Below, piece by piece: positions 1 through 64,000 of a stretch of DNA of 64,000 nt. Where the stretch lies: NCBI GenBank assembly GCA_001661245.1, contig KV454013.1:563981-627980 (forward strand), given 5' to 3'. Under the pieces are notes generated by a model, which worked only from the letters and a program-made list of their open reading frames with translations, was not told the DNA's origin and made no database searches. A program made the translations under genes and the position numbers. Positions within the stretch are counted from its first letter, which is position 1. Each line of letters opens with the position of its first letter. Source of the stretch: Pachysolen tannophilus NRRL Y-2460 (Eukaryota).

Positions 1-12
1 ATGATGACTAGA

Positions 13-1653
13 TTATTGTTTTAAGACGTCATTTAGCTTACCGAAGCTCAAGACGTTTTCTATTCTCAGGCTGCTTGTTAGTAGCATCACCAATCTGTCT
101 ATTCCAAGTCCCCATCCTCCAGTTGGTGGCATTCCCAATTCCATGTTTTCTACAAATTTATAATCCGGTATTAATGATTCGGTATCTTTATATTTTGCAC
201 TGTTTTTCAATTGGGATTCAAAATTTTCGAATTGAGTGAATGGGTTATTCTCTTCTTCATATGAGTTGACGTATTCTTTAGAGTTTATAAATAATTCAAA
301 TCTGCGAGAAATAATAAATTCTCGGTTACCGTTATAAATCAATTTTGTTGATTTTGCTAAAGGTGATAGTAAAGCTGGTTGGTTATATATTATTGTAGGC
401 TTGTTGTTGTTGCTTAAAGGTTCCAAGTAAATTGACGACAATTTGTCTAAATATTGCAGTGGAGATTTAATTTCAGGTTCGGTTATTTTCAAAATTTGGA
501 AATATTGGGATAAATTTTCAGTAGTTAAATCTAATGGTAATGGTAAGCCAGTTTCAATTTCTAATGTGGGTATAAATTCTATTCTGTTAAATCTTTCAAT
601 ATTGGCTAACTGCTGTAATAATGCATTATCAAAATTTTGACATAAATTCTCATGATTCAATAGGTCTTGTATAATTTTGTTAAATAAATCTTCTGTCATT
701 TTAATTAATTCTTCTAAACCAATAAATGTTTGATAAAATTCACATGTTGTAAATTCTGGATTATGCGTTGAATCAATACCTTCGTTCCTGAAAACTTTAC
801 CTATTTCAAAAACTTTATCAAACCCTGAAATAATTAATTTTTTTAACCATAATTCAGGTGCTACTCTCAAGTTTAGTGGTAATGGTATATTATCATCATC
901 TTTAAGGTGGACACTCGAAGAAATGAAAGGAGTGGCATTAGCACCTGTGCTACCACTAGCAATTATAGGAGTTTCTACTTCAACAAATTCTCTTTTGTTT
1001 AAAAAATTTCTAATACTAGAAATAATTATCGACCTAGCCAACAAAGTATCCCTTGATCTCTTATTAATCAAATAATCAAGAACTCGATTACCATTGATCT
1101 TTGCTGTATCTGTTAACCTTGTCGGAATTGCATGTAAAGCTGGGGCACATAGTATTATTGGTCTTATCAATTTTAACGATAACTCTCCAGCATTTGTCAC
1201 ACCGGGATACCCAATACAAGATATAAAGTCACCTCTTCGTAGCAAATCATGATTCTCCACAAACTCTTGTTTATCTAATCCCATCATCTTACTATTACCT
1301 ACAATTTGAAGTTTCTCAAAATCTTGTACTATATCAATGAAAATTAAATTCTTACCAGATTTTCGAATACTAGAAATCTTACCATTCACTTGAAAAGCTT
1401 CTTCAACCACCTTCAGATCATCAAGAAAACAATAATTCTCATATTTCTTTCTGAATACAGGTATTCTTATTTCGTCAGTATCAGTATTTTCACTCTTGAT
1501 TTCGCTTAAAAGAGGGTAGTATTTTTGATGAGCAGTAGTAACTAATTTCTTTCGATTAGCAAAATCACTATCTTCCAATATAGATGATGAAACTGATGAT
1601 TTCACTCTCTTGAACACCAATGACGATATCTGTCTTCGTATCATCATTATCAT
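13..1653 (-). CDS. MSK1: Mitochondrial lysyl-tRNA synthetase (class II)
   Basis: OB-fold region, motif 2 FRNEGIDSTHNPEFTTCEFY and motif 3 GMPPTGGWGLGIDRL. First ATG is at 1653 (the ORF track starts at a TTG). Basic/Ser-rich presequence-like N-terminus. Confidence 0.9.
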   Translation of the reverse strand: MIMMIRRQISSLVFKRVKSSVSSSILEDSDFANRKKLVTTAHQKYYPLLSEIKSENTDTDEIRIPVFRKKYENYCFLDDLKVVEEAFQVNGKISSIRKSGKNLIFIDIVQDFEKLQIVGNSKMMGLDKQEFVENHDLLRRGDFISCIGYPGVTNAGELSLKLIRPIILCAPALHAIPTRLTDTAKINGNRVLDYLINKRSRDTLLARSIIISSIRNFLNKREFVEVETPIIASGSTGANATPFISSSVHLKDDDNIPLPLNLRVAPELWLKKLIISGFDKVFEIGKVFRNEGIDSTHNPEFTTCEFYQTFIGLEELIKMTEDLFNKIIQDLLNHENLCQNFDNALLQQLANIERFNRIEFIPTLEIETGLPLPLDLTTENLSQYFQILKITEPEIKSPLQYLDKLSSIYLEPLSNNNKPTIIYNQPALLSPLAKSTKLIYNGNREFIISRRFELFINSKEYVNSYEEENNPFTQFENFESQLKNSAKYKDTESLIPDYKFVENMELGMPPTGGWGLGIDRLVMLLTSSLRIENVLSFGKLNDVLKQ

Positions 1654-1865
1654 TATATCTTTAAACCCATTCTTCTTTTCAAGTTGTATCGATCTCTGCA
1701 AAAATATTTAGTACCAAAAAGATGGTTGGAAAAAAGAAGGAAAAAAAAAAAAAACTTCACCAAAATACAGGTATTAAACCCAACCACCTTTCCACACTAT
1801 TAAATTAAATTAATAGTTTTAGAGATCTTTTTTGTTTTAAACGAATATTAATAGTTTGATTACAA

Positions 1866-4312
1866 ATGGTGAGTTGTTATTCTTCAATTTGTGGAACAGG
1901 GTTCTTTGCTATAATTCTTTAGCTTTTTGTGATTGAAATTAAAATTACTAACATGGATTTTATATGTGTTGTTATTTGTAGGATTTTAATTCTATCGAAG
2001 ATATCGATAATGTCAGATTGACTTGGAATGTTTTCCCAACAACAAAGATAGACGCTACGAGGCTTTCTGTTCCAATAGCATCTTTGTATACTCCGTTGAG
2101 ACAAAGGGAGGATCTTCCAATTTTACATGAGGATCCTGTGGTGTGTAGGCAATGTCAGGGAATATTGAACCCATATTGTCATTTGGATTTGACTATCAAT
2201 ATTTGGAATTGTCCTTTTTGCAATACTGTTAACAAGCTTCCGGTTCCAGATATTATACCTTTACAATGCCAACAGGAATTTACCACGATGGAGTATGTTA
2301 CATCTAGAAGAAATGCAACGCCTCCAGTTTTTTTATACGTTATCGATCTTTGTTTGGATGATGAAAATTTGTCTAATTTAATTGAATCTATATTGACAAG
2401 TATAGATCTTTTACCTGAACATGTCTTGATAGGTTTAATTACTTTTGGGAAAAATGTTAATGTTTATGAATTGGGTAACCAAGATGTTTCAATCAATTCT
2501 TTAACTTTTAATGGTAATAAGCCCTATACACTTGAACAGATTGAATCTATACTAGGTTTATTACCAAACTCACTTGTGGTGAAGTCTTCTCAACCGCTGC
2601 AACAGAAGAGTGCGATTTTGAATTATAGAGGTTCTAGGTTTGTTCAACCAGTTTCTCTTTGTCAATATCAGTTAAGGATGATTCTTGAACAAATTTTAAA
2701 AGATTCTTTCCCTATAAAACGTCATGAAAGGCCAATGAGAGCCACTGGATCTGCTGTCAATATTGCATTGAACTTGTTGAAATCGTGTTTCGACCAAACT
2801 GGTTCTCATATGCTCTTATTCAGTGGTGGACCTTGTACTTATGGGCCTGGAATGATTGTTGATGTCCCATTTAAAGAACCATTAAGATCACATAAGGATA
2901 TTCAAGGTGATACTGCAAAACATTATAAAAAAGCACTGGCATTCTATGATAATTTATCAACTTTGGCTGCAGTTAATGGTCATACAGTGGACATATTTGT
3001 TGGTTCTTATGATCAAGTTGGATTATATGAAATGTCGCCTTTATGTGAAAAGACAAATGGAGCTGTTGTACTTAGTGATTCTTTTACTACTGTTATCTTC
3101 AAACAATCATTAAACAAATTTTTCAGTAAGGATAACTTTGGGTTTTTAGAAATGGGTTTAAATGCTACATTAGATTTGAAAGTTTCCAAAAATTTGAAGA
3201 TAAATGGAATGATTGGACATGGAGTCTCATTACATTCGAATAAAGAGAAAAGTAGTATAAGTGACACTGAGATTGGTCTTGGTGGTACAACTGCGTGGAA
3301 ATTATGTAATGTTACTCCACATTCATCTTATGGAATTTATTTTGAAATAGCGAATAATACTTCGTCTGTTGGTCTTGATAATAATACTGCATTCATACAA
3401 TATATTTTATATTATCAGCACCCAAGCGGTGAAATGAGGCTAAAAGTCACCACAATACTGAGAAATATGCTCCTGCCGGGATCTGATTCAGATATAGGCG
3501 AGTATTTTGACCAAGAAGCTGCTGCTGTATTGATAGCTAGAGAGGCTATAAACAAATCTTTAAAAAACGTTGAAACAAATGATCTCTTGCTTTGGTTGGA
3601 TAAGATATTGATCGATTTATGTATCAAGTTTGGAGAATATACCAAGAATATTCTGGAGTCTTTTAAATTATCAATCAAGTTCTCCTTGTTTCCACAATTT
3701 ATTTATCATTTAAGAAGATCTCAATTCTTACAGATGTTCAATAATTCTCCTGATGAGACTTTATTTTACAGACATGTATTTCTTAGTGAAGACACAACAA
3801 ATTCATTGATCATGATTCAACCAACATTGATGGCATACGATATAGAACTGGAAGAACCCGAACCTGTATTATTGGACTCGTTATCATTGAAACCAGATAG
3901 AATCTTGCTCTTGGATACTTTTTTCCACATTCTTATCTATCATGGTGAAACAATTGCTACTTGGAAAAGCTTGGGATATCAGGATAAAGAAGATTATCAA
4001 TACTTCAAAGATTTCTTGAACTTACCTAGACAGGATCTGGGCGAGTTATTATACGACAGGTTCCCACTTCCAAGATTTGTTGATTGTAATGAAGGAGGTT
4101 CCCAAGCAAGATTTTTGTATTCAAAATTAAACCCATCCAATAATTACAAGTCACTTGCTGATAGTTTTACCACTGCTGTGACAGGTACTTTTGGTACTAT
4201 TGTTGGCGGAGCAAACTCCAATGCTTCAGGTGCTGTCATCTTAACTGATGATGTCAGCTTACAAACGTTTATGGAACATGTACAAAGACTGGTGGTCAAG
4301 AGTACAAATTGA
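1866..4312 (+). CDS. SEC23: Sec23-family COPII coat subunit / Sar1 GAP; join(1866..1868,1982..4312)
   Basis: Exon 1 is the ATG alone, followed by GTGAGT, TACTAAC at 1946 and TAG at 1981. Splicing gives [20 protein letters not shown], the typical Sec23 N-terminus. Zn finger [16 protein letters not shown] and GGSQARFL are present. May be a diverged paralogue. Confidence 0.88.
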
Positions 4313-4547
4313 TTTTGTTTCATATGTCCTTTTTTTTTTTTTTTTTTTTTTTCTTTTAGCTTATCTTTATTTTTTCCTCTTTCTCCTATTGTTGGACGCT
4401 CTTTCATTTTACTATCTATTTATTTCAACTTATCACCATTTTCAGCTTTGTTTTTTTCCAAAAAAAGACCTTTATATATAGTATTATCTTTTCTTGTAGT
4501 TTAAAAAATAATATTAACATTTAGATTCAATTATCTGTCTTGAATAG

Positions 4548-5302
4548 ATGTCTTTCAACACCGGTTCCTGGTCTGGGGAGAAATTTGCTGTTAGCAAAAA
4601 TACCGAATTGATTCAGTTTGCCTACAAAAACATCAAAGCCATTAAAGAATCAGATTCATATGAAAAGATGATTAGTGGAATACCGTAAGTGAAATTTAAA
4701 GATTGTTTTCGGATTTCAAATATTTATATTAACTTCATTCATATTGTAAAATTAGGTATAACGGTTATTCTAAAGAAATAATACAAGAAAGAACTATACG
4801 TCATGAAATTGCAATTGATTATGCATCGATAAGGTTGAAAGATTTTGCAAATTATCAAGATTTCATCAAAACAAGATATGAATACTTGACCAAATGTTTA
4901 GGTGGTCTAAAAGGTGAAAATATTCATCTTGAACCACCAATTTTTTTTGATTACGGTTACAACGTAGTTATTGGTGACAACTTCTTTGCAAATTTTAACT
5001 TGACTTTAATTGATTGTTCAATTATCAAAATTGGTAAAAATGTTCAGATGGGCCCTAATTGTGTCATATGTACTGCTACACATCCCATCGATAGTTCATT
5101 GAGAAGTCAAGGATATGAAATTGCATGGCCCGTAGAAATTGGAGATGACGTTTGGTTAGGCGCCAATGTACAAGTCCTACCTGGAGTAAACATTGGGAAC
5201 AACGTTGTGATAGGCGCTGGAAGTGTAGTTACTAAAGACATCCCAGATAATTGCGTTGCTGCCGGGATTCCTTGTAAAATTCTTAGATACATTAATAAAT
5301 AG
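4548..5302 (+). CDS. Maltose/galactoside O-acetyltransferase (hexapeptide repeat, YJL218W-like); join(4548..4684,4756..5302)
   Basis: YEKMISGIP/YN across a GTAAGT..TATTAAC..TAG intron. FDYGYN, ATHP and IGDDVWLGANVQVLPGVNIG left-handed beta-helix repeats. Confidence 0.85.
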
Positions 5303-5457
5303 TTTTAATAGTTGAGTTTAGTTTAGTTGAATTGGTTAGTTTTAGTTTTAAAGTATCAGTACTATTTGTCGCGTAAAAAAAAAAATCTTAAAGGTATTAA
5401 ATAAATACAATAATAGAATTAAAGACAGTGTTTATAATTCATAATTTTAATTGAAAT

Positions 5458-6468
5458 ATGATCATGTCACAAGATCTTGGGCTAGAGGACTTAGAGAGTG
5501 TTGAAGATGTTGAAGATGTTGAAGAAGAAGTTTCAGAAATAATAGCTGAACATCAGTTTATACCGCCTTCAGTCACGTTACCGATCTCATTCAAGTCTTC
5601 TACATATTGCACCGAGATTCCATCACTGATTTTACATGATCCAACAAAAGAGGTAATTTTAGGTGTTGATGAAGCTGGTAGAGGACCTGTCTTGGGACCA
5701 ATGGTTTACGGTATAGCATATTGTTTGAAAACATTTGAACCTATTTTGAAAAAATATGGATTTGATGATTCGAAAATTTTAACTGAGCAAAAAAGGTTTG
5801 AACTTACAAGAGAAATTTGTGAAGAGGGATCTGAATTAAATCAGAATATAGGATGGTCAACAACAACTTTAACTTCAAGAGATATTTCTAGTGATATGTT
5901 GAGTTATCAGGTAAATTTAAATAGTCAAGCACATGACGCTACTATAGAATTAATTAAATCTACGTTATCCAAGGGAGTGAATTTAAAAGAAGTTTATGTT
6001 GACACTGTTGGTCCACCAGCTTCATATCAGAAAAAATTACAAGAAAATTTCCCTTTAATTAAAATTACAGTAACGAAAAAGGCAGATTCTTTATTTAAAA
6101 TTGTTTCTGCAGCTTCAGTTGTAGCAAAAGTCACGAGAGATTTTAATTTAAGCTTATGTAAAAAAGATAAAAACGATAAATTGGGTTCTGGATACCCGTC
6201 AGACCCAAACACCAAAAAATGGTTAGTTCAAAATATGAACCCATTATTTGGCTGGGGTAAACTTGTACGATATAGTTGGTCCACTGCAACAAATTGTCTT
6301 GAAAATAATAATGCAATAAAAGTGGTATTCGCAACCGATATTCAGGAAAAATTCGACACCAGCAGTCATGATGTCGTTGCCATGTTTAATAATAGAGATG
6401 ATAGAAGTTTAGAAAAATCAGAATTGAGTACTTTATGGTGGGGTTCTTATGATGTTAAATTGAATTGA
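5458..6468 (+). CDS. RNH201: RNase H2 catalytic subunit A
   Basis: GVDEAGRGPVLGPMVY, DDSK, VDTVG, KKADS, VSAASVVAKVTRD and GSGYPSDP motifs. Confidence 0.95.
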   Translation: MIMSQDLGLEDLESVEDVEDVEEEVSEIIAEHQFIPPSVTLPISFKSSTYCTEIPSLILHDPTKEVILGVDEAGRGPVLGPMVYGIAYCLKTFEPILKKYGFDDSKILTEQKRFELTREICEEGSELNQNIGWSTTTLTSRDISSDMLSYQVNLNSQAHDATIELIKSTLSKGVNLKEVYVDTVGPPASYQKKLQENFPLIKITVTKKADSLFKIVSAASVVAKVTRDFNLSLCKKDKNDKLGSGYPSDPNTKKWLVQNMNPLFGWGKLVRYSWSTATNCLENNNAIKVVFATDIQEKFDTSSHDVVAMFNNRDDRSLEKSELSTLWWGSYDVKLN

Positions 6469-7016
6469 ACTCTTTTATCATTCCCTTCTCCATCCCCTTC
6501 TATCTCCACTATGTTTTCCCGCGCCCCCGCCTATTCTCACCGCTGCTTTTTTTGTTTTTCCGCCCGAAAAAAAAAGTTATTTTTTTCTCTTTTTCTTTGC
6601 TTCGGAGCTACTGGTGCGGTGGCCGCCCTTCGACGTGCTCCCTGCCGATGTACTCTTACTCTTTCCCGCGAAACGGGCTCGTCCTCCGCCGGATCTTCAG
6701 TTTTTTTTTTTTTTTTTTTTTTTTTTTCTTGCGTTTTCTTTTTCGATTCTTTATGTCCGGACTACTCTTTTCCAAACAAAAATGGGTCAAAAACCTTTGC
6801 AGAACCCAAAAAATAGTTGTTGCATGGAAACATTGAACAGTGTATTATATTTATATATATATATATATATATAGTTAGTTATATAAATATTTAGTAAATA
6901 TATTTTCAGGTTAGAGAAAGATAAAGAGCTTTTTTTTTTTTTTACTTCTTTTCGTCTGTTGGGCTTCTTTGAATTTTCTTTTTTTAATTTTGAAGAATTG
7001 AAGAAGAAGTGAAATA

Positions 7017-8675
7017 ATGTCTGCTTTAACTTCTATGAGAATTGGTGCTCGTCCGGCGTTTCATTTTAGCCGTCAGTATGTAAAGAACTTATGATTTGAT
7101 TTAGTCAATTAAGTGATCCGAGGTCATTTATAGAAGAATTAAAGATTACTAACTTTGATTTTTTTTTTTTTTTTATTATTAAGATTACCAAGATTTCAAG
7201 GTTTGGCTTTAAACCTTGCCAGAACATACGCTGGAAAATGTAAGTGGTACTTATAATTTTTTTAATGATTTAGTCTAAAAACGTTACTGACCTTTTTGTG
7301 TGTATTTTTTTTTTTCTCTATTATTTTTGAAGCTTTTCCTGATCATGTTGTTATCAAAATGCCAGCATTGTCTCCAACAATGACCCAAGGTAGTCTTCTT
7401 TCTTGGAGTAAAAAAGTTGGTGATAAATTGAATCCTGGTGAAGCAATTGCTGAAATTGAGACTGATAAAGCATCAATGGATTTTGAATTTCAAGAGGAAG
7501 GGTATTTGGCCAAAATCTTGGTAGAAGGTGGTGCAAAGGATCTTCCTGTAGGTAAGCCAATTGCCGTTTATGTTGAAGAAGAAGGTGATGTTGCAGCATT
7601 TGCCGATTTCACTGCTGAAGATGCAGGCGATTCAGGTGATTCAGGTGCAGCACTGGCACCACCAGCTCAGCTGTCATCAGAAGCTGCTCCAGCTAAAGAA
7701 GAGACTACTCCTCAAAAGGAAGAACCAGCTCCTGCCAAGAAACTGAGTCAGGCAGAAGCACCTTCTGCTCCACCTGCTGGGGGCAGGATCATTGCTTCAC
7801 CATTGGCGAAGACAATTGCTTTAGAAAAAGGTATCTCATTGAAAAACATCAAAGGTACTGGTCCAAAGGGTAGAATTGTAGCCGATGATGTAAGAAATTA
7901 CAAACCACCAGCAACTGCGGGTGTTACAGGTGCAGGTGCGGGAGCAGGTGCTCCAGGTGCTGCCCCATCTGCATCTTATGAAGACATTCCAATTACAAGT
8001 ATGAGAAGTACAATTGCCAAGAGATTATTACAATCTACTCAATCTTCACCAACTTATATCGTTTCTTCAGCAATCTCAGTTTCAAAATTGTTGAAATTAA
8101 GACAATCTTTAAATGCTACAGCCGAAGATCGTTATAAATTATCTGTTAATGACTTGATGTTAAAAGCAGTTGCTGTTACTGCTAGGAGAATGCCACAAGT
8201 CAATTCTGTCTGGTTGGAGAATGAAGGAATCATTAGACAATATAAAAATGTTGATGTCTCTGTTGCTGTTGCTACTCCAACAGGGTTGATTACTCCAATT
8301 GTTAAGAATGCAGACACTAAAGGATTGATTCAAATATCTACTGAAGTAAAAGATCTTGGTAAACGTGCAAAAGAAAATAAATTGAAACCAGAAGAATTTG
8401 TTGGTGGTACTATAACTATTTCCAACTTGGGTATGAACCATGCTGTTTCACTTTTCACTTCAATTATTAACCCTCCTCATTCTGCTATTCTTGCTATTGC
8501 CACAGTTCAAAAAGTTGCTGTTGAAGATAAATCCAATCCAAATGGATTCGTATTTGATGAAAAAATCAATGTCACAGGAACTTTTGACCATAGAACCGTT
8601 GATGGTGCATTAGGTGGTGAATTTATCAAAGAGTTGAAGAGAGTTGTTGAAAATCCATTAGAATTTTTGCTTTAG
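7017..8675 (+). CDS. LAT1: Pyruvate dehydrogenase E2 dihydrolipoamide acetyltransferase; join(7017..7075,7184..7239,7333..8675)
   Basis: Lipoyl domain (MPALSPTM, ETDKA), E3-binding ASPLAK and catalytic FDHRTVDGA. Two introns (GTATGT/TACTAAC/AAG and GTAAGT/TACTGAC/AAG) restore a mitochondrial presequence MSALTSMRIGARPAFHFSRQLPRF...ARTYAGKSFP. Confidence 0.93.
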
Positions 8676-9439
8676 AAAAAAAAAAAAAAAAAAGAAAAAG
8701 AAAATCAAATTGAAATTGAATGAACAACAAAGAAAAAAAAAACAGACAAAACAGAAAATAAATGTAACCAACCTCTTTCAAAAAAAAAAAAAATTATGTT
8801 AGTTTAGTTTAGTTTATTTTTTTTACCCTTTTTTTTTTTATTTTTTTCTCTCCAGTTCTCTCAAATTCTTTGTTGGTTATTTTCAAAGTTTAGCTTTAAA
8901 TCTAATAATGTTTTATATTCGTTTATATATTTGATGAAATAATAATGTTTTGCTCCAAATAGAAAACTTGTACTAAGGAGGAAACTTGTGAAGCAACGGA
9001 AACCTGTGAATCAGCCGCAATCCTTACGGCTAAAATGACCATTTGAAGTCCACCTCAATTTATTCTCTAAAGGTTGATTCTAAACTAAAACATAAGTCAC
9101 TAAGTAAACTCTACACCCTTTACTCATTTAGTACACTATCTCTACTAAAACTATCTTTTTTTTTTTCAGTCTAAAACCTAAAACCTTAAGCGTCAATCAA
9201 TGGATCATTGAATCAATCAATAAATAAATCAATAATACCGCTTAAATTTTTGGGGACAAAAACAAAGTCGTGTGCGCGAAACTCAAGTTTTTCCTTTTTT
9301 TTTTGGTTTTTTCAGTTCAACAAATAATCTCAGTATTTAATATGATCAAAAGTTTTTAATTTTTTTTTCTTTCATTTTAAATGGTTTACTTTTTAATCAT
9401 TGATAGATTATATTCATTACAAGAAGAGAAAAAAAAGAA

Positions 9440-9779
9440 ATGGCGGGATTAGCGTTATCAGAAGAGTCAAAGGTAGGTTAAAACAATATTTGATGAGAAA
9501 GATGAAAAATGAAAAAAAAATTGTGAAAAAAAGTTTTATTTACTAGAATTGATTTTTCATTTTTCATTTTTATATATGTACATATTTTTATTCCATATTG
9601 ATGAAATACTAATAGAAATGAACATGTATTTGATTTAGGAAAGAATCGTTAAGATTTTAGATTTAACCAAGACAGTTGCTCATTATGGTTGGATTCCTTT
9701 TGTTTTATATTTAGGCTGGAAAGCTACCCCAAATAGACCACATGTTGTTGCGTTATTATCACCATTGCCATCGGTTTAG
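9440..9779 (+). CDS. TOM7: TOM complex subunit Tom7; join(9440..9472,9639..9779)
   Basis: Not in the ORF track. Spliced product is MAGLALSEESKERIVKILDLTKTVAHYGWIPFVLYLGWKATPNRPHVVALLSPLPSV, with the HYGWIPFVLYLGW signature. Intron GTAGGT..TACTAAT..TAG. Adjacent to LAT1 as in S. cerevisiae. Confidence 0.92.
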
Positions 9780-9931
9780 GCTACCCCTTAATGTGTTGAA
9801 TTGAGTGATGATTCAGGGAAGAGAGGATTGAAATTTGTATATATTAAGTGGAGGTGTTTTTGTTGACTGTTTTATGTCCCATATATATATATATATATTA
9901 TATTATATCTTTAGTTGGTATTGGTTTAATT

Positions 9932-10308
9932 NNNNNNNNNNNNNNNNNNNNNNNNNNNNNNNNNNNNNNNNNNNNNNNNNNNNNNNNNNNNNNNNNNNNN
10001 NNNNNNNNNNNNNNNNNNNNNNNNNNNNNNNNNNNNNNNNNNNNNNNNNNNNNNNNNNNNNNNNNNNNNNNNNNNNNNNNNNNNNNNNNNNNNNNNNNNN
10101 NNNNNNNNNNNNNNNNNNNNNNNNNNNNNNNNNNNNNNNNNNNNNNNNNNNNNNNNNNNNNNNNNNNNNNNNNNNNNNNNNNNNNNNNNNNNNNNNNNNN
10201 NNNNNNNNNNNNNNNNNNNNNNNNNNNNNNNNNNNNNNNNNNNNNNNNNNNNNNNNNNNNNNNNNNNNNNNNNNNNNNNNNNNNNNNNNNNNNNNNNNNN
10301 NNNNNNNN
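9932..10308. other. Assembly gap (N run)
   Basis: Run of N. Confidence 1.
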
Positions 10309-10715
10309 AAAATTGTGAAAAGTTTATTTACTAGAATTGATTTTCATTTTCATTTTATATATGTACATATTTTATTCCATATTGATGAAATACTAATAGA
10401 AATGAACATGTATTTGATTTAGGAAAGAATCGTTAAGATTTTAGATTTAACCAAGACAGTTGCTCATTATGGTTGGATTCCTTTTGTTTTATATTTAGGC
10501 TGGAAAGCTACCCCAAATAGACCACATGTTGTTGCGTTATTATCACCATTGCCATCGGTTTAGGCTACCCCTTAATGTGTTGAATTGAGTGATGATTCAG
10601 GGAAGAGAGGATTGAAATTTGTATATATTAAGTGGAGGTGTTTTTGTTGACTGTTTTATGTCCCATATATATATATATATATTATATTATATCTTTAGTT
10701 GGTATTGGTTTAATT
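10309..10715 (+). repeat. Near-identical copy of 9517..9931, including TOM7 exon 2 at 10423..10563; probably unmerged contig overlap
   Basis: The copies abut opposite sides of the gap and differ only in homopolymer lengths near the contig end. Confidence 0.9.
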
Positions 10716-11050
10716 TTTTTTCATTTCAAAAAAAAAAAAATTTAACTTAGCTCTCTTTTCTAACTTTTATAGATATTATTATATTATATGTAAGCTATAT
10801 AAGTAAGCTATTTGTTTTAAAGTTATCTTGTGTACTTTTTTATAATCGTTAACTTAGTGTTTGGTATTATTTATCTAATTAGAAATTTTTCAGTAGTCAT
10901 CTTGCATATTAATAAATATATATATAAAAATATATATAAATTTTTCAACCTCTTATATTGTTACTTAGTGATAAACCAAATATTTGATATAGGGAAAGTT
11001 AGTGGTTTGACCTTTTCTAGTTTTCTTTTTCTCTTCTTGAGTTTTTCTAA

Positions 11051-12046
11051 ATGACAAGCATTAGTGAGACCCTGGTTGATAGAAACTTAGGATTTGGAAC
11101 AATACCAAAAGAAGTTATATGTGGAGTGACAGCAGGATCTATAACAACTTTTATAACCCACCCATTAGATTTAATAAAGATTAGATTACAATTGGATGAA
11201 GTATCAAAAACTCAAAGTGAAAGTTTTAATAAAATATTTAAAGATGTTTTGAAAAATAGTACAGATCCAACTTCAAATAAATTAAAAATAAATTTATTAA
11301 TGAAAGATTTATATAGAGGTATAATACCAAATCTTATTGGAAATACAACAGCTTGGGGTTTTTATTTCATGTTTTATAGAATTTATAAAGATTTGACTCA
11401 TAAGGTTGTACTTAAAAATAGAGGTATTAATAATGATGATATTTTTGGAAAACAACTTAGAGATAATCAATTAAGTTCTCATCATTATTTAATTAGCGCT
11501 TTTGCAGCTGGTTTTACAACTTCTGCAATTACTAACCCACTTTGGGTATTGAAAACAAGAATCTTATCAACATCTAAAAATCAACCAGGTGCTTATCAAT
11601 CAATATTAGATGGAATAAGGCAAATCATTGCAACTGAAGGTATATTTGGTTTTTGGAAAGGTTTAATACCATCATTGTTTGGAGTTGCTCAAGGTTCATT
11701 ACAATTCAGTATTTATGATACTTTAAAACATAAAGTAGTATTAACTGAAACATCAGAAAGTTATTCTTTAAATGTGTTTCAAAGCTTATACTTAAGTTCT
11801 ATAAGTAAAATAATAAGTAGTTTTACATTATATCCATTCCAAGTAATTAGATCAAGATTACAAGGTTATGGTAATAAATCAACAATGAGCAATATCATTA
11901 AACATACATACATCAACGAGGGCCTCAAAGGTTTTTATAAAGGAATATTGGCAAACATCATTAGAGTCCTACCAGCTACTTGGATCACCTTCACAGTCTA
12001 TGAGAGAACAAAAGATTTACTCAAACCCGTTGTTATCACTCAATAA
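11051..12046 (+). CDS. FLX1: Mitochondrial carrier, FAD/folate transporter type
   Basis: Three carrier repeats: HPLDLIKIRLQ, NPLWVLKTR and YPFQVIRSRLQ. AWGFYF motif. Position next to TOM7 fits the ancestral FLX1 location. Confidence 0.75.
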   Translation: MTSISETLVDRNLGFGTIPKEVICGVTAGSITTFITHPLDLIKIRLQLDEVSKTQSESFNKIFKDVLKNSTDPTSNKLKINLLMKDLYRGIIPNLIGNTTAWGFYFMFYRIYKDLTHKVVLKNRGINNDDIFGKQLRDNQLSSHHYLISAFAAGFTTSAITNPLWVLKTRILSTSKNQPGAYQSILDGIRQIIATEGIFGFWKGLIPSLFGVAQGSLQFSIYDTLKHKVVLTETSESYSLNVFQSLYLSSISKIISSFTLYPFQVIRSRLQGYGNKSTMSNIIKHTYINEGLKGFYKGILANIIRVLPATWITFTVYERTKDLLKPVVITQ

Positions 12047-12405
12047 ATAGATAGAAACAAAAAAACCCAAAGGACGTGTACATATAGCGCAAACTCCCAA
12101 TTGAGGTTTTGGGATTTGGACAAACTACTTTTTGATTTTTTTTTTTTTTTCTGTTTTTATAATGTGGATTTGTATATAGCAGTAAAACATAAAGAGTAAA
12201 AGAATAAAAAAAGTAGCTTTAAAGTGTGAAGAAGAAAGAAATAAGGCATATATATAACAATTAAAATAAAATCAGGTAATCAAATAAGCGAAAAGCGATA
12301 AGCGGTGAAGAAGCCGAAAAGAAATTGAAAAGAGACTTTGTAGCTAAATTTTAAATTTTGAATTTTAAATTTTGAATTGATTTGATTTGATTTATCTATG
12401 AAACT

Positions 12406-15400
12406 ATGCAATTGTTAATAAACGAAAAATCGAGGGTGATTGCGTTGGTCTCTAGGACTTATATTTTATTATTTCAACATATGAAAGATGAGTCCAATAA
12501 GGTTCGAATAGAGTTACAATCGAAGGAATCATTCAATGATAAGCATTTTAAAAAATTTTCGAAACATAAGATTCATGGGTTTTTAGGGTTGATAAATGTT
12601 AATGATGATGTTTTTTTATGTGTAATTACTGGGAAAGCTGAAGTTGCAAATCCTTTACCTGGTCAAACTGTTAATAAGATTTTTGCTGTTGAATTTCATT
12701 GTTTAAATAGAAATACATGGGATTTTATTCAAATTGATAATAATGGGTATCCTAGTATGAGTAATTTTGATCCACAGAATAGTAGTGGTTCAATGAATTA
12801 TGAAATTAATGAAAGTGGGAATTTGGATCCAGAACAAAGATTTGAACAACATCCATGTTTTGAATTAAGAAAATTATTAGGTAATGGATCATTTTATTAT
12901 AGTTCCGATTTTGATTTAACAAGTGCTTTACAATCAAGAGGAGTAACAAATGATTCATTAAGCTTAGACGATTTTCAACAACAATATATGTGGAACTCAT
13001 TTATGATGAAACAAGTTATATCTTTTAGAAATCAATTGGGATCAAGTGAAAAAAATATATTAGATTATAATGGATTTTTAACAACTGTTATAAGAGGATT
13101 TGCAGAAACTTTCCAAACACATATCAAGAATTTGAAAACACAAGTCACTATTATTTCAAAACAATCTTGGAAAAGAGCTGGAACAAGATTTAATGCAAGA
13201 GGTATTGATGATGATGGGAACGTTGCTAACTTTGTTGAAACTGAATTCATCCTATCTTGTAATAAAGTTGTATATTCTTTTACAGAAGTTAGAGGCTCAG
13301 TTCCAGTTTTTTGGGAACAAGATACTGCATTAATTTCACCTAAAGTGCTGGTTACTAGGTCTAAAGAAGCTACTCAACCTGTATTTGAAAAACATTTCCA
13401 TGGTCTTTTTGAAAAATATGGCCCAGTTCATGTCGTTAACCTCTTGTCAAAGACAAAACCTTCAGAATATGAATTGTCTAAACGTTACAAGAGTCATGTT
13501 ACAACTTTAAGTCAACAAGATCTGCAAATTCTGTATACAGAGTTTGATTTCCATCTGAAAGCTGGGAAAAATTTCGAATTAGCAAATAAAATTATCCCAA
13601 TGCTTGAAAATTCACTTTTAGAATTTGGGTATTTTAGTTATGATTTGATCAATAATGAAATATTAACACATCAAACAGGAGTTTTCAGAGTAAATTGTTT
13701 GGATTGCTTAGATAGAACAAATGTTATTCAACAATTGTTATCAAATTGTCTGTTAAACTTGTTTTTCAAAGATAATAATATCCCAACTTCATATGAGATG
13801 GATTTAGTAACAAAACATAATACTTTGTGGGCAGACAATGGTGATGCAATATCACAAATATATACAGGTACAAATGCATTAAAATCATCATATACAAGAA
13901 GCGGTAAAATGGGATTTGCCGGAATGTTATCGGATGCAACAAAATCTGTTAGCAGAATGTATATAAACAATTTTCAAGACAAGGGAAAACAAATGACTAT
14001 AGATACTTTATTGGGTAAATTAGAAAATCAAGTACCAGTTCAAATATTTGATCCAATAAATGATTATGTTATTGAAGAGCTAGATAAGTTTTCTTCTAAA
14101 TTTACTAAATACACCAATATTACGGTTTTCACTGGAACGTATAATTTAGCTGGTGTTAGCAAAGTTGGAGATTTAACAGAATGGTTATTCCCACAGGAAA
14201 ATAATGGGATTTCACCAGATATTGTAATTTTAGGATTCCAAGAAGTATTAGAATTAAATGCACAGAATTTGATTAACAATGATAAATCTCAGTCGGTTTA
14301 CTGGCAAAAAGTTGTTGGAGACCAATTGAACTCTGGTATTACTGGTGACACTTATGTCTTATTAAGAGCAGAACAAATGACATCAATCATGTTATTATTT
14401 TTCGTTAAATCTGACAAGATGCCATTCATTAAAAATGTTGAAGGTGCAACTAAGAAAACAGGACTTGGAGGTATGGCTGCCAACAAAGGTGGGGTTGCTC
14501 TTAGATTTGACTATAGTGATAGTAGTTTTTGTGTGGTAAATTCTCATTTAGCTGCTGGTGTTAAGGCTATTGAAGAAAGATGTAACGACTTTGAAACGAT
14601 TTCAAATGGTATTAGTTTTTCTAGAGGTAAAAAAGTGAAAGATCATGAATCTGTGATATGGTTAGGTGATTTGAATTTTAGAATCGATCTTTCTAATGAA
14701 GAAGTAAGGTCTTGCATTTCAAGTTCCAATTTAAATTATCTTTTACAGTATGATCAACTAAAACATGAAATGAATGTTAAAAATGGATTCTTCAAAAAAT
14801 TCTTTGAAGCGAAAATTGATTTCAAGCCAACTTATAAATTTGATAAGATGTCAAATTATTACGATTCTTCAGAAAAACTGAGAGTTCCTTCATGGACAGA
14901 TAGAGTCATTTATTACGGTAAGAACTTGCATCAATTAAATTATAATTCTTGTGAGACAATCATGTTTTCAGATCATAGACCTGTATATGGTACATTTGAA
15001 GCTAAAGTTAAAATTATAGATCAAGCATTAAGGCATAAGATAAAACACGAATTATACATGAACTATAAAGGTCTGCATAAAGATGAGTTAAATTCAGGAA
15101 GCCTAATTGATTTGGAAGATTTAGAAGGAAGCAGCCCGTCATTGCTCTCAGATTCAAGAGAAACTTCGTCCTTGTCGAGATCTTCAACACCTTCATCATT
15201 AAGAGACTTGGAGAAAACATCACCACCTGCATTACCCTCACGAACAAGTACTTTTAGTACACCCTCATCTGTTGGGAAGACTCCTCCCCAACCACCACTA
15301 CAAAGAAGAAAATTGCCCCCGCTGTATAATTCTGATGACCCCCCATTGTTGCCAAGTAGATCATCCGATAAGGCTAGTGTAACTTTGCAACTGCTGCTGC

Positions 15401-15789
15401 CGCTGCCTGTCAAGGTTCCACCAAAACCACCTGCTCCACGGAAATTACCACCTCCTATGAAATCAGTTCCGCCTATCGGATTCTCTAATACTGTTTTACA
15501 ACCAACGAGGTCTTCATCAAGTACTCCGACACCATCAGAAATTCAAACTCCAACTCAACAGCGCTTGAACGGGAACAACAAGGTTAACAACCAGAATGAA
15601 TATGATACTAATCAAAAAATGGCCCCGTTAATCCCAAAAAAACCACTGTCACTAACTTCAGTTCCTATTATTGCAAATAATACCAATACAAGCCTACCAA
15701 CTTCTACTGATAAAAATGAGACTCTCAGTGGAGTTACAACTCCTCCAGGTATGAGTATGTCAGATTGGAAACCTTTACAACCTCAGTAG
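12406..15789 (+). CDS. INP53: Synaptojanin-like polyphosphoinositide phosphatase (Inp52/Inp53 orthologue)
   Basis: SAC domain (RAGTRFNARG, RVNCLDCLDRTN), 5-phosphatase domain (WLGDLNFRI, PTYK, PSWTDR, SDHRPV) and a Pro-rich tail. Confidence 0.93.
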   Translation: MQLLINEKSRVIALVSRTYILLFQHMKDESNKVRIELQSKESFNDKHFKKFSKHKIHGFLGLINVNDDVFLCVITGKAEVANPLPGQTVNKIFAVEFHCLNRNTWDFIQIDNNGYPSMSNFDPQNSSGSMNYEINESGNLDPEQRFEQHPCFELRKLLGNGSFYYSSDFDLTSALQSRGVTNDSLSLDDFQQQYMWNSFMMKQVISFRNQLGSSEKNILDYNGFLTTVIRGFAETFQTHIKNLKTQVTIISKQSWKRAGTRFNARGIDDDGNVANFVETEFILSCNKVVYSFTEVRGSVPVFWEQDTALISPKVLVTRSKEATQPVFEKHFHGLFEKYGPVHVVNLLSKTKPSEYELSKRYKSHVTTLSQQDLQILYTEFDFHLKAGKNFELANKIIPMLENSLLEFGYFSYDLINNEILTHQTGVFRVNCLDCLDRTNVIQQLLSNCLLNLFFKDNNIPTSYEMDLVTKHNTLWADNGDAISQIYTGTNALKSSYTRSGKMGFAGMLSDATKSVSRMYINNFQDKGKQMTIDTLLGKLENQVPVQIFDPINDYVIEELDKFSSKFTKYTNITVFTGTYNLAGVSKVGDLTEWLFPQENNGISPDIVILGFQEVLELNAQNLINNDKSQSVYWQKVVGDQLNSGITGDTYVLLRAEQMTSIMLLFFVKSDKMPFIKNVEGATKKTGLGGMAANKGGVALRFDYSDSSFCVVNSHLAAGVKAIEERCNDFETISNGISFSRGKKVKDHESVIWLGDLNFRIDLSNEEVRSCISSSNLNYLLQYDQLKHEMNVKNGFFKKFFEAKIDFKPTYKFDKMSNYYDSSEKLRVPSWTDRVIYYGKNLHQLNYNSCETIMFSDHRPVYGTFEAKVKIIDQALRHKIKHELYMNYKGLHKDELNSGSLIDLEDLEGSSPSLLSDSRETSSLSRSSTPSSLRDLEKTSPPALPSRTSTFSTPSSVGKTPPQPPLQRRKLPPLYNSDDPPLLPSRSSDKASVTLQLLLPLPVKVPPKPPAPRKLPPPMKSVPPIGFSNTVLQPTRSSSSTPTPSEIQTPTQQRLNGNNKVNNQNEYDTNQKMAPLIPKKPLSLTSVPIIANNTNTSLPTSTDKNETLSGVTTPPGMSMSDWKPLQPQ

Positions 15790-16236
15790 GGGAAAAGAAG
15801 AAATTTAACGACTTTTGTTACGAAGAATTGATTTTATTTTTTTTTTTTTTTTTTCTTTATTTCAATATTACTGTCATGTCATTGCAACTTTATCTACTTT
15901 TATAGAAAATATTAAAAATATGAGGAGACATAATTCATTATATATATTATACTTTTATTATAGCAACAGTAGTCTTCTAGGGTTTGTTTTGCTCTGAGTT
16001 AAAATCTTTGTAATTATCATCTTTCGATATTTGGGGTAATTAAATGACCCTATATTGTCTTTGTGTATATAAAACGCCAAAAAAAAAAAAAAAGTATAAA
16101 AAAAATTTCAATTCAATTTTTAAGCAACAAATATCGAGTTTAAATAAGATCAGTATTAGTGAATGTTGCTCTATCCTGGTCTAGTTGAAGTAAGGAAGAG
16201 AGGGGTGCATAAAGGCAAATAATTAGTTTCTCGAGA

Positions 16237-17055
16237 ATGAAAAGAAGAAGATCAGTCCCAAGCGGTATTGAGTCTTCTCATTATATATGTCCAACTTCAT
16301 CATCACCTAATTTGAATTTGGAGATCAATACTTTTCCCATAAAGACATCATATGTTGGCTGTTATAAGAAGACAAAGAGGCATTCCTCGCCGTTATCGAT
16401 CAATTGTCATAAGCATTCATCGCCAATGTTGATGGAAAAACCAGAAATACTAAGAATTCAAGAATCTTTAAATAATGGTATCATGTTAAATAGTTTAATG
16501 GGTCACTTGCTTGCACTACAGGAAGAAGATAGTTATAACGGTAAAGATGTAAAGCTTGAAATAATTAAGCCATTTGGAGATATTAAGGAAAATATTCATT
16601 TAGATAATTTTATTAGTGATGTTTTCTTTAGATGTTCAAATAGTTTAACGTTAATTTTGTTTTTCAGTATTAAGGATAATGGATTATTAGATATTATTAA
16701 TAATTCAATTCAGTTAAATAATGAAAATTTGAATATAATTTCTATAAGTTCAAATTTAGAGAATACTACTTGCAATAATACAGCTATACCCATAATCAAT
16801 GATTTTAAGAATTTAATAACTAAAAATTTTGATGTGTTAGATCCATTAAGTGGTGGAGTATACCCATTGAATTGTATATTTTTATTTGATAGTTTATGGA
16901 AGTTAAGGCTCAAGTTAAATGTGATAATTTCTAATAGTAATAATAAAAAATTGATGAATATCAATAGAACAAATAGTACATTTGATGATGAATTGATGGG
17001 TGTATTATTAAATTGCTTAAACTATTTGAAATTGGAAATGGATGGACAATATTAA
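16237..17055 (+). CDS. Hypothetical protein with a degenerate peroxiredoxin/thioredoxin-like C-terminal domain
   Basis: 272-aa ATG-initiated ORF. IPIINDFKNLITKNFDVLDPLSGGVYPLNCIFLFD resembles the AhpC/TSA C-terminal segment. No PxxxTxxC motif. Confidence 0.6.
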   Translation: MKRRRSVPSGIESSHYICPTSSSPNLNLEINTFPIKTSYVGCYKKTKRHSSPLSINCHKHSSPMLMEKPEILRIQESLNNGIMLNSLMGHLLALQEEDSYNGKDVKLEIIKPFGDIKENIHLDNFISDVFFRCSNSLTLILFFSIKDNGLLDIINNSIQLNNENLNIISISSNLENTTCNNTAIPIINDFKNLITKNFDVLDPLSGGVYPLNCIFLFDSLWKLRLKLNVIISNSNNKKLMNINRTNSTFDDELMGVLLNCLNYLKLEMDGQY

Positions 17056-17182
17056 ACAAAGAAAACTAATAATAATGAAAATTCATCTTGCTGGTTCAAG
17101 TCATTTATTACATAACATATATACTAATTATACAGAATAAAGTTTAGGAATAGTGTAAAATAGGGTAGGTTATGTTTAGCTT

Positions 17183-17848
17183 TTAGCTTTCAGCTATTAA
17201 TTTATTTTTTTCTTCTTCTAGTAGTTTAATCTTTTCCCTTTGTTCTTCCAACTCTTTAACAATTTTTTCTATTCCAATATTTATTCTATCTAATTCATCA
17301 TTTTCTACTTGTCTAGAAAATGCTGTACTTTTTGTTGATTTAATAGGTAACATTGAACCTGGTCTTGAAGTTAATACTTCAAACATCTTATCTGTTGGTT
17401 CATTGAAAACCAATTCATCATACATTATACTTTCAACATGATTTTTATCCAGCTCAGTGAGTTTCAGAGGATCAATACCATAAGGATGTAATTTTAAATG
17501 ATGGAAAATTGAAATATTCTTTTCACTACTTTCACTTATGAAAAAAATCTTAATACCAATTTCAAATTCTCCCCAACCACTTTCAACAACTTCAAAAGGT
17601 GGTGCTTCTATTGATCGTGTTGCATTTGGATATGTATCATGTAATTTGAAAACAACTTTTTTAATCATATAACTAAGATCTCCTCCTGTTGGGTCTCTAA
17701 CGAAAACTGTCCAAAGATGCGTATGATCAGTAGGCATAGAAGGTGTTCGAGTCTCTGATGTCAAAGGCGTTGCTGTATTCCCATATATTATTGGCCTCGA
17801 AATAGTAATGTTTTTCAACCTCCTAGAATTTGTTGATGGAGGCGCCAT
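17183..17848 (-). CDS. YAF9: YEATS-domain NuA4/SWR1 subunit
   Basis: HTHLWTVFV, VVFKLHDTY and PPFEVVESGWGEFEI motifs with a C-terminal coiled coil. Confidence 0.95.
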   Translation of the reverse strand: MAPPSTNSRRLKNITISRPIIYGNTATPLTSETRTPSMPTDHTHLWTVFVRDPTGGDLSYMIKKVVFKLHDTYPNATRSIEAPPFEVVESGWGEFEIGIKIFFISESSEKNISIFHHLKLHPYGIDPLKLTELDKNHVESIMYDELVFNEPTDKMFEVLTSRPGSMLPIKSTKSTAFSRQVENDELDRINIGIEKIVKELEEQREKIKLLEEEKNKLIAES

Positions 17849-18003
17849 TTTCCAAAAAAATACCCCTGGCTCTCTTGTAATATTTCTATTATTCTTTAAA
17901 TTATTTAATAATAACTATACATCATTTATTGTATACTAAACACTTCTTTAAACCATTTTCATAAATTGACCTTTTTAGAGAAACGGTCGTGTCAATGGGT
18001 TCA

Positions 18004-18036
18004 AATTTTAGGTCAATTTTGGGTCAATTTTGGGTC
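18004..18036 (+). repeat. Three tandem 11-bp repeats AATTTT(A/G)GGTC
   Basis: Read directly; lies just upstream of YAF9. Confidence 0.85.
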
Positions 18037-18041
18037 ACTAA

Positions 18042-18726
18042 GTGAACCAATTTTTTATTTTTCCTCTTCCAAGAGATAGCAGGCCATCGAAAGCAACAAG
18101 ACGGAATAACCATGAAAGAATTTTTTGGTTATGGATTGCTGTAGCTAGAACTTGTAATCCTTGTCTTGTGCGATGTACTGATTTAATGTCAATTTCCAAG
18201 TAATTCACCTTTTCTTTTGTTGTATTATTGTGTGAATCATACTTCAACTTGCAGATAGTTTTTCTTCTTATAAGTAATAGTAGTCTTAGTACTTTTCTCT
18301 AGAAATTTTTCTCCATTCTTTCCCATTATTATATCTGTGGTTTAAGCTTGACCTGATGTTGCTAAATCTTGCCTCGACACTGTGTTTTATTTTCTTTATA
18401 AAAAATCTTGGTAATATACTATGCCGTTTCAATTGCGGCTTGAATATGTATGTATATGTGAGTGTGTGTGTGTGTGTGTTTCCTTCTTAACCTACAAGTA
18501 CGTACGTAGCATGTCTCTTCAATATTACATTCATATACCTAACAAAAACACTTGAAACCAAAAAAGAAACTATACGAGCTTCTTCCCTTGGGTGATTGAA
18601 CCATGTAGTTTAATCGAATTGGTCTTGGTCTCATAGTAACTCATCCTTCGCCTATTGAAACTACCAATTTGGGCGTTTTTGAGTGTTTGCGAACGACCAC
18701 GTTTTTTGCTTTTTGGCTTTTTGTCC
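18042..18726 (+). ncRNA. Candidate long structured ncRNA (telomerase-RNA-like hypothesis)
   Basis: No credible ORF. Many helices, most containing G-U pairs only on the + strand, plus long-range closing pairs and a possible U-rich/A-rich pseudoknot. Boundaries approximate; found by eye only. Confidence 0.4.
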
Positions 18727-18866
18727 ATGTTCGTATCCAAATTTCATGGCACACCACACCACACCACACCAGCACTTTACTATACTATATTATATTTATA
18801 AATAAATAATTAACGACATTAATAAAAAACTTCAAGGAGGAAATTTTTTTTTGAATAGACCAAAAG

Positions 18867-20765
18867 ATGGTATTGAAGAATATTTATATAGCAAGAGTAA
18901 GTTGGAATAAGTTGAATTAATAATGAATCTACATGTATTTTATGTGTTTAAATCAATATTATTTTGCTAACTAATAATTATTTTTTTTTTTTTTTTGGGA
19001 TATAGCATGGTTATAGGTCTAATTGGCTTCCACCACCGCATCCAGATCCACCAACTGGAATTGATAGTGATATTCTGTTAGCACCTCATGGTGTAGATCA
19101 GGCGGTTGAGTTGGGCAGTTATATTTCTACTTTGGATAAGAAACCTCGATTAATTTTTAGTTCTCCTTTTTATAGATGTATTCAAACTTCTAAACCTGTG
19201 TCTGAGAAGCTTGGATTAAAAATTAATTTAGAAAGAGGTATTGGTGAATGGTTTAGACCAGATAGAGAGATTATTCCAGAGCCTGGTGATGTTAATAAGA
19301 TGTCTAGTTTTTTCAAAGGTTATATAAATGAAGAATATGATCTGAATTCATTAGGTATTATTCCTTCATTAAAAGGTGAAAGTGAACAAGATGTTTTCAA
19401 TAGATGCAAGAAATTTGTTGAAATTTTTATTCCATTTATTGATCGTAAATATCCTCAAGTTGAATCTGTATTATTAGTCACGCACGCAGCAACAAAGATC
19501 GCGTTAGGTATGGCTTTATTGGGTTATCAAGGTGTTAAACAAAAATTGGAACCAAAAGATATTATTAATGGTGATGATCGTTTAAGAACTGGATCATGTT
19601 CATTAGATGAATTTGAACGTGATACTAACAGTAACAGCTGGAAATTGTTGATGAATGGTAACACTGATTTTTTATCAGAAGGTGAAGAGATGAATTGGAA
19701 TTTTGGTAAGTTTACTTTTTATTTTTTATTCTACATTTTTATTTTATATGCTTACAGCAAACTAACAATTTTTTTTTCTTTCTTTTTTTTTTTTTTTTTT
19801 TTTTTGGCTATATTACAGAGAGTTCTTTTGAAGCAGGATCAGATGAAGATATTAAAGCTAGAGCAGAAGCTCAAAGTAGAAGAGCTGCAAAAAATGCTAA
19901 AAATAAAGAGTATGATGTAAGTAAGGGTAAATTATGATTTTTGGCTATTACCACTAAACTTTTTCTCTTACACTCTTTTCATTATTAAAGAAACTATTAT
20001 CTAGTTTTTGATTTTTCAATTAAATTAAATATTTGTGTGTTTAACAAGAAAAAAAAAAATAAAAATGAAGAAGATATATAATGTTAATATTTTTATAAAG
20101 AAGAGTTTAGCGACTATACCAAAAGGATATTGTCAGCATATATACTAATTGTACAATGATCATTTTTATAGGAAGTCTACATTACATTAGAATTACCAGT
20201 AGACAAGAATCATCTGACGTTTAACCCCCATTATAAGAACCTTTTATTAGAACAATTTGCTAAAAATGAACAATCTTCTTCAACAATGGAATCTAATTCC
20301 ACCAAATCCATACCATCAAGTGCTGTTGGATTACAATTAGAAGATAATTTTTTCTCTACAATCCAACCCACTTCAACTTTCCAATATTCTGGATTAGAGA
20401 CTTTAGAACCTTTATTTAAACTCAATGATACTGTTTATAAAGGAGAATGGAGAAAATTATATGGAACAGAATTAATTTTTAATGATAATGGTGATGTAAT
20501 TGCTAATGTTAAAGATAGAATACGATTACAACAAGGAAAATTAGATAGACTGACTAAATCTGAAGAAGAAGAAAAATTGAAAACTACAAAAACTGGAGAT
20601 TCTCTGATTTCAAAACAAAATGATGATAATAAAACTATTTATAAAGAAGAATATTTTACCGAGTTACCACAACAGTATCAAAGATCTTCAAATGATTTCT
20701 TATTAAAATCCATGTTGTTAGCTAAAAAAATTGAAATGGAAAAAAAAAATAAAGTTGATAAGTAA
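18867..20765 (+). CDS. TFC7: TFIIIC subunit tau55 (histidine-phosphatase domain plus C-terminal TFIIIC domain); join(18867..18896,19006..19705,19819..19916,20172..20765)
   Basis: Splicing restores IYIAR/HGYRSNW (RHG motif). SSPFYRCIQT, LLVTHAA, EMNWNF/ESSFEAGSDEDIK and the C-terminal FQYSGLETLEPLFKLNDTVYKGEWRKLYGTELIF are present. All three introns start GTAAGT and keep frame. Confidence 0.88.
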
Positions 20766-20932
20766 TGAATGAATAAATATATACTTGTAATTGTATAAAA
20801 ACTTTGAAATAAAAAAAAAGTAATACACATATTAACCATTAAATAGTGAAAAATCAAAATGTAAAAAAAAAGAAAAAATAATTTAAAAAAAAATAATTCT
20901 TTTTTTAAATACTTGTATATTTGTATTAAGAA

Positions 20933-21688
20933 ATGGCTACTAAATCTTTTAATCATCCAGTTTATGAAGCTCTTAAGGATAAGAGGTTTATATTAGCCTC
21001 CACATCACCAAGAAGATCACAAATTTTGACTCAATTAGGTTTTAAATTTGAAGTAGTTGCATCTAATTTTCCAGAAGATTTAGATAAATCAAAATATTCA
21101 CCTTCAGAATATGTATTAAATACAGCTATAGGTAAAGCCATTGCTGTTTGGAATGAAATGGTAAGTATTTTTAATAATCCTAAATGATTAAATTAAAATA
21201 CAGTAAATTACTAACTTTTTTTTTCGTTAATTTAGAAACTGCAAAATGAAAAAATCGATTTAATCTTATCCGCTGATACTGTAGTTGTTTGTAATGATAA
21301 GATTTTTGAAAAACCGAAAAATATCGAAGAAAATATTAAAATGCTTAAATATATGAGAGATTGTGGTTGTCCACAAATTGTAATGAGTGGAGTTGTATTA
21401 TTAATAAGAATTGATAATACTTATAAATTAGAAAAAATTGTTGAATCTTCAAAAGTTTATATGGATTATGAAAATATTTCAGATGATTTTATCAATTCAT
21501 ATGTAAATACAGAAGAAGGTTTAACCGTTGCCGGCGGATACCGCATCCAGGGCCTAGGCGCCCTATTCATGAAAGGAATTGAAGGAGATTTCTATAACGT
21601 TGTAGGTTTACCCTTTAGATCAACTTTTAAACTAATAGAAAAATCAATCAATAATACTACTACTACTACTACAACTACTATAAAATAG
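20933..21688 (+). CDS. Maf-like nucleotide pyrophosphatase (YOR111W-like); join(20933..21160,21236..21688)
   Basis: ILASTSPRR, SADTVV, EKP, AGGYRIQG and EGDFYNVVGLP motifs. Intron GTAAGT..TACTAAC..TAG. Confidence 0.9.
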
Positions 21689-21873
21689 AGAATAGATAAT
21701 AATAGTAGAGATGAGTGGTAGTGTACGTCAGAGCATATAATTCCCAATTAGGAAATATAATGCAAAAACAAAGTATCACGTGCATTTTAGTACACGTGAT
21801 CTCTTCTCTGATAAAGAAAAATTTAAAAAAAAAAATTTTTTTTTTTTTTTTATTTTCTTTTTTTTAAGAATAC

Positions 21874-21885
21874 TGAAAAATTTTT
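21874..21885 (+). promoter_or_regulatory. RRPE element upstream of NOP15 (also GATGAG near 21710 and two CACGTG near 21778 and 21793)
   Basis: TGAAAAATTTTT matches the RRPE consensus in front of a ribosome-biogenesis gene. Confidence 0.6.
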
Positions 21886-22004
21886 CTAGTTGGTCTATAT
21901 AATATATATATATATACTTATATATATATATATTAACTTGATTAAGTTTAAGTTTATTGTATTTATCTATATATCTTTTTTGTTAGATTTTTTTTCTTTT
22001 GAAT

Positions 22005-22856
22005 ATGGCTCAGACAAGAAGTGCCACTTTGCGGAATAAGAATAGGAAATCACCAAAGAGTAGTCCTTTAAGGAAAGAAAGTGGTGGTGATAATAGTACT
22101 CCAAGGAAAAGTCCAATATCAAGTCCTTTAACTAAAAAGAGTTCACCTGGGAAAATTATTAAAACTAGTGAGATTAGTGAAACTAGTGCTAGTCCATTAT
22201 CGAAGAAGGAAGAAGATGTTAAAGTTATTGGAACGGAGACACTTGAGTTGCCTAGTGATTCAGATTCAGATTCAGATTCAGAATTAGATTCTGAATCAGA
22301 ATCTGAAGAGATTCAATATGAAATAGAATCAGAAAAGGCAAAAACACCAATAACACATTCTGTTAAAGTACAATTGAATAATATAGCAACAAATAAAAAT
22401 AATAAAAAATCTAAATTGAAAAAGGGAATTGTATATATTGGTAGAATTCCACATGGTTTTGAAGAAATTGAAATTAAAAATTATTTTCAACAATTTGGTA
22501 CTATTACTAGATTAAGATTATCAAGAAATAAAAAAACTGGTAATTCAAAACATTATGGATTTATAGAATTTGAAAATTATGAAGTTGCTAAAATTGCTCT
22601 GGAAACTATGAATAATTATTTAGTTTATGGACATATTTTGAAAACTCAACTTTTATCTAATGAAAAAATTCATCAACGTTTATTTGATGGTGCTGATACA
22701 AAATTTAAAGTAATTCCAAGAGAAAAAATTGCTCGTAAACAAAATGATAAACAAAAAACTATTTCAAAATGGAATTTATTACAAAAAAGGGATAAACAAA
22801 GAAAATTGAAAAAATTGGAAAATTTAAAGAAAATGGGTATTAATTACGAATTATAG
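22005..22856 (+). CDS. NOP15: RRM pre-60S biogenesis factor
   Basis: IVYIGRIPHGF, RLRLSRNKKTGNSKHYGFIEF and ETMNNYL motifs. First ATG at 22005. Confidence 0.92.
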   Translation: MAQTRSATLRNKNRKSPKSSPLRKESGGDNSTPRKSPISSPLTKKSSPGKIIKTSEISETSASPLSKKEEDVKVIGTETLELPSDSDSDSDSELDSESESEEIQYEIESEKAKTPITHSVKVQLNNIATNKNNKKSKLKKGIVYIGRIPHGFEEIEIKNYFQQFGTITRLRLSRNKKTGNSKHYGFIEFENYEVAKIALETMNNYLVYGHILKTQLLSNEKIHQRLFDGADTKFKVIPREKIARKQNDKQKTISKWNLLQKRDKQRKLKKLENLKKMGINYEL

Positions 22857-23154
22857 ATTTTTTTATTTTATTCTATCATTTATCACATTTATCATTTATC
22901 AATAATATTAATTTGTAATTTGTAATTTGTAAATTTATTTGATTATACATTGAAAATACCCAATTGGGTTAAAGTAAACAGGTTTGAAATTTTTTTTTTT
23001 TTTTGGCCGCCGCCGGACAATTTCTCCTTCTTTGTCCACCTTGAACCCTTTTATCAACCGCCTATTTTTCAAACATTTTTCTTGGGGCTCTTTTCTCTGA
23101 TTATTCCCGCTCTCCCACCTGACGACAAGAAAAAAAAAAAAAAAAAAAAAACTT

Positions 23155-23210
23155 TTCCACCCAGTGTTCCACCCAGTGTTCCACCCAGTATCCCACCCAG
23201 TATCCCACCG
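23155..23210 (+). repeat. About 4.6 copies of the 12-bp unit T(T/C)CCACCCAGT(G/A)
   Basis: Read directly in the CYB5 upstream region. Confidence 0.9.
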
Positions 23211-23286
23211 TCCCGCCCAATGTCAACCAGTCTCTCGGCCATTTAATCACACGACTTTGTTATCTCTCGTCTTTTTCTCTCGTCTC

Positions 23287-23293
23287 TCGTATA
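23287..23293 (+). promoter_or_regulatory. Putative sterol regulatory element (Upc2/Ecm22) TCGTATA
   Basis: Exact SRE core about 210 bp upstream of CYB5, preceded by two more CTCTCGT units. Confidence 0.5.
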
Positions 23294-23503
23294 GTAATAA
23301 ATTAATAGCTTTAAAAGGGGAAAAAATTTCACCAAATTTTTTTTTTTTTTGTTGGCGTCTTTTTTTCCGTTGAGTTAGTTTTTATTAATTATCTCTCTTT
23401 TTATATTTATTATTAAAGATATAAAATTACAGAGTAATTCTATAATTAATAGAAGAGAAGGTAACCGGGGGAAAGAAATAGTAAAAAAAAAGAAAGAAAG
23501 ATC

Positions 23504-23872
23504 ATGTCTAAAGTATATACATTTGATGAGATCGAACAACACAATACTAGAGATGATCTTTGGTTAGTTATCGAGGGAAAAGTTTATGATTGTTCAAATT
23601 ATATTGATGAACATCCAGGTGGTGAAGAAGTTATTGTTGATTGTGCTGGTACCGATGCTACTGAGGCTTTTGAAGATATTGGTCATTCCGAGGATGCTAG
23701 AGATATTTTAAAAGGTTTACATATTGGTGATCTTGATCCAAGTTCAAAACCAACAACTTCTTCAAAATCAAATTCATCTACTGATGATTCATCAGCAACA
23801 AACCCAATCTTTTTAATAATTGCTGCTGTGGTTGCATTGGCTGCCGCAGCATACTTTGTTTTGAATAAATAA
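23504..23872 (+). CDS. CYB5: Cytochrome b5
   Basis: EHPGGEEV and DATEAFEDIGHS heme-binding motifs with a C-terminal tail anchor. Confidence 0.96.
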   Translation: MSKVYTFDEIEQHNTRDDLWLVIEGKVYDCSNYIDEHPGGEEVIVDCAGTDATEAFEDIGHSEDARDILKGLHIGDLDPSSKPTTSSKSNSSTDDSSATNPIFLIIAAVVALAAAAYFVLNK

Positions 23873-24441
23873 TTAAAATAACAAAATTAAAAAAAAAAAA
23901 AAAAAAAAGATAGAAAAAATAGGTGCTACCAAGAGAGAGAGAGAAAGAGAAAAAATTTACATTTGATACTAGCTGCTTTTTATTTTTTATTTTTCATTTT
24001 GACAACAAAACTGTTTATGATAATACGGCGCAAGAGGATGAAACTATTTATTCTTTTTTTTTTTTTTTTTATTCTTATTATAAATATATATATATTGTTG
24101 TTGTTGATATTGTTGCTGCTAATTCTAGATTTTTTATTTTTTTTTTTTCATCTCATTATTAGAGTCTTTTTCTATCATTCTATTATATAATTTGTTTCTT
24201 GTTTGTTTAGTTTATATATATCTTTATTTATTTATTTAATTATCATATCATTTTAAAAATAAAAACGGTAATTTTTTATTAATAAAAACGTCAAAAAAAT
24301 AAAAGAAAAAGAAAATGGAAAATTGTACAAAAAATAAATAATTTAATAAAAAATATTGAAAACTTCTATTAAATTATTAGTAATAAGAATATATTAAAAG
24401 TATCTTTCTTTTTTTTTTTAAAAGTAATTTGAATTAGAAGA

Positions 24442-26343
24442 ATGAGTGAATTCACTGCTAGGAAAACTTTAGCTCATATTTTAGAAGGAAATACAGATGT
24501 AATTACAGATCAATTTGATGATAATTTATCAGATGTTGAAGTAGAGGAAGATGAATTTTTAAATAATTCAAATCCAAATTTTTGTATTGAATGTAAAGAT
24601 ATGCCAAGAGAAATTCATTGTATTGATTGTGATGAAAATTTTTGTAAAGCTTGTTTTAATTTGATTCATAGAAATGGTAAGAGAAAAGATCATAAATCGG
24701 AACATGTGGGAAATGATTTAATTTTAAATGATGACAATGGCAATAATGTGAAAAAAATTGGTAGTACTAGTAATGATGATGATATTGGAACTAGTAATCC
24801 TAATTCTAATGGTAATAACAATAACAATATTGATGGTACTCTGAGTTTTGTTAATAATGATGCAGGTATGGATTTGGATCCGGTATCAATAGTACCGGGT
24901 TCAGCAAATGAAACCATCGAAAGAACTATCATGAATGGAATTAAAAGACAAATTAAATATATCCCATTAAGACTTACCCCGGAAGAAAGACAATTACTTA
25001 GATTATTAGAAGCAGCTTTGAATGTCTCGGAATATACTGATAGAGTTGATATCTTTTCTTATAAATCAAAAGCTAAGAGAATTGTAGAACAATTAAAGGA
25101 AATATGTTCAATATTAGCTGGATTGGTTGTTGCATCAAATTTAAAAATTGGACAAGAATTAATTGAAAATAAAAATTTTGAAGATAATTCAGATTGGTAT
25201 CAATCCGTTTTCGAAATTGGTAGAAGATATAAGATTATGAATCCTGAAAAAATGCGTGATACATTTGGTAAATTGATGTATATGGTTATGGATTCAAGAT
25301 TACCTGAAATTAAAAATCATATGGAATTTGATTTATATAAACCAATAAAAACTGTTTACTCATATTTAAACTCTAAAGAAGATAAGAAAAGTTTAAATAT
25401 GTTTGATGATATATTAATAGTTAATGCTACAGCAGAAATTTCACCTCAGGGAAAATCTAGAAATCAAATAAACAGAGAAATCAAATTAAAAGAAAGTGCA
25501 ATTGAAACCATTAGTAATCGTTATTCTTCTTCAAATGGATTTTCCAAGGAAGAAATTAAACAAGTTTTATATTCAATTGGTGATTTTAATGCATATACAA
25601 ATTCTAATAGAAAACCAATATTAAGAATGTTAACTAAATTAGAAAAATTCCCTGCAGAAAGTGTAAAATCAGGTAAAAGTTATAACTTAGGAATCATGTT
25701 TGGAATTAAAGGTTCTAGATTAACACATGATCATTCAAAACAATATCATTATGTTCATCAATCTTTACAATTATGGTCACTTATAATGAGAGAAATGATT
25801 CATTTATGGTACTTGGCAGATGATGACTTGTTAAGTGAATCAAAATATTCATTACAATCAACAGGTCAAGGCCTTAATAGAGTCAAACTGTCACCTCAAG
25901 TATTACGTTATATGCATAAGATTCTTTCGGAATGCCAACAAAATTGTAAAACATGGATTGGTAGCTCTGTTATACATCTTGGAGATTATACAGTACCAAA
26001 TTCGTTATTTTTCTTGGATAAATATATTCAAGTCCCAAGAATACTTATCCCAGTTGACTTATCAATCAGTAAGATTGAAGAGTTGGCTCAAGATAAATTC
26101 ATTAAAAAATATATTGAAGACCAATTCGGATCAACTCAAGACTTGGAGAAAATCATCTTACAAGATTTCTTCTCTTACGGATTTGATGGCTCAGGAACAA
26201 ATGATTTCTACAGCTCAGGATCTTGTATCGATGGTAGATTGACAAGTGCTTGGAATTGGGCTAATGAAGTAAGTAAAAAACCTTACTACAAATTCTTCTT
26301 ATTATCTGGTTTTATTGGTTTTAACGGAAGTGATGGCTTTTAA
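24442..26343 (+). CDS. UPF0652/DUF2009-family protein with N-terminal B-box-like Zn finger
   Basis: CIEC..C.DC....C..C....H....R..H. Also IPLRLT..ER..LRLLEAALNVSEYTDRVD, EIGRRYKIMNPEKMR, HLGD and GSCIDGRLTSAWNW. Confidence 0.82.
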   Translation: MSEFTARKTLAHILEGNTDVITDQFDDNLSDVEVEEDEFLNNSNPNFCIECKDMPREIHCIDCDENFCKACFNLIHRNGKRKDHKSEHVGNDLILNDDNGNNVKKIGSTSNDDDIGTSNPNSNGNNNNNIDGTLSFVNNDAGMDLDPVSIVPGSANETIERTIMNGIKRQIKYIPLRLTPEERQLLRLLEAALNVSEYTDRVDIFSYKSKAKRIVEQLKEICSILAGLVVASNLKIGQELIENKNFEDNSDWYQSVFEIGRRYKIMNPEKMRDTFGKLMYMVMDSRLPEIKNHMEFDLYKPIKTVYSYLNSKEDKKSLNMFDDILIVNATAEISPQGKSRNQINREIKLKESAIETISNRYSSSNGFSKEEIKQVLYSIGDFNAYTNSNRKPILRMLTKLEKFPAESVKSGKSYNLGIMFGIKGSRLTHDHSKQYHYVHQSLQLWSLIMREMIHLWYLADDDLLSESKYSLQSTGQGLNRVKLSPQVLRYMHKILSECQQNCKTWIGSSVIHLGDYTVPNSLFFLDKYIQVPRILIPVDLSISKIEELAQDKFIKKYIEDQFGSTQDLEKIILQDFFSYGFDGSGTNDFYSSGSCIDGRLTSAWNWANEVSKKPYYKFFLLSGFIGFNGSDGF

Positions 26344-26661
26344 ATCGTTTTAATCACCTTACACATCTTTCTATATATAGTTTCAACCTGTTCGAAATAA
26401 ATTTTATATACCATTAACCCCATCTTTTAAACTTCAATTTGTACTTCAATTTTTCAGCTGTTTCTTGATTTTTGTTAAGAATTTTTTTCATTTTTTCAAT
26501 TTTTTTTTTTTTTTTTTTTTGATGTATTTTTGCGTTATTGTGAAATTACTACAAAAATTAAATCAAAACAGTAATATTAATAATTATTATTAATAATAAT
26601 AGTAATAATAATAGCAGTTAATAAATAAATCGCAGAGGATATTGGTATTTATTTTAAGAGG

Positions 26662-29019
26662 ATGAATTTTTTGTCAAAGACCCTTGGGTCGTTAACAGGG
26701 AGTAGTATTCCTTATACTTTAGGTGAAAAAGTGGAATCAAGTTTTATAACAGATCCAAATTCTTATTCGATCTGGAATGTTTATGATGCAGTTAAGAAGG
26801 AAGATTCATTATTTTGTACAGTATTTGAGTTTGATCAGAGGTTACCTCAAAATTCGAAATATATTCCATTTGCTATTAATGCGTGTAAGAAATTGCGTTC
26901 CACAAAGCTTCCTGGTGTGTTGAATACCATAGATACTATCCAAAATGATAGTCACATATATATTATAACAGAAAGAGTCGAACCGTTGTCGAAATATTTA
27001 TTGAAGAACCCATCATTATCAAATGAGATTTTAAAATTTGGTACGTTTACTGTTAGTAGGGCTTTGAGGTTTATCAATTGTGATGCAAAATCTATACATG
27101 GTAATGTTAATATTCACTCTGTATTTGTCAATAACAGTGGTGAATGGAAATTGGGTGGTTTTGAAGTAATGACCAATATCTCTACAGACGGTGTAGATAT
27201 GCTAAGGTTAGCTCATCAATTACCTAGTTTTAATTATAATTTACAACCGCTGGAGTTTGAGAAAAGTGGGACTGATTGTTTAATTAGATCACCTCAAAGT
27301 AGTATCAAGTATGATGCTTTTAAATTAGGATTATTAATTGTACAAATATTCAGTTCTACCAAAATTGGTGATAGTATACTTATTAATCAATTCATTGGGA
27401 AAGTTCCAGTTCAGCTGAATTTCCAAACAAATGTAAAAAAATTATTAAATCAAAGTATTACTTTAAGAATCACAGTTGAAGTTTTTTTCAAAACAGGTTT
27501 AAGCTCTTTTTTCAAAACACCTTTGATTGATTGTTTCTTAAATTTAGAAATGTTAAACGTGAAAGATGCACAAGAAAAATTAGAATTCTTTAATTCTTTA
27601 TCAGATATTACAAGAGATTCTCCTAATGGATTTGTTGAATATAAAATTTTACCAAACTTGATTCAACTTTTCTATTTTACAAGTAACGATGATGCAACTA
27701 ATACTTCAGTGATACTAATAAATATCTTGAAATTCAGTTTGAATTTAAATACAAAAGAATTTAATAATTCAGTGAAACCAATTATTTTGAAATCCTTTAC
27801 AATGGCAGATAGATCTATTAGAATGGCATTATTAACTTCTCTTTCAACTTATATAGAAAAATTCACACAAAATGAAGTTAGTAATCATATTTTCAATAAC
27901 TTACTTACAGGATCCAATGACACAAATCCCAAGATCAGGGAAGAGACCTTGAAAGCTATTATACCAATTGCTCCAAAATTGAGTGATAGGCAACTAAATA
28001 ATGATTTATTAAGATACTTGGCAAAGGCTCAAAATGATACGGTACCAGAAATCAGAACAAACACAGTAATTTGTTTGGGTAAAATTGCACAATACATGAA
28101 TAAAAATTCTAGACCAGGTATTTTGATCACTGCGTTTTCAAAATCTTTAAAGGACCCATTTGTTCCATCACGGCTTTCAGCAATAATGGCATTTGCATCA
28201 TGTATTGATTTTTTTCCACCAGAAATATGTTGTTCTAGAGTTCTCTCTTCAATTGCTCCAAATTTGTTGGATAAATCTTCAAAAGTAAGAATTGAGACGG
28301 GAAAAATTTTTGAATTATACATGGAGAAAATCAGGCTGGAACTGTCGAGTTTACCAGTAGAAGACGATAGCATAATAGAACATGATACGGTAAAGAATGA
28401 AGAATTGAACAATCATATGGTTGAACAGCAAAACTTATCAATGTCTTCGATTGGTTGGAGCACATTGAATCTGTTGTCAAATAAGATAGGAGGAAGTTTA
28501 AGTATCCGGGAAACACCTTTACAATCCCCAGCGTTACAGCAATCTCAAACAGTTGAATCTCTTGGTGGGGGTAATAATAATAATGATGATAATCATGTGG
28601 TTAATAACAATAAGAAACTTTCTTCTTTTGTCATTCAGCCAGAAAGCACATTTGATCCGTGGGAAAATGATAACAGTTTTGCCAACGGTGATGATGCTTG
28701 GGGATATGAAATGCAAGATGACGAAGAACATGTTGAAGAAAGCCCAGAACCTAATATCAACGAAGATAGTTGGGGATTTGGTAGTTCCCCCAAACCGGCA
28801 TCTTCGACATATACAATTAAGGAAAATACCTATAACCATAACGTCAGGAACAATGACAAAGTTACGCTGAAAACACAGGTTAAGACTAAGACAAATGGCA
28901 CTGGTAATGAGGTGAAGAAAAATTCTGGTTTAAAGTTATCAAAAACTTCTAAAAGTACAAAATTAAAATTGGATTTACAAATTGATGGAAATGACGGATG
29001 GGGAGATGGTGAGTGGTAA
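26662..29019 (+). CDS. CEX1: SCY1-like pseudokinase with HEAT repeats
   Basis: SIHGNV...WKLGGFE pseudokinase, LNNDLLRYLAKAQND and IRTNTVICLGK HEAT region, and an acidic Trp-rich tail. Syntenic with TFC7, the Maf-like gene and AZF1. Confidence 0.88.
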   Translation: MNFLSKTLGSLTGSSIPYTLGEKVESSFITDPNSYSIWNVYDAVKKEDSLFCTVFEFDQRLPQNSKYIPFAINACKKLRSTKLPGVLNTIDTIQNDSHIYIITERVEPLSKYLLKNPSLSNEILKFGTFTVSRALRFINCDAKSIHGNVNIHSVFVNNSGEWKLGGFEVMTNISTDGVDMLRLAHQLPSFNYNLQPLEFEKSGTDCLIRSPQSSIKYDAFKLGLLIVQIFSSTKIGDSILINQFIGKVPVQLNFQTNVKKLLNQSITLRITVEVFFKTGLSSFFKTPLIDCFLNLEMLNVKDAQEKLEFFNSLSDITRDSPNGFVEYKILPNLIQLFYFTSNDDATNTSVILINILKFSLNLNTKEFNNSVKPIILKSFTMADRSIRMALLTSLSTYIEKFTQNEVSNHIFNNLLTGSNDTNPKIREETLKAIIPIAPKLSDRQLNNDLLRYLAKAQNDTVPEIRTNTVICLGKIAQYMNKNSRPGILITAFSKSLKDPFVPSRLSAIMAFASCIDFFPPEICCSRVLSSIAPNLLDKSSKVRIETGKIFELYMEKIRLELSSLPVEDDSIIEHDTVKNEELNNHMVEQQNLSMSSIGWSTLNLLSNKIGGSLSIRETPLQSPALQQSQTVESLGGGNNNNDDNHVVNNNKKLSSFVIQPESTFDPWENDNSFANGDDAWGYEMQDDEEHVEESPEPNINEDSWGFGSSPKPASSTYTIKENTYNHNVRNNDKVTLKTQVKTKTNGTGNEVKKNSGLKLSKTSKSTKLKLDLQIDGNDGWGDGEW

Positions 29020-29371
29020 AATCCATTACGTCTTTAAAAAAAATAAAATTTTTTTTTACACTATTTACCGATAAATATAAATATAAATATTCATTCATTG
29101 TATCAGTGATTTGGTTACTTTAGTTTCCATTTTGAAAAAAAAAAAAAAATAATTTGCTTACAATAAATCTATTCAAAAAAATAAAATTGTATAACATCTA
29201 TTAATCAACAAAGCAAATCCAGATATATATAAATCAACAGAACATTAAAAAAGGAGGAAAACAGAGTGATAAATATATATATGTATGTATGTATATAAGC
29301 ACAAACCGAGCAAAACAATAATATTAAAGACTTACCTGATTGAACGGTGAATAGAATTTATGAGTTTTATC

Positions 29372-32088
<2,717 letters not shown>

Positions 32089-32286
32089 CTAATAATTAAC
32101 AAATAAAACAATTAAATTACTTGTTAAAATATACAATAAAAGATATAACAAGGAAAAAAAAAAAAAATTTTTTTTTATTCCTACTTTTATGCATATATTT
32201 ATAGATAAAATTCTTTTTTTAAAAAAGAAAAGAAAAAAAAAAAAATTTTTTTTTCTATTTTTTTTGTCTTTTTTTTAAGCAAAAGC

Positions 32287-32306
32287 TTACCCGGCCGCGC
32301 GATGAG
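32287..32306. promoter_or_regulatory. Reb1-type site TTACCCG and PAC motif GCGATGAG upstream of DBP2
   Basis: Exact consensus matches in a short GC island within AT-rich DNA; typical of ribosome-biogenesis promoters. Confidence 0.7.
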
Positions 32307-32511
32307 ATGGGATTTTTGATGGAAAAGCGGAAAAAAGAAAAAAAGAAGTGCATAAAAAATTGGAAAAACAAATTAGCAACGTAACAAAGAAAAGTGCTAA
32401 AGTTTCTACTTTATTTACACTACTTTTGTTAAATTTTTCACTTTTAATTTATATACATTTTAATTAATTCTCTATATAAAAACTATACTATACTATATTA
32501 AAAAGTTATTT

Positions 32512-32916
32512 TTATGGTTCTTCTGTTGCAAAATTTCCTTCTGAAATTTTTTCACTAAATTTATCTTCTACATGTGTACATAAATCCACCAAATCATCTA
32601 ATCCTTTATGTAAAGCTTGTACTGCCGTTGTATCTCCATAAGTTTGAATTCTAATATTTAATTTTGATTCTGAAGGATGAGGTATAGAATACCCACAAAA
32701 TTCCACTCCAGGATTCTTCATGATCATATACCTCAAAGCGTTTCCTAAAGTATGATCTTCATCAACTATTTGAAAAGAAGCAGCAGTACCATCTGAAGAT
32801 GCCCCAGGAAGCATCTTTATCTTTTCAGTATCGAGTTCACTTAATTCACTATCCACTTCCACAGCTTCCTCACCTTCATTTGTCATCGATTGATCAACTA
32901 TTTCTTCCTCACCCAT
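32512..32916 (-). CDS. RPC19: RNA polymerase I/III subunit AC19
   Basis: EDHTLGNALRYMIMKNPGVEFCGYSIPHPSE. First ATG at 32916. Confidence 0.95.
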   Translation of the reverse strand: MGEEEIVDQSMTNEGEEAVEVDSELSELDTEKIKMLPGASSDGTAASFQIVDEDHTLGNALRYMIMKNPGVEFCGYSIPHPSESKLNIRIQTYGDTTAVQALHKGLDDLVDLCTHVEDKFSEKISEGNFATEEP

Positions 32917-33722
32917 TATATTTTTTTTAAAAAATAATAAACTAATACTTTTTTTTATTTTTTCTAATTTCACTCAAATATAAATAATTCTCTCTGTTTT
33001 TTTATATATTCATATAAAATTACTTTATACCTTTAAAAAAAATTTTAACCTAGCTTAATTAATAAAAATGTACAGAAATGGGCAAAAAAATTAAAAAAAA
33101 AAATTGGTCAAAAAAAGTCGTGCGCGGAAACCGCAAATCTGTCAACCATCGAATTCCAAAATATTATTTTATTTTATATATATTAATGTAGATCTTATTA
33201 TAATAAATAATAATATATATATATATATATATTATTATTATTATTATTTTTTTATATATTAGATAAATTGTTGAATCAATTATTTAAATTTTAAAATTTA
33301 AATTTGCTCCTTAATTTTATCATCATCATAATTCATTATTAATTTTCCATCATCATTAAGTTTCCCCTTTTTTTTAAAATTTTTTTAAAAAAAAAAAAAA
33401 GCTATATCAACAAGCTATTAAAAATTTAAAAATTTAAAAAAAAAACAAAAAAAACAAAAATTTTTGGGTTTTTTTTTTTTTTTAATTTTTAAATTTTAAT
33501 TTTTTTTTGTTTTTGGACTTGTAACTACCTGGTTAGATTAGAAAGCTTTTTTTAACAGAAAATAATTGAAGCATATAGTTGTAATCAATTAGTGTTGATT
33601 TGAGAAAAAGGAAGAATTATATTACATATATATACAAAGGTTAAGAAGTTGTTAGTTAGTGTATGTATAAAATTTTATTAATAGGAGAATAAGGGTAAGA
33701 ATACAAGGTTGTGAAGTGAGAA

Positions 33723-36425
33723 ATGTATAACAAGTCGTCATCAAATCAGAGCAGTAATCCAAATACGAATAATCCCAACACTTCGGACGCCCCTTCAAGT
33801 TATATTCGTTTGGGTTCTATATCTGAAGATGGTACGTTCAACTTATCAAGAAGGTCATCTTACCTTATTCCTTTATTACGTGACGGGAGTATAGTTGAAC
33901 ATCCAAACATGCTTGTCGGTGGTGGTGGTGGCGGCGGTAGTAATAGCCATGGCGGTGTGGGAGGTGACGATAATGGGAATGGAAACGGGAGTGGGAGTGG
34001 GAGTGGAAGCGGGAACGGGAATGGGAATGGGAACAGGCCTTTAGTTCTCCGTAGTGGAGAGTCAATAAGTCAATATTTTACAGGGTTTAATTCCGCTAGA
34101 AGTTCTATTGACTCGCAATATAACCCTCAAGGTGGGAACCAATTAAATAACAATAATGAAAACAATAATAATAATAATAATAATAATAATAATCATCATG
34201 GGAACAATAATATTGGTTATTCAACAACAACAAATGAAGATTTTAACAATAGAACTTATTCTATTGGTAATAATAGTAGTAATGGAGGTAGTTATTATGA
34301 TTACCCTTCTTCAAAAGATGATAAATCAGAAACAACCCCTGATCAACTTTTTAATAGGAGAAATAGTGAACTGTTGGAACCTTTTATTCCAAGCCGGTCT
34401 AGAGCAAATAGTTATTTCAACAAACCAAGACAGTTGAGTATCTTACCATCAGCATCACTAAATGATACCCAAAGTGATTTTGATAATTTCTTGAAAAGAG
34501 ATTCAAATAAAGGGTTAATGAATGATCAAGGAGACTTATTGGATCATATCCCATTTAGTAATAATGAACATGATCAATCTGTGCCTAGAGATATTAACCA
34601 TTTAAGGATGAACAGTAGTGGTAATGGATTATATTTACCAATGAGTGGAACAAGATATTCCCTAGGTGGGCCTGGTTTTGTTCCGGTTCCTGCAAATAAT
34701 ATTAATACCAATAATAATAATAATAATAATAATAATAAGAATAATACTCATAATGGAGGACCAATCTATGATCATCACTATCATCATCATCAACAACATC
34801 ATCCTCATTCTCATCCTCAGAATCAAAATAATATTCCTAATAATGCCGATCAGAAGTATGAAGTACCTTCCCAACATATGGAGGAACATCATCAACAGGA
34901 GTCAAAGGCTGATACTTCACCAAAGAGAACTGGTAAGAAAAGTAAACAATCTACGAAAGGTGGTGCTGGTTATAAATCTGGACAGAATGATAATAATAAC
35001 AATATTGATAGTCCTAGTTCAAATTATGTATATCCAAACAAATCAGAACAAATTGATAACCACAATAATAATAATAACAATAATAAGGTGGGAGAAGTCA
35101 GAGATATCAATTATAGTTCTATGCCAGATATTAAACCCGTCCAGTTACCAAGTCTTAGAAGGAATGCAGTTGCTACTGAAAATGAAAGTTCTGCTCTGAC
35201 TCCAAACATGTCTAATAATGCCAATATTCCTTCTATTAATCAAATTTTTAGTAATCAACAACTGCAGCAACAGCATCTGCAGCAGCATTTGCACCATCAT
35301 CCTCATCTGCAGCAACAACCACTGCAAAACAGTAATAATAATGGTGCTAATAATAATGATAACCCTTATTATCAATTTCAACAACCACCTCATTCCTACC
35401 CTAATACACCACAGGTAGGAATGACGAACAATAACAATAATTCAAGGGCTTATGGAAATACTTCAAATGTTCCACATCAACAGTTAGGATTAGCTCAGGA
35501 GGTAATGCATGCCGAAGATGGTAGACCTTTATTAGGAGCCACAAAAGTTGATCAGTTGATGTTGGTCATCCAGGCTAGAAACAAGGGTATTACAAAATCA
35601 ATTCCTAGAACTGAGGATGGTTCAATATTGAATGATTCAAAAAGTGGACAATCTGTTATTCCACAACCAATTGATTTGGTTGGTGGTGTTGAAAAACATA
35701 CAATTTCACATTCAAAAAATCATCAATGTCAATACTGTCTTAAGAAATTTACCCAATCAACACATTTGGAAGTACATGTTCGAAGTCACATAGGTTTGAA
35801 ACCTTATTCATGCGATTTTTGTGATAAGAAATTTACTCAAGGCGGTAATCTCAGAACACATTTGAGATTACATACTGGTGAACGTCCTTTTAAGTGTGAC
35901 GTTTGTAACAGATTATTTTCAAGAAAGGGTAATTTACAAGCTCATAAGTTAACACATGAAAATTTAAAACCATATGAATGTAGGTTGGATAATTGTAATA
36001 AATCATTCACACAATTGGGTAATTTGAAAGCTCATCAAAATAGATTCCATTTAGAGACTTTAAATAATCTAACCAAGAAATTGGCAGATTTGGACGCTGA
36101 TGATGAAATGAGTGGAGATATCTTTGATAGAATTGAAAATTTACCTGAGCATGAGAGAGACTTGTTAACTTATTTTACTCAAACTTATAAAAACTTGAAT
36201 CGTGGAATTAGAGGTAGAGGTAAGAAATTGACGGATGACCAATTAAGAGATCTACATCAACATGGTAGTGAAAGCAATTTAGTTGCAGATCAAAATAATA
36301 ATGCGTCCGTGCATCAGCACCAACACCAACACCAACATCAACAACAACATGAACATCAACATCAACATCAACATCATCCTCAATTACAACAACATCTGCA
36401 GACTTATAATCAACAGTCCTGGTAA
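33723..36425 (+). CDS. AZF1: Asn/Gln-rich C2H2 zinc-finger transcription factor
   Basis: Four C2H2 fingers (FTQSTHLEVHVRSH, FTQGGNLRTH, FSRKGNL, FTQLGNLKAHQNRFH), the KVDQLMLVIQAR block and poly-N tracts. Confidence 0.9.
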   Translation: MYNKSSSNQSSNPNTNNPNTSDAPSSYIRLGSISEDGTFNLSRRSSYLIPLLRDGSIVEHPNMLVGGGGGGGSNSHGGVGGDDNGNGNGSGSGSGSGNGNGNGNRPLVLRSGESISQYFTGFNSARSSIDSQYNPQGGNQLNNNNENNNNNNNNNNNHHGNNNIGYSTTTNEDFNNRTYSIGNNSSNGGSYYDYPSSKDDKSETTPDQLFNRRNSELLEPFIPSRSRANSYFNKPRQLSILPSASLNDTQSDFDNFLKRDSNKGLMNDQGDLLDHIPFSNNEHDQSVPRDINHLRMNSSGNGLYLPMSGTRYSLGGPGFVPVPANNINTNNNNNNNNNKNNTHNGGPIYDHHYHHHQQHHPHSHPQNQNNIPNNADQKYEVPSQHMEEHHQQESKADTSPKRTGKKSKQSTKGGAGYKSGQNDNNNNIDSPSSNYVYPNKSEQIDNHNNNNNNNKVGEVRDINYSSMPDIKPVQLPSLRRNAVATENESSALTPNMSNNANIPSINQIFSNQQLQQQHLQQHLHHHPHLQQQPLQNSNNNGANNNDNPYYQFQQPPHSYPNTPQVGMTNNNNNSRAYGNTSNVPHQQLGLAQEVMHAEDGRPLLGATKVDQLMLVIQARNKGITKSIPRTEDGSILNDSKSGQSVIPQPIDLVGGVEKHTISHSKNHQCQYCLKKFTQSTHLEVHVRSHIGLKPYSCDFCDKKFTQGGNLRTHLRLHTGERPFKCDVCNRLFSRKGNLQAHKLTHENLKPYECRLDNCNKSFTQLGNLKAHQNRFHLETLNNLTKKLADLDADDEMSGDIFDRIENLPEHERDLLTYFTQTYKNLNRGIRGRGKKLTDDQLRDLHQHGSESNLVADQNNNASVHQHQHQHQHQQQHEHQHQHQHHPQLQQHLQTYNQQSW

Positions 36426-37635
36426 TAAATCTGGATAGGTATGGAATTTTTTGTTTTTGTTTTTGCTTTTTCCCTTTTTTTTTTTTTTTTTTTGGTTTTT
36501 CCTTTGGTTTTTGGTTTTTTCATATTTACTTATTACTACTAACGATGTAAAGGCGATGATTATTGATTAATTCATTTGTCAAAGTAATGTTTACAATACT
36601 TATTTTGTTACTATTATTCAGATATTTTTACTTTTTATGTTATGTTCTCTTTTTTTTGTCTCGTGTCACTTAATTGTTCAAGTCTTCACATGGCATGTGA
36701 CAATTCTCATTTAGTTCTTTGTTGTATCCACCGTGTATTATTTTTTTTTTTTTTTTTGTACAGTTATTTGCAAAGAGCTGTGTTTTTTGTATTATCTTTT
36801 ATCTATAAATTTGACTATGTTATTAACGTAATTAGAAACGTGTATTTGATCTATATCTCAAACGTTATTCTGATTGGTATTAATTGTATTGATGCCACGC
36901 GAAGAGAAACAAGACAGACTCACACGCATTAAGTTCATGAACTTTTTTTCAAAAAATTTCTTCCATAAGAACCGTGCTGGACCGTGCGTCACATCCAGTA
37001 ACCAGTCTTTTACAAAAATATGATAAGCGAGAAGATTTAAAAATAATTGTTTTTTTTTGTTTTCACTATTTCTCTGTAAGAGCACGTTCCTATAAAAGAT
37101 TGTTGGCTTTTTTTATTTAGGTGATGTTTTTTTGCATATGACAGACATTATTCGTTATTGCATACCTTATTTAAATTGTTCTTTTCTTTTTCAATAGTAA
37201 TAATATAATAGTAGATTTAAAAATTTTCAACTTAAAAATAGGCGAAAACAACTTTTCACATATATCCGTGGGCTCGCTGGGAACCTTCTTTAGATATATA
37301 GTTAATCAGTATAGTTCTTATCAATCAATCAAGGTATCAATTATTCTCTTATCTTTTCAGCTTTATTTAGTACTTAATTTTTTTCAGCAAAAAGATCCTG
37401 CATTATTATGCAGCTCTCTACAGGAAACTTGGGTTTTTGCCCGAAGCACAGTTGTACGGTGAAAAGATGTTGAGAGGTACCAGATAAGTAGAGGTAAGTA
37501 TAAGTATTAATTGGTAAGAAATATAGTAATGGTATATAATAGTGTAATATCCTGTTCTTTCAAGAAATAAAAATAAAAATAAGGGGAAAAAAAAAGGACA
37601 AGAAAGAAAAAAATATACATTATTTATTATACGAA

Positions 37636-39228
37636 ATGTCAGTTACAGAAAAAGAGGTGGGCAGCCAAAATGTCACTGAGTTCAAGAATGATAACAGCTC
37701 CAATAGCACTATTCCGTTAATGGATGTGGAGGATCAGAGTAGCGAGAGTCTCAACGAGAAAGATATGTTGGGACTTGAAGGTGATGATTATGTACTTGCC
37801 AAGAAAATGTCGCTAGTTAATGATGCTTTAGATGAAATAGGTTTTACACCTTATCACTTGAAATTGTTTTTCCTTAACGGTATGGGATATTCAACTGATT
37901 CTCAGTTGACTATGTTACAGTCTACTGTTGATACATATATTAACTATCAGTTTAAACAAGGTTTTTCTTCTTCGACAGTGTCACTTTATGTTGGACTTCT
38001 TGTAGGTGCTATTGTATGGGGGTTTAGTGCTGATTTAATTGGTAGGAAAATTGCTTTCAACACTTCTTTATTTCTTTCAGCAGTCTTCAGTTTCTTGGCT
38101 GGAACTATGGGTAATTATGGTACATACTGTTTATTTGTTGCCTTAAGTGCTGCAGCTTGTGGTGGTAATTTAGTCTTGGATACCACTGTTTTTCTTGAAT
38201 TTTTACCACATAACAAACATTGGATGGTTACTTTTTTTGCCTTTTGGTGGGGAATTGGCCAAACAGTTGCTGTACTGATTGCCTGGCCCTTCTTGGTTCA
38301 TTATAGTTGTTCAGATACCGATAATTGTTTATCAGGTGACAATCATGGCTGGAGGTATACTTGGTTTGTTAACTCGGCAATAGTTTTAATATTAGCAATT
38401 GCTCGTGTAACTGTGGTTCGTCTTGAAGAAACTCCAAAATTTTTAATTTCAAATAAACGTGATGTCGAATGCATTAGAAATTTACACCGTATTGCAGATA
38501 AATATGGACGCTCTTGTTCTCTTACTCTTGAAAAATTGGAAGCTTGTGGTAGAATTAAATCTAATGATAGTTTTAAAAATGCGCATTCAATGGCTGAAGT
38601 TTATGATCTAGTTAAAGGTCACATAAAAGTTTTGTTTGCAAATAAAACCATTGCTCGTTCTACTTCATTGGTCATTTTGTCCTGGACGCTTTTAGGTATC
38701 GCTTACCCATTATACAGTAATTTCCTTCCTGTATATTTGGAGAGTCGTAGTGCTGCAGTAGGATCGACTTCAGTGAATGAAACATATCGTAATAACGTTA
38801 TCACAAATGCTTTCAGTACTCTCGGACCTATACTTGGAGCCTTGTTATTGATGATACCACGAGTAGGTCATAGGGGTTGTATGGCAATTGGTGGTATAAG
38901 TTCAATGGCTCTCTTTTTTGGTTATACCGCAGTTCGTACAGAATTGCAAAATGTTGCATTGTCAAGTGCCAGTTACATTACAATGTTCACCTATTATGGC
39001 TGCCTCTACGCCTACACTCCAGAAGTTTTACCTTCTTCAGCCAGAGGTACTGGTAATGCTATTGCCATTGCTTGTACAAGATTAATGGGAGCTATTGTTC
39101 CTGTGATTGCATATTTTGCAAATACCAGTACAAGTATACCAATTTGGATCTGTGGTGCAGCAATTGGTATAATTGGTTTTGCTGCATTATTTTTCCCGTT
39201 CGACCCTTCTACAAAAAGAGTTGTTTAA
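37636..39228 (+). CDS. MFS transporter, SV2/SVOP-like sugar-porter relative; substrate unknown
   Basis: About 12 hydrophobic segments. ADLIGRK, GGNLVLDTTVFLEFLP, ETPKFL and YAYTPEVLPSSARGTG motifs. Confidence 0.85.
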   Translation: MSVTEKEVGSQNVTEFKNDNSSNSTIPLMDVEDQSSESLNEKDMLGLEGDDYVLAKKMSLVNDALDEIGFTPYHLKLFFLNGMGYSTDSQLTMLQSTVDTYINYQFKQGFSSSTVSLYVGLLVGAIVWGFSADLIGRKIAFNTSLFLSAVFSFLAGTMGNYGTYCLFVALSAAACGGNLVLDTTVFLEFLPHNKHWMVTFFAFWWGIGQTVAVLIAWPFLVHYSCSDTDNCLSGDNHGWRYTWFVNSAIVLILAIARVTVVRLEETPKFLISNKRDVECIRNLHRIADKYGRSCSLTLEKLEACGRIKSNDSFKNAHSMAEVYDLVKGHIKVLFANKTIARSTSLVILSWTLLGIAYPLYSNFLPVYLESRSAAVGSTSVNETYRNNVITNAFSTLGPILGALLLMIPRVGHRGCMAIGGISSMALFFGYTAVRTELQNVALSSASYITMFTYYGCLYAYTPEVLPSSARGTGNAIAIACTRLMGAIVPVIAYFANTSTSIPIWICGAAIGIIGFAALFFPFDPSTKRVV

Positions 39229-39616
39229 AACTGTTTAAAATAACCGCTAATATTAATTTTAGAAGAACGATAACAGACAAGTTGTTCTGTTATTACTTAT
39301 TTATTTCAATTCTTATATAATTCATTATAATAGACCGATATTGCTTAATATATTCTGTAAAATTTTCCAATATTGAAGAGTACTAAAATGCCATATAAAT
39401 GATAATTAATATTAAAATGTATATAAAAAGTATATAAAATAAACCCGATTCAAAATCTAATGATGACTATAAAATGTGATATTGTTCAAAAAAATTATAC
39501 AAATAATACAGTAATAAATGACAAAAGAAATTTAGCAAAATATATAATGATACGAATATATTTTTAAAATACTAAATTTCTTTAGTCGAATTATAAAGAT
39601 GATAACTTTTTCAAAC

Positions 39617-42600
39617 TTAATCTGAAAAATTGAAATCGTCTTCATCGCTATTTTTATTACTAGTACTCTCATTATTATTTCCAGGAGGAGACCTATTCGC
39701 CCATTCCGTTAACAAATCCTCAAATATACTATTGACATTATCATCTGGAATTGGCTGCTGAATACTGGTAGAACTAATTCCATATTGATTCTGTTGAGGC
39801 TGTTGTTGTTGATCCAGACTTCCTGACTCTTGCAGCTGTTGAGCATTATTGCCACTTGCAATGTTAACACTATTATTCATAGTATTAAGATTCGTTGACG
39901 ACAATCCTGAAGGAATGTGATAAAGACTAGAAGTTGGCGATGGTTGTAAAGATACATTTGAATTGTTAACCATGTTTCCAGTAGCAATATTATTGTTGTT
40001 ATGAGCTTCCTCTGATGGAGTTACGTTAGACAACGGAGAATTATTCTTATTCCTGTTTGACGTGTTCATATTAGCTCCATAACTGCTATTCGATGATAAA
40101 CCAGGACTACTGCTATGACTAAAATTATTACTTCCAGTATTATTTGGATTCATGTAGGGAGGTAAAAATCTTCCAAAAATTTTGGTATCCAACTGATCCA
40201 TCATACCAGGTACATACCTTCTCTTGCTGATTGGAAGTGAAGATTCACGTTTTGGTTGCTGACCTTGCAGTGGCTGGTACTGTTGTTGCTGTTGTTGTTG
40301 TTGAGGATCCTGGTTCTGCTGCTGTTGTTGGTGATGTTGCTGCTGTTGTGGAGAATATCCAAATGGTGAATTTACATATTCCTGATTTGGAGTTGGCGCA
40401 GAAATATTCAAACTTATTCCCGTGTTAATACCATCAATATAATTCACTCCATTAACTATGTTATTGATACTTGAATTCTCACTCTTCTTCCCAGTAATAT
40501 TCAACGGTAGCCTTGGTGTATTCACAGTACTACTACCAATCAGATTATCTAATGCTTGTAAATTCAGGTTACTGTTATTTTCCAATTTAACACCATCTGG
40601 ATTTTGATAATTCATCTGCTGAGTACCTTCAAACTGTATCTCACCTTGAGCATTTGAATCAAAGGGACGAGAACGGACTGTAGAATTGATTTGTAGAGTA
40701 TCACCATTAATACCATTTTTATTTCCACTATTATTACTGCTATTAACTATATTAGTTTTGTTACCATTATTAGAATTTGTAGGTGTTGCAGGATGGAAAT
40801 TTGCAGTTCTTCTATTCAACTGTTCAAATAAAGAGTTCAATATGTTATAAGTTCTTCTTGCTGCCATACTACTGTCTTTCAAAAGATTCAAAAGTCTTTT
40901 ACCCATTTCAGCATCTTGTTTGATAGCGATATATTCTTGGTCAATTTCTCCTTTTGAATTCAACTGTGGTGATGAGTGAACATAAAAGACCAAACATGCT
41001 ACAGAAAAAAATATTGTGTAGATCGAAAACCAGTAAGATCCACTTAACATATGTTTGTTGATCATATCCTGTGCTAATTTTACTACAATTCTTGCAACAT
41101 TAATACAATTTTTCAGTTTTTCAATTGATTTTAAATCGTCACTATTATTTGAATTTGTAAACTGTTGTAAATAATCTGCAGATATGTAATGAATAAATGG
41201 ACGATAAAGAATAATTTTAACATGAAGATATGCAATATGTAAAAGTCTGTTTGCCTTAAAATATTGTGGTTCTGGTTCAATCCCTGGTTTCAATTCTAAT
41301 GGAAGTTCATTGACCCAGTTTTGTAAATCCAATTCCAATTCATATACAACATTATTCAGAGATAAATGTACGAAATTTTCAGAAGGTTTAATTGGATATA
41401 ATTTTTTAACTATTTTTTTCATAACAAATATTAATTTTGTATGAGCATTTGCAATTCCTGCACTTGAAAGTCTACCCTTTTGATTATCATAAATGTAACC
41501 AGTTTCAGTAATATTTTCATCATCCAATTCTGAAGGTAAATCTTGATCAAAATCTTCTTCACTAATAGTTCGTGGTAATCCTAACATTGCATTCACATAA
41601 ATATCCATCTTATAAATAGTCCAAAAAATTCTTTTCCTAATTTCCAATTCGATTGGATTAAAAGGATAATCTAATTTTCTATGTAAACCTTCTCTTAATG
41701 CTGCTCTTAACAGTATACCGATATATGAATAACAAGTTGATAATCTTGCTCCACACTGTAAGAATAAGATTAACATTACTATTGTTTGAATACCATAAAT
41801 ATCTCTTGTATCTGTTATATCTATTAATTTTCTTGCTGCAATAAAATATTTATAACCTTCATCATCTAATAAATCTCTATCACTTTTTTCATCATTATTA
41901 TTATTATTATTCCTAACATTATTCTTCGTATCTTGAGCACTTTTATAAAATAAAGAACCACATGCCATTACAGAATATACAAGTGGTAAAAATCGTTGTT
42001 GTTGATTTGAATAATTTGCTGGGTCTGTTTCATATAACACATTAAGATCTTTAATAAAACTTGGTCTATGATAAAATCTGAATAAGACACAAGCATTATC
42101 CCAAGTATTTGAAATAAGTTTTAAAGCAATATCTTTTGGAGGAAGAATGATTTTAATTTCTTTACCCATATGAGATTCTATTGAACCATCAATGGCCAGT
42201 TGAGGTGTAGGTTGATTTGATGGAGGAGCTGTTGGAGCTGAAGAAGGTGAATGAGTATATGGTATTCCATTATTAATATTATTTTTCTTATTTGCCAAAT
42301 TATAAGTATCAGTAATATATTTTAAAGAAATATCTTCATCTTTTTTTTCATTTTTAACTTGACTTAATACATTTGTTAATTTAATAACATTTATCTCTTG
42401 ATTTTGTCTATTAACTTTTAAATCTGGTAATAATTTTTCCACAAAATGTTGATAATTATTAAGTTTTCTTGTTAATTGGTTCAATACTTCTTGTGGGTCT
42501 TGTTGTAAGACTGGAGTTGAAGGAGAAGGTTCATTTGTATTTCCTGTACTCGTACCCCCTGCACCAGCTCCAGCACCAGTACTTGTAGCAACTCCATTAC

Positions 42601-43324
42601 TATTATTACTATTACTATTACTATTATTATTATTATTATTATTACTATTGTTATTGGCATTATTGGCATTATTCGAATCAGTGGTATTATTACTATTACA
42701 GGTCCCAGAATGAAGTGCAGACGCCAGCGAGTGCAACCCTCCTGTCAGTGATTGCAGAATTCCTGTTTGTGATGAATTAACCGCTGTTGTCTTTCTCCTA
42801 CTTGAAGGCTGATTATAAGTACATTCATATGAATATACAGTACAATGAATACAAGGTTGTTGACCATCACATTTTACCTTTTTCTTTCTACATTCATCAC
42901 AAGCTCTAGTAACCCTTCTTCTTTTTTGATTAATAAGATTTGGATGACCATGATGACCACTTAAATTATTACCGCCTCCACCTCCATAACCATTATCATG
43001 AATCAGCAGATTAGATTCCATATTTCCCAGATTATAATATAATCCAGTATTTGAATTTAATTGTTGATTTTTCCCATGAAATGAATCTGAACCGCCGTTA
43101 CCATTTCCTATTCCATTTCCTATTCCATTCCCATTCCCATTCCCATTGCCTACTTGAATCGTATTTGGAAGTAAAATCGGTGGTGGAGGTTGATCAGAAC
43201 CTATTGAATAAGAATTTTGGAAAATTGAAGGAGGATTAGGAGTACAACTCCTACTAACAATAACATTATTATTTGAAGGATCTGAAGGATCTGAATTCTT
43301 CCGCTTACTCATTGTTTTCCCCAT
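39617..43324 (-). CDS. ASG1: Zn(II)2Cys6 transcription factor of the Asg1 (Trm1/Prm1-like) family
   Basis: RRRVTRACDECRKKKVKCDGQQPCIHCTVYSYECTY, a fungal TF middle domain and YVPGMMDQLD..IFGRFLPPY. First ATG at 43324 (alternative 43312). Divergent from the forkhead gene, as ASG1/FKH1 are in S. cerevisiae. Confidence 0.88.
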   Translation of the reverse strand: MGKTMSKRKNSDPSDPSNNNVIVSRSCTPNPPSIFQNSYSIGSDQPPPPILLPNTIQVGNGNGNGNGIGNGIGNGNGGSDSFHGKNQQLNSNTGLYYNLGNMESNLLIHDNGYGGGGGNNLSGHHGHPNLINQKRRRVTRACDECRKKKVKCDGQQPCIHCTVYSYECTYNQPSSRRKTTAVNSSQTGILQSLTGGLHSLASALHSGTCNSNNTTDSNNANNANNNSNNNNNNNSNSNSNNSNGVATSTGAGAGAGGTSTGNTNEPSPSTPVLQQDPQEVLNQLTRKLNNYQHFVEKLLPDLKVNRQNQEINVIKLTNVLSQVKNEKKDEDISLKYITDTYNLANKKNNINNGIPYTHSPSSAPTAPPSNQPTPQLAIDGSIESHMGKEIKIILPPKDIALKLISNTWDNACVLFRFYHRPSFIKDLNVLYETDPANYSNQQQRFLPLVYSVMACGSLFYKSAQDTKNNVRNNNNNNDEKSDRDLLDDEGYKYFIAARKLIDITDTRDIYGIQTIVMLILFLQCGARLSTCYSYIGILLRAALREGLHRKLDYPFNPIELEIRKRIFWTIYKMDIYVNAMLGLPRTISEEDFDQDLPSELDDENITETGYIYDNQKGRLSSAGIANAHTKLIFVMKKIVKKLYPIKPSENFVHLSLNNVVYELELDLQNWVNELPLELKPGIEPEPQYFKANRLLHIAYLHVKIILYRPFIHYISADYLQQFTNSNNSDDLKSIEKLKNCINVARIVVKLAQDMINKHMLSGSYWFSIYTIFFSVACLVFYVHSSPQLNSKGEIDQEYIAIKQDAEMGKRLLNLLKDSSMAARRTYNILNSLFEQLNRRTANFHPATPTNSNNGNKTNIVNSSNNSGNKNGINGDTLQINSTVRSRPFDSNAQGEIQFEGTQQMNYQNPDGVKLENNSNLNLQALDNLIGSSTVNTPRLPLNITGKKSENSSINNIVNGVNYIDGINTGISLNISAPTPNQEYVNSPFGYSPQQQQHHQQQQQNQDPQQQQQQQQYQPLQGQQPKRESSLPISKRRYVPGMMDQLDTKIFGRFLPPYMNPNNTGSNNFSHSSSPGLSSNSSYGANMNTSNRNKNNSPLSNVTPSEEAHNNNNIATGNMVNNSNVSLQPSPTSSLYHIPSGLSSTNLNTMNNSVNIASGNNAQQLQESGSLDQQQQPQQNQYGISSTSIQQPIPDDNVNSIFEDLLTEWANRSPPGNNNESTSNKNSDEDDFNFSD

Positions 43325-43393
43325 ACATGTATAGTTTTTTTTTTTTGCTTTCTTTTCTTTCTTTCTCAAACCACTTGTTTCCCTTACTTTATC

Positions 43394-43429
<36 letters not shown>

Positions 43430-43965
43430 TATTAAAAAATATTGTATCCCCCTCTTTAGATAACAAAATAACAAGTTTTCGCTTATTTTTGGTATTTTAT
43501 AGTTGATGGGTTTTTTTTTTATTTCTTTCTTTCTTTAAGGAAAAATTTTGCGGGTGAAATCTGGAAAAAAAAAAAAAAAAAACTAAAAAGAGAAAACAAA
43601 GAAGAGCAATTTAAGGGCTGTTGTGCGCTTATTCTTATTAGTTTTTAATTAGTTTTTTATTCTTTTAATATAATACTGTGTTTCGAGGGCTGTGGGGGTG
43701 GTGACCCTCACGCAATTTATAAATGTTTAAGCTGTCATATAACGACAAATGACAAATAGTCATTTTTCGTCATCAGGTTGTGTCACAAGTCGTTTAAAAA
43801 AAAAAAAAATAATTTATATTCATCCATTTCAGCCCTTGTTTCCTAATCAGTTTATTAATTGTTTGTAAGTACTTGCACGACTTATAATTAGGGGCTGTAT
43901 AGTATCGTGTTTTTTTTTTTTTTTTCTTTCTTCTCTCCCGGGTCGTGTGGGCGGCTCCAAATTCG

Positions 43966-44520
43966 NNNNNNNNNNNNNNNNNNNNNNNNNNNNNNNNNNN
44001 NNNNNNNNNNNNNNNNNNNNNNNNNNNNNNNNNNNNNNNNNNNNNNNNNNNNNNNNNNNNNNNNNNNNNNNNNNNNNNNNNNNNNNNNNNNNNNNNNNNN
44101 NNNNNNNNNNNNNNNNNNNNNNNNNNNNNNNNNNNNNNNNNNNNNNNNNNNNNNNNNNNNNNNNNNNNNNNNNNNNNNNNNNNNNNNNNNNNNNNNNNNN
44201 NNNNNNNNNNNNNNNNNNNNNNNNNNNNNNNNNNNNNNNNNNNNNNNNNNNNNNNNNNNNNNNNNNNNNNNNNNNNNNNNNNNNNNNNNNNNNNNNNNNN
44301 NNNNNNNNNNNNNNNNNNNNNNNNNNNNNNNNNNNNNNNNNNNNNNNNNNNNNNNNNNNNNNNNNNNNNNNNNNNNNNNNNNNNNNNNNNNNNNNNNNNN
44401 NNNNNNNNNNNNNNNNNNNNNNNNNNNNNNNNNNNNNNNNNNNNNNNNNNNNNNNNNNNNNNNNNNNNNNNNNNNNNNNNNNNNNNNNNNNNNNNNNNNN
44501 NNNNNNNNNNNNNNNNNNNN
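43966..44520. other. Assembly gap (N run)
   Basis: Run of N. Confidence 1.
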
Positions 44521-44672
44521 TTTTTTTTTTTTTTTTTATATTATTTAATATTTTATATTTTTGTTTTGTTTTTTTCGTTTTCGTTTTCTAATTGATTAGT
44601 GGATTATTATTATTATTATTATTATTATTATTTATTTTTACGCTGGCGTTTAAATTCAGTTTAAACAAAAAG

Positions 44673-44680
44673 GTAAACAA
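44673..44680 (+). promoter_or_regulatory. Forkhead binding consensus GTAAACAA upstream of the forkhead gene
   Basis: Exact Fkh1/2 consensus about 65 bp before the ATG. Confidence 0.45.
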
Positions 44681-44743
44681 TAAAAAGAGAAATATTAAAA
44701 ATTGCATTTGAGAATAAATATTATAAAGTTATAATTTCTCGAT

Positions 44744-46708
44744 ATGGCAATGAAAGAAGAAGAATCAGTAAGTTATTTTTTATTTAATTTAAATTTAAAA
44801 TTGATTGATTGATGGCAAATCAATCATTATTTAATGAAAAAGAAAAAAAATACTAACTATTTTTTTTTTAATTTTTTTTTATTTATATAGATCATACCTT
44901 ATGATGATCCGAATGAATTAATAAATCAAGTTATTTCAACATTGGCGGTCCCTGCAGATAGTGAAGAAACAAACGTGTCAAGACAATACAATAATAGTAA
45001 AAATGATCAAAATGAAATCCAAGCTTATGCAAAGATTGCTGGAAAAGATTGGACATATTATGTTAAAGCTCTTGTTGTATCTATAGGTAGAAATACAGAT
45101 AGTGATAGAGATGATGAATCTGTTGATATTGATTTAGGACCTTCAAAAGTTGTTAGTAGAAGACATGCAGTAATAAGTTATAATTTAACTCAAAGAAAAT
45201 GGGAATTAAAAGTTTTGGGAAGAAATGGATTAAAAATTGATGGAGTTAGAGCACAAAATCCAGGAGCTGATAGTGAAGCAATTTCTTTACAATCTGGTAA
45301 TATTGTAGATATTGGTGGTACACAAATGATGTTTATATTACCAGATTCAAGTCCAGTAATTGCAAGACATTTTTTAGAAAATTTAAAACAATTAAGAAAA
45401 AATAATACATTGGATTTATCTCGTTTCCCAGGATATGAAAATTCAATAATAGGTGGAAATTCAAATTTAAAAGGTTTCCAAATTTTTAATAAATCACAAT
45501 TAAATGATGGTAATACTCATAGTTCATCACCAGGAAGTAAAATTGGTGAACAAGATTTATCAAAAGATGAATCAAAAGATATAAAACCTCCATTTTCATA
45601 TGCAACTATGATAACACAAGCAATCTTGTCAAATTCAGAAGGTATATTATCACTTTCAGAAATTTATGATTGGATTCTGTCTCATTATGCATATTATCGT
45701 CATTCAAAAACTGGTTGGCAAAATTCAATTAGACATAATTTATCTTTAAATAAAGCTTTTGAAAAAGTTCCAAGAAAACCAAATGAACCTGGGAAAGGAA
45801 TGAAATGGTGTATTTCACCAGCATATAAAAATGAATTTTTGAAAAAATATGAAAATGGTGGAATTAAAGCAAGAAGAGGTTCAAGTGTTACTAGACAACT
45901 TCATTTACATCTATTAAGAAATAAAAAATTACCAGAAGATTCACTGTTTCAAAATAATATTACTACTCCTAATACTACTACAACAACAACAACAACAAAC
46001 CCACTCCCATCCTTGAATATAAATGCGAATAATCATCACCAACTAGATCTACTACCAAAACCACCACAAATACAAATCAAGAATATGCAACAATTGTCCC
46101 AGCAACAGCAATATCATCACCAGCTCCCTATGCATGCAGCTGCAAGTGCCTACCTGTATCCTCCGCTGTACCAACAATTGCAACCTGCTCCTACAATCCA
46201 CCAGGCATTACAACATCAACAACAACAACCACCACCACAAATGATGATTAACACTTATAGTAATGGCATGCTTGGAAGTTTCCATAATGGATCAGCTGAT
46301 CTTAAAAGTAATGGCATCAATGCTACCAATAACAACAATGGCAATGGCAATGTCAATAGAAATGGAAATGGAAATGGAAACATAATCAATCAAACCCATG
46401 TAAGATTACCGCCTCCAACAACAGCTACTAATACTTCCAACAACAACAATACCACGATGACGGGTACAGCTACTTCAAATTCATCTTCAGATCCTACGCC
46501 TAATAACAATATTTTAGCTACCCCTAATGAAAAGAGACAATTATTACCAAATGGCCTATCCTCGCCACAAGCTTTATTAAGTGCAGAACGTGGAGCTGGT
46601 GGTAATGGTAAAAATAATTTTGGAGATTTTGTTTATTCATCACCAACTAAAGACCATCAGGATTTAGATTTAAATCTTGACGTTGCAAAATTGGGAGGTG
46701 ATCATTAA
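44744..46708 (+). CDS. FKH2: FHA plus forkhead transcription factor (Fkh1/Fkh2 orthologue); join(44744..44767,44891..46708)
   Basis: QAYAKIAGKDWTYYVK, IDLGPSKVVSRRHA, GRNG and KPPFSYATMITQAI..GWQNSIRHNLSLN. Intron GTAAGT..TACTAAC..TAG in frame. Confidence 0.9.
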
Positions 46709-47564
46709 TTATTGAATTTTTTTACAAACATAACTCATTTAAGAATGAAAACAAGAAAACAGAAAAAGCATAAAAAAAAATTGTATATGTATATATTTTT
46801 GATAATACAAAATTAAAGATTGGAAATTTTCGAGTTCATCAGTTCATGAATTTTTTTTTTATTTTTTTATTTTTATTTTTATTTCACGGAAGAGCAAGAG
46901 CATTTGTAACTGTTCTGTATTTTTTTCATCTTTTTGATTGTATAACTTTTTTTTCTTTTTTTTTTTATTAATTATTACTTTCTCCATGTATTTTTTAACG
47001 TTTATAATGTTTTCTTTCTTTTTGGTTTCTATTTCGTGTTTCCGGTCTTTCCAAATTTTATACAATGAATGTATCGTCAATTAATCCATTTCTTTTCCTT
47101 TTTTTTTTTTTTTTTTTTGTATCATGATTGTTTTTTTATTTTTGTACGTTTTTTTATTTAAATTTGTCATGTCAATTGTTTAATTTTGCCTTGGTATAAA
47201 TTAATTTTTATTAATTTTTAGCTCGTATTGCCTATTAATGTTTTTAGGCTCTTTTCTGTTCAGCGAGTATCTAGAAAATAAACTGAAACGAAATATACAT
47301 AGAGATAGTTAAAAATTATATTTTTATCAGTTCTTTCTCTAGAGTTAAAAATTACAATGATATATCATTCATTCTAAAAGGGTGATATTATGGATAAAAG
47401 CATTAGTAATTAAATGAATATAAAACAGCAACCACTTATTAAAACAATAAATAATGCAAGTGAAAAATCCGTCTAATGGATTTTATCATTATATATGAAA
47501 AAAAAATAAAAATGAGTAGAAAAAAAAAATATAAATATCTTCAACAAAGTCAACAAAGTTTTGT

Positions 47565-50500
47565 TTAACGACGACGTCTCATCTGTGCCATTTTTCTACC
47601 AGATAAAGGTAATCTTGGATTTGCATTATTTGAGTTATTTCCACTAACCGGAGTCCCCGGACCACCAAAAATGTTATTTGTAACAGGAGTGCCTCCAAAA
47701 ATATTATTCAGCTGTTGCGGTTGAGCACCAAATACATTATTCGTACTATTGGCAGGAGCCCCAGTCTGAAAACTTCCTTGTTGACCAAAAGGAGGATTAG
47801 AAAACACTGGAGTGGAAGAAGTCGAGTTATTATTGACGGCTCCACCAAACACCTGCGATGGATCGAGAGAACCTGAAGCCCCTGTGAAATTAAAATTTGG
47901 AGCTGTGAAGTTTGGAGTTGTAGAACGCGATTGATTAAAAGATGTTCCAGCTGAACCAATTCCACCATTACCAGCAACAGTTGCAGGTTTATTGCCAAAT
48001 TGAAAACCTACAGCTTGTGGTTGTTGCTGCTGATTGCTATTAGTTCCAAATGCTGATGAACCACCAAATTGGTTTCCTGATGTTTGTTGCTGGGTTCCAG
48101 TGCCAAAGAAAGGGGATGATTTTTTCGTTTCGAAACTAGGAGTATTCGATCTTGTATTACTTCCAAAGGCAGGAGTGGCGCTTCTACTACTTCCACCGAA
48201 ACTAAAAGCTGGCTGCGGCTGACTTGTTGGTGCAACTAAGCCACTGGAACCTGCAAATGGCGTAGGCTCTTTCTTATTGTTGTTCAAGCCAGACAGACCA
48301 CCATCTTTATTTCCAAACATAACATTATTGGATTGTGACAGTTGTTTTGTTAATCCCGATTCTGACAACAGTGTTGGAGTTGAAGATTGTCCAAATGAAA
48401 ACAGGGGCTTGGGCTGTTCTTTTTCAGTTTGATCTTTCACCAGAGAGTTGAAAGAAAATGCAGAAGAATTTGTAACTGGTAAAGGTTTTGGGGCCTGTAT
48501 GTTGTTATTAAATGAGATTCCAGATGCGGCCCCTTTGTTTTCATCGGCCGCACCAGTTACATTATTACTAGTAGTTCCGAAAGAAAAAACTTTTTTCGCA
48601 TCACTAACCTTATTTTCTTCCTTTTTACCAAACGAAAATACTGGTGTTGATGTAGTATCTTCATTCAAAGCATTGGAACTCTTCCGTTTATTGTTTTGAG
48701 TAGTTTCTGGAAGTTTAGCAGCAGTATTTTCATCTAAATTAGGAGCAGCACCAAATGAAAAAGCTTTATTTGTGGTGCCAGCTCCTCCCCCAAAATCAAA
48801 AGGTTTTTTAGTTTCGAATAAAGATTCCGACTTGGTTTTATTTTCGTCTGGATTGGAACCAATTACTTTATTGTTATTAGAAAATGCTGAATTTCCAAAT
48901 GAAAAAGTTGATTTCTTAGTTTCTTTATTTTCCACAGAATTTTTCGTATTATCGTCGTTATTATTTGTACTTGAAGTTGACAAATTTGTGTTGCCAAATG
49001 AAAACGAAGGAATCAGTTGCAGTTGGTCCTGATTACTTTTAGTTCCAAATGAAAATGACAGTAAAGGTTTCTGTTCCAATTTTTGTGAATCAGATGGGAA
49101 AGTACTTACAACATTTGAATCTGATTGCTTTTCATTATTGACTAATTTGGATTCTCCAAAATTTACTGAAAATAATGGGTTTTTGTTTGTGCTTGATGGC
49201 TCCTCTTTTTTATCAGTCGTTGAACCAAATAAAGTAGACGAAACAGGTATTTTTACAGTTGCATCAAGTGAAGGTTTTTCACTTTCAACTTGAGGCTTGA
49301 AAGAAAATCCAATAGTTTGATTAGAACCTTCTTCTTTTGTCGGCAATGTAACAGTTTTTGATGGCAGAAACGAGAACGTTGGCTTTTCATTTTCAGTTGA
49401 TTTAGCTGCTCCAGATGATTTGTTTTCGGTGTCGCTCTTCAAGTTCACAAATGACGAAGTGGTATTATTTATCACAGGTACAGACTCCTCATTAGCATTA
49501 ACTGATTCAGATATAATCAAATCTTTGTTTTTTTGTTTTTCTTTACTATCATGATTTCTTTCAATGAAATTAAATCCTGCACTAGGACCGGATATTGGAA
49601 CGTTATCCAGTGATGATATTTTTGATGTGTCTGTCTTTACATTGAAATTAGAATTAGTCTTATTTTCATCTATTTTCAGTTTTTTTAATTGTTGTTGATT
49701 TTCTGATGTTGGAGAAATTGGGTTTTTCTTGTTGTTTTTGTCTAACATGAATACCATTCCAGGAGCTAAATCTTTTATTCCATATTTATTTTTAGTATTA
49801 TCATCAAATGCAATATCTGTAGGTATAATGGTATCATAAAGAGGTGTTGGTTTGGTTATTTCTTGAACTTTCTCTATCTTTTCAACATTATTTTCTTTTT
49901 CATTTTCTTTTCCATTTTCATTTTCATCATTTTCAGAACCGTATAAATACTCTCCACTAAAAGTACCACATGAATTAGAAGTTTCTAAAGCATTACCTTC
50001 ATTCAATTTTCTAAACTTTAAAGGTTGACTATTATTTTCATATTTTAAAGTTGATTTCAATTCTGGTATATAATTTGTTTGAGTAGATGATTCCAGATAT
50101 GTAGAATTTGGTATCCTCTTTGTAGCATTTAAATTATGAAAATTTAAAAAATTGATCCTGTTTTGATAATAAGACTCTAGCTGCATCTGTTTTTTCAATT
50201 GTAATAACTTGTACCTTTCCATTGGCTCCACTCTGGCCAATATTTGTCTCATAAAAGGTATTTCTATTTCATCTTCAACCTCATTTTCTGGTTTAATGCT
50301 AGTATTATTAGGTGATTCTGATCTAATTCTTTTTCTTTCACCACGTCTCTCCAAAGAATCAAATTTTTGGCCATCCTCTTCAACATCTTCCTCTATTTCT
50401 TGTTCTTGTTGCTCTTGTTGCTCTTGTTCTTCCTGTTCTGTTTCTTCATCACTTATTTCCATTTGGCGCCCTTCTTCACCAAGTTGTTCATCATCCATGC

Positions 50501-50717
50501 TACTCTTGGGAACATAATCTATTTCTCCCAGCAGCTCTCTTTTTTCTACCTTTTTATTCTGATCTTTTAAATATTTATAATATAATTTCAACGCATCAAT
50601 ATCCGTAGCATTGGTTCTCTTCAGAAAATTTTTAAAACCTTGCACAGACAGCTCAGTCTCTATGTTCTCACTATTTTGCCTACCAGCTTTCCACCCAAAA
50701 AATCGAGAGAGCGACAT
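47565..50717 (-). CDS. NUP1: FG-repeat nuclear basket nucleoporin, Nup1-like
   Basis: Many FSFG/FxF repeats in a Ser/Thr/Asn-rich region and a basic C-terminus SGRKMAQMRRRR resembling the Nup1/Nup153 importin-binding tail. ATG at 50717. Confidence 0.72.
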   Translation of the reverse strand: MSLSRFFGWKAGRQNSENIETELSVQGFKNFLKRTNATDIDALKLYYKYLKDQNKKVEKRELLGEIDYVPKSSMDDEQLGEEGRQMEISDEETEQEEQEQQEQQEQEIEEDVEEDGQKFDSLERRGERKRIRSESPNNTSIKPENEVEDEIEIPFMRQILARVEPMERYKLLQLKKQMQLESYYQNRINFLNFHNLNATKRIPNSTYLESSTQTNYIPELKSTLKYENNSQPLKFRKLNEGNALETSNSCGTFSGEYLYGSENDENENGKENEKENNVEKIEKVQEITKPTPLYDTIIPTDIAFDDNTKNKYGIKDLAPGMVFMLDKNNKKNPISPTSENQQQLKKLKIDENKTNSNFNVKTDTSKISSLDNVPISGPSAGFNFIERNHDSKEKQKNKDLIISESVNANEESVPVINNTTSSFVNLKSDTENKSSGAAKSTENEKPTFSFLPSKTVTLPTKEEGSNQTIGFSFKPQVESEKPSLDATVKIPVSSTLFGSTTDKKEEPSSTNKNPLFSVNFGESKLVNNEKQSDSNVVSTFPSDSQKLEQKPLLSFSFGTKSNQDQLQLIPSFSFGNTNLSTSSTNNNDDNTKNSVENKETKKSTFSFGNSAFSNNNKVIGSNPDENKTKSESLFETKKPFDFGGGAGTTNKAFSFGAAPNLDENTAAKLPETTQNNKRKSSNALNEDTTSTPVFSFGKKEENKVSDAKKVFSFGTTSNNVTGAADENKGAASGISFNNNIQAPKPLPVTNSSAFSFNSLVKDQTEKEQPKPLFSFGQSSTPTLLSESGLTKQLSQSNNVMFGNKDGGLSGLNNNKKEPTPFAGSSGLVAPTSQPQPAFSFGGSSRSATPAFGSNTRSNTPSFETKKSSPFFGTGTQQQTSGNQFGGSSAFGTNSNQQQQPQAVGFQFGNKPATVAGNGGIGSAGTSFNQSRSTTPNFTAPNFNFTGASGSLDPSQVFGGAVNNNSTSSTPVFSNPPFGQQGSFQTGAPANSTNNVFGAQPQQLNNIFGGTPVTNNIFGGPGTPVSGNNSNNANPRLPLSGRKMAQMRRRR

Positions 50718-50968
50718 ATTTACCAACTCCACTCCACACGGTCTTTATCCAAATATTTTTTCTTTTTTAGAAAGCTTTTATTCAATCCCAAAAGGATCAA
50801 TACTAAACAATATCTTTATATATATATCTTAATATATATCTATAATATATATAATCTCTATATATATTTCTTATTACAATATTTAACCTCTTTCATTTTC
50901 TATACAACTTTTATTCAAAAAAAAAAAAATCAAAAAAAAAAATAAACAAAAAACTTATTTTTGAGTTT

Positions 50969-52165
50969 TCACGAACGACTTTTCTCTTTTTCTTTTATAT
51001 TGGAGAGTTTTAGTAGGATTTTATCATCATTAGTTGATGTTGTAGGAACGTGATTAGGGACATGAGGAGGAGCTGGAACGTGGTGAGATCTATGTGGAGA
51101 AGAGAATAAAGGTAGTTCTGTCAGGCTGAGTGTAAATTTTTTGTTGACTTTGTTGTTGTTGGTTCTTGTTGTAAAAGATTCTCTATCTGGAGCATCATCA
51201 ATGATCCAAAATTCTTCTTCTCTACTATAAATGAATTGTACACCAATTTTTCTTGGATGATATGCCCTTCCACCATTATTCAAATCAAAAGGTGCTTTAA
51301 AATATTGATGGTACATAAAACTTGCCACTGAAATACCAATTAAAGTTCCTGCTATAATATCTCTTATAAAATGTCTATTATCTGAAATTCTAGAACATGC
51401 AACATAAGTAGCTATAGGGAAAGGTGATATTACAAATAATACCTTCAATGAGATTGATCTACCATCAAATAATCTGCATTTTCCAGCAGTAAACAATGCT
51501 TGAATAGTTGCGCCAACAAATACAACAGAAGCATGACCACTTGGGAAAGATCTAAAACCTTCATTAATTAATAAAAAATTTGGATTAGAACATATACCAA
51601 CATTTGAAAGTTGATTTGGCAGAGGTAATTCAAAACTTATAGGTTGACACCTTTCTAACATATCAGGACGAGGAAGTCCAGAAACATTTTTTAAAGTACA
51701 AATTATCATTAAATCAAGAGCCATTGATCCTAATAAACATAAAATTCCACAATGAATATCCCATAATCTTCTTCTCATTGGAAATTCAGAACTTGTTATT
51801 GAAGTTAATACAATAGCAATACAAGGTAATCCAACCAGCAACATCACTAAAAACCAAATTGGAACTGCAGTTACAATTTCAGGGAAATATGTATATTTAA
51901 TACTATCATCTTGTAATGAAAATTCATGATACCTAGGAACAGCATAATATCCATATGTCATAAATGAAACCAAAATTATTCTTTTCCAGAAAAAAAAAAA
52001 AAGTCAATGTTAACATTTTATTCTTCATTTCACACAAGATAAAAACTTTAATCCAAGTACTACTAACATATAAATCAACCAATCTGCAATATATGAAAGT
52101 AAAGATAAAACTGAAACTTCATGTCCACAACAATAGAAAAACCGATCCAAAGATAACGCCAACAT
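50969..52165 (-). CDS. PAP2-family lipid phosphate phosphatase (Dpp1/Lpp1-like); complement(join(50969..51980,52068..52165))
   Basis: KNVSGLPRP, PSGH and SRISDNRHFIRD catalytic motifs. Intron GTTAGT..TGTTAAC..AAG restores the N-terminal SYIADWLIYI. Confidence 0.85.
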
Positions 52166-52510
52166 TTTTAAAATTCAAAATTATCCAAATTGATACATTT
52201 ACAAATCAAACCCCCCAGTCATAGCATACCATAGCATACCATCTCATACTATCTCAGACCACTCATACCATCTAAACTCTTCAAAAAAAAAAAACATCTC
52301 CGCAATCAACAATTTCAACTTGTTTGAAAAAACACAAAACCAAAACCAAAAAAATGAAATAGAAAGTAGGTCGTGCAAATTAGCGTCAAATATAATTTTA
52401 ATTTTTTTTGGTTTTATTAAATTTTATAAAAAAGTAATCAAAATATTGAACTTTTCGTATAATTATTGAAGTAAATCAATTAAATTTGATTTATCTTATT
52501 GGTTTTAAAA

Positions 52511-52862
52511 ATGTCTTTATTGACTTCATTGGCAGGATGGGCTTCATTCGGTAAGCTTTAATTGTTTAATTGATTGATTGGTTTGTTTTTTTTTATTGTA
52601 ATTTCAAGTTCTAACTAATTTGTTTTACTTTTTTTTTTGTTTTTTAGGAATTATTGTTAGAGCTTATCAACAAGGTATTAGGAAATTACCTTTACAAACT
52701 TATCCAATGGGTTATATTTATTCTGGTGGATTTTGGGTAGCATTTGGGTACGCGTTCAATATGTGGGATCAAAATAATGATAGATTGTTGGCTAAAAGGT
52801 TGGAAAATTTACAAGAAGCCAGAGCTAGAAGGGCAGCTGCTAATGTTGATGCCTCGAGCTAA
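52511..52862 (+). CDS. Mitochondrial complex I accessory subunit (fungal 14-kDa / NDUFC2-like); join(52511..52550,52648..52862)
   Basis: Spliced product MSLLTSLAGWASFGIIVRAYQQGIRKLPL..YPMGYIYSGGFW..FGY...W has two short TM segments and a W.xFG.xVR.xQ.G pattern. Intron GTAAGC..CTAAC..TAG. Confidence 0.7.
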
Positions 52863-52999
52863 AAAGTATTAATCTTTCATTTTTTATTTATTTATTTATT
52901 TATTTATTTGTTTATTTATTTATTTATTTATTATATTATATTATTTATCGTACAATGTTACAATTGTTAAGTTTAGTTTAAATTTAGTAGGAAAAAATT

Positions 53000-54250
53000 T
53001 TAGTCCTCTTCAATTCCACTGTCTTCTTCTTCTTCTAATCCGTTGTCTTCGTTTTCTTCTTCTGATTCACTGCTGGCGCCACTTCCACCACTATCGGATT
53101 CTTCTTCATTGAATTGAAAATTATCATCATCTTCATCATCATCTGAATCTTCATTTTCATTTTCATCTAATCCCTTAGATACAGTTTCAGTTTCTTCAAG
53201 TTGTTTTAAAATTCCTTCATGATCATTATTCTTACTAAATTTTTTAGCTTTCAATTCATCTGTCATAGATTTATCTCTAAACTCTTTTGTCTTGACATAT
53301 TGATCAATATTTTCAAAATCTTTTTGATCAATCATTGAAAATTCAAATTTTTCATCATTGTTTAATACTAAAGTTACATTAAATGTAATTCTTGTTATAG
53401 ATGAATAAGTTATACTTTCAATATCTGTAGATTGGAAAAATAAAATAGGTTTTTTAAATCCAAATATAATATGATTTGGTAAAAAATATAATTGACCTTC
53501 TTTTGAACCTTTATAAGCTTCCACATAAAAAGATTTGGATTTTTTATCATTAAAAGGATCATTTAATTCAAACCCACAAATTTGACATTGTCTTTGTAAA
53601 TAAGAAGTTAAATCATTATATTTTAATTGCAGTAAAATTGGTAACCATTGTTCATTTAAATTTTCAAAATTTAATTGAATTAATAATGGTTCATTTTTAA
53701 ATAAATTTCCAGCATTTTTATTATAAAAAAAAATTAAATATTTAACATTTTTTTTCTCTGGTATAGGTAAAAGTGTAGCAAATTTAATATTTTCTTTGCT
53801 CAAATCATCAATAACCATTTCTGGAGCTCCATCTTCAATTGATCTTGTTAATGCTAATATTGGAGTTTGCTTATTATTTGAATTTTTAGAAGCAAATATA
53901 AAATTTAATTTTTTCCTTAAAGGTGATAATACTGAAAGATCTGGTAATTGTAAAATAATATGAAAGTTTTTCAATGAAGTAATTGGTTGAGTTGTTGAAT
54001 TGTTTTTACAAGATAATGATGATTCAGAATCAATATTTGATATTTTTCTCTTCTTACCATTTATTTGAAAATATTCATAAAGATTATAAAATGCTTGTTC
54101 TGTCTCAGGATACGAGCCTAAATTTGAAAAAAAAAAAATTGTACTTGTTAGTTTCAATTCCAATTAAATGACCAAAAAATAAAAAAACATACTAATACAA
54201 TCTTTAATTTGCTTTTGTAAATCTAATGGTAAGCTTTCAGTAAATGACAT
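53000..54250 (-). CDS. RTT106: Histone H3-H4 chaperone; complement(join(53000..54117,54193..54250))
   Basis: SVLSPLRKKL, VEAYKGSKEGQLYFLPNHIIFGFKKPI, ITYSSITRITFN and an acidic tail. Intron GTATGT..AACTAAC..TAG. Confidence 0.92.
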
Positions 54251-55260
54251 TTTCTTTTGATCGTGTTTCCTTCTCTTTTACCATGCCAAATTTTCAAAAT
54301 CTTTTCACCTTAGCTCAAAAAAAGAAGGAAAAAAAAAGTTAACTTTTCAAGTTTTTTAATTTTATCAACTATATTTCCAGCTCAAGAGACCCCAGAGATC
54401 CCAATGGTTTAGTTATTTATATTTTATTGACTTTTTCGCTCAACTGGCGCAAAAAGTCAAATCAATACAAATGCCTGTTTTTACTACAGGTTTTATCCCA
54501 AAACACGCACTACTTTTCGCATCGATAAAATAACACTCAAATTGACAAGTTTCTTTTCTTTTCTTTTTTAGTTTTTTTTGGAAAAACACGAAACTGTTTG
54601 TAAGTTAGTATTCAATATTAATTTCCTTGACTATTTGTAAGAAATTTGAAAATTTTTTTTGTTTGAACAAATTCCCGTAAAATATTCAAATATACACTGA
54701 AGCCTGATTTGGGAAAAATTGTCATAGTCACAGTCACAGGCATCACAAGCACTATTACCACTACTACCACCACTACTACCACTACTACCACCACCCATAA
54801 CAACTCACCATTTGATCTTGACTTTCTCCTATAACAGATCACAATATATACTTTCCCCCTATCACCGCTTTTCACTTTTCAAGTATCCAACCAATTTGAA
54901 ACTTTAGTCCTCCTTTCTATAGATATATTCATCTATCTTGTAGGAAAAAGATAGCTGGTGATGATGATGATGATGATATTTTCTGTGGGAGAAGAAGACG
55001 TGCGGCTCTTTCTTTGAGGGAAGAAGAAAAAACAAATTGTCTAAGTTGCATATGCGCGCATATACTTGCATATTGGTATTTCTGTGAACTACTCAAAAAA
55101 TTTTCACTTTTTATTTAATTGTACAAGTAATAGTAGTAATAAAAAAAAATAAGGTATGAAAATTTTTGAGTTATATTTCTTGTAGTTGTAATTGCTAAAT
55201 TTGATTATATTTTTTTGCCTCCAATAGAGAGAGGTAAGGAGAAGAGTTGGTAGTTGCAAA

Positions 55261-56541
55261 ATGAAGCTTGACACTTCTCATATGAGGTACTTAACGGCCG
55301 ATGACTTTCGGGTCTTGATGGCTGTTGAGTTGGGCTCCAGAAACCATGAAGTAGTTCCAACCAAGATGATACACCAGATAGGTGGGTTAAAATCATTATC
55401 TGGGACGAATAGGGCTATTTCAGATTTAGCAAAGCTTAGTTTGATATCTAAGTTGAGGAATTCTAAGTATGATGGTTATAGGTTATCGTATTCAGGTTAC
55501 GATTATTTGGCTATAAAATCGATGTTAAACAGAAAATCTTTAGATAGTGTTGGAACAACTATAGGTGTTGGTAAAGAATCAGATATTTATAGTATTCATG
55601 ATCCTGAAGGTGTTGAAAAAGTTATGAAAATACATAGGTTGGGGAGAACTTCTTTTAAAACAGTGAAGAATAATAGAGATTATTTGAAACAAAAACAATC
55701 TGGAAATTGGATGTATCTTTCTAGGTTGGCTGCAAATAAAGAATATCAATTTATGATTGCATTATATAATAATAATTTCTCTGTACCGCGACCTTTTGAT
55801 AATTCAAGACATTGTGTTATTATGGATTTAATAAATGGGTTCCCAATGAGGCAATTGAAAGAACATAATAATTATAAAAAATTATATTCAGATTTAATGG
55901 AATTCATAGTTAAATTGGGTAATCATGGGTTAATTCATTGTGATTTTAATGAATTTAATATTATTATAAGAAATCCTGAAGATAATGGGAAATTTGATAA
56001 AGATTTTGTAGTTATTGATTTCCCACAATGTATTTCAATAGATCATGTGGATGCATCACAATATTTTATTAGAGATGTTGAATGTATTAGAAAATTTTTC
56101 AGAAAAAGATTTAATTATTCTCCCAGAGTAGATTCAACTATGTTAGATACTGATGGTTATGGTGAAGGTTATAAATACCCATATCCTGTTTTTGAAAGAG
56201 ATGTGAAAAGAGTTGCAGAATTGGATGTGGAAGTACAAGCCTCAGGTTTTATTAAAAAGGGGAAAAACAATCGTAACATTTCACAAGATGATGAAGATTT
56301 AGAACTGGCTGTTTCTAATATGAGAATTCATAATGATGAGGATAATGATGAAGATGAAGAAGAAGATGACCAGAGTGATTATGATCCAGAAGAATATGAT
56401 CAAGAAGATAGCGATTTCAGCGATGAAGAAAATGAAGTTCTGGATGAAGAAAATGAAAAGATTATTGAAGCTTTGACTGCCGGAAAAGAATTGAAAATGG
56501 ACAAATTTGGAAATTATATATTAGACGAGGAAAATAATTAA
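55261..56541 (+). CDS. RIO2: RIO2 atypical kinase (pre-40S maturation)
   Basis: MKLDTSHMRYL, GVGKESDIY, HRLGRTSF, LIHCDFNEFN and IDFPQ. RRPE-like AAAAATTTTCA upstream near 55096. Confidence 0.96.
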   Translation: MKLDTSHMRYLTADDFRVLMAVELGSRNHEVVPTKMIHQIGGLKSLSGTNRAISDLAKLSLISKLRNSKYDGYRLSYSGYDYLAIKSMLNRKSLDSVGTTIGVGKESDIYSIHDPEGVEKVMKIHRLGRTSFKTVKNNRDYLKQKQSGNWMYLSRLAANKEYQFMIALYNNNFSVPRPFDNSRHCVIMDLINGFPMRQLKEHNNYKKLYSDLMEFIVKLGNHGLIHCDFNEFNIIIRNPEDNGKFDKDFVVIDFPQCISIDHVDASQYFIRDVECIRKFFRKRFNYSPRVDSTMLDTDGYGEGYKYPYPVFERDVKRVAELDVEVQASGFIKKGKNNRNISQDDEDLELAVSNMRIHNDEDNDEDEEEDDQSDYDPEEYDQEDSDFSDEENEVLDEENEKIIEALTAGKELKMDKFGNYILDEENN

Positions 56542-56919
56542 TAAAAAGAAGGAAAAAAAAATAAAAAAAAATCTCATATAGGTTATATAATTAAATATTT
56601 ACTTGAATTGAATTATTTGTTTATAATCCTATTATTTTACAAACTACAGATAAATTGAAACAATTTCCGTTCGATATATATATGACAAAATATTTCTTAT
56701 TTTGCAAAATGATTACAGAACAACATATAAAAAAAAAAATAAAAAAAAATATAAAACCCTAACAAAAAATTGAAAAAAAAAATTTAACGAAAATTATCTC
56801 CGCAAATACATAACAAAATAATCCCTTTATATATTTTTTGAAAAAATATGTTTTTTTTATTCTCACTCTTTCTTTCTTTCGTCAATTTTAGATTATATTA
56901 ATTTTTTCTTTTTCTTTTT

Positions 56920-58761
56920 TTAACGTGTAGCCATAGCCTTGGTGACAACTCTCTTTAAACCTAATTCGGCCTTTCTGTAGTCATCAGCAGATGATTCTTC
57001 GATTTCTAAAGCAGCTAAAGCATCAGATAAAGCAGCTTCAATCTTATCTTTAGAACCACGCTTCAATTTAGCAGATAATACTGGATCGGTAACAGTTGAT
57101 TCAATTGAAGAAACATAAGCTTCTAATTTTTGCTTAGCTTCATGACGTTTTGAGAATTCTTCATCAGCTTTCTTGAATTTATCAGCATCGTTGATCATCT
57201 TTTCAATATCTTCAGATGTCAATCTACCAATAGAGTTAGATATAGTAATGTTAGCGGAACGACCAGTCGATTTTTCAACAGCAGTAACTTTTAAGATACC
57301 GTTAGCATCAACTTCAAAGATAGCTTCCAAGACTGGTTCACCGGCTTGCATAGGTGGAATGTTTTTCAAATCGAATTCACCCAACAATGTGTTTTCTGAA
57401 CAGTTAACACGTTCACCTTGGTAAACTGGGAATTGCACTGTGGTTTGGTGGTCTTCAACAGTGGTGAAAGTTCTTCTCTTAATGGTTGGAACAGTAGTGT
57501 TTCTTGGAACAACTGGGGCAAAGACATTACCTTGCATGGCAACACCCAATGATAATGGAATAACATCCAATAATAATAAATCTTTGGTTTCCTCTGAGGT
57601 TGATTGACCAGTTAAGATAGCACCTTGAACAGCAGCACCGTAAGCAACAGCTTCATCTGGGTTAATAGATTTTTCTAATTGTTTACCATCAAAGAAATCT
57701 GATAATAATTTTTGAACTTTTGGAATTCTGGTTGAACCACCAACTAAAACAACTTCATCAACGTTTGACTTAGAAATCTTGGCATCTTTCAAGACTTGTT
57801 CAACTGGATCTAAAGTTGATTTGAATAAAGCAGAGTTGACATCTTCAAATCTAGCTCTTGTGATGTTACTTGAGAAATCTTCACCTTCAAATAAGGAGTC
57901 AACTTCAACAGTGGTTTGAGTAACAGAAGATAAAGTACGCTTAGCACGTTCACAAGCAGTTCTTAATCTTCTTAAAGCTCTTGGATCGTTTGAAATATCT
58001 AAACCGGTCTTCTTTTGGAATTCTTTCTTGAAATGTTCTAACAAGTTAGTATCGAAATCTTGACCACCTAAATGGGTATCACCAGCAGTAGCTTTAACGG
58101 TGAAAACACCGCCAGTAATTTGTAATAATGAGACATCAAAAGTACCACCACCTAAATCGAAAATTAAGACATGTCTTTCCTTGTCGGATTTACCTGCACC
58201 TAAACCATAAGCAATGGCAGCAGCAGTTGGTTCGTTAATGATACGTAAAACGTTTAAACCTGAAATGGCACCTGCATCTTTGGTTGCTTGTCTTTGAGCA
58301 TCATTGAAATAAGCTGGAACAGTAATAACAGCTTTTTCAACCTTCTTACCAATTTTAGCTTCAGCAATTTCTTTCATCTTGGTTAAAACCATAGCTGAAA
58401 TTTCTTGAGGTGAAAAAGTCTTGGTTTCTTCCAAGTATTCAACTTCAATTAATGGATTACCATTTGAGTTGATAACTTTAAATGGCCAAGATTTAATATC
58501 TTTTTGGACGGATTCATCAGTGAAAGCACGGCCAATTAAACGCTTAGCATCAAAAACAGTGTTCTTTGGGTTCAAAGCAGCTTGATTCTTAGCAGCATCT
58601 CCGATTAATCTTTCTTCTGGAGTGAAAGCGACAAATGATGGAGTAACACGGTTACCTTGTTCATTTGCAATAATCTCAACTGCAGAGTCGTAAGTAGCGA
58701 CACATGAGTAAGTTGTACCTAAATCGATACCAATAGCACCTTGAAAAACACCGTCAGCCAT
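56920..58761 (-). CDS. SSB1: Ribosome-associated Hsp70 (Ssb)
   Basis: [22 protein letters not shown]-terminus and [12 protein letters not shown]-terminus without EEVD. Confidence 0.97.
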
Positions 58762-58970
58762 TTTCTAATGTTATTTTATATATATAAATTAAGCAAGGTT
58801 AGCTCACAAATTCTTCAAAATATTTCAAAGAAATATAAAATAATATATAAGAGTGAAAAGAAAAATTTTTTCACTTTCACCATTGCAAAACTAGAAAAAA
58901 AAAGTTTTTTTGGTGAGTGAAAAAAAAAAAAAAAAAAAATTTATTAAAAAAAAAAAAAATTGCATTACCC

Positions 58971-59331
58971 NNNNNNNNNNNNNNNNNNNNNNNNNNNNNN
59001 NNNNNNNNNNNNNNNNNNNNNNNNNNNNNNNNNNNNNNNNNNNNNNNNNNNNNNNNNNNNNNNNNNNNNNNNNNNNNNNNNNNNNNNNNNNNNNNNNNNN
59101 NNNNNNNNNNNNNNNNNNNNNNNNNNNNNNNNNNNNNNNNNNNNNNNNNNNNNNNNNNNNNNNNNNNNNNNNNNNNNNNNNNNNNNNNNNNNNNNNNNNN
59201 NNNNNNNNNNNNNNNNNNNNNNNNNNNNNNNNNNNNNNNNNNNNNNNNNNNNNNNNNNNNNNNNNNNNNNNNNNNNNNNNNNNNNNNNNNNNNNNNNNNN
59301 NNNNNNNNNNNNNNNNNNNNNNNNNNNNNNN
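58971..59331. other. Assembly gap (N run)
   Basis: Run of N. Confidence 1.
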
Positions 59332-59372
<41 letters not shown>

Positions 59373-59467
59373 TATGATGATGATGATCTCGTGTCAATAA
59401 CGTGTGATGCATTTTTTTGCAGGAAAACCCCCTTTTTTACTTTTTTCTCCCTCATCTTGAGAAATAG

Positions 59468-60610
59468 TCAGTATTTGAGAAGACCTTCATTTCTTTTATG
59501 AAGGATTTCTTCAATCATGAATTTTGCATGTTCGACTTGAACGTTTGAGCCTCTTAGTACTATTTTTTGAAGCTTTCTCCTATTGTTTAAGAATAAGTTT
59601 TCGTTCAATTGTTTTTCAACAGAGTGGATTTTTATGTTACAACCAGATTCTTTTCTTATTTGTTCTATACGAATTCCTTTACCTATTAGAAATGAAACAT
59701 CAACTTTTGGGAGCCAAACTTCTTTTACGTTATTATATTTCTTGACTTGTTCAGCATTAATTTCTTCACGTGAAGATGGTCTTGTTGATTGATTTGAAGT
59801 GTACGGAGAAAAAATTAAATTTTCATTTATCTTCTCCTTGTTAAAGATTTCTATCGGTTCCACAAGCCCAATTTCCCTTGTTGAATTTGAAAATTCCAAA
59901 TAATTTAATTTATCTTGTTGAATCTTAACAAGAGAATTGATTAAAAAACATTTATCTAGCGATTTGAATTGACATAGATACCCAGGTATATACCCTATTG
60001 GACACCTTGAAAGCTTAACAATGAGTTTCTCATTGTTAATATAATTTTCTTTGTTGTACTTGATTCTATAATGTAGGTCTCTTGAAATAATTGATGAAGC
60101 AGTCCAAAGATTGTCATTCTCTTTAAATATGGATTCAGAAAGAAACTTATAAAAAATCAGTATTTAGAACTCTGAAGCCCAAAAAGAAAAAACAAAAAAA
60201 AAAAAATAATAATTCTGATTTTTCACTTAACTTACATTTTGAAACCCTATGGCATCTAAGCCATTTGTTCTCAATAAAAAATTACCACTACAGAAACCAA
60301 GTTTATCCACAAGCAAAAAATTTAACTCTTTTTTCTTATCATTTTCATAGTTGAAAAAATTCTCATGAGCAATCAAAGTTTGACATAGATTTTTCTTTGT
60401 TACAACCAAGTTGTAAATTTTACAATTTTTAAAATCTGTGGATCTTTGCTGTCCAGCTGTTTTTGTTGAAATAAATAATTTAAAATGTTTACTGTTGTTT
60501 ATCTTATTCAAAACTTGAGCGGTTAAACAACTCACATCTCTATACACTTCCCTATCGGGGGTCTCTGGATTGAAAGGATATCCTTCCAATGTCTTTTGAA
60601 TTGACGACAT
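59468..60610 (-). CDS. MER1: Single-KH-domain RNA-binding protein, MER1-like (350 aa); complement(join(59468..60145,60236..60610))
   Basis: A 90-nt intron (GTAAGT..TACTGAT..AAG) joins two track ORFs into one open frame. C-terminal KH domain VSFLIGKGIRIEQIRKESGCNIKI..QKIVLRG. Lies between SSB and PTP1, the ancestral MER1 position. Confidence 0.65.
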
Positions 60611-60993
60611 CACAATTATTTAAACTATCACTTAATATAAACTATATATTCGGAGCTGGAGTTGTTTAAAATGTGCCAAGACACTTTGCTTTTATAGTGT
60701 TTTTTTCTTTTGTTTTTTGTTTTTTTCTTTCTTTCTTTCTGTATACTAATAGTATATAACATTTTGAGAGACAACATTTGTCTTGTTGTAGAGCCTAATG
60801 CGGAAATTTTTCATTTTACTATTAATTCAAATAAATAAATAATATATTTAATGCTTTAACTATCCGATGTTTAATTTTTTATAAATTTTTTTATATAATA
60901 CAGTCTTAATGCGTCGTAAATGAAAAGGAATTGTTCGACTCTTTGAACCATCAATAACCTTTGCAGACGAAGTTAAAAAAAAAAAAAAAAAAT

Positions 60994-61067
60994 CGACAAC
61001 GGCTGGAGTCGAACCAGCGATCTTGTGATTAACAGTCACACGCCTTAACCAACTTGGCCACGAAGTC
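60994..61067 (-). tRNA. tRNA-Asn (anticodon GUU), intronless
   Basis: GACTTCGTGGCCAAGTTGGTTAAGGCG TGTGA CTGTTAA TCACA AGATC GCTGG TTCGACT CCAGC CGTTGTC G. A and B boxes intact, followed by an oligo-T Pol III terminator. Confidence 0.93.
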
Positions 61068-61245
61068 GAATTTATTTAACTGAAGACGACCACAGTTTAG
61101 CTACATGAGATATGTTGCTGGGTAGGTAATGGATTAGAATTAGAATGAATTATGAGGCTTGCTATACTAAATTCAGAAAAATCATTAAGATTTTAGTAGA
61201 AGACATTTTAAACAATAAAGATTTGGAGTATTACAAGTTTTAAAG

Positions 61246-62142
61246 ATGGGTGGATCCAAGATACCTTTATTTTTGACACAGCCTTCTGAAGCTTTGATTA
61301 AAAAATACAGATCTCTTGAGGAAGTTCAAATTCAAAGATTGAATGCTGGTGGGCAAGATAGCAAGTCTGAATGGTCATATTCCGTAGGGTTAGATCATGA
61401 AAGAAATAGATATACCAATATTGTTCCATATGATAAATCAAGGATTCGGTTAAGTGTGGCACCTGGGTTTGATGATTATATCAATGCGTCGTATGTTGCT
61501 TTAGATTTGAAAGAGTATTCTTTAAGAAGAGGAAATTATATTGCAACTCAGGGTCCAACAGAAAATACTACGAGTCATTTTTGGCAAATGTGTTATAATA
61601 GTGTTAAATCTAATAATGTTGTTATTGTTATGGTGACACCATTGGTTGAGAAAAGGATAAATAAGTGTCATAAATATTGGCCTGATTCTGGAACCCTAGA
61701 TCTTCCAAATTTGGATGGTTTTAATCAATCTTTGAAAATTGAGTTTTTATCAAGTGAAAAAATTGATGATTCCTTCTTATTAACAAATTTGAAAATAATT
61801 CCTGATGATCCACAGTTGCCTGTTAAACAAGTTTATCATCTCTATTATGATCAATGGAAAGATTTCCATAAACCAACGTCAATCGATCCAATCATACTTT
61901 TAAATAAGTATGCTGAAAGTTATTTACTGGATCCTAATGATCCAATGATTGTTCACTGTTCTGCAGGAGTAGGTAGATCTGGTACTTTTATTACATTAAG
62001 CTATCTATTGAGTTGTAGTAAGACTTTTGTGTTAGGTGGCATTAATGAAAGTGATAAATCTGAAGTTGTAGATGGTAATAAGGATATAATCTTTGAAGTT
62101 GTTTGCCATTTTTCATCACATAGAATTTCCCCATACATATAA
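61246..62142 (+). CDS. PTP1: Classical protein tyrosine phosphatase, Ptp1-like, apparently C-terminally truncated
   Basis: RNRYTNI, YINAS, YIATQGP, KCHKYWP, WKD loop and VHCSAGVGRSG. The Q-loop is absent. Confidence 0.8.
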   Translation: MGGSKIPLFLTQPSEALIKKYRSLEEVQIQRLNAGGQDSKSEWSYSVGLDHERNRYTNIVPYDKSRIRLSVAPGFDDYINASYVALDLKEYSLRRGNYIATQGPTENTTSHFWQMCYNSVKSNNVVIVMVTPLVEKRINKCHKYWPDSGTLDLPNLDGFNQSLKIEFLSSEKIDDSFLLTNLKIIPDDPQLPVKQVYHLYYDQWKDFHKPTSIDPIILLNKYAESYLLDPNDPMIVHCSAGVGRSGTFITLSYLLSCSKTFVLGGINESDKSEVVDGNKDIIFEVVCHFSSHRISPYI

Positions 62143-62652
62143 ATTTTAGTAAAGATCAAGTTCCATTGAAACTTTAATGATTGTTGAAAGAACAAATGCG
62201 AAAACAACCATTATTAGTCAATTATACAATAAATGTAAGTAGAAATAAGATAGATGGTCAAAACAATAATTAAAAATTTTTTTCTCTAAAAAAGAAAAAA
62301 AACACCAAAGAAAAGAAAGAAAGAAAGAAAGGAAAAAAAAATTATTAGAGTATGTATATAAAAAAAAAAGACCCAAATAAAATTCAAACGAACGACAGCC
62401 GTGAACCTTTTTTCAACCATTTTGTTTTCCAATAAAAATAAAGAATATTTTAGAGTGAGAAATGAAACCTTATTCGTTAGGAATGATTATTCAAATATAC
62501 AATAATCATAAATGAAAGATTAATAATATAATAATTAAATAAATTTGTGTTTTAATTTTTTTTTTTTTTCTTTCGTTCGCAAAAAAAAAACAATCTCTTC
62601 AATTTTTAGAGCTTTGTATGTTCTTACCCACTCCCAAATCATTAATTTTTTA

Positions 62653-63222
62653 TTATAATATATTACAACACGAAGAACTAGAGCTGTCAGTATTGAGCAA
62701 TAAACTCATTCTAGCGGCATATTCAAAAACATCATCAACACCTTCTCCATTTAAAGAAGAACATTCAATGTACTTCTTTGCCCCAATTTCTCTAGCAACT
62801 TGTTCTCCCCTTTTAAACAGTACAGACCTTTTCCCTTCAACTGTTTCATCATCTCTTAAATCTTTTTTCAAGCCGACCAATAAGACCGGTGTGTTGGGAC
62901 AATATTTGGAGACTTCATCAATCCATTTTGTTGCAGCATTTTCAATAGAATCCGGCACATCAATGGCAAATCCAATCAATATCACACTTGCATTTGAATA
63001 AGATAACGGTCTTAATCTCTCGTATTCTTCTTGTCCTGCTGTATCCCATAATGCCAATTCCACGCTTTTCCCATCTACCCTGCATCTAGTGACGTAGTTT
63101 TCAAAAACCGTAGGATGATACTCTGTTGGAAACTCTCCTAGCGTGAAAACGTATAACAATGAAGTTTTACCACATGAGCCATCACCAACTATCACAATTT
63201 TTCTTCTTATTGGATCTGACAT
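62653..63222 (-). CDS. RHO2: Rho-family GTPase Rho2
   Basis: GDGSCGKTSLLYVFTLGEFP, YHPTVFENY, WDTAGQEEYERLRP and a C-terminal CCNIL. Confidence 0.93.
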   Translation of the reverse strand: MSDPIRRKIVIVGDGSCGKTSLLYVFTLGEFPTEYHPTVFENYVTRCRVDGKSVELALWDTAGQEEYERLRPLSYSNASVILIGFAIDVPDSIENAATKWIDEVSKYCPNTPVLLVGLKKDLRDDETVEGKRSVLFKRGEQVAREIGAKKYIECSSLNGEGVDDVFEYAARMSLLLNTDSSSSSCCNIL

Positions 63223-64000
63223 ATAAGAAAATTTAAACTATCTAAAATCTTAATTATTATACCTGCTGCGTATTATACGAAAATGTTTTTCGTCAGGGAA
63301 TCAAATGTTAAAATTAATAATAGTACAATGGATTCAAATCCAAATGTACACAACAAGCCACAGATCAATTATACTGATCCTAGCAAAACGAACAGAACTG
63401 GAAATAGTTTAATAAACAACAGCTCTATTTAAGTTAATAAAAACACTTTTTATGATGGTCAGATGTTGTATTGATAAAATTTTGTTAACTTTTTTGGTAT
63501 GCACGTAAAAAAAAAAAATGATAAAATGAAAAACGTTTTTTTATCTTATAATCTCTATCTATCTTTGGGCTAAATATAAATATAAATATAAATATAGATT
63601 TAAAACAGTGGGTTTTTCTTTTTTAATAATACTCTAAGGTTAAAAGTATGTGAAAAGAAAAAAAGATCTTACTTAAACTATCTTAATAGAACACTATAAA
63701 AATTTACCAAAAAACAGGTTCATAAGAAGAAATAGATCTTATCTCAATTCTTTTTGCCAACAAAAGGAAAAGGAAAAAGAAAACCAAAAAAAAAAAAAAA
63801 AAAAATTACACCTTTAGATAAAACATAAAGAGGGAAAGCTAAGGAGATTAAGCAAGCCATAACTTATTTCACCAAATATTATTTTCCTTGACTCCGGAAT
63901 TGCCAAAGCCGTGATTGGTATTTAGAAACAAGTTTCTCTGTGCAGTACTTCCGTTTAATGGATTTGAAGTTGCATGATTAGTTGTAGAAAATGTATTAAA

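What the first reader, a model, noticed from the sequence alone, without database searches (positions are those of the whole stretch)
4037..41713. CUG codons appear to encode alanine (non-standard nuclear genetic code)
Seen: in-frame CTG at 4037 (Sec23 RQD-x-GELL), 14878 (Inp53 SEK-x-RVPSWTDR), 22599 (Nop15 AKIA-x-ETMNNY), 41711-41713 (Asg1 YIGI-x-LR), 41114-41116 (Asg1 EK-x-KNC), 19075 (Tfc7 DI-x-LAPHG) and 25888 (DUF2009 RVK-x-SP). From my recollection of homologues these columns are mostly Ala (EAAELL/DAQEIL, SEKART, VAETMNNY, IGVA/IGIA, RARN). Low-complexity runs also read naturally with Ala: 15391-15405 LQAAAPAP and Lat1 7653 AAAAPPA. Established: CUG=Ala is the code of Pachysolen tannophilus and relatives, distinct from CUG=Ser in Candida. 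Inference: this window is from that clade. Not every CTG is informative.
Basis: partly seen in the sequence, partly recalled or inferred. Interest (0 to 1): 0.8.

Follow-up and report, generated by a model that had tools for sequence, protein, structure and literature searches.

The report
Known CUG=alanine code of Pachysolen
The window is nuclear DNA of the yeast Pachysolen tannophilus, whose reading of the codon CUG as alanine instead of leucine is real and visible here, but was already published in 2016.

Summary
All nine cited CTG sites are in-frame codons. Three ORFs match deposited or stored proteins: two are named Pachysolen tannophilus NRRL Y-2460, and the third is the window's own stored protein with its name withheld. 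These records differ from the standard-code translation at every CTG codon they cover, 20 of 20, always Leu to Ala.

An independent tally used four proteins aligned to 119, 119, 119 and 149 homologues. It gave 23 well-aligned CTG columns with mean Leu 0.04. The other five Leu codons score 0.46-0.67. Mean Ala was 0.24 and Ser 0.09. The best summed log-odds was Ala (+1.3), against Ser (-16.7) and Leu (-40.6). All 56 other codons listed decoded to their standard residue. Permutation controls gave 0 of 100,000 draws.

Tfc7 is Pro, and DUF2009 is His/Gln.

The tRNA(CAG) could not be sought because no genome is held. Mühlhausen et al. 2016 (PMC4937558) already report the alanine-type tRNA and LC-MS/MS proof. 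NCBI table 26 is this code. Interest is low.

The parts
4037..4039 (+). CTG codon, Sec23 residue 674
   Evidence: In frame. Relatives Ala 0.84 weighted over 149 representatives. Ala in solved yeast and human Sec23.
14878..14880 (+). CTG codon, Inp52/53-like residue 825
   Evidence: Ala 66, Gln 44 of 119 homologues. Deposited P. tannophilus protein has Ala.
22599..22601 (+). CTG codon, Nop15 residue 201
   Evidence: Ala in the S. pombe and Chaetomium solved orthologues, 2 of 2 alignments shown.
41711..41713 (-). CTG codon, Asg1 residue 588
   Evidence: Ala 117, Gly 2 of 119. Deposit has Ala.
41114..41116 (-). CTG codon, Asg1 residue 787
   Evidence: Ala 98, Gly 20, Leu 1 of 119. Deposit has Ala.
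19075..19077 (+). CTG codon in exon 2 of Tfc7
   Evidence: In frame. Pro in solved S. cerevisiae Tfc7 and YNL108C. Neither Ala nor Leu.
25888..25890 (+). CTG codon, DUF2009 protein residue 483
   Evidence: 78 metagenome loci: His 32, Gln 24, Ala 10, Ser 8, Pro 2, Val 1, Thr 1. No Leu. No solved structure.
15391..15405 (+). Four CTG codons in a low-complexity tail of the Inp52/53-like protein (15391, 15394, 15397, 15403)
   Evidence: In frame. Columns are 62-98% gaps in the alignment, so uninformative.
7653..7655 (+). CTG codon in the Ala/Pro-rich linker of Lat1 (E2 of pyruvate dehydrogenase)
   Evidence: In frame. Lies between the lipoyl (19-91) and E3-binding (165-200) domains. Not tested against relatives.
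12406..15789 (+). Inp52/53-like ORF, 13 CTG
   Evidence: Equals PACTADRAFT_40792 apart from 7 of 7 covered CTG = Ala and one E/K beside a gene-model gap.
39617..43474 (-). Asg1-like ORF, 15 CTG
   Evidence: Equals PACTADRAFT_20807 apart from 7 of 7 covered CTG = Ala and one V/I beside a gap. The other 8 CTG lie where the partial model has gaps.
26662..29019 (+). Cex1/Scy1-like ORF, 6 CTG
   Evidence: The stored protein P0241 has the same length (785 aa) and its only differences are 6 of 6 CTG = Ala.
2018..4312 (+). Sec23 ORF, 8 CTG
   Evidence: Pfam Sec23 domains. Five CTG columns are well aligned.

Best explanation
The window is nuclear DNA of Pachysolen tannophilus (type strain NRRL Y-2460 or a near-identical isolate). 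In this yeast the codon CUG is decoded as alanine. [quoted passage not shown] It carries the G3:U70 pair and A73, which alanyl-tRNA synthetase recognises without reading the anticodon.

Shown here: the species identity, and that CUG columns behave as Ala and not as Leu or Ser.

Taken from the literature and not tested here: the tRNA and the peptide evidence.

The proposed history is loss of the ancestral tRNA-Leu(CAG), decay of CUG codons, then capture by tRNA-Ala(CAG). It fits the weak conservation of today's CUG sites.
For: (1) Identity. The best hits of two ORFs are named P. tannophilus NRRL Y-2460 proteins. Of 20 CTG codons covered by three deposited or stored proteins, 20 read Ala. The only other differences are 2 residues beside gene-model gaps.

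(2) Independent column test on 4 proteins (119, 119, 119 and 149 homologues kept; own-species rows left out). It covers 23 of their 42 CTG codons at occupancy >= 0.7:
- Summed log-odds: Ala +1.3, Ser -16.7, Gln -20.8, Leu -40.6.
- Bootstrap best residue: Ala in 1736 of 2000.
- All 56 other codons listed (5 or more columns each) gave their standard residue.

(3) Permutation: 0 of 100,000 draws of 23 columns from the other Leu codons reach a mean Leu as low. 0 of 100,000 draws from non-Ala columns reach a mean Ala as high.

(4) Extra single sites: Nop15 Ala/Ala, Dbp2 Gln/Gln, Fkh Ser/Thr, Tfc7 Pro/Pro. None is Leu.

(5) Literature, read in the Results and in passages of PMC4937558. The tRNA(CAG) of Pachysolen has G3:U70 and A73. 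97.2% of 907 fully supported CUG positions in LC-MS/MS peptides read Ala.

(6) The translate tool names NCBI table 26 'Pachysolen tannophilus nuclei: CTG=A'.
Against: - Only 5 of the 23 well-aligned CTG columns have Ala at 0.5 or more. 15 have no residue at 0.5 or more, 2 are Gln and 1 is Pro.
- Mean Ala at CTG columns (0.236) is far below that at GCN columns (0.517). 0 of 100,000 draws of GCN columns go as low. From conservation alone, the call of Ala rests largely on about five to eight columns.
- One column, Sec23 residue 758, is Leu 0.39 / Met 0.24. Sec23 residue 486 is Leu in yeast Sec23.
- The deposited proteins were translated by their submitters under this code, so their Ala residues show how the record is annotated. 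They are not independent proof.
- No tRNA or peptide was examined here.
Confidence: 0.96

Rival explanations
1. CUG is read as serine, as in the Candida/Debaryomyces (Ser1) or Saccharomycopsis/Ascoidea (Ser2) clades.
For: Ser is the second-best residue in the log-odds ranking. A few columns have Ser on top: Asg1 426 at 0.39, Asg1 706 at 0.34, Inp5x 890 at 0.24. Fkh 45677 is Ser in yeast Fkh1.
Against: - Ser scores 18 nats below Ala.
- Mean Ser at CTG columns is 0.091, equal to the background of 0.086. It is 0.368 at true Ser codons, and 0 of 100,000 draws of those go as low.
- The organism is P. tannophilus, placed in the Ala clade (PMC5951914 passages).
Confidence: 0.01
2. CUG keeps its standard meaning, leucine, and the Ala columns are coincidence.
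For: Sec23 residue 758 sits in a Leu/Met column. Sec23 residue 486 is Leu in yeast. The searches and alignments were made with Leu at CTG, which biases toward Leu.
Against: - Mean Leu at CTG columns is 0.037, against 0.46-0.67 for CTT, CTC, CTA, TTA and TTG. 0 of 100,000 draws match it.
- Leu scores -40.6 nats.
- Asg1 residues 588 and 787 would put Leu in columns that are 117 of 119 and 98 of 119 Ala.
Confidence: 0.005
3. CUG is decoded ambiguously, as Ala plus a second residue. Ascoidea asiatica does this with Ser and Leu. It would explain why CUG avoids strongly conserved sites.
For: CTG columns are less conserved than GCN columns: mean top-residue frequency 0.53 against 0.66, and mean Ala 0.24 against 0.52. 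The highly expressed Hsp70 gene has no CTG at all.
Against: - PMC4937558 (Results) reports that 97.2% of 907 fully supported CUG positions read Ala. The rate of deviation is similar to that of AUG.
- CTG does occur in nearly invariant Ala columns, such as Asg1 588.
- Weak conservation is equally expected if CUG codons arose recently by mutation.
Confidence: 0.03

Closest known systems
Pachysolen tannophilus nuclear code (NCBI translation table 26; Mühlhausen et al. 2016, PMC4937558)
   Same: It is the same organism and the same reassignment. Deposited proteins of strain NRRL Y-2460 equal the window's ORFs with Ala at CTG. The column test gives Ala.
   Different: Nothing differs. The window adds no new element. 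The tRNA(CAG) gene is not in the window, whose only tRNA is tRNA-Asn at 60993-61068.
CUG-Ala clade of Pichiaceae (Pachysolen, Nakazawaea, Peterozyma; Krassowski et al. 2018, PMC5951914, passages read)
   Same: Same code. The nearest non-identical relatives found are unnamed proteins at 65-68% identity over the aligned residues. One has Leu in an Ala column exactly where the window has CTG. This is expected if a standard-code pipeline translated another Ala-clade genome.
CUG-Ser codes (NCBI table 12, Candida clade; Ser2 clade)
   Same: The same codon leaves Leu in a budding yeast, by a tRNA whose synthetase does not read the anticodon.
   Different: The residue differs. Ser is not enriched at the window's CTG columns: 0.091 against a background of 0.086.

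Membership tests
CUG=Ala nuclear code (NCBI table 26) | CUG codons align with Ala, not Leu or Ser, in orthologues | tested here: met
   23 columns: best log-odds Ala +1.3, Ser -16.7, Leu -40.6. All 56 other listed codons decoded correctly. Permutations 0 of 100,000.
CUG=Ala nuclear code (NCBI table 26) | Organism belongs to the Ala clade (Pachysolen, Nakazawaea, Peterozyma) | tested here: met
   Two ORFs equal named P. tannophilus NRRL Y-2460 proteins apart from CTG=Ala. Clade membership is from PMC5951914.
CUG=Ala nuclear code (NCBI table 26) | A tRNA with anticodon CAG bearing Ala identity elements (G3:U70, A73) and no long variable arm | not testable with these tools
   No whole genome is held. 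The window holds only tRNA-Asn. Reported for this species in PMC4937558.
CUG=Ala nuclear code (NCBI table 26) | Peptides with Ala at CUG positions | not testable with these tools
   Reported as 97.2% of 907 positions in PMC4937558. No proteomic data here.
CUG=Ser code (NCBI table 12) | CUG codons align with conserved Ser | tested here: not met
   Mean Ser 0.091 at CTG columns, against 0.368 at Ser codons and 0.086 overall.
Standard code | CUG codons align with Leu like the other five Leu codons | tested here: not met
   Mean Leu 0.037 against 0.543.

The most novel reading that the evidence does not exclude
Most present-day CUG codons of Pachysolen may not be recoded old alanines. They may instead be young substitutions born from one-step neighbour codons, CAG (Gln) and CCG (Pro), at sites that tolerate Ala.

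In relatives, CTG columns carry Gln at 0.106 and Pro at 0.104. GCN columns carry 0.019 and 0.028, and all columns 0.038 and 0.051. Single sites in Dbp2 (Gln/Gln), Tfc7 (Pro/Pro) and DUF2009 (Gln 24 of 78) point the same way. GCN is two substitutions away from CTG.

The sample is 23 columns and five residues were tested. The Gln excess over all columns is 1,327 of 100,000 draws and the Pro excess 8,149 of 100,000. This is a lead, not a result.
Probability: 0.35. Interest if true: 0.25.

Novelty: already known. Interest (0 to 1): 0.1.

Why it matters
The reading is correct, so the window must be translated with NCBI table 26. A standard-code annotation would put Leu at 97 Ala positions in these 25 ORFs, about 7 per 1000 residues. 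As biology it adds nothing. The reassignment, its tRNA and its proteomic proof were published in 2016, and the clade was delimited in 2018. The practical value is as a positive control: a reader without tools recognised a sense-codon reassignment from 64 kb of raw sequence.

Tried and rejected
- The whole genome was asked for, to seek tRNA(CAG). None is held.
- A look-up of earlier notes on this genome returned nothing.
- The solved-structure search for the class II aminoacyl-tRNA synthetase C-terminus returned 0 hits. My cut-off of 1e-40 was too strict, so this says nothing. Its 3 CTG sites stay untested.
- The DUF2009 fragment has no solved relative at 1e-8. Metagenome loci were used instead.
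- The two YEATS (Yaf9) CTG sites fall in a loop with insertions and are uninformative.
- In Sec23, CTG 194 lies in a variable stretch and CTG 611 is opposite a gap in the solved structures.
- CTG codons in low-occupancy columns were excluded from the tally: 19 of the 42 in the four proteins.
- Not examined against relatives: CTGs in the FG-repeat ORF 47565-50732 (17), the C2H2 ORF (7), PAP2 (3), Lat1 (3), Rio2 (2), TFIIIC6 (2), the second Tfc7-ORF pair, and single sites in RNase H2A, a mitochondrial carrier, MFS, Rtt106, PTP and Ras.
- Riley et al. 2016 is recalled as an independent report of the same code. It was not opened here.
Full report
**What is in the window.** The window is AT-rich, with GC 29.7%, and holds three runs of N: 9932-10308, 43966-44520 and 58971-59331. 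It carries about 25 long ORFs that Pfam identifies as ordinary budding-yeast genes:
- Sec23, RNase H2A, Lat1, a mitochondrial carrier
- a synaptojanin-like Inp52/53, Yaf9, Tfc7, a TFIIIC subunit, Nop15
- a DUF2009 protein, a Cex1/Scy1-like HEAT protein, a Dbp2-like DEAD helicase
- a C2H2 factor, an MFS transporter, Asg1, a forkhead factor, PAP2
- Rtt106, Rio2, an Hsp70, a tyrosine phosphatase and a Ras-like GTPase

The only tRNA gene is tRNA-Asn at 60993-61068.

**Check of the observation.** The site at 19075 lies in exon 2 of Tfc7, upstream of the mechanically listed ORF start. In the 25 ORFs there are 97 CTG among 13,268 codons. ORFs were taken from table-11 starts, so a few of these may precede true start codons.

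**Identity of the organism.**
- The Inp52/53-like ORF has as best hit 'PACTADRAFT_40792, partial [Pachysolen tannophilus NRRL Y-2460]'.
- The Asg1 ORF has as best hit 'PACTADRAFT_20807', on the same 1,751,653-bp contig.
- The first record differs from the standard-code translation at 8 residues. Seven are the 7 CTG codons it covers, all Ala. One is an E/K beside a 16-residue gap in the gene model.
- The second differs at 7 of 7 covered CTG, all Ala, plus one V/I beside a gap. The other 8 CTG fall where the partial model has gaps.
- The Cex1-like ORF has a stored counterpart of equal length. Its only differences are its 6 CTG codons, all Ala.

So 20 of 20 covered CTG codons are Ala in the records. 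This shows that the window is P. tannophilus and that the records were translated under the Ala code. It is not independent proof of the code.

**Independent test.** I aligned four ORFs, translated with Leu at CTG (which biases against Ala), to homologues:
- 119 each for Inp52/53, Asg1 and Cex1, with own-species rows left out
- 149 of 150 representatives for Sec23

With Henikoff weights and an occupancy cut-off of 0.7, 3028 of 3961 columns were kept. These included 23 of the 42 CTG codons.

For each codon I summed the log-odds of each amino acid over its columns. All 56 other codons listed (five or more columns each) gave their standard residue. CTG gave these values:

| Residue | Summed log-odds (nats) |
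|---|---|
| Ala | +1.3 |
| Ser | -16.7 |
| Gln | -20.8 |
| Leu | -40.6 |

The bootstrap favoured Ala in 1736 of 2000 resamples.

Mean Leu frequency at CTG columns is 0.037, against 0.543 at the other five Leu codons. Mean Ala is 0.236, against 0.044 at non-Ala columns. In each case 0 of 100,000 random draws of 23 columns matched the observed value.

The strongest single columns, as weighted Ala frequencies:
- Asg1 588: 0.98 (Ala in 117 of 119 homologues)
- Asg1 787: 0.87 (98 of 119)
- Sec23 674: 0.84
- Cex1 561: 0.72
- Inp52/53 449: 0.69

**Results that weaken the picture.**
- Only 5 of 23 columns have Ala at 0.5 or more. 15 have no majority residue, 2 are Gln and 1 is Pro.
- CTG columns are significantly less Ala-rich than GCN columns: 0.236 against 0.517, with 0 of 100,000 draws.
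- Sec23 758 is a Leu/Met column.
- DUF2009 25888 is His 32, Gln 24, Ala 10, Ser 8, Pro 2, Val 1, Thr 1 in 78 metagenome loci.
- Further single sites: Nop15 Ala/Ala, Dbp2 Gln/Gln, forkhead Ser/Thr, Yaf9 uninformative.

None of these supports Leu or Ser. They show that CUG mostly sits at weakly constrained sites.

**Mechanism.** No genome is held, so the tRNA could not be sought here. Mühlhausen et al. 2016 (PMC4937558; abstract, Results and passages read) report three things:
- 97.2% of 907 fully supported CUG positions in LC-MS/MS data read Ala.
- The species has 16,824 CUG positions in 5288 predicted proteins.

They explain the change by loss of the ancestral tRNA-Leu(CAG), followed by capture of the codon.

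Krassowski et al. 2018 (PMC5951914; passages read) place Pachysolen with Nakazawaea and Peterozyma in an 'Ala clade'. NCBI table 26 is this code.

**Verdict.** The feature is already known, so interest is low.

The one lead beyond the literature I read is the excess of Gln and Pro in relatives at CTG columns. Their codons CAG and CCG are one-step neighbours of CTG. This would fit a young, mutational origin of most CUG codons, but it rests on 23 columns.

Noticed in passing
CTG columns of window:2018-4312, 12406-15789, 26662-29019, 39617-43474; also 31126-31128, 19075, 25888: In relatives, CTG columns hold more Gln (0.106) and Pro (0.104) than GCN columns (0.019, 0.028) or all columns (0.038, 0.051). 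CAG and CCG are one substitution from CTG, and GCN is two. The sample is small.
   Followed up: partly
window:56920-58761 (-): The Hsp70 gene has no CTG and no CTT, CTC or CTA either. All 50 Leu codons are TTA (38) or TTG (12). This is a strong codon bias, typical of a highly expressed gene.
   Followed up: no
window:9932-10308, 43966-44520, 58971-59331: Three runs of N (377, 555 and 361 bases) create spurious overlapping ORFs in the mechanical list at 9835-10422, 43907-44595 and 58910-59501.
   Followed up: yes
window:~18990-19006: Tfc7 has an intron that splits the histidine-phosphatase RHG motif. Exon 2 begins with HGYRSNW at 19006, just after an in-frame stop and a T-rich tract. Exon 1 was not located.
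   Followed up: partly
window:12406-15789 and 39617-43474: The deposited P. tannophilus gene models are 'partial' and omit stretches where the window has an uninterrupted ORF. These are residues 127-142 and 925-1127 of Inp52/53, and 225-294, 904-949, 1034-1067 and both ends of Asg1. They are probably over-predicted introns in low-complexity sequence.
   Followed up: partly
P0122 and P0002 (unnamed relatives, 65% and 68% identity): P0122 has Leu at the Asg1 residue-787 column, where the window has CTG and 98 of 118 other rows have Ala. It also has Leu at a second column that is 100 Ala. P0002 has Leu in one column that is 102 Ala. This is expected if these come from another Ala-clade yeast translated with the standard code. 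The DNA was not seen.
   Followed up: partly
window:47565-50732 (-): A 1055-residue ORF without a Pfam match carries FSFG-type repeats, like an FG nucleoporin, and 17 CTG codons, the most of any ORF here.
   Followed up: no
coding strands of the 25 ORFs: The trinucleotide CTG is very unevenly spread over codon phases: 97 in frame, 343 in phase 1 and 19 in phase 2.
   Followed up: no
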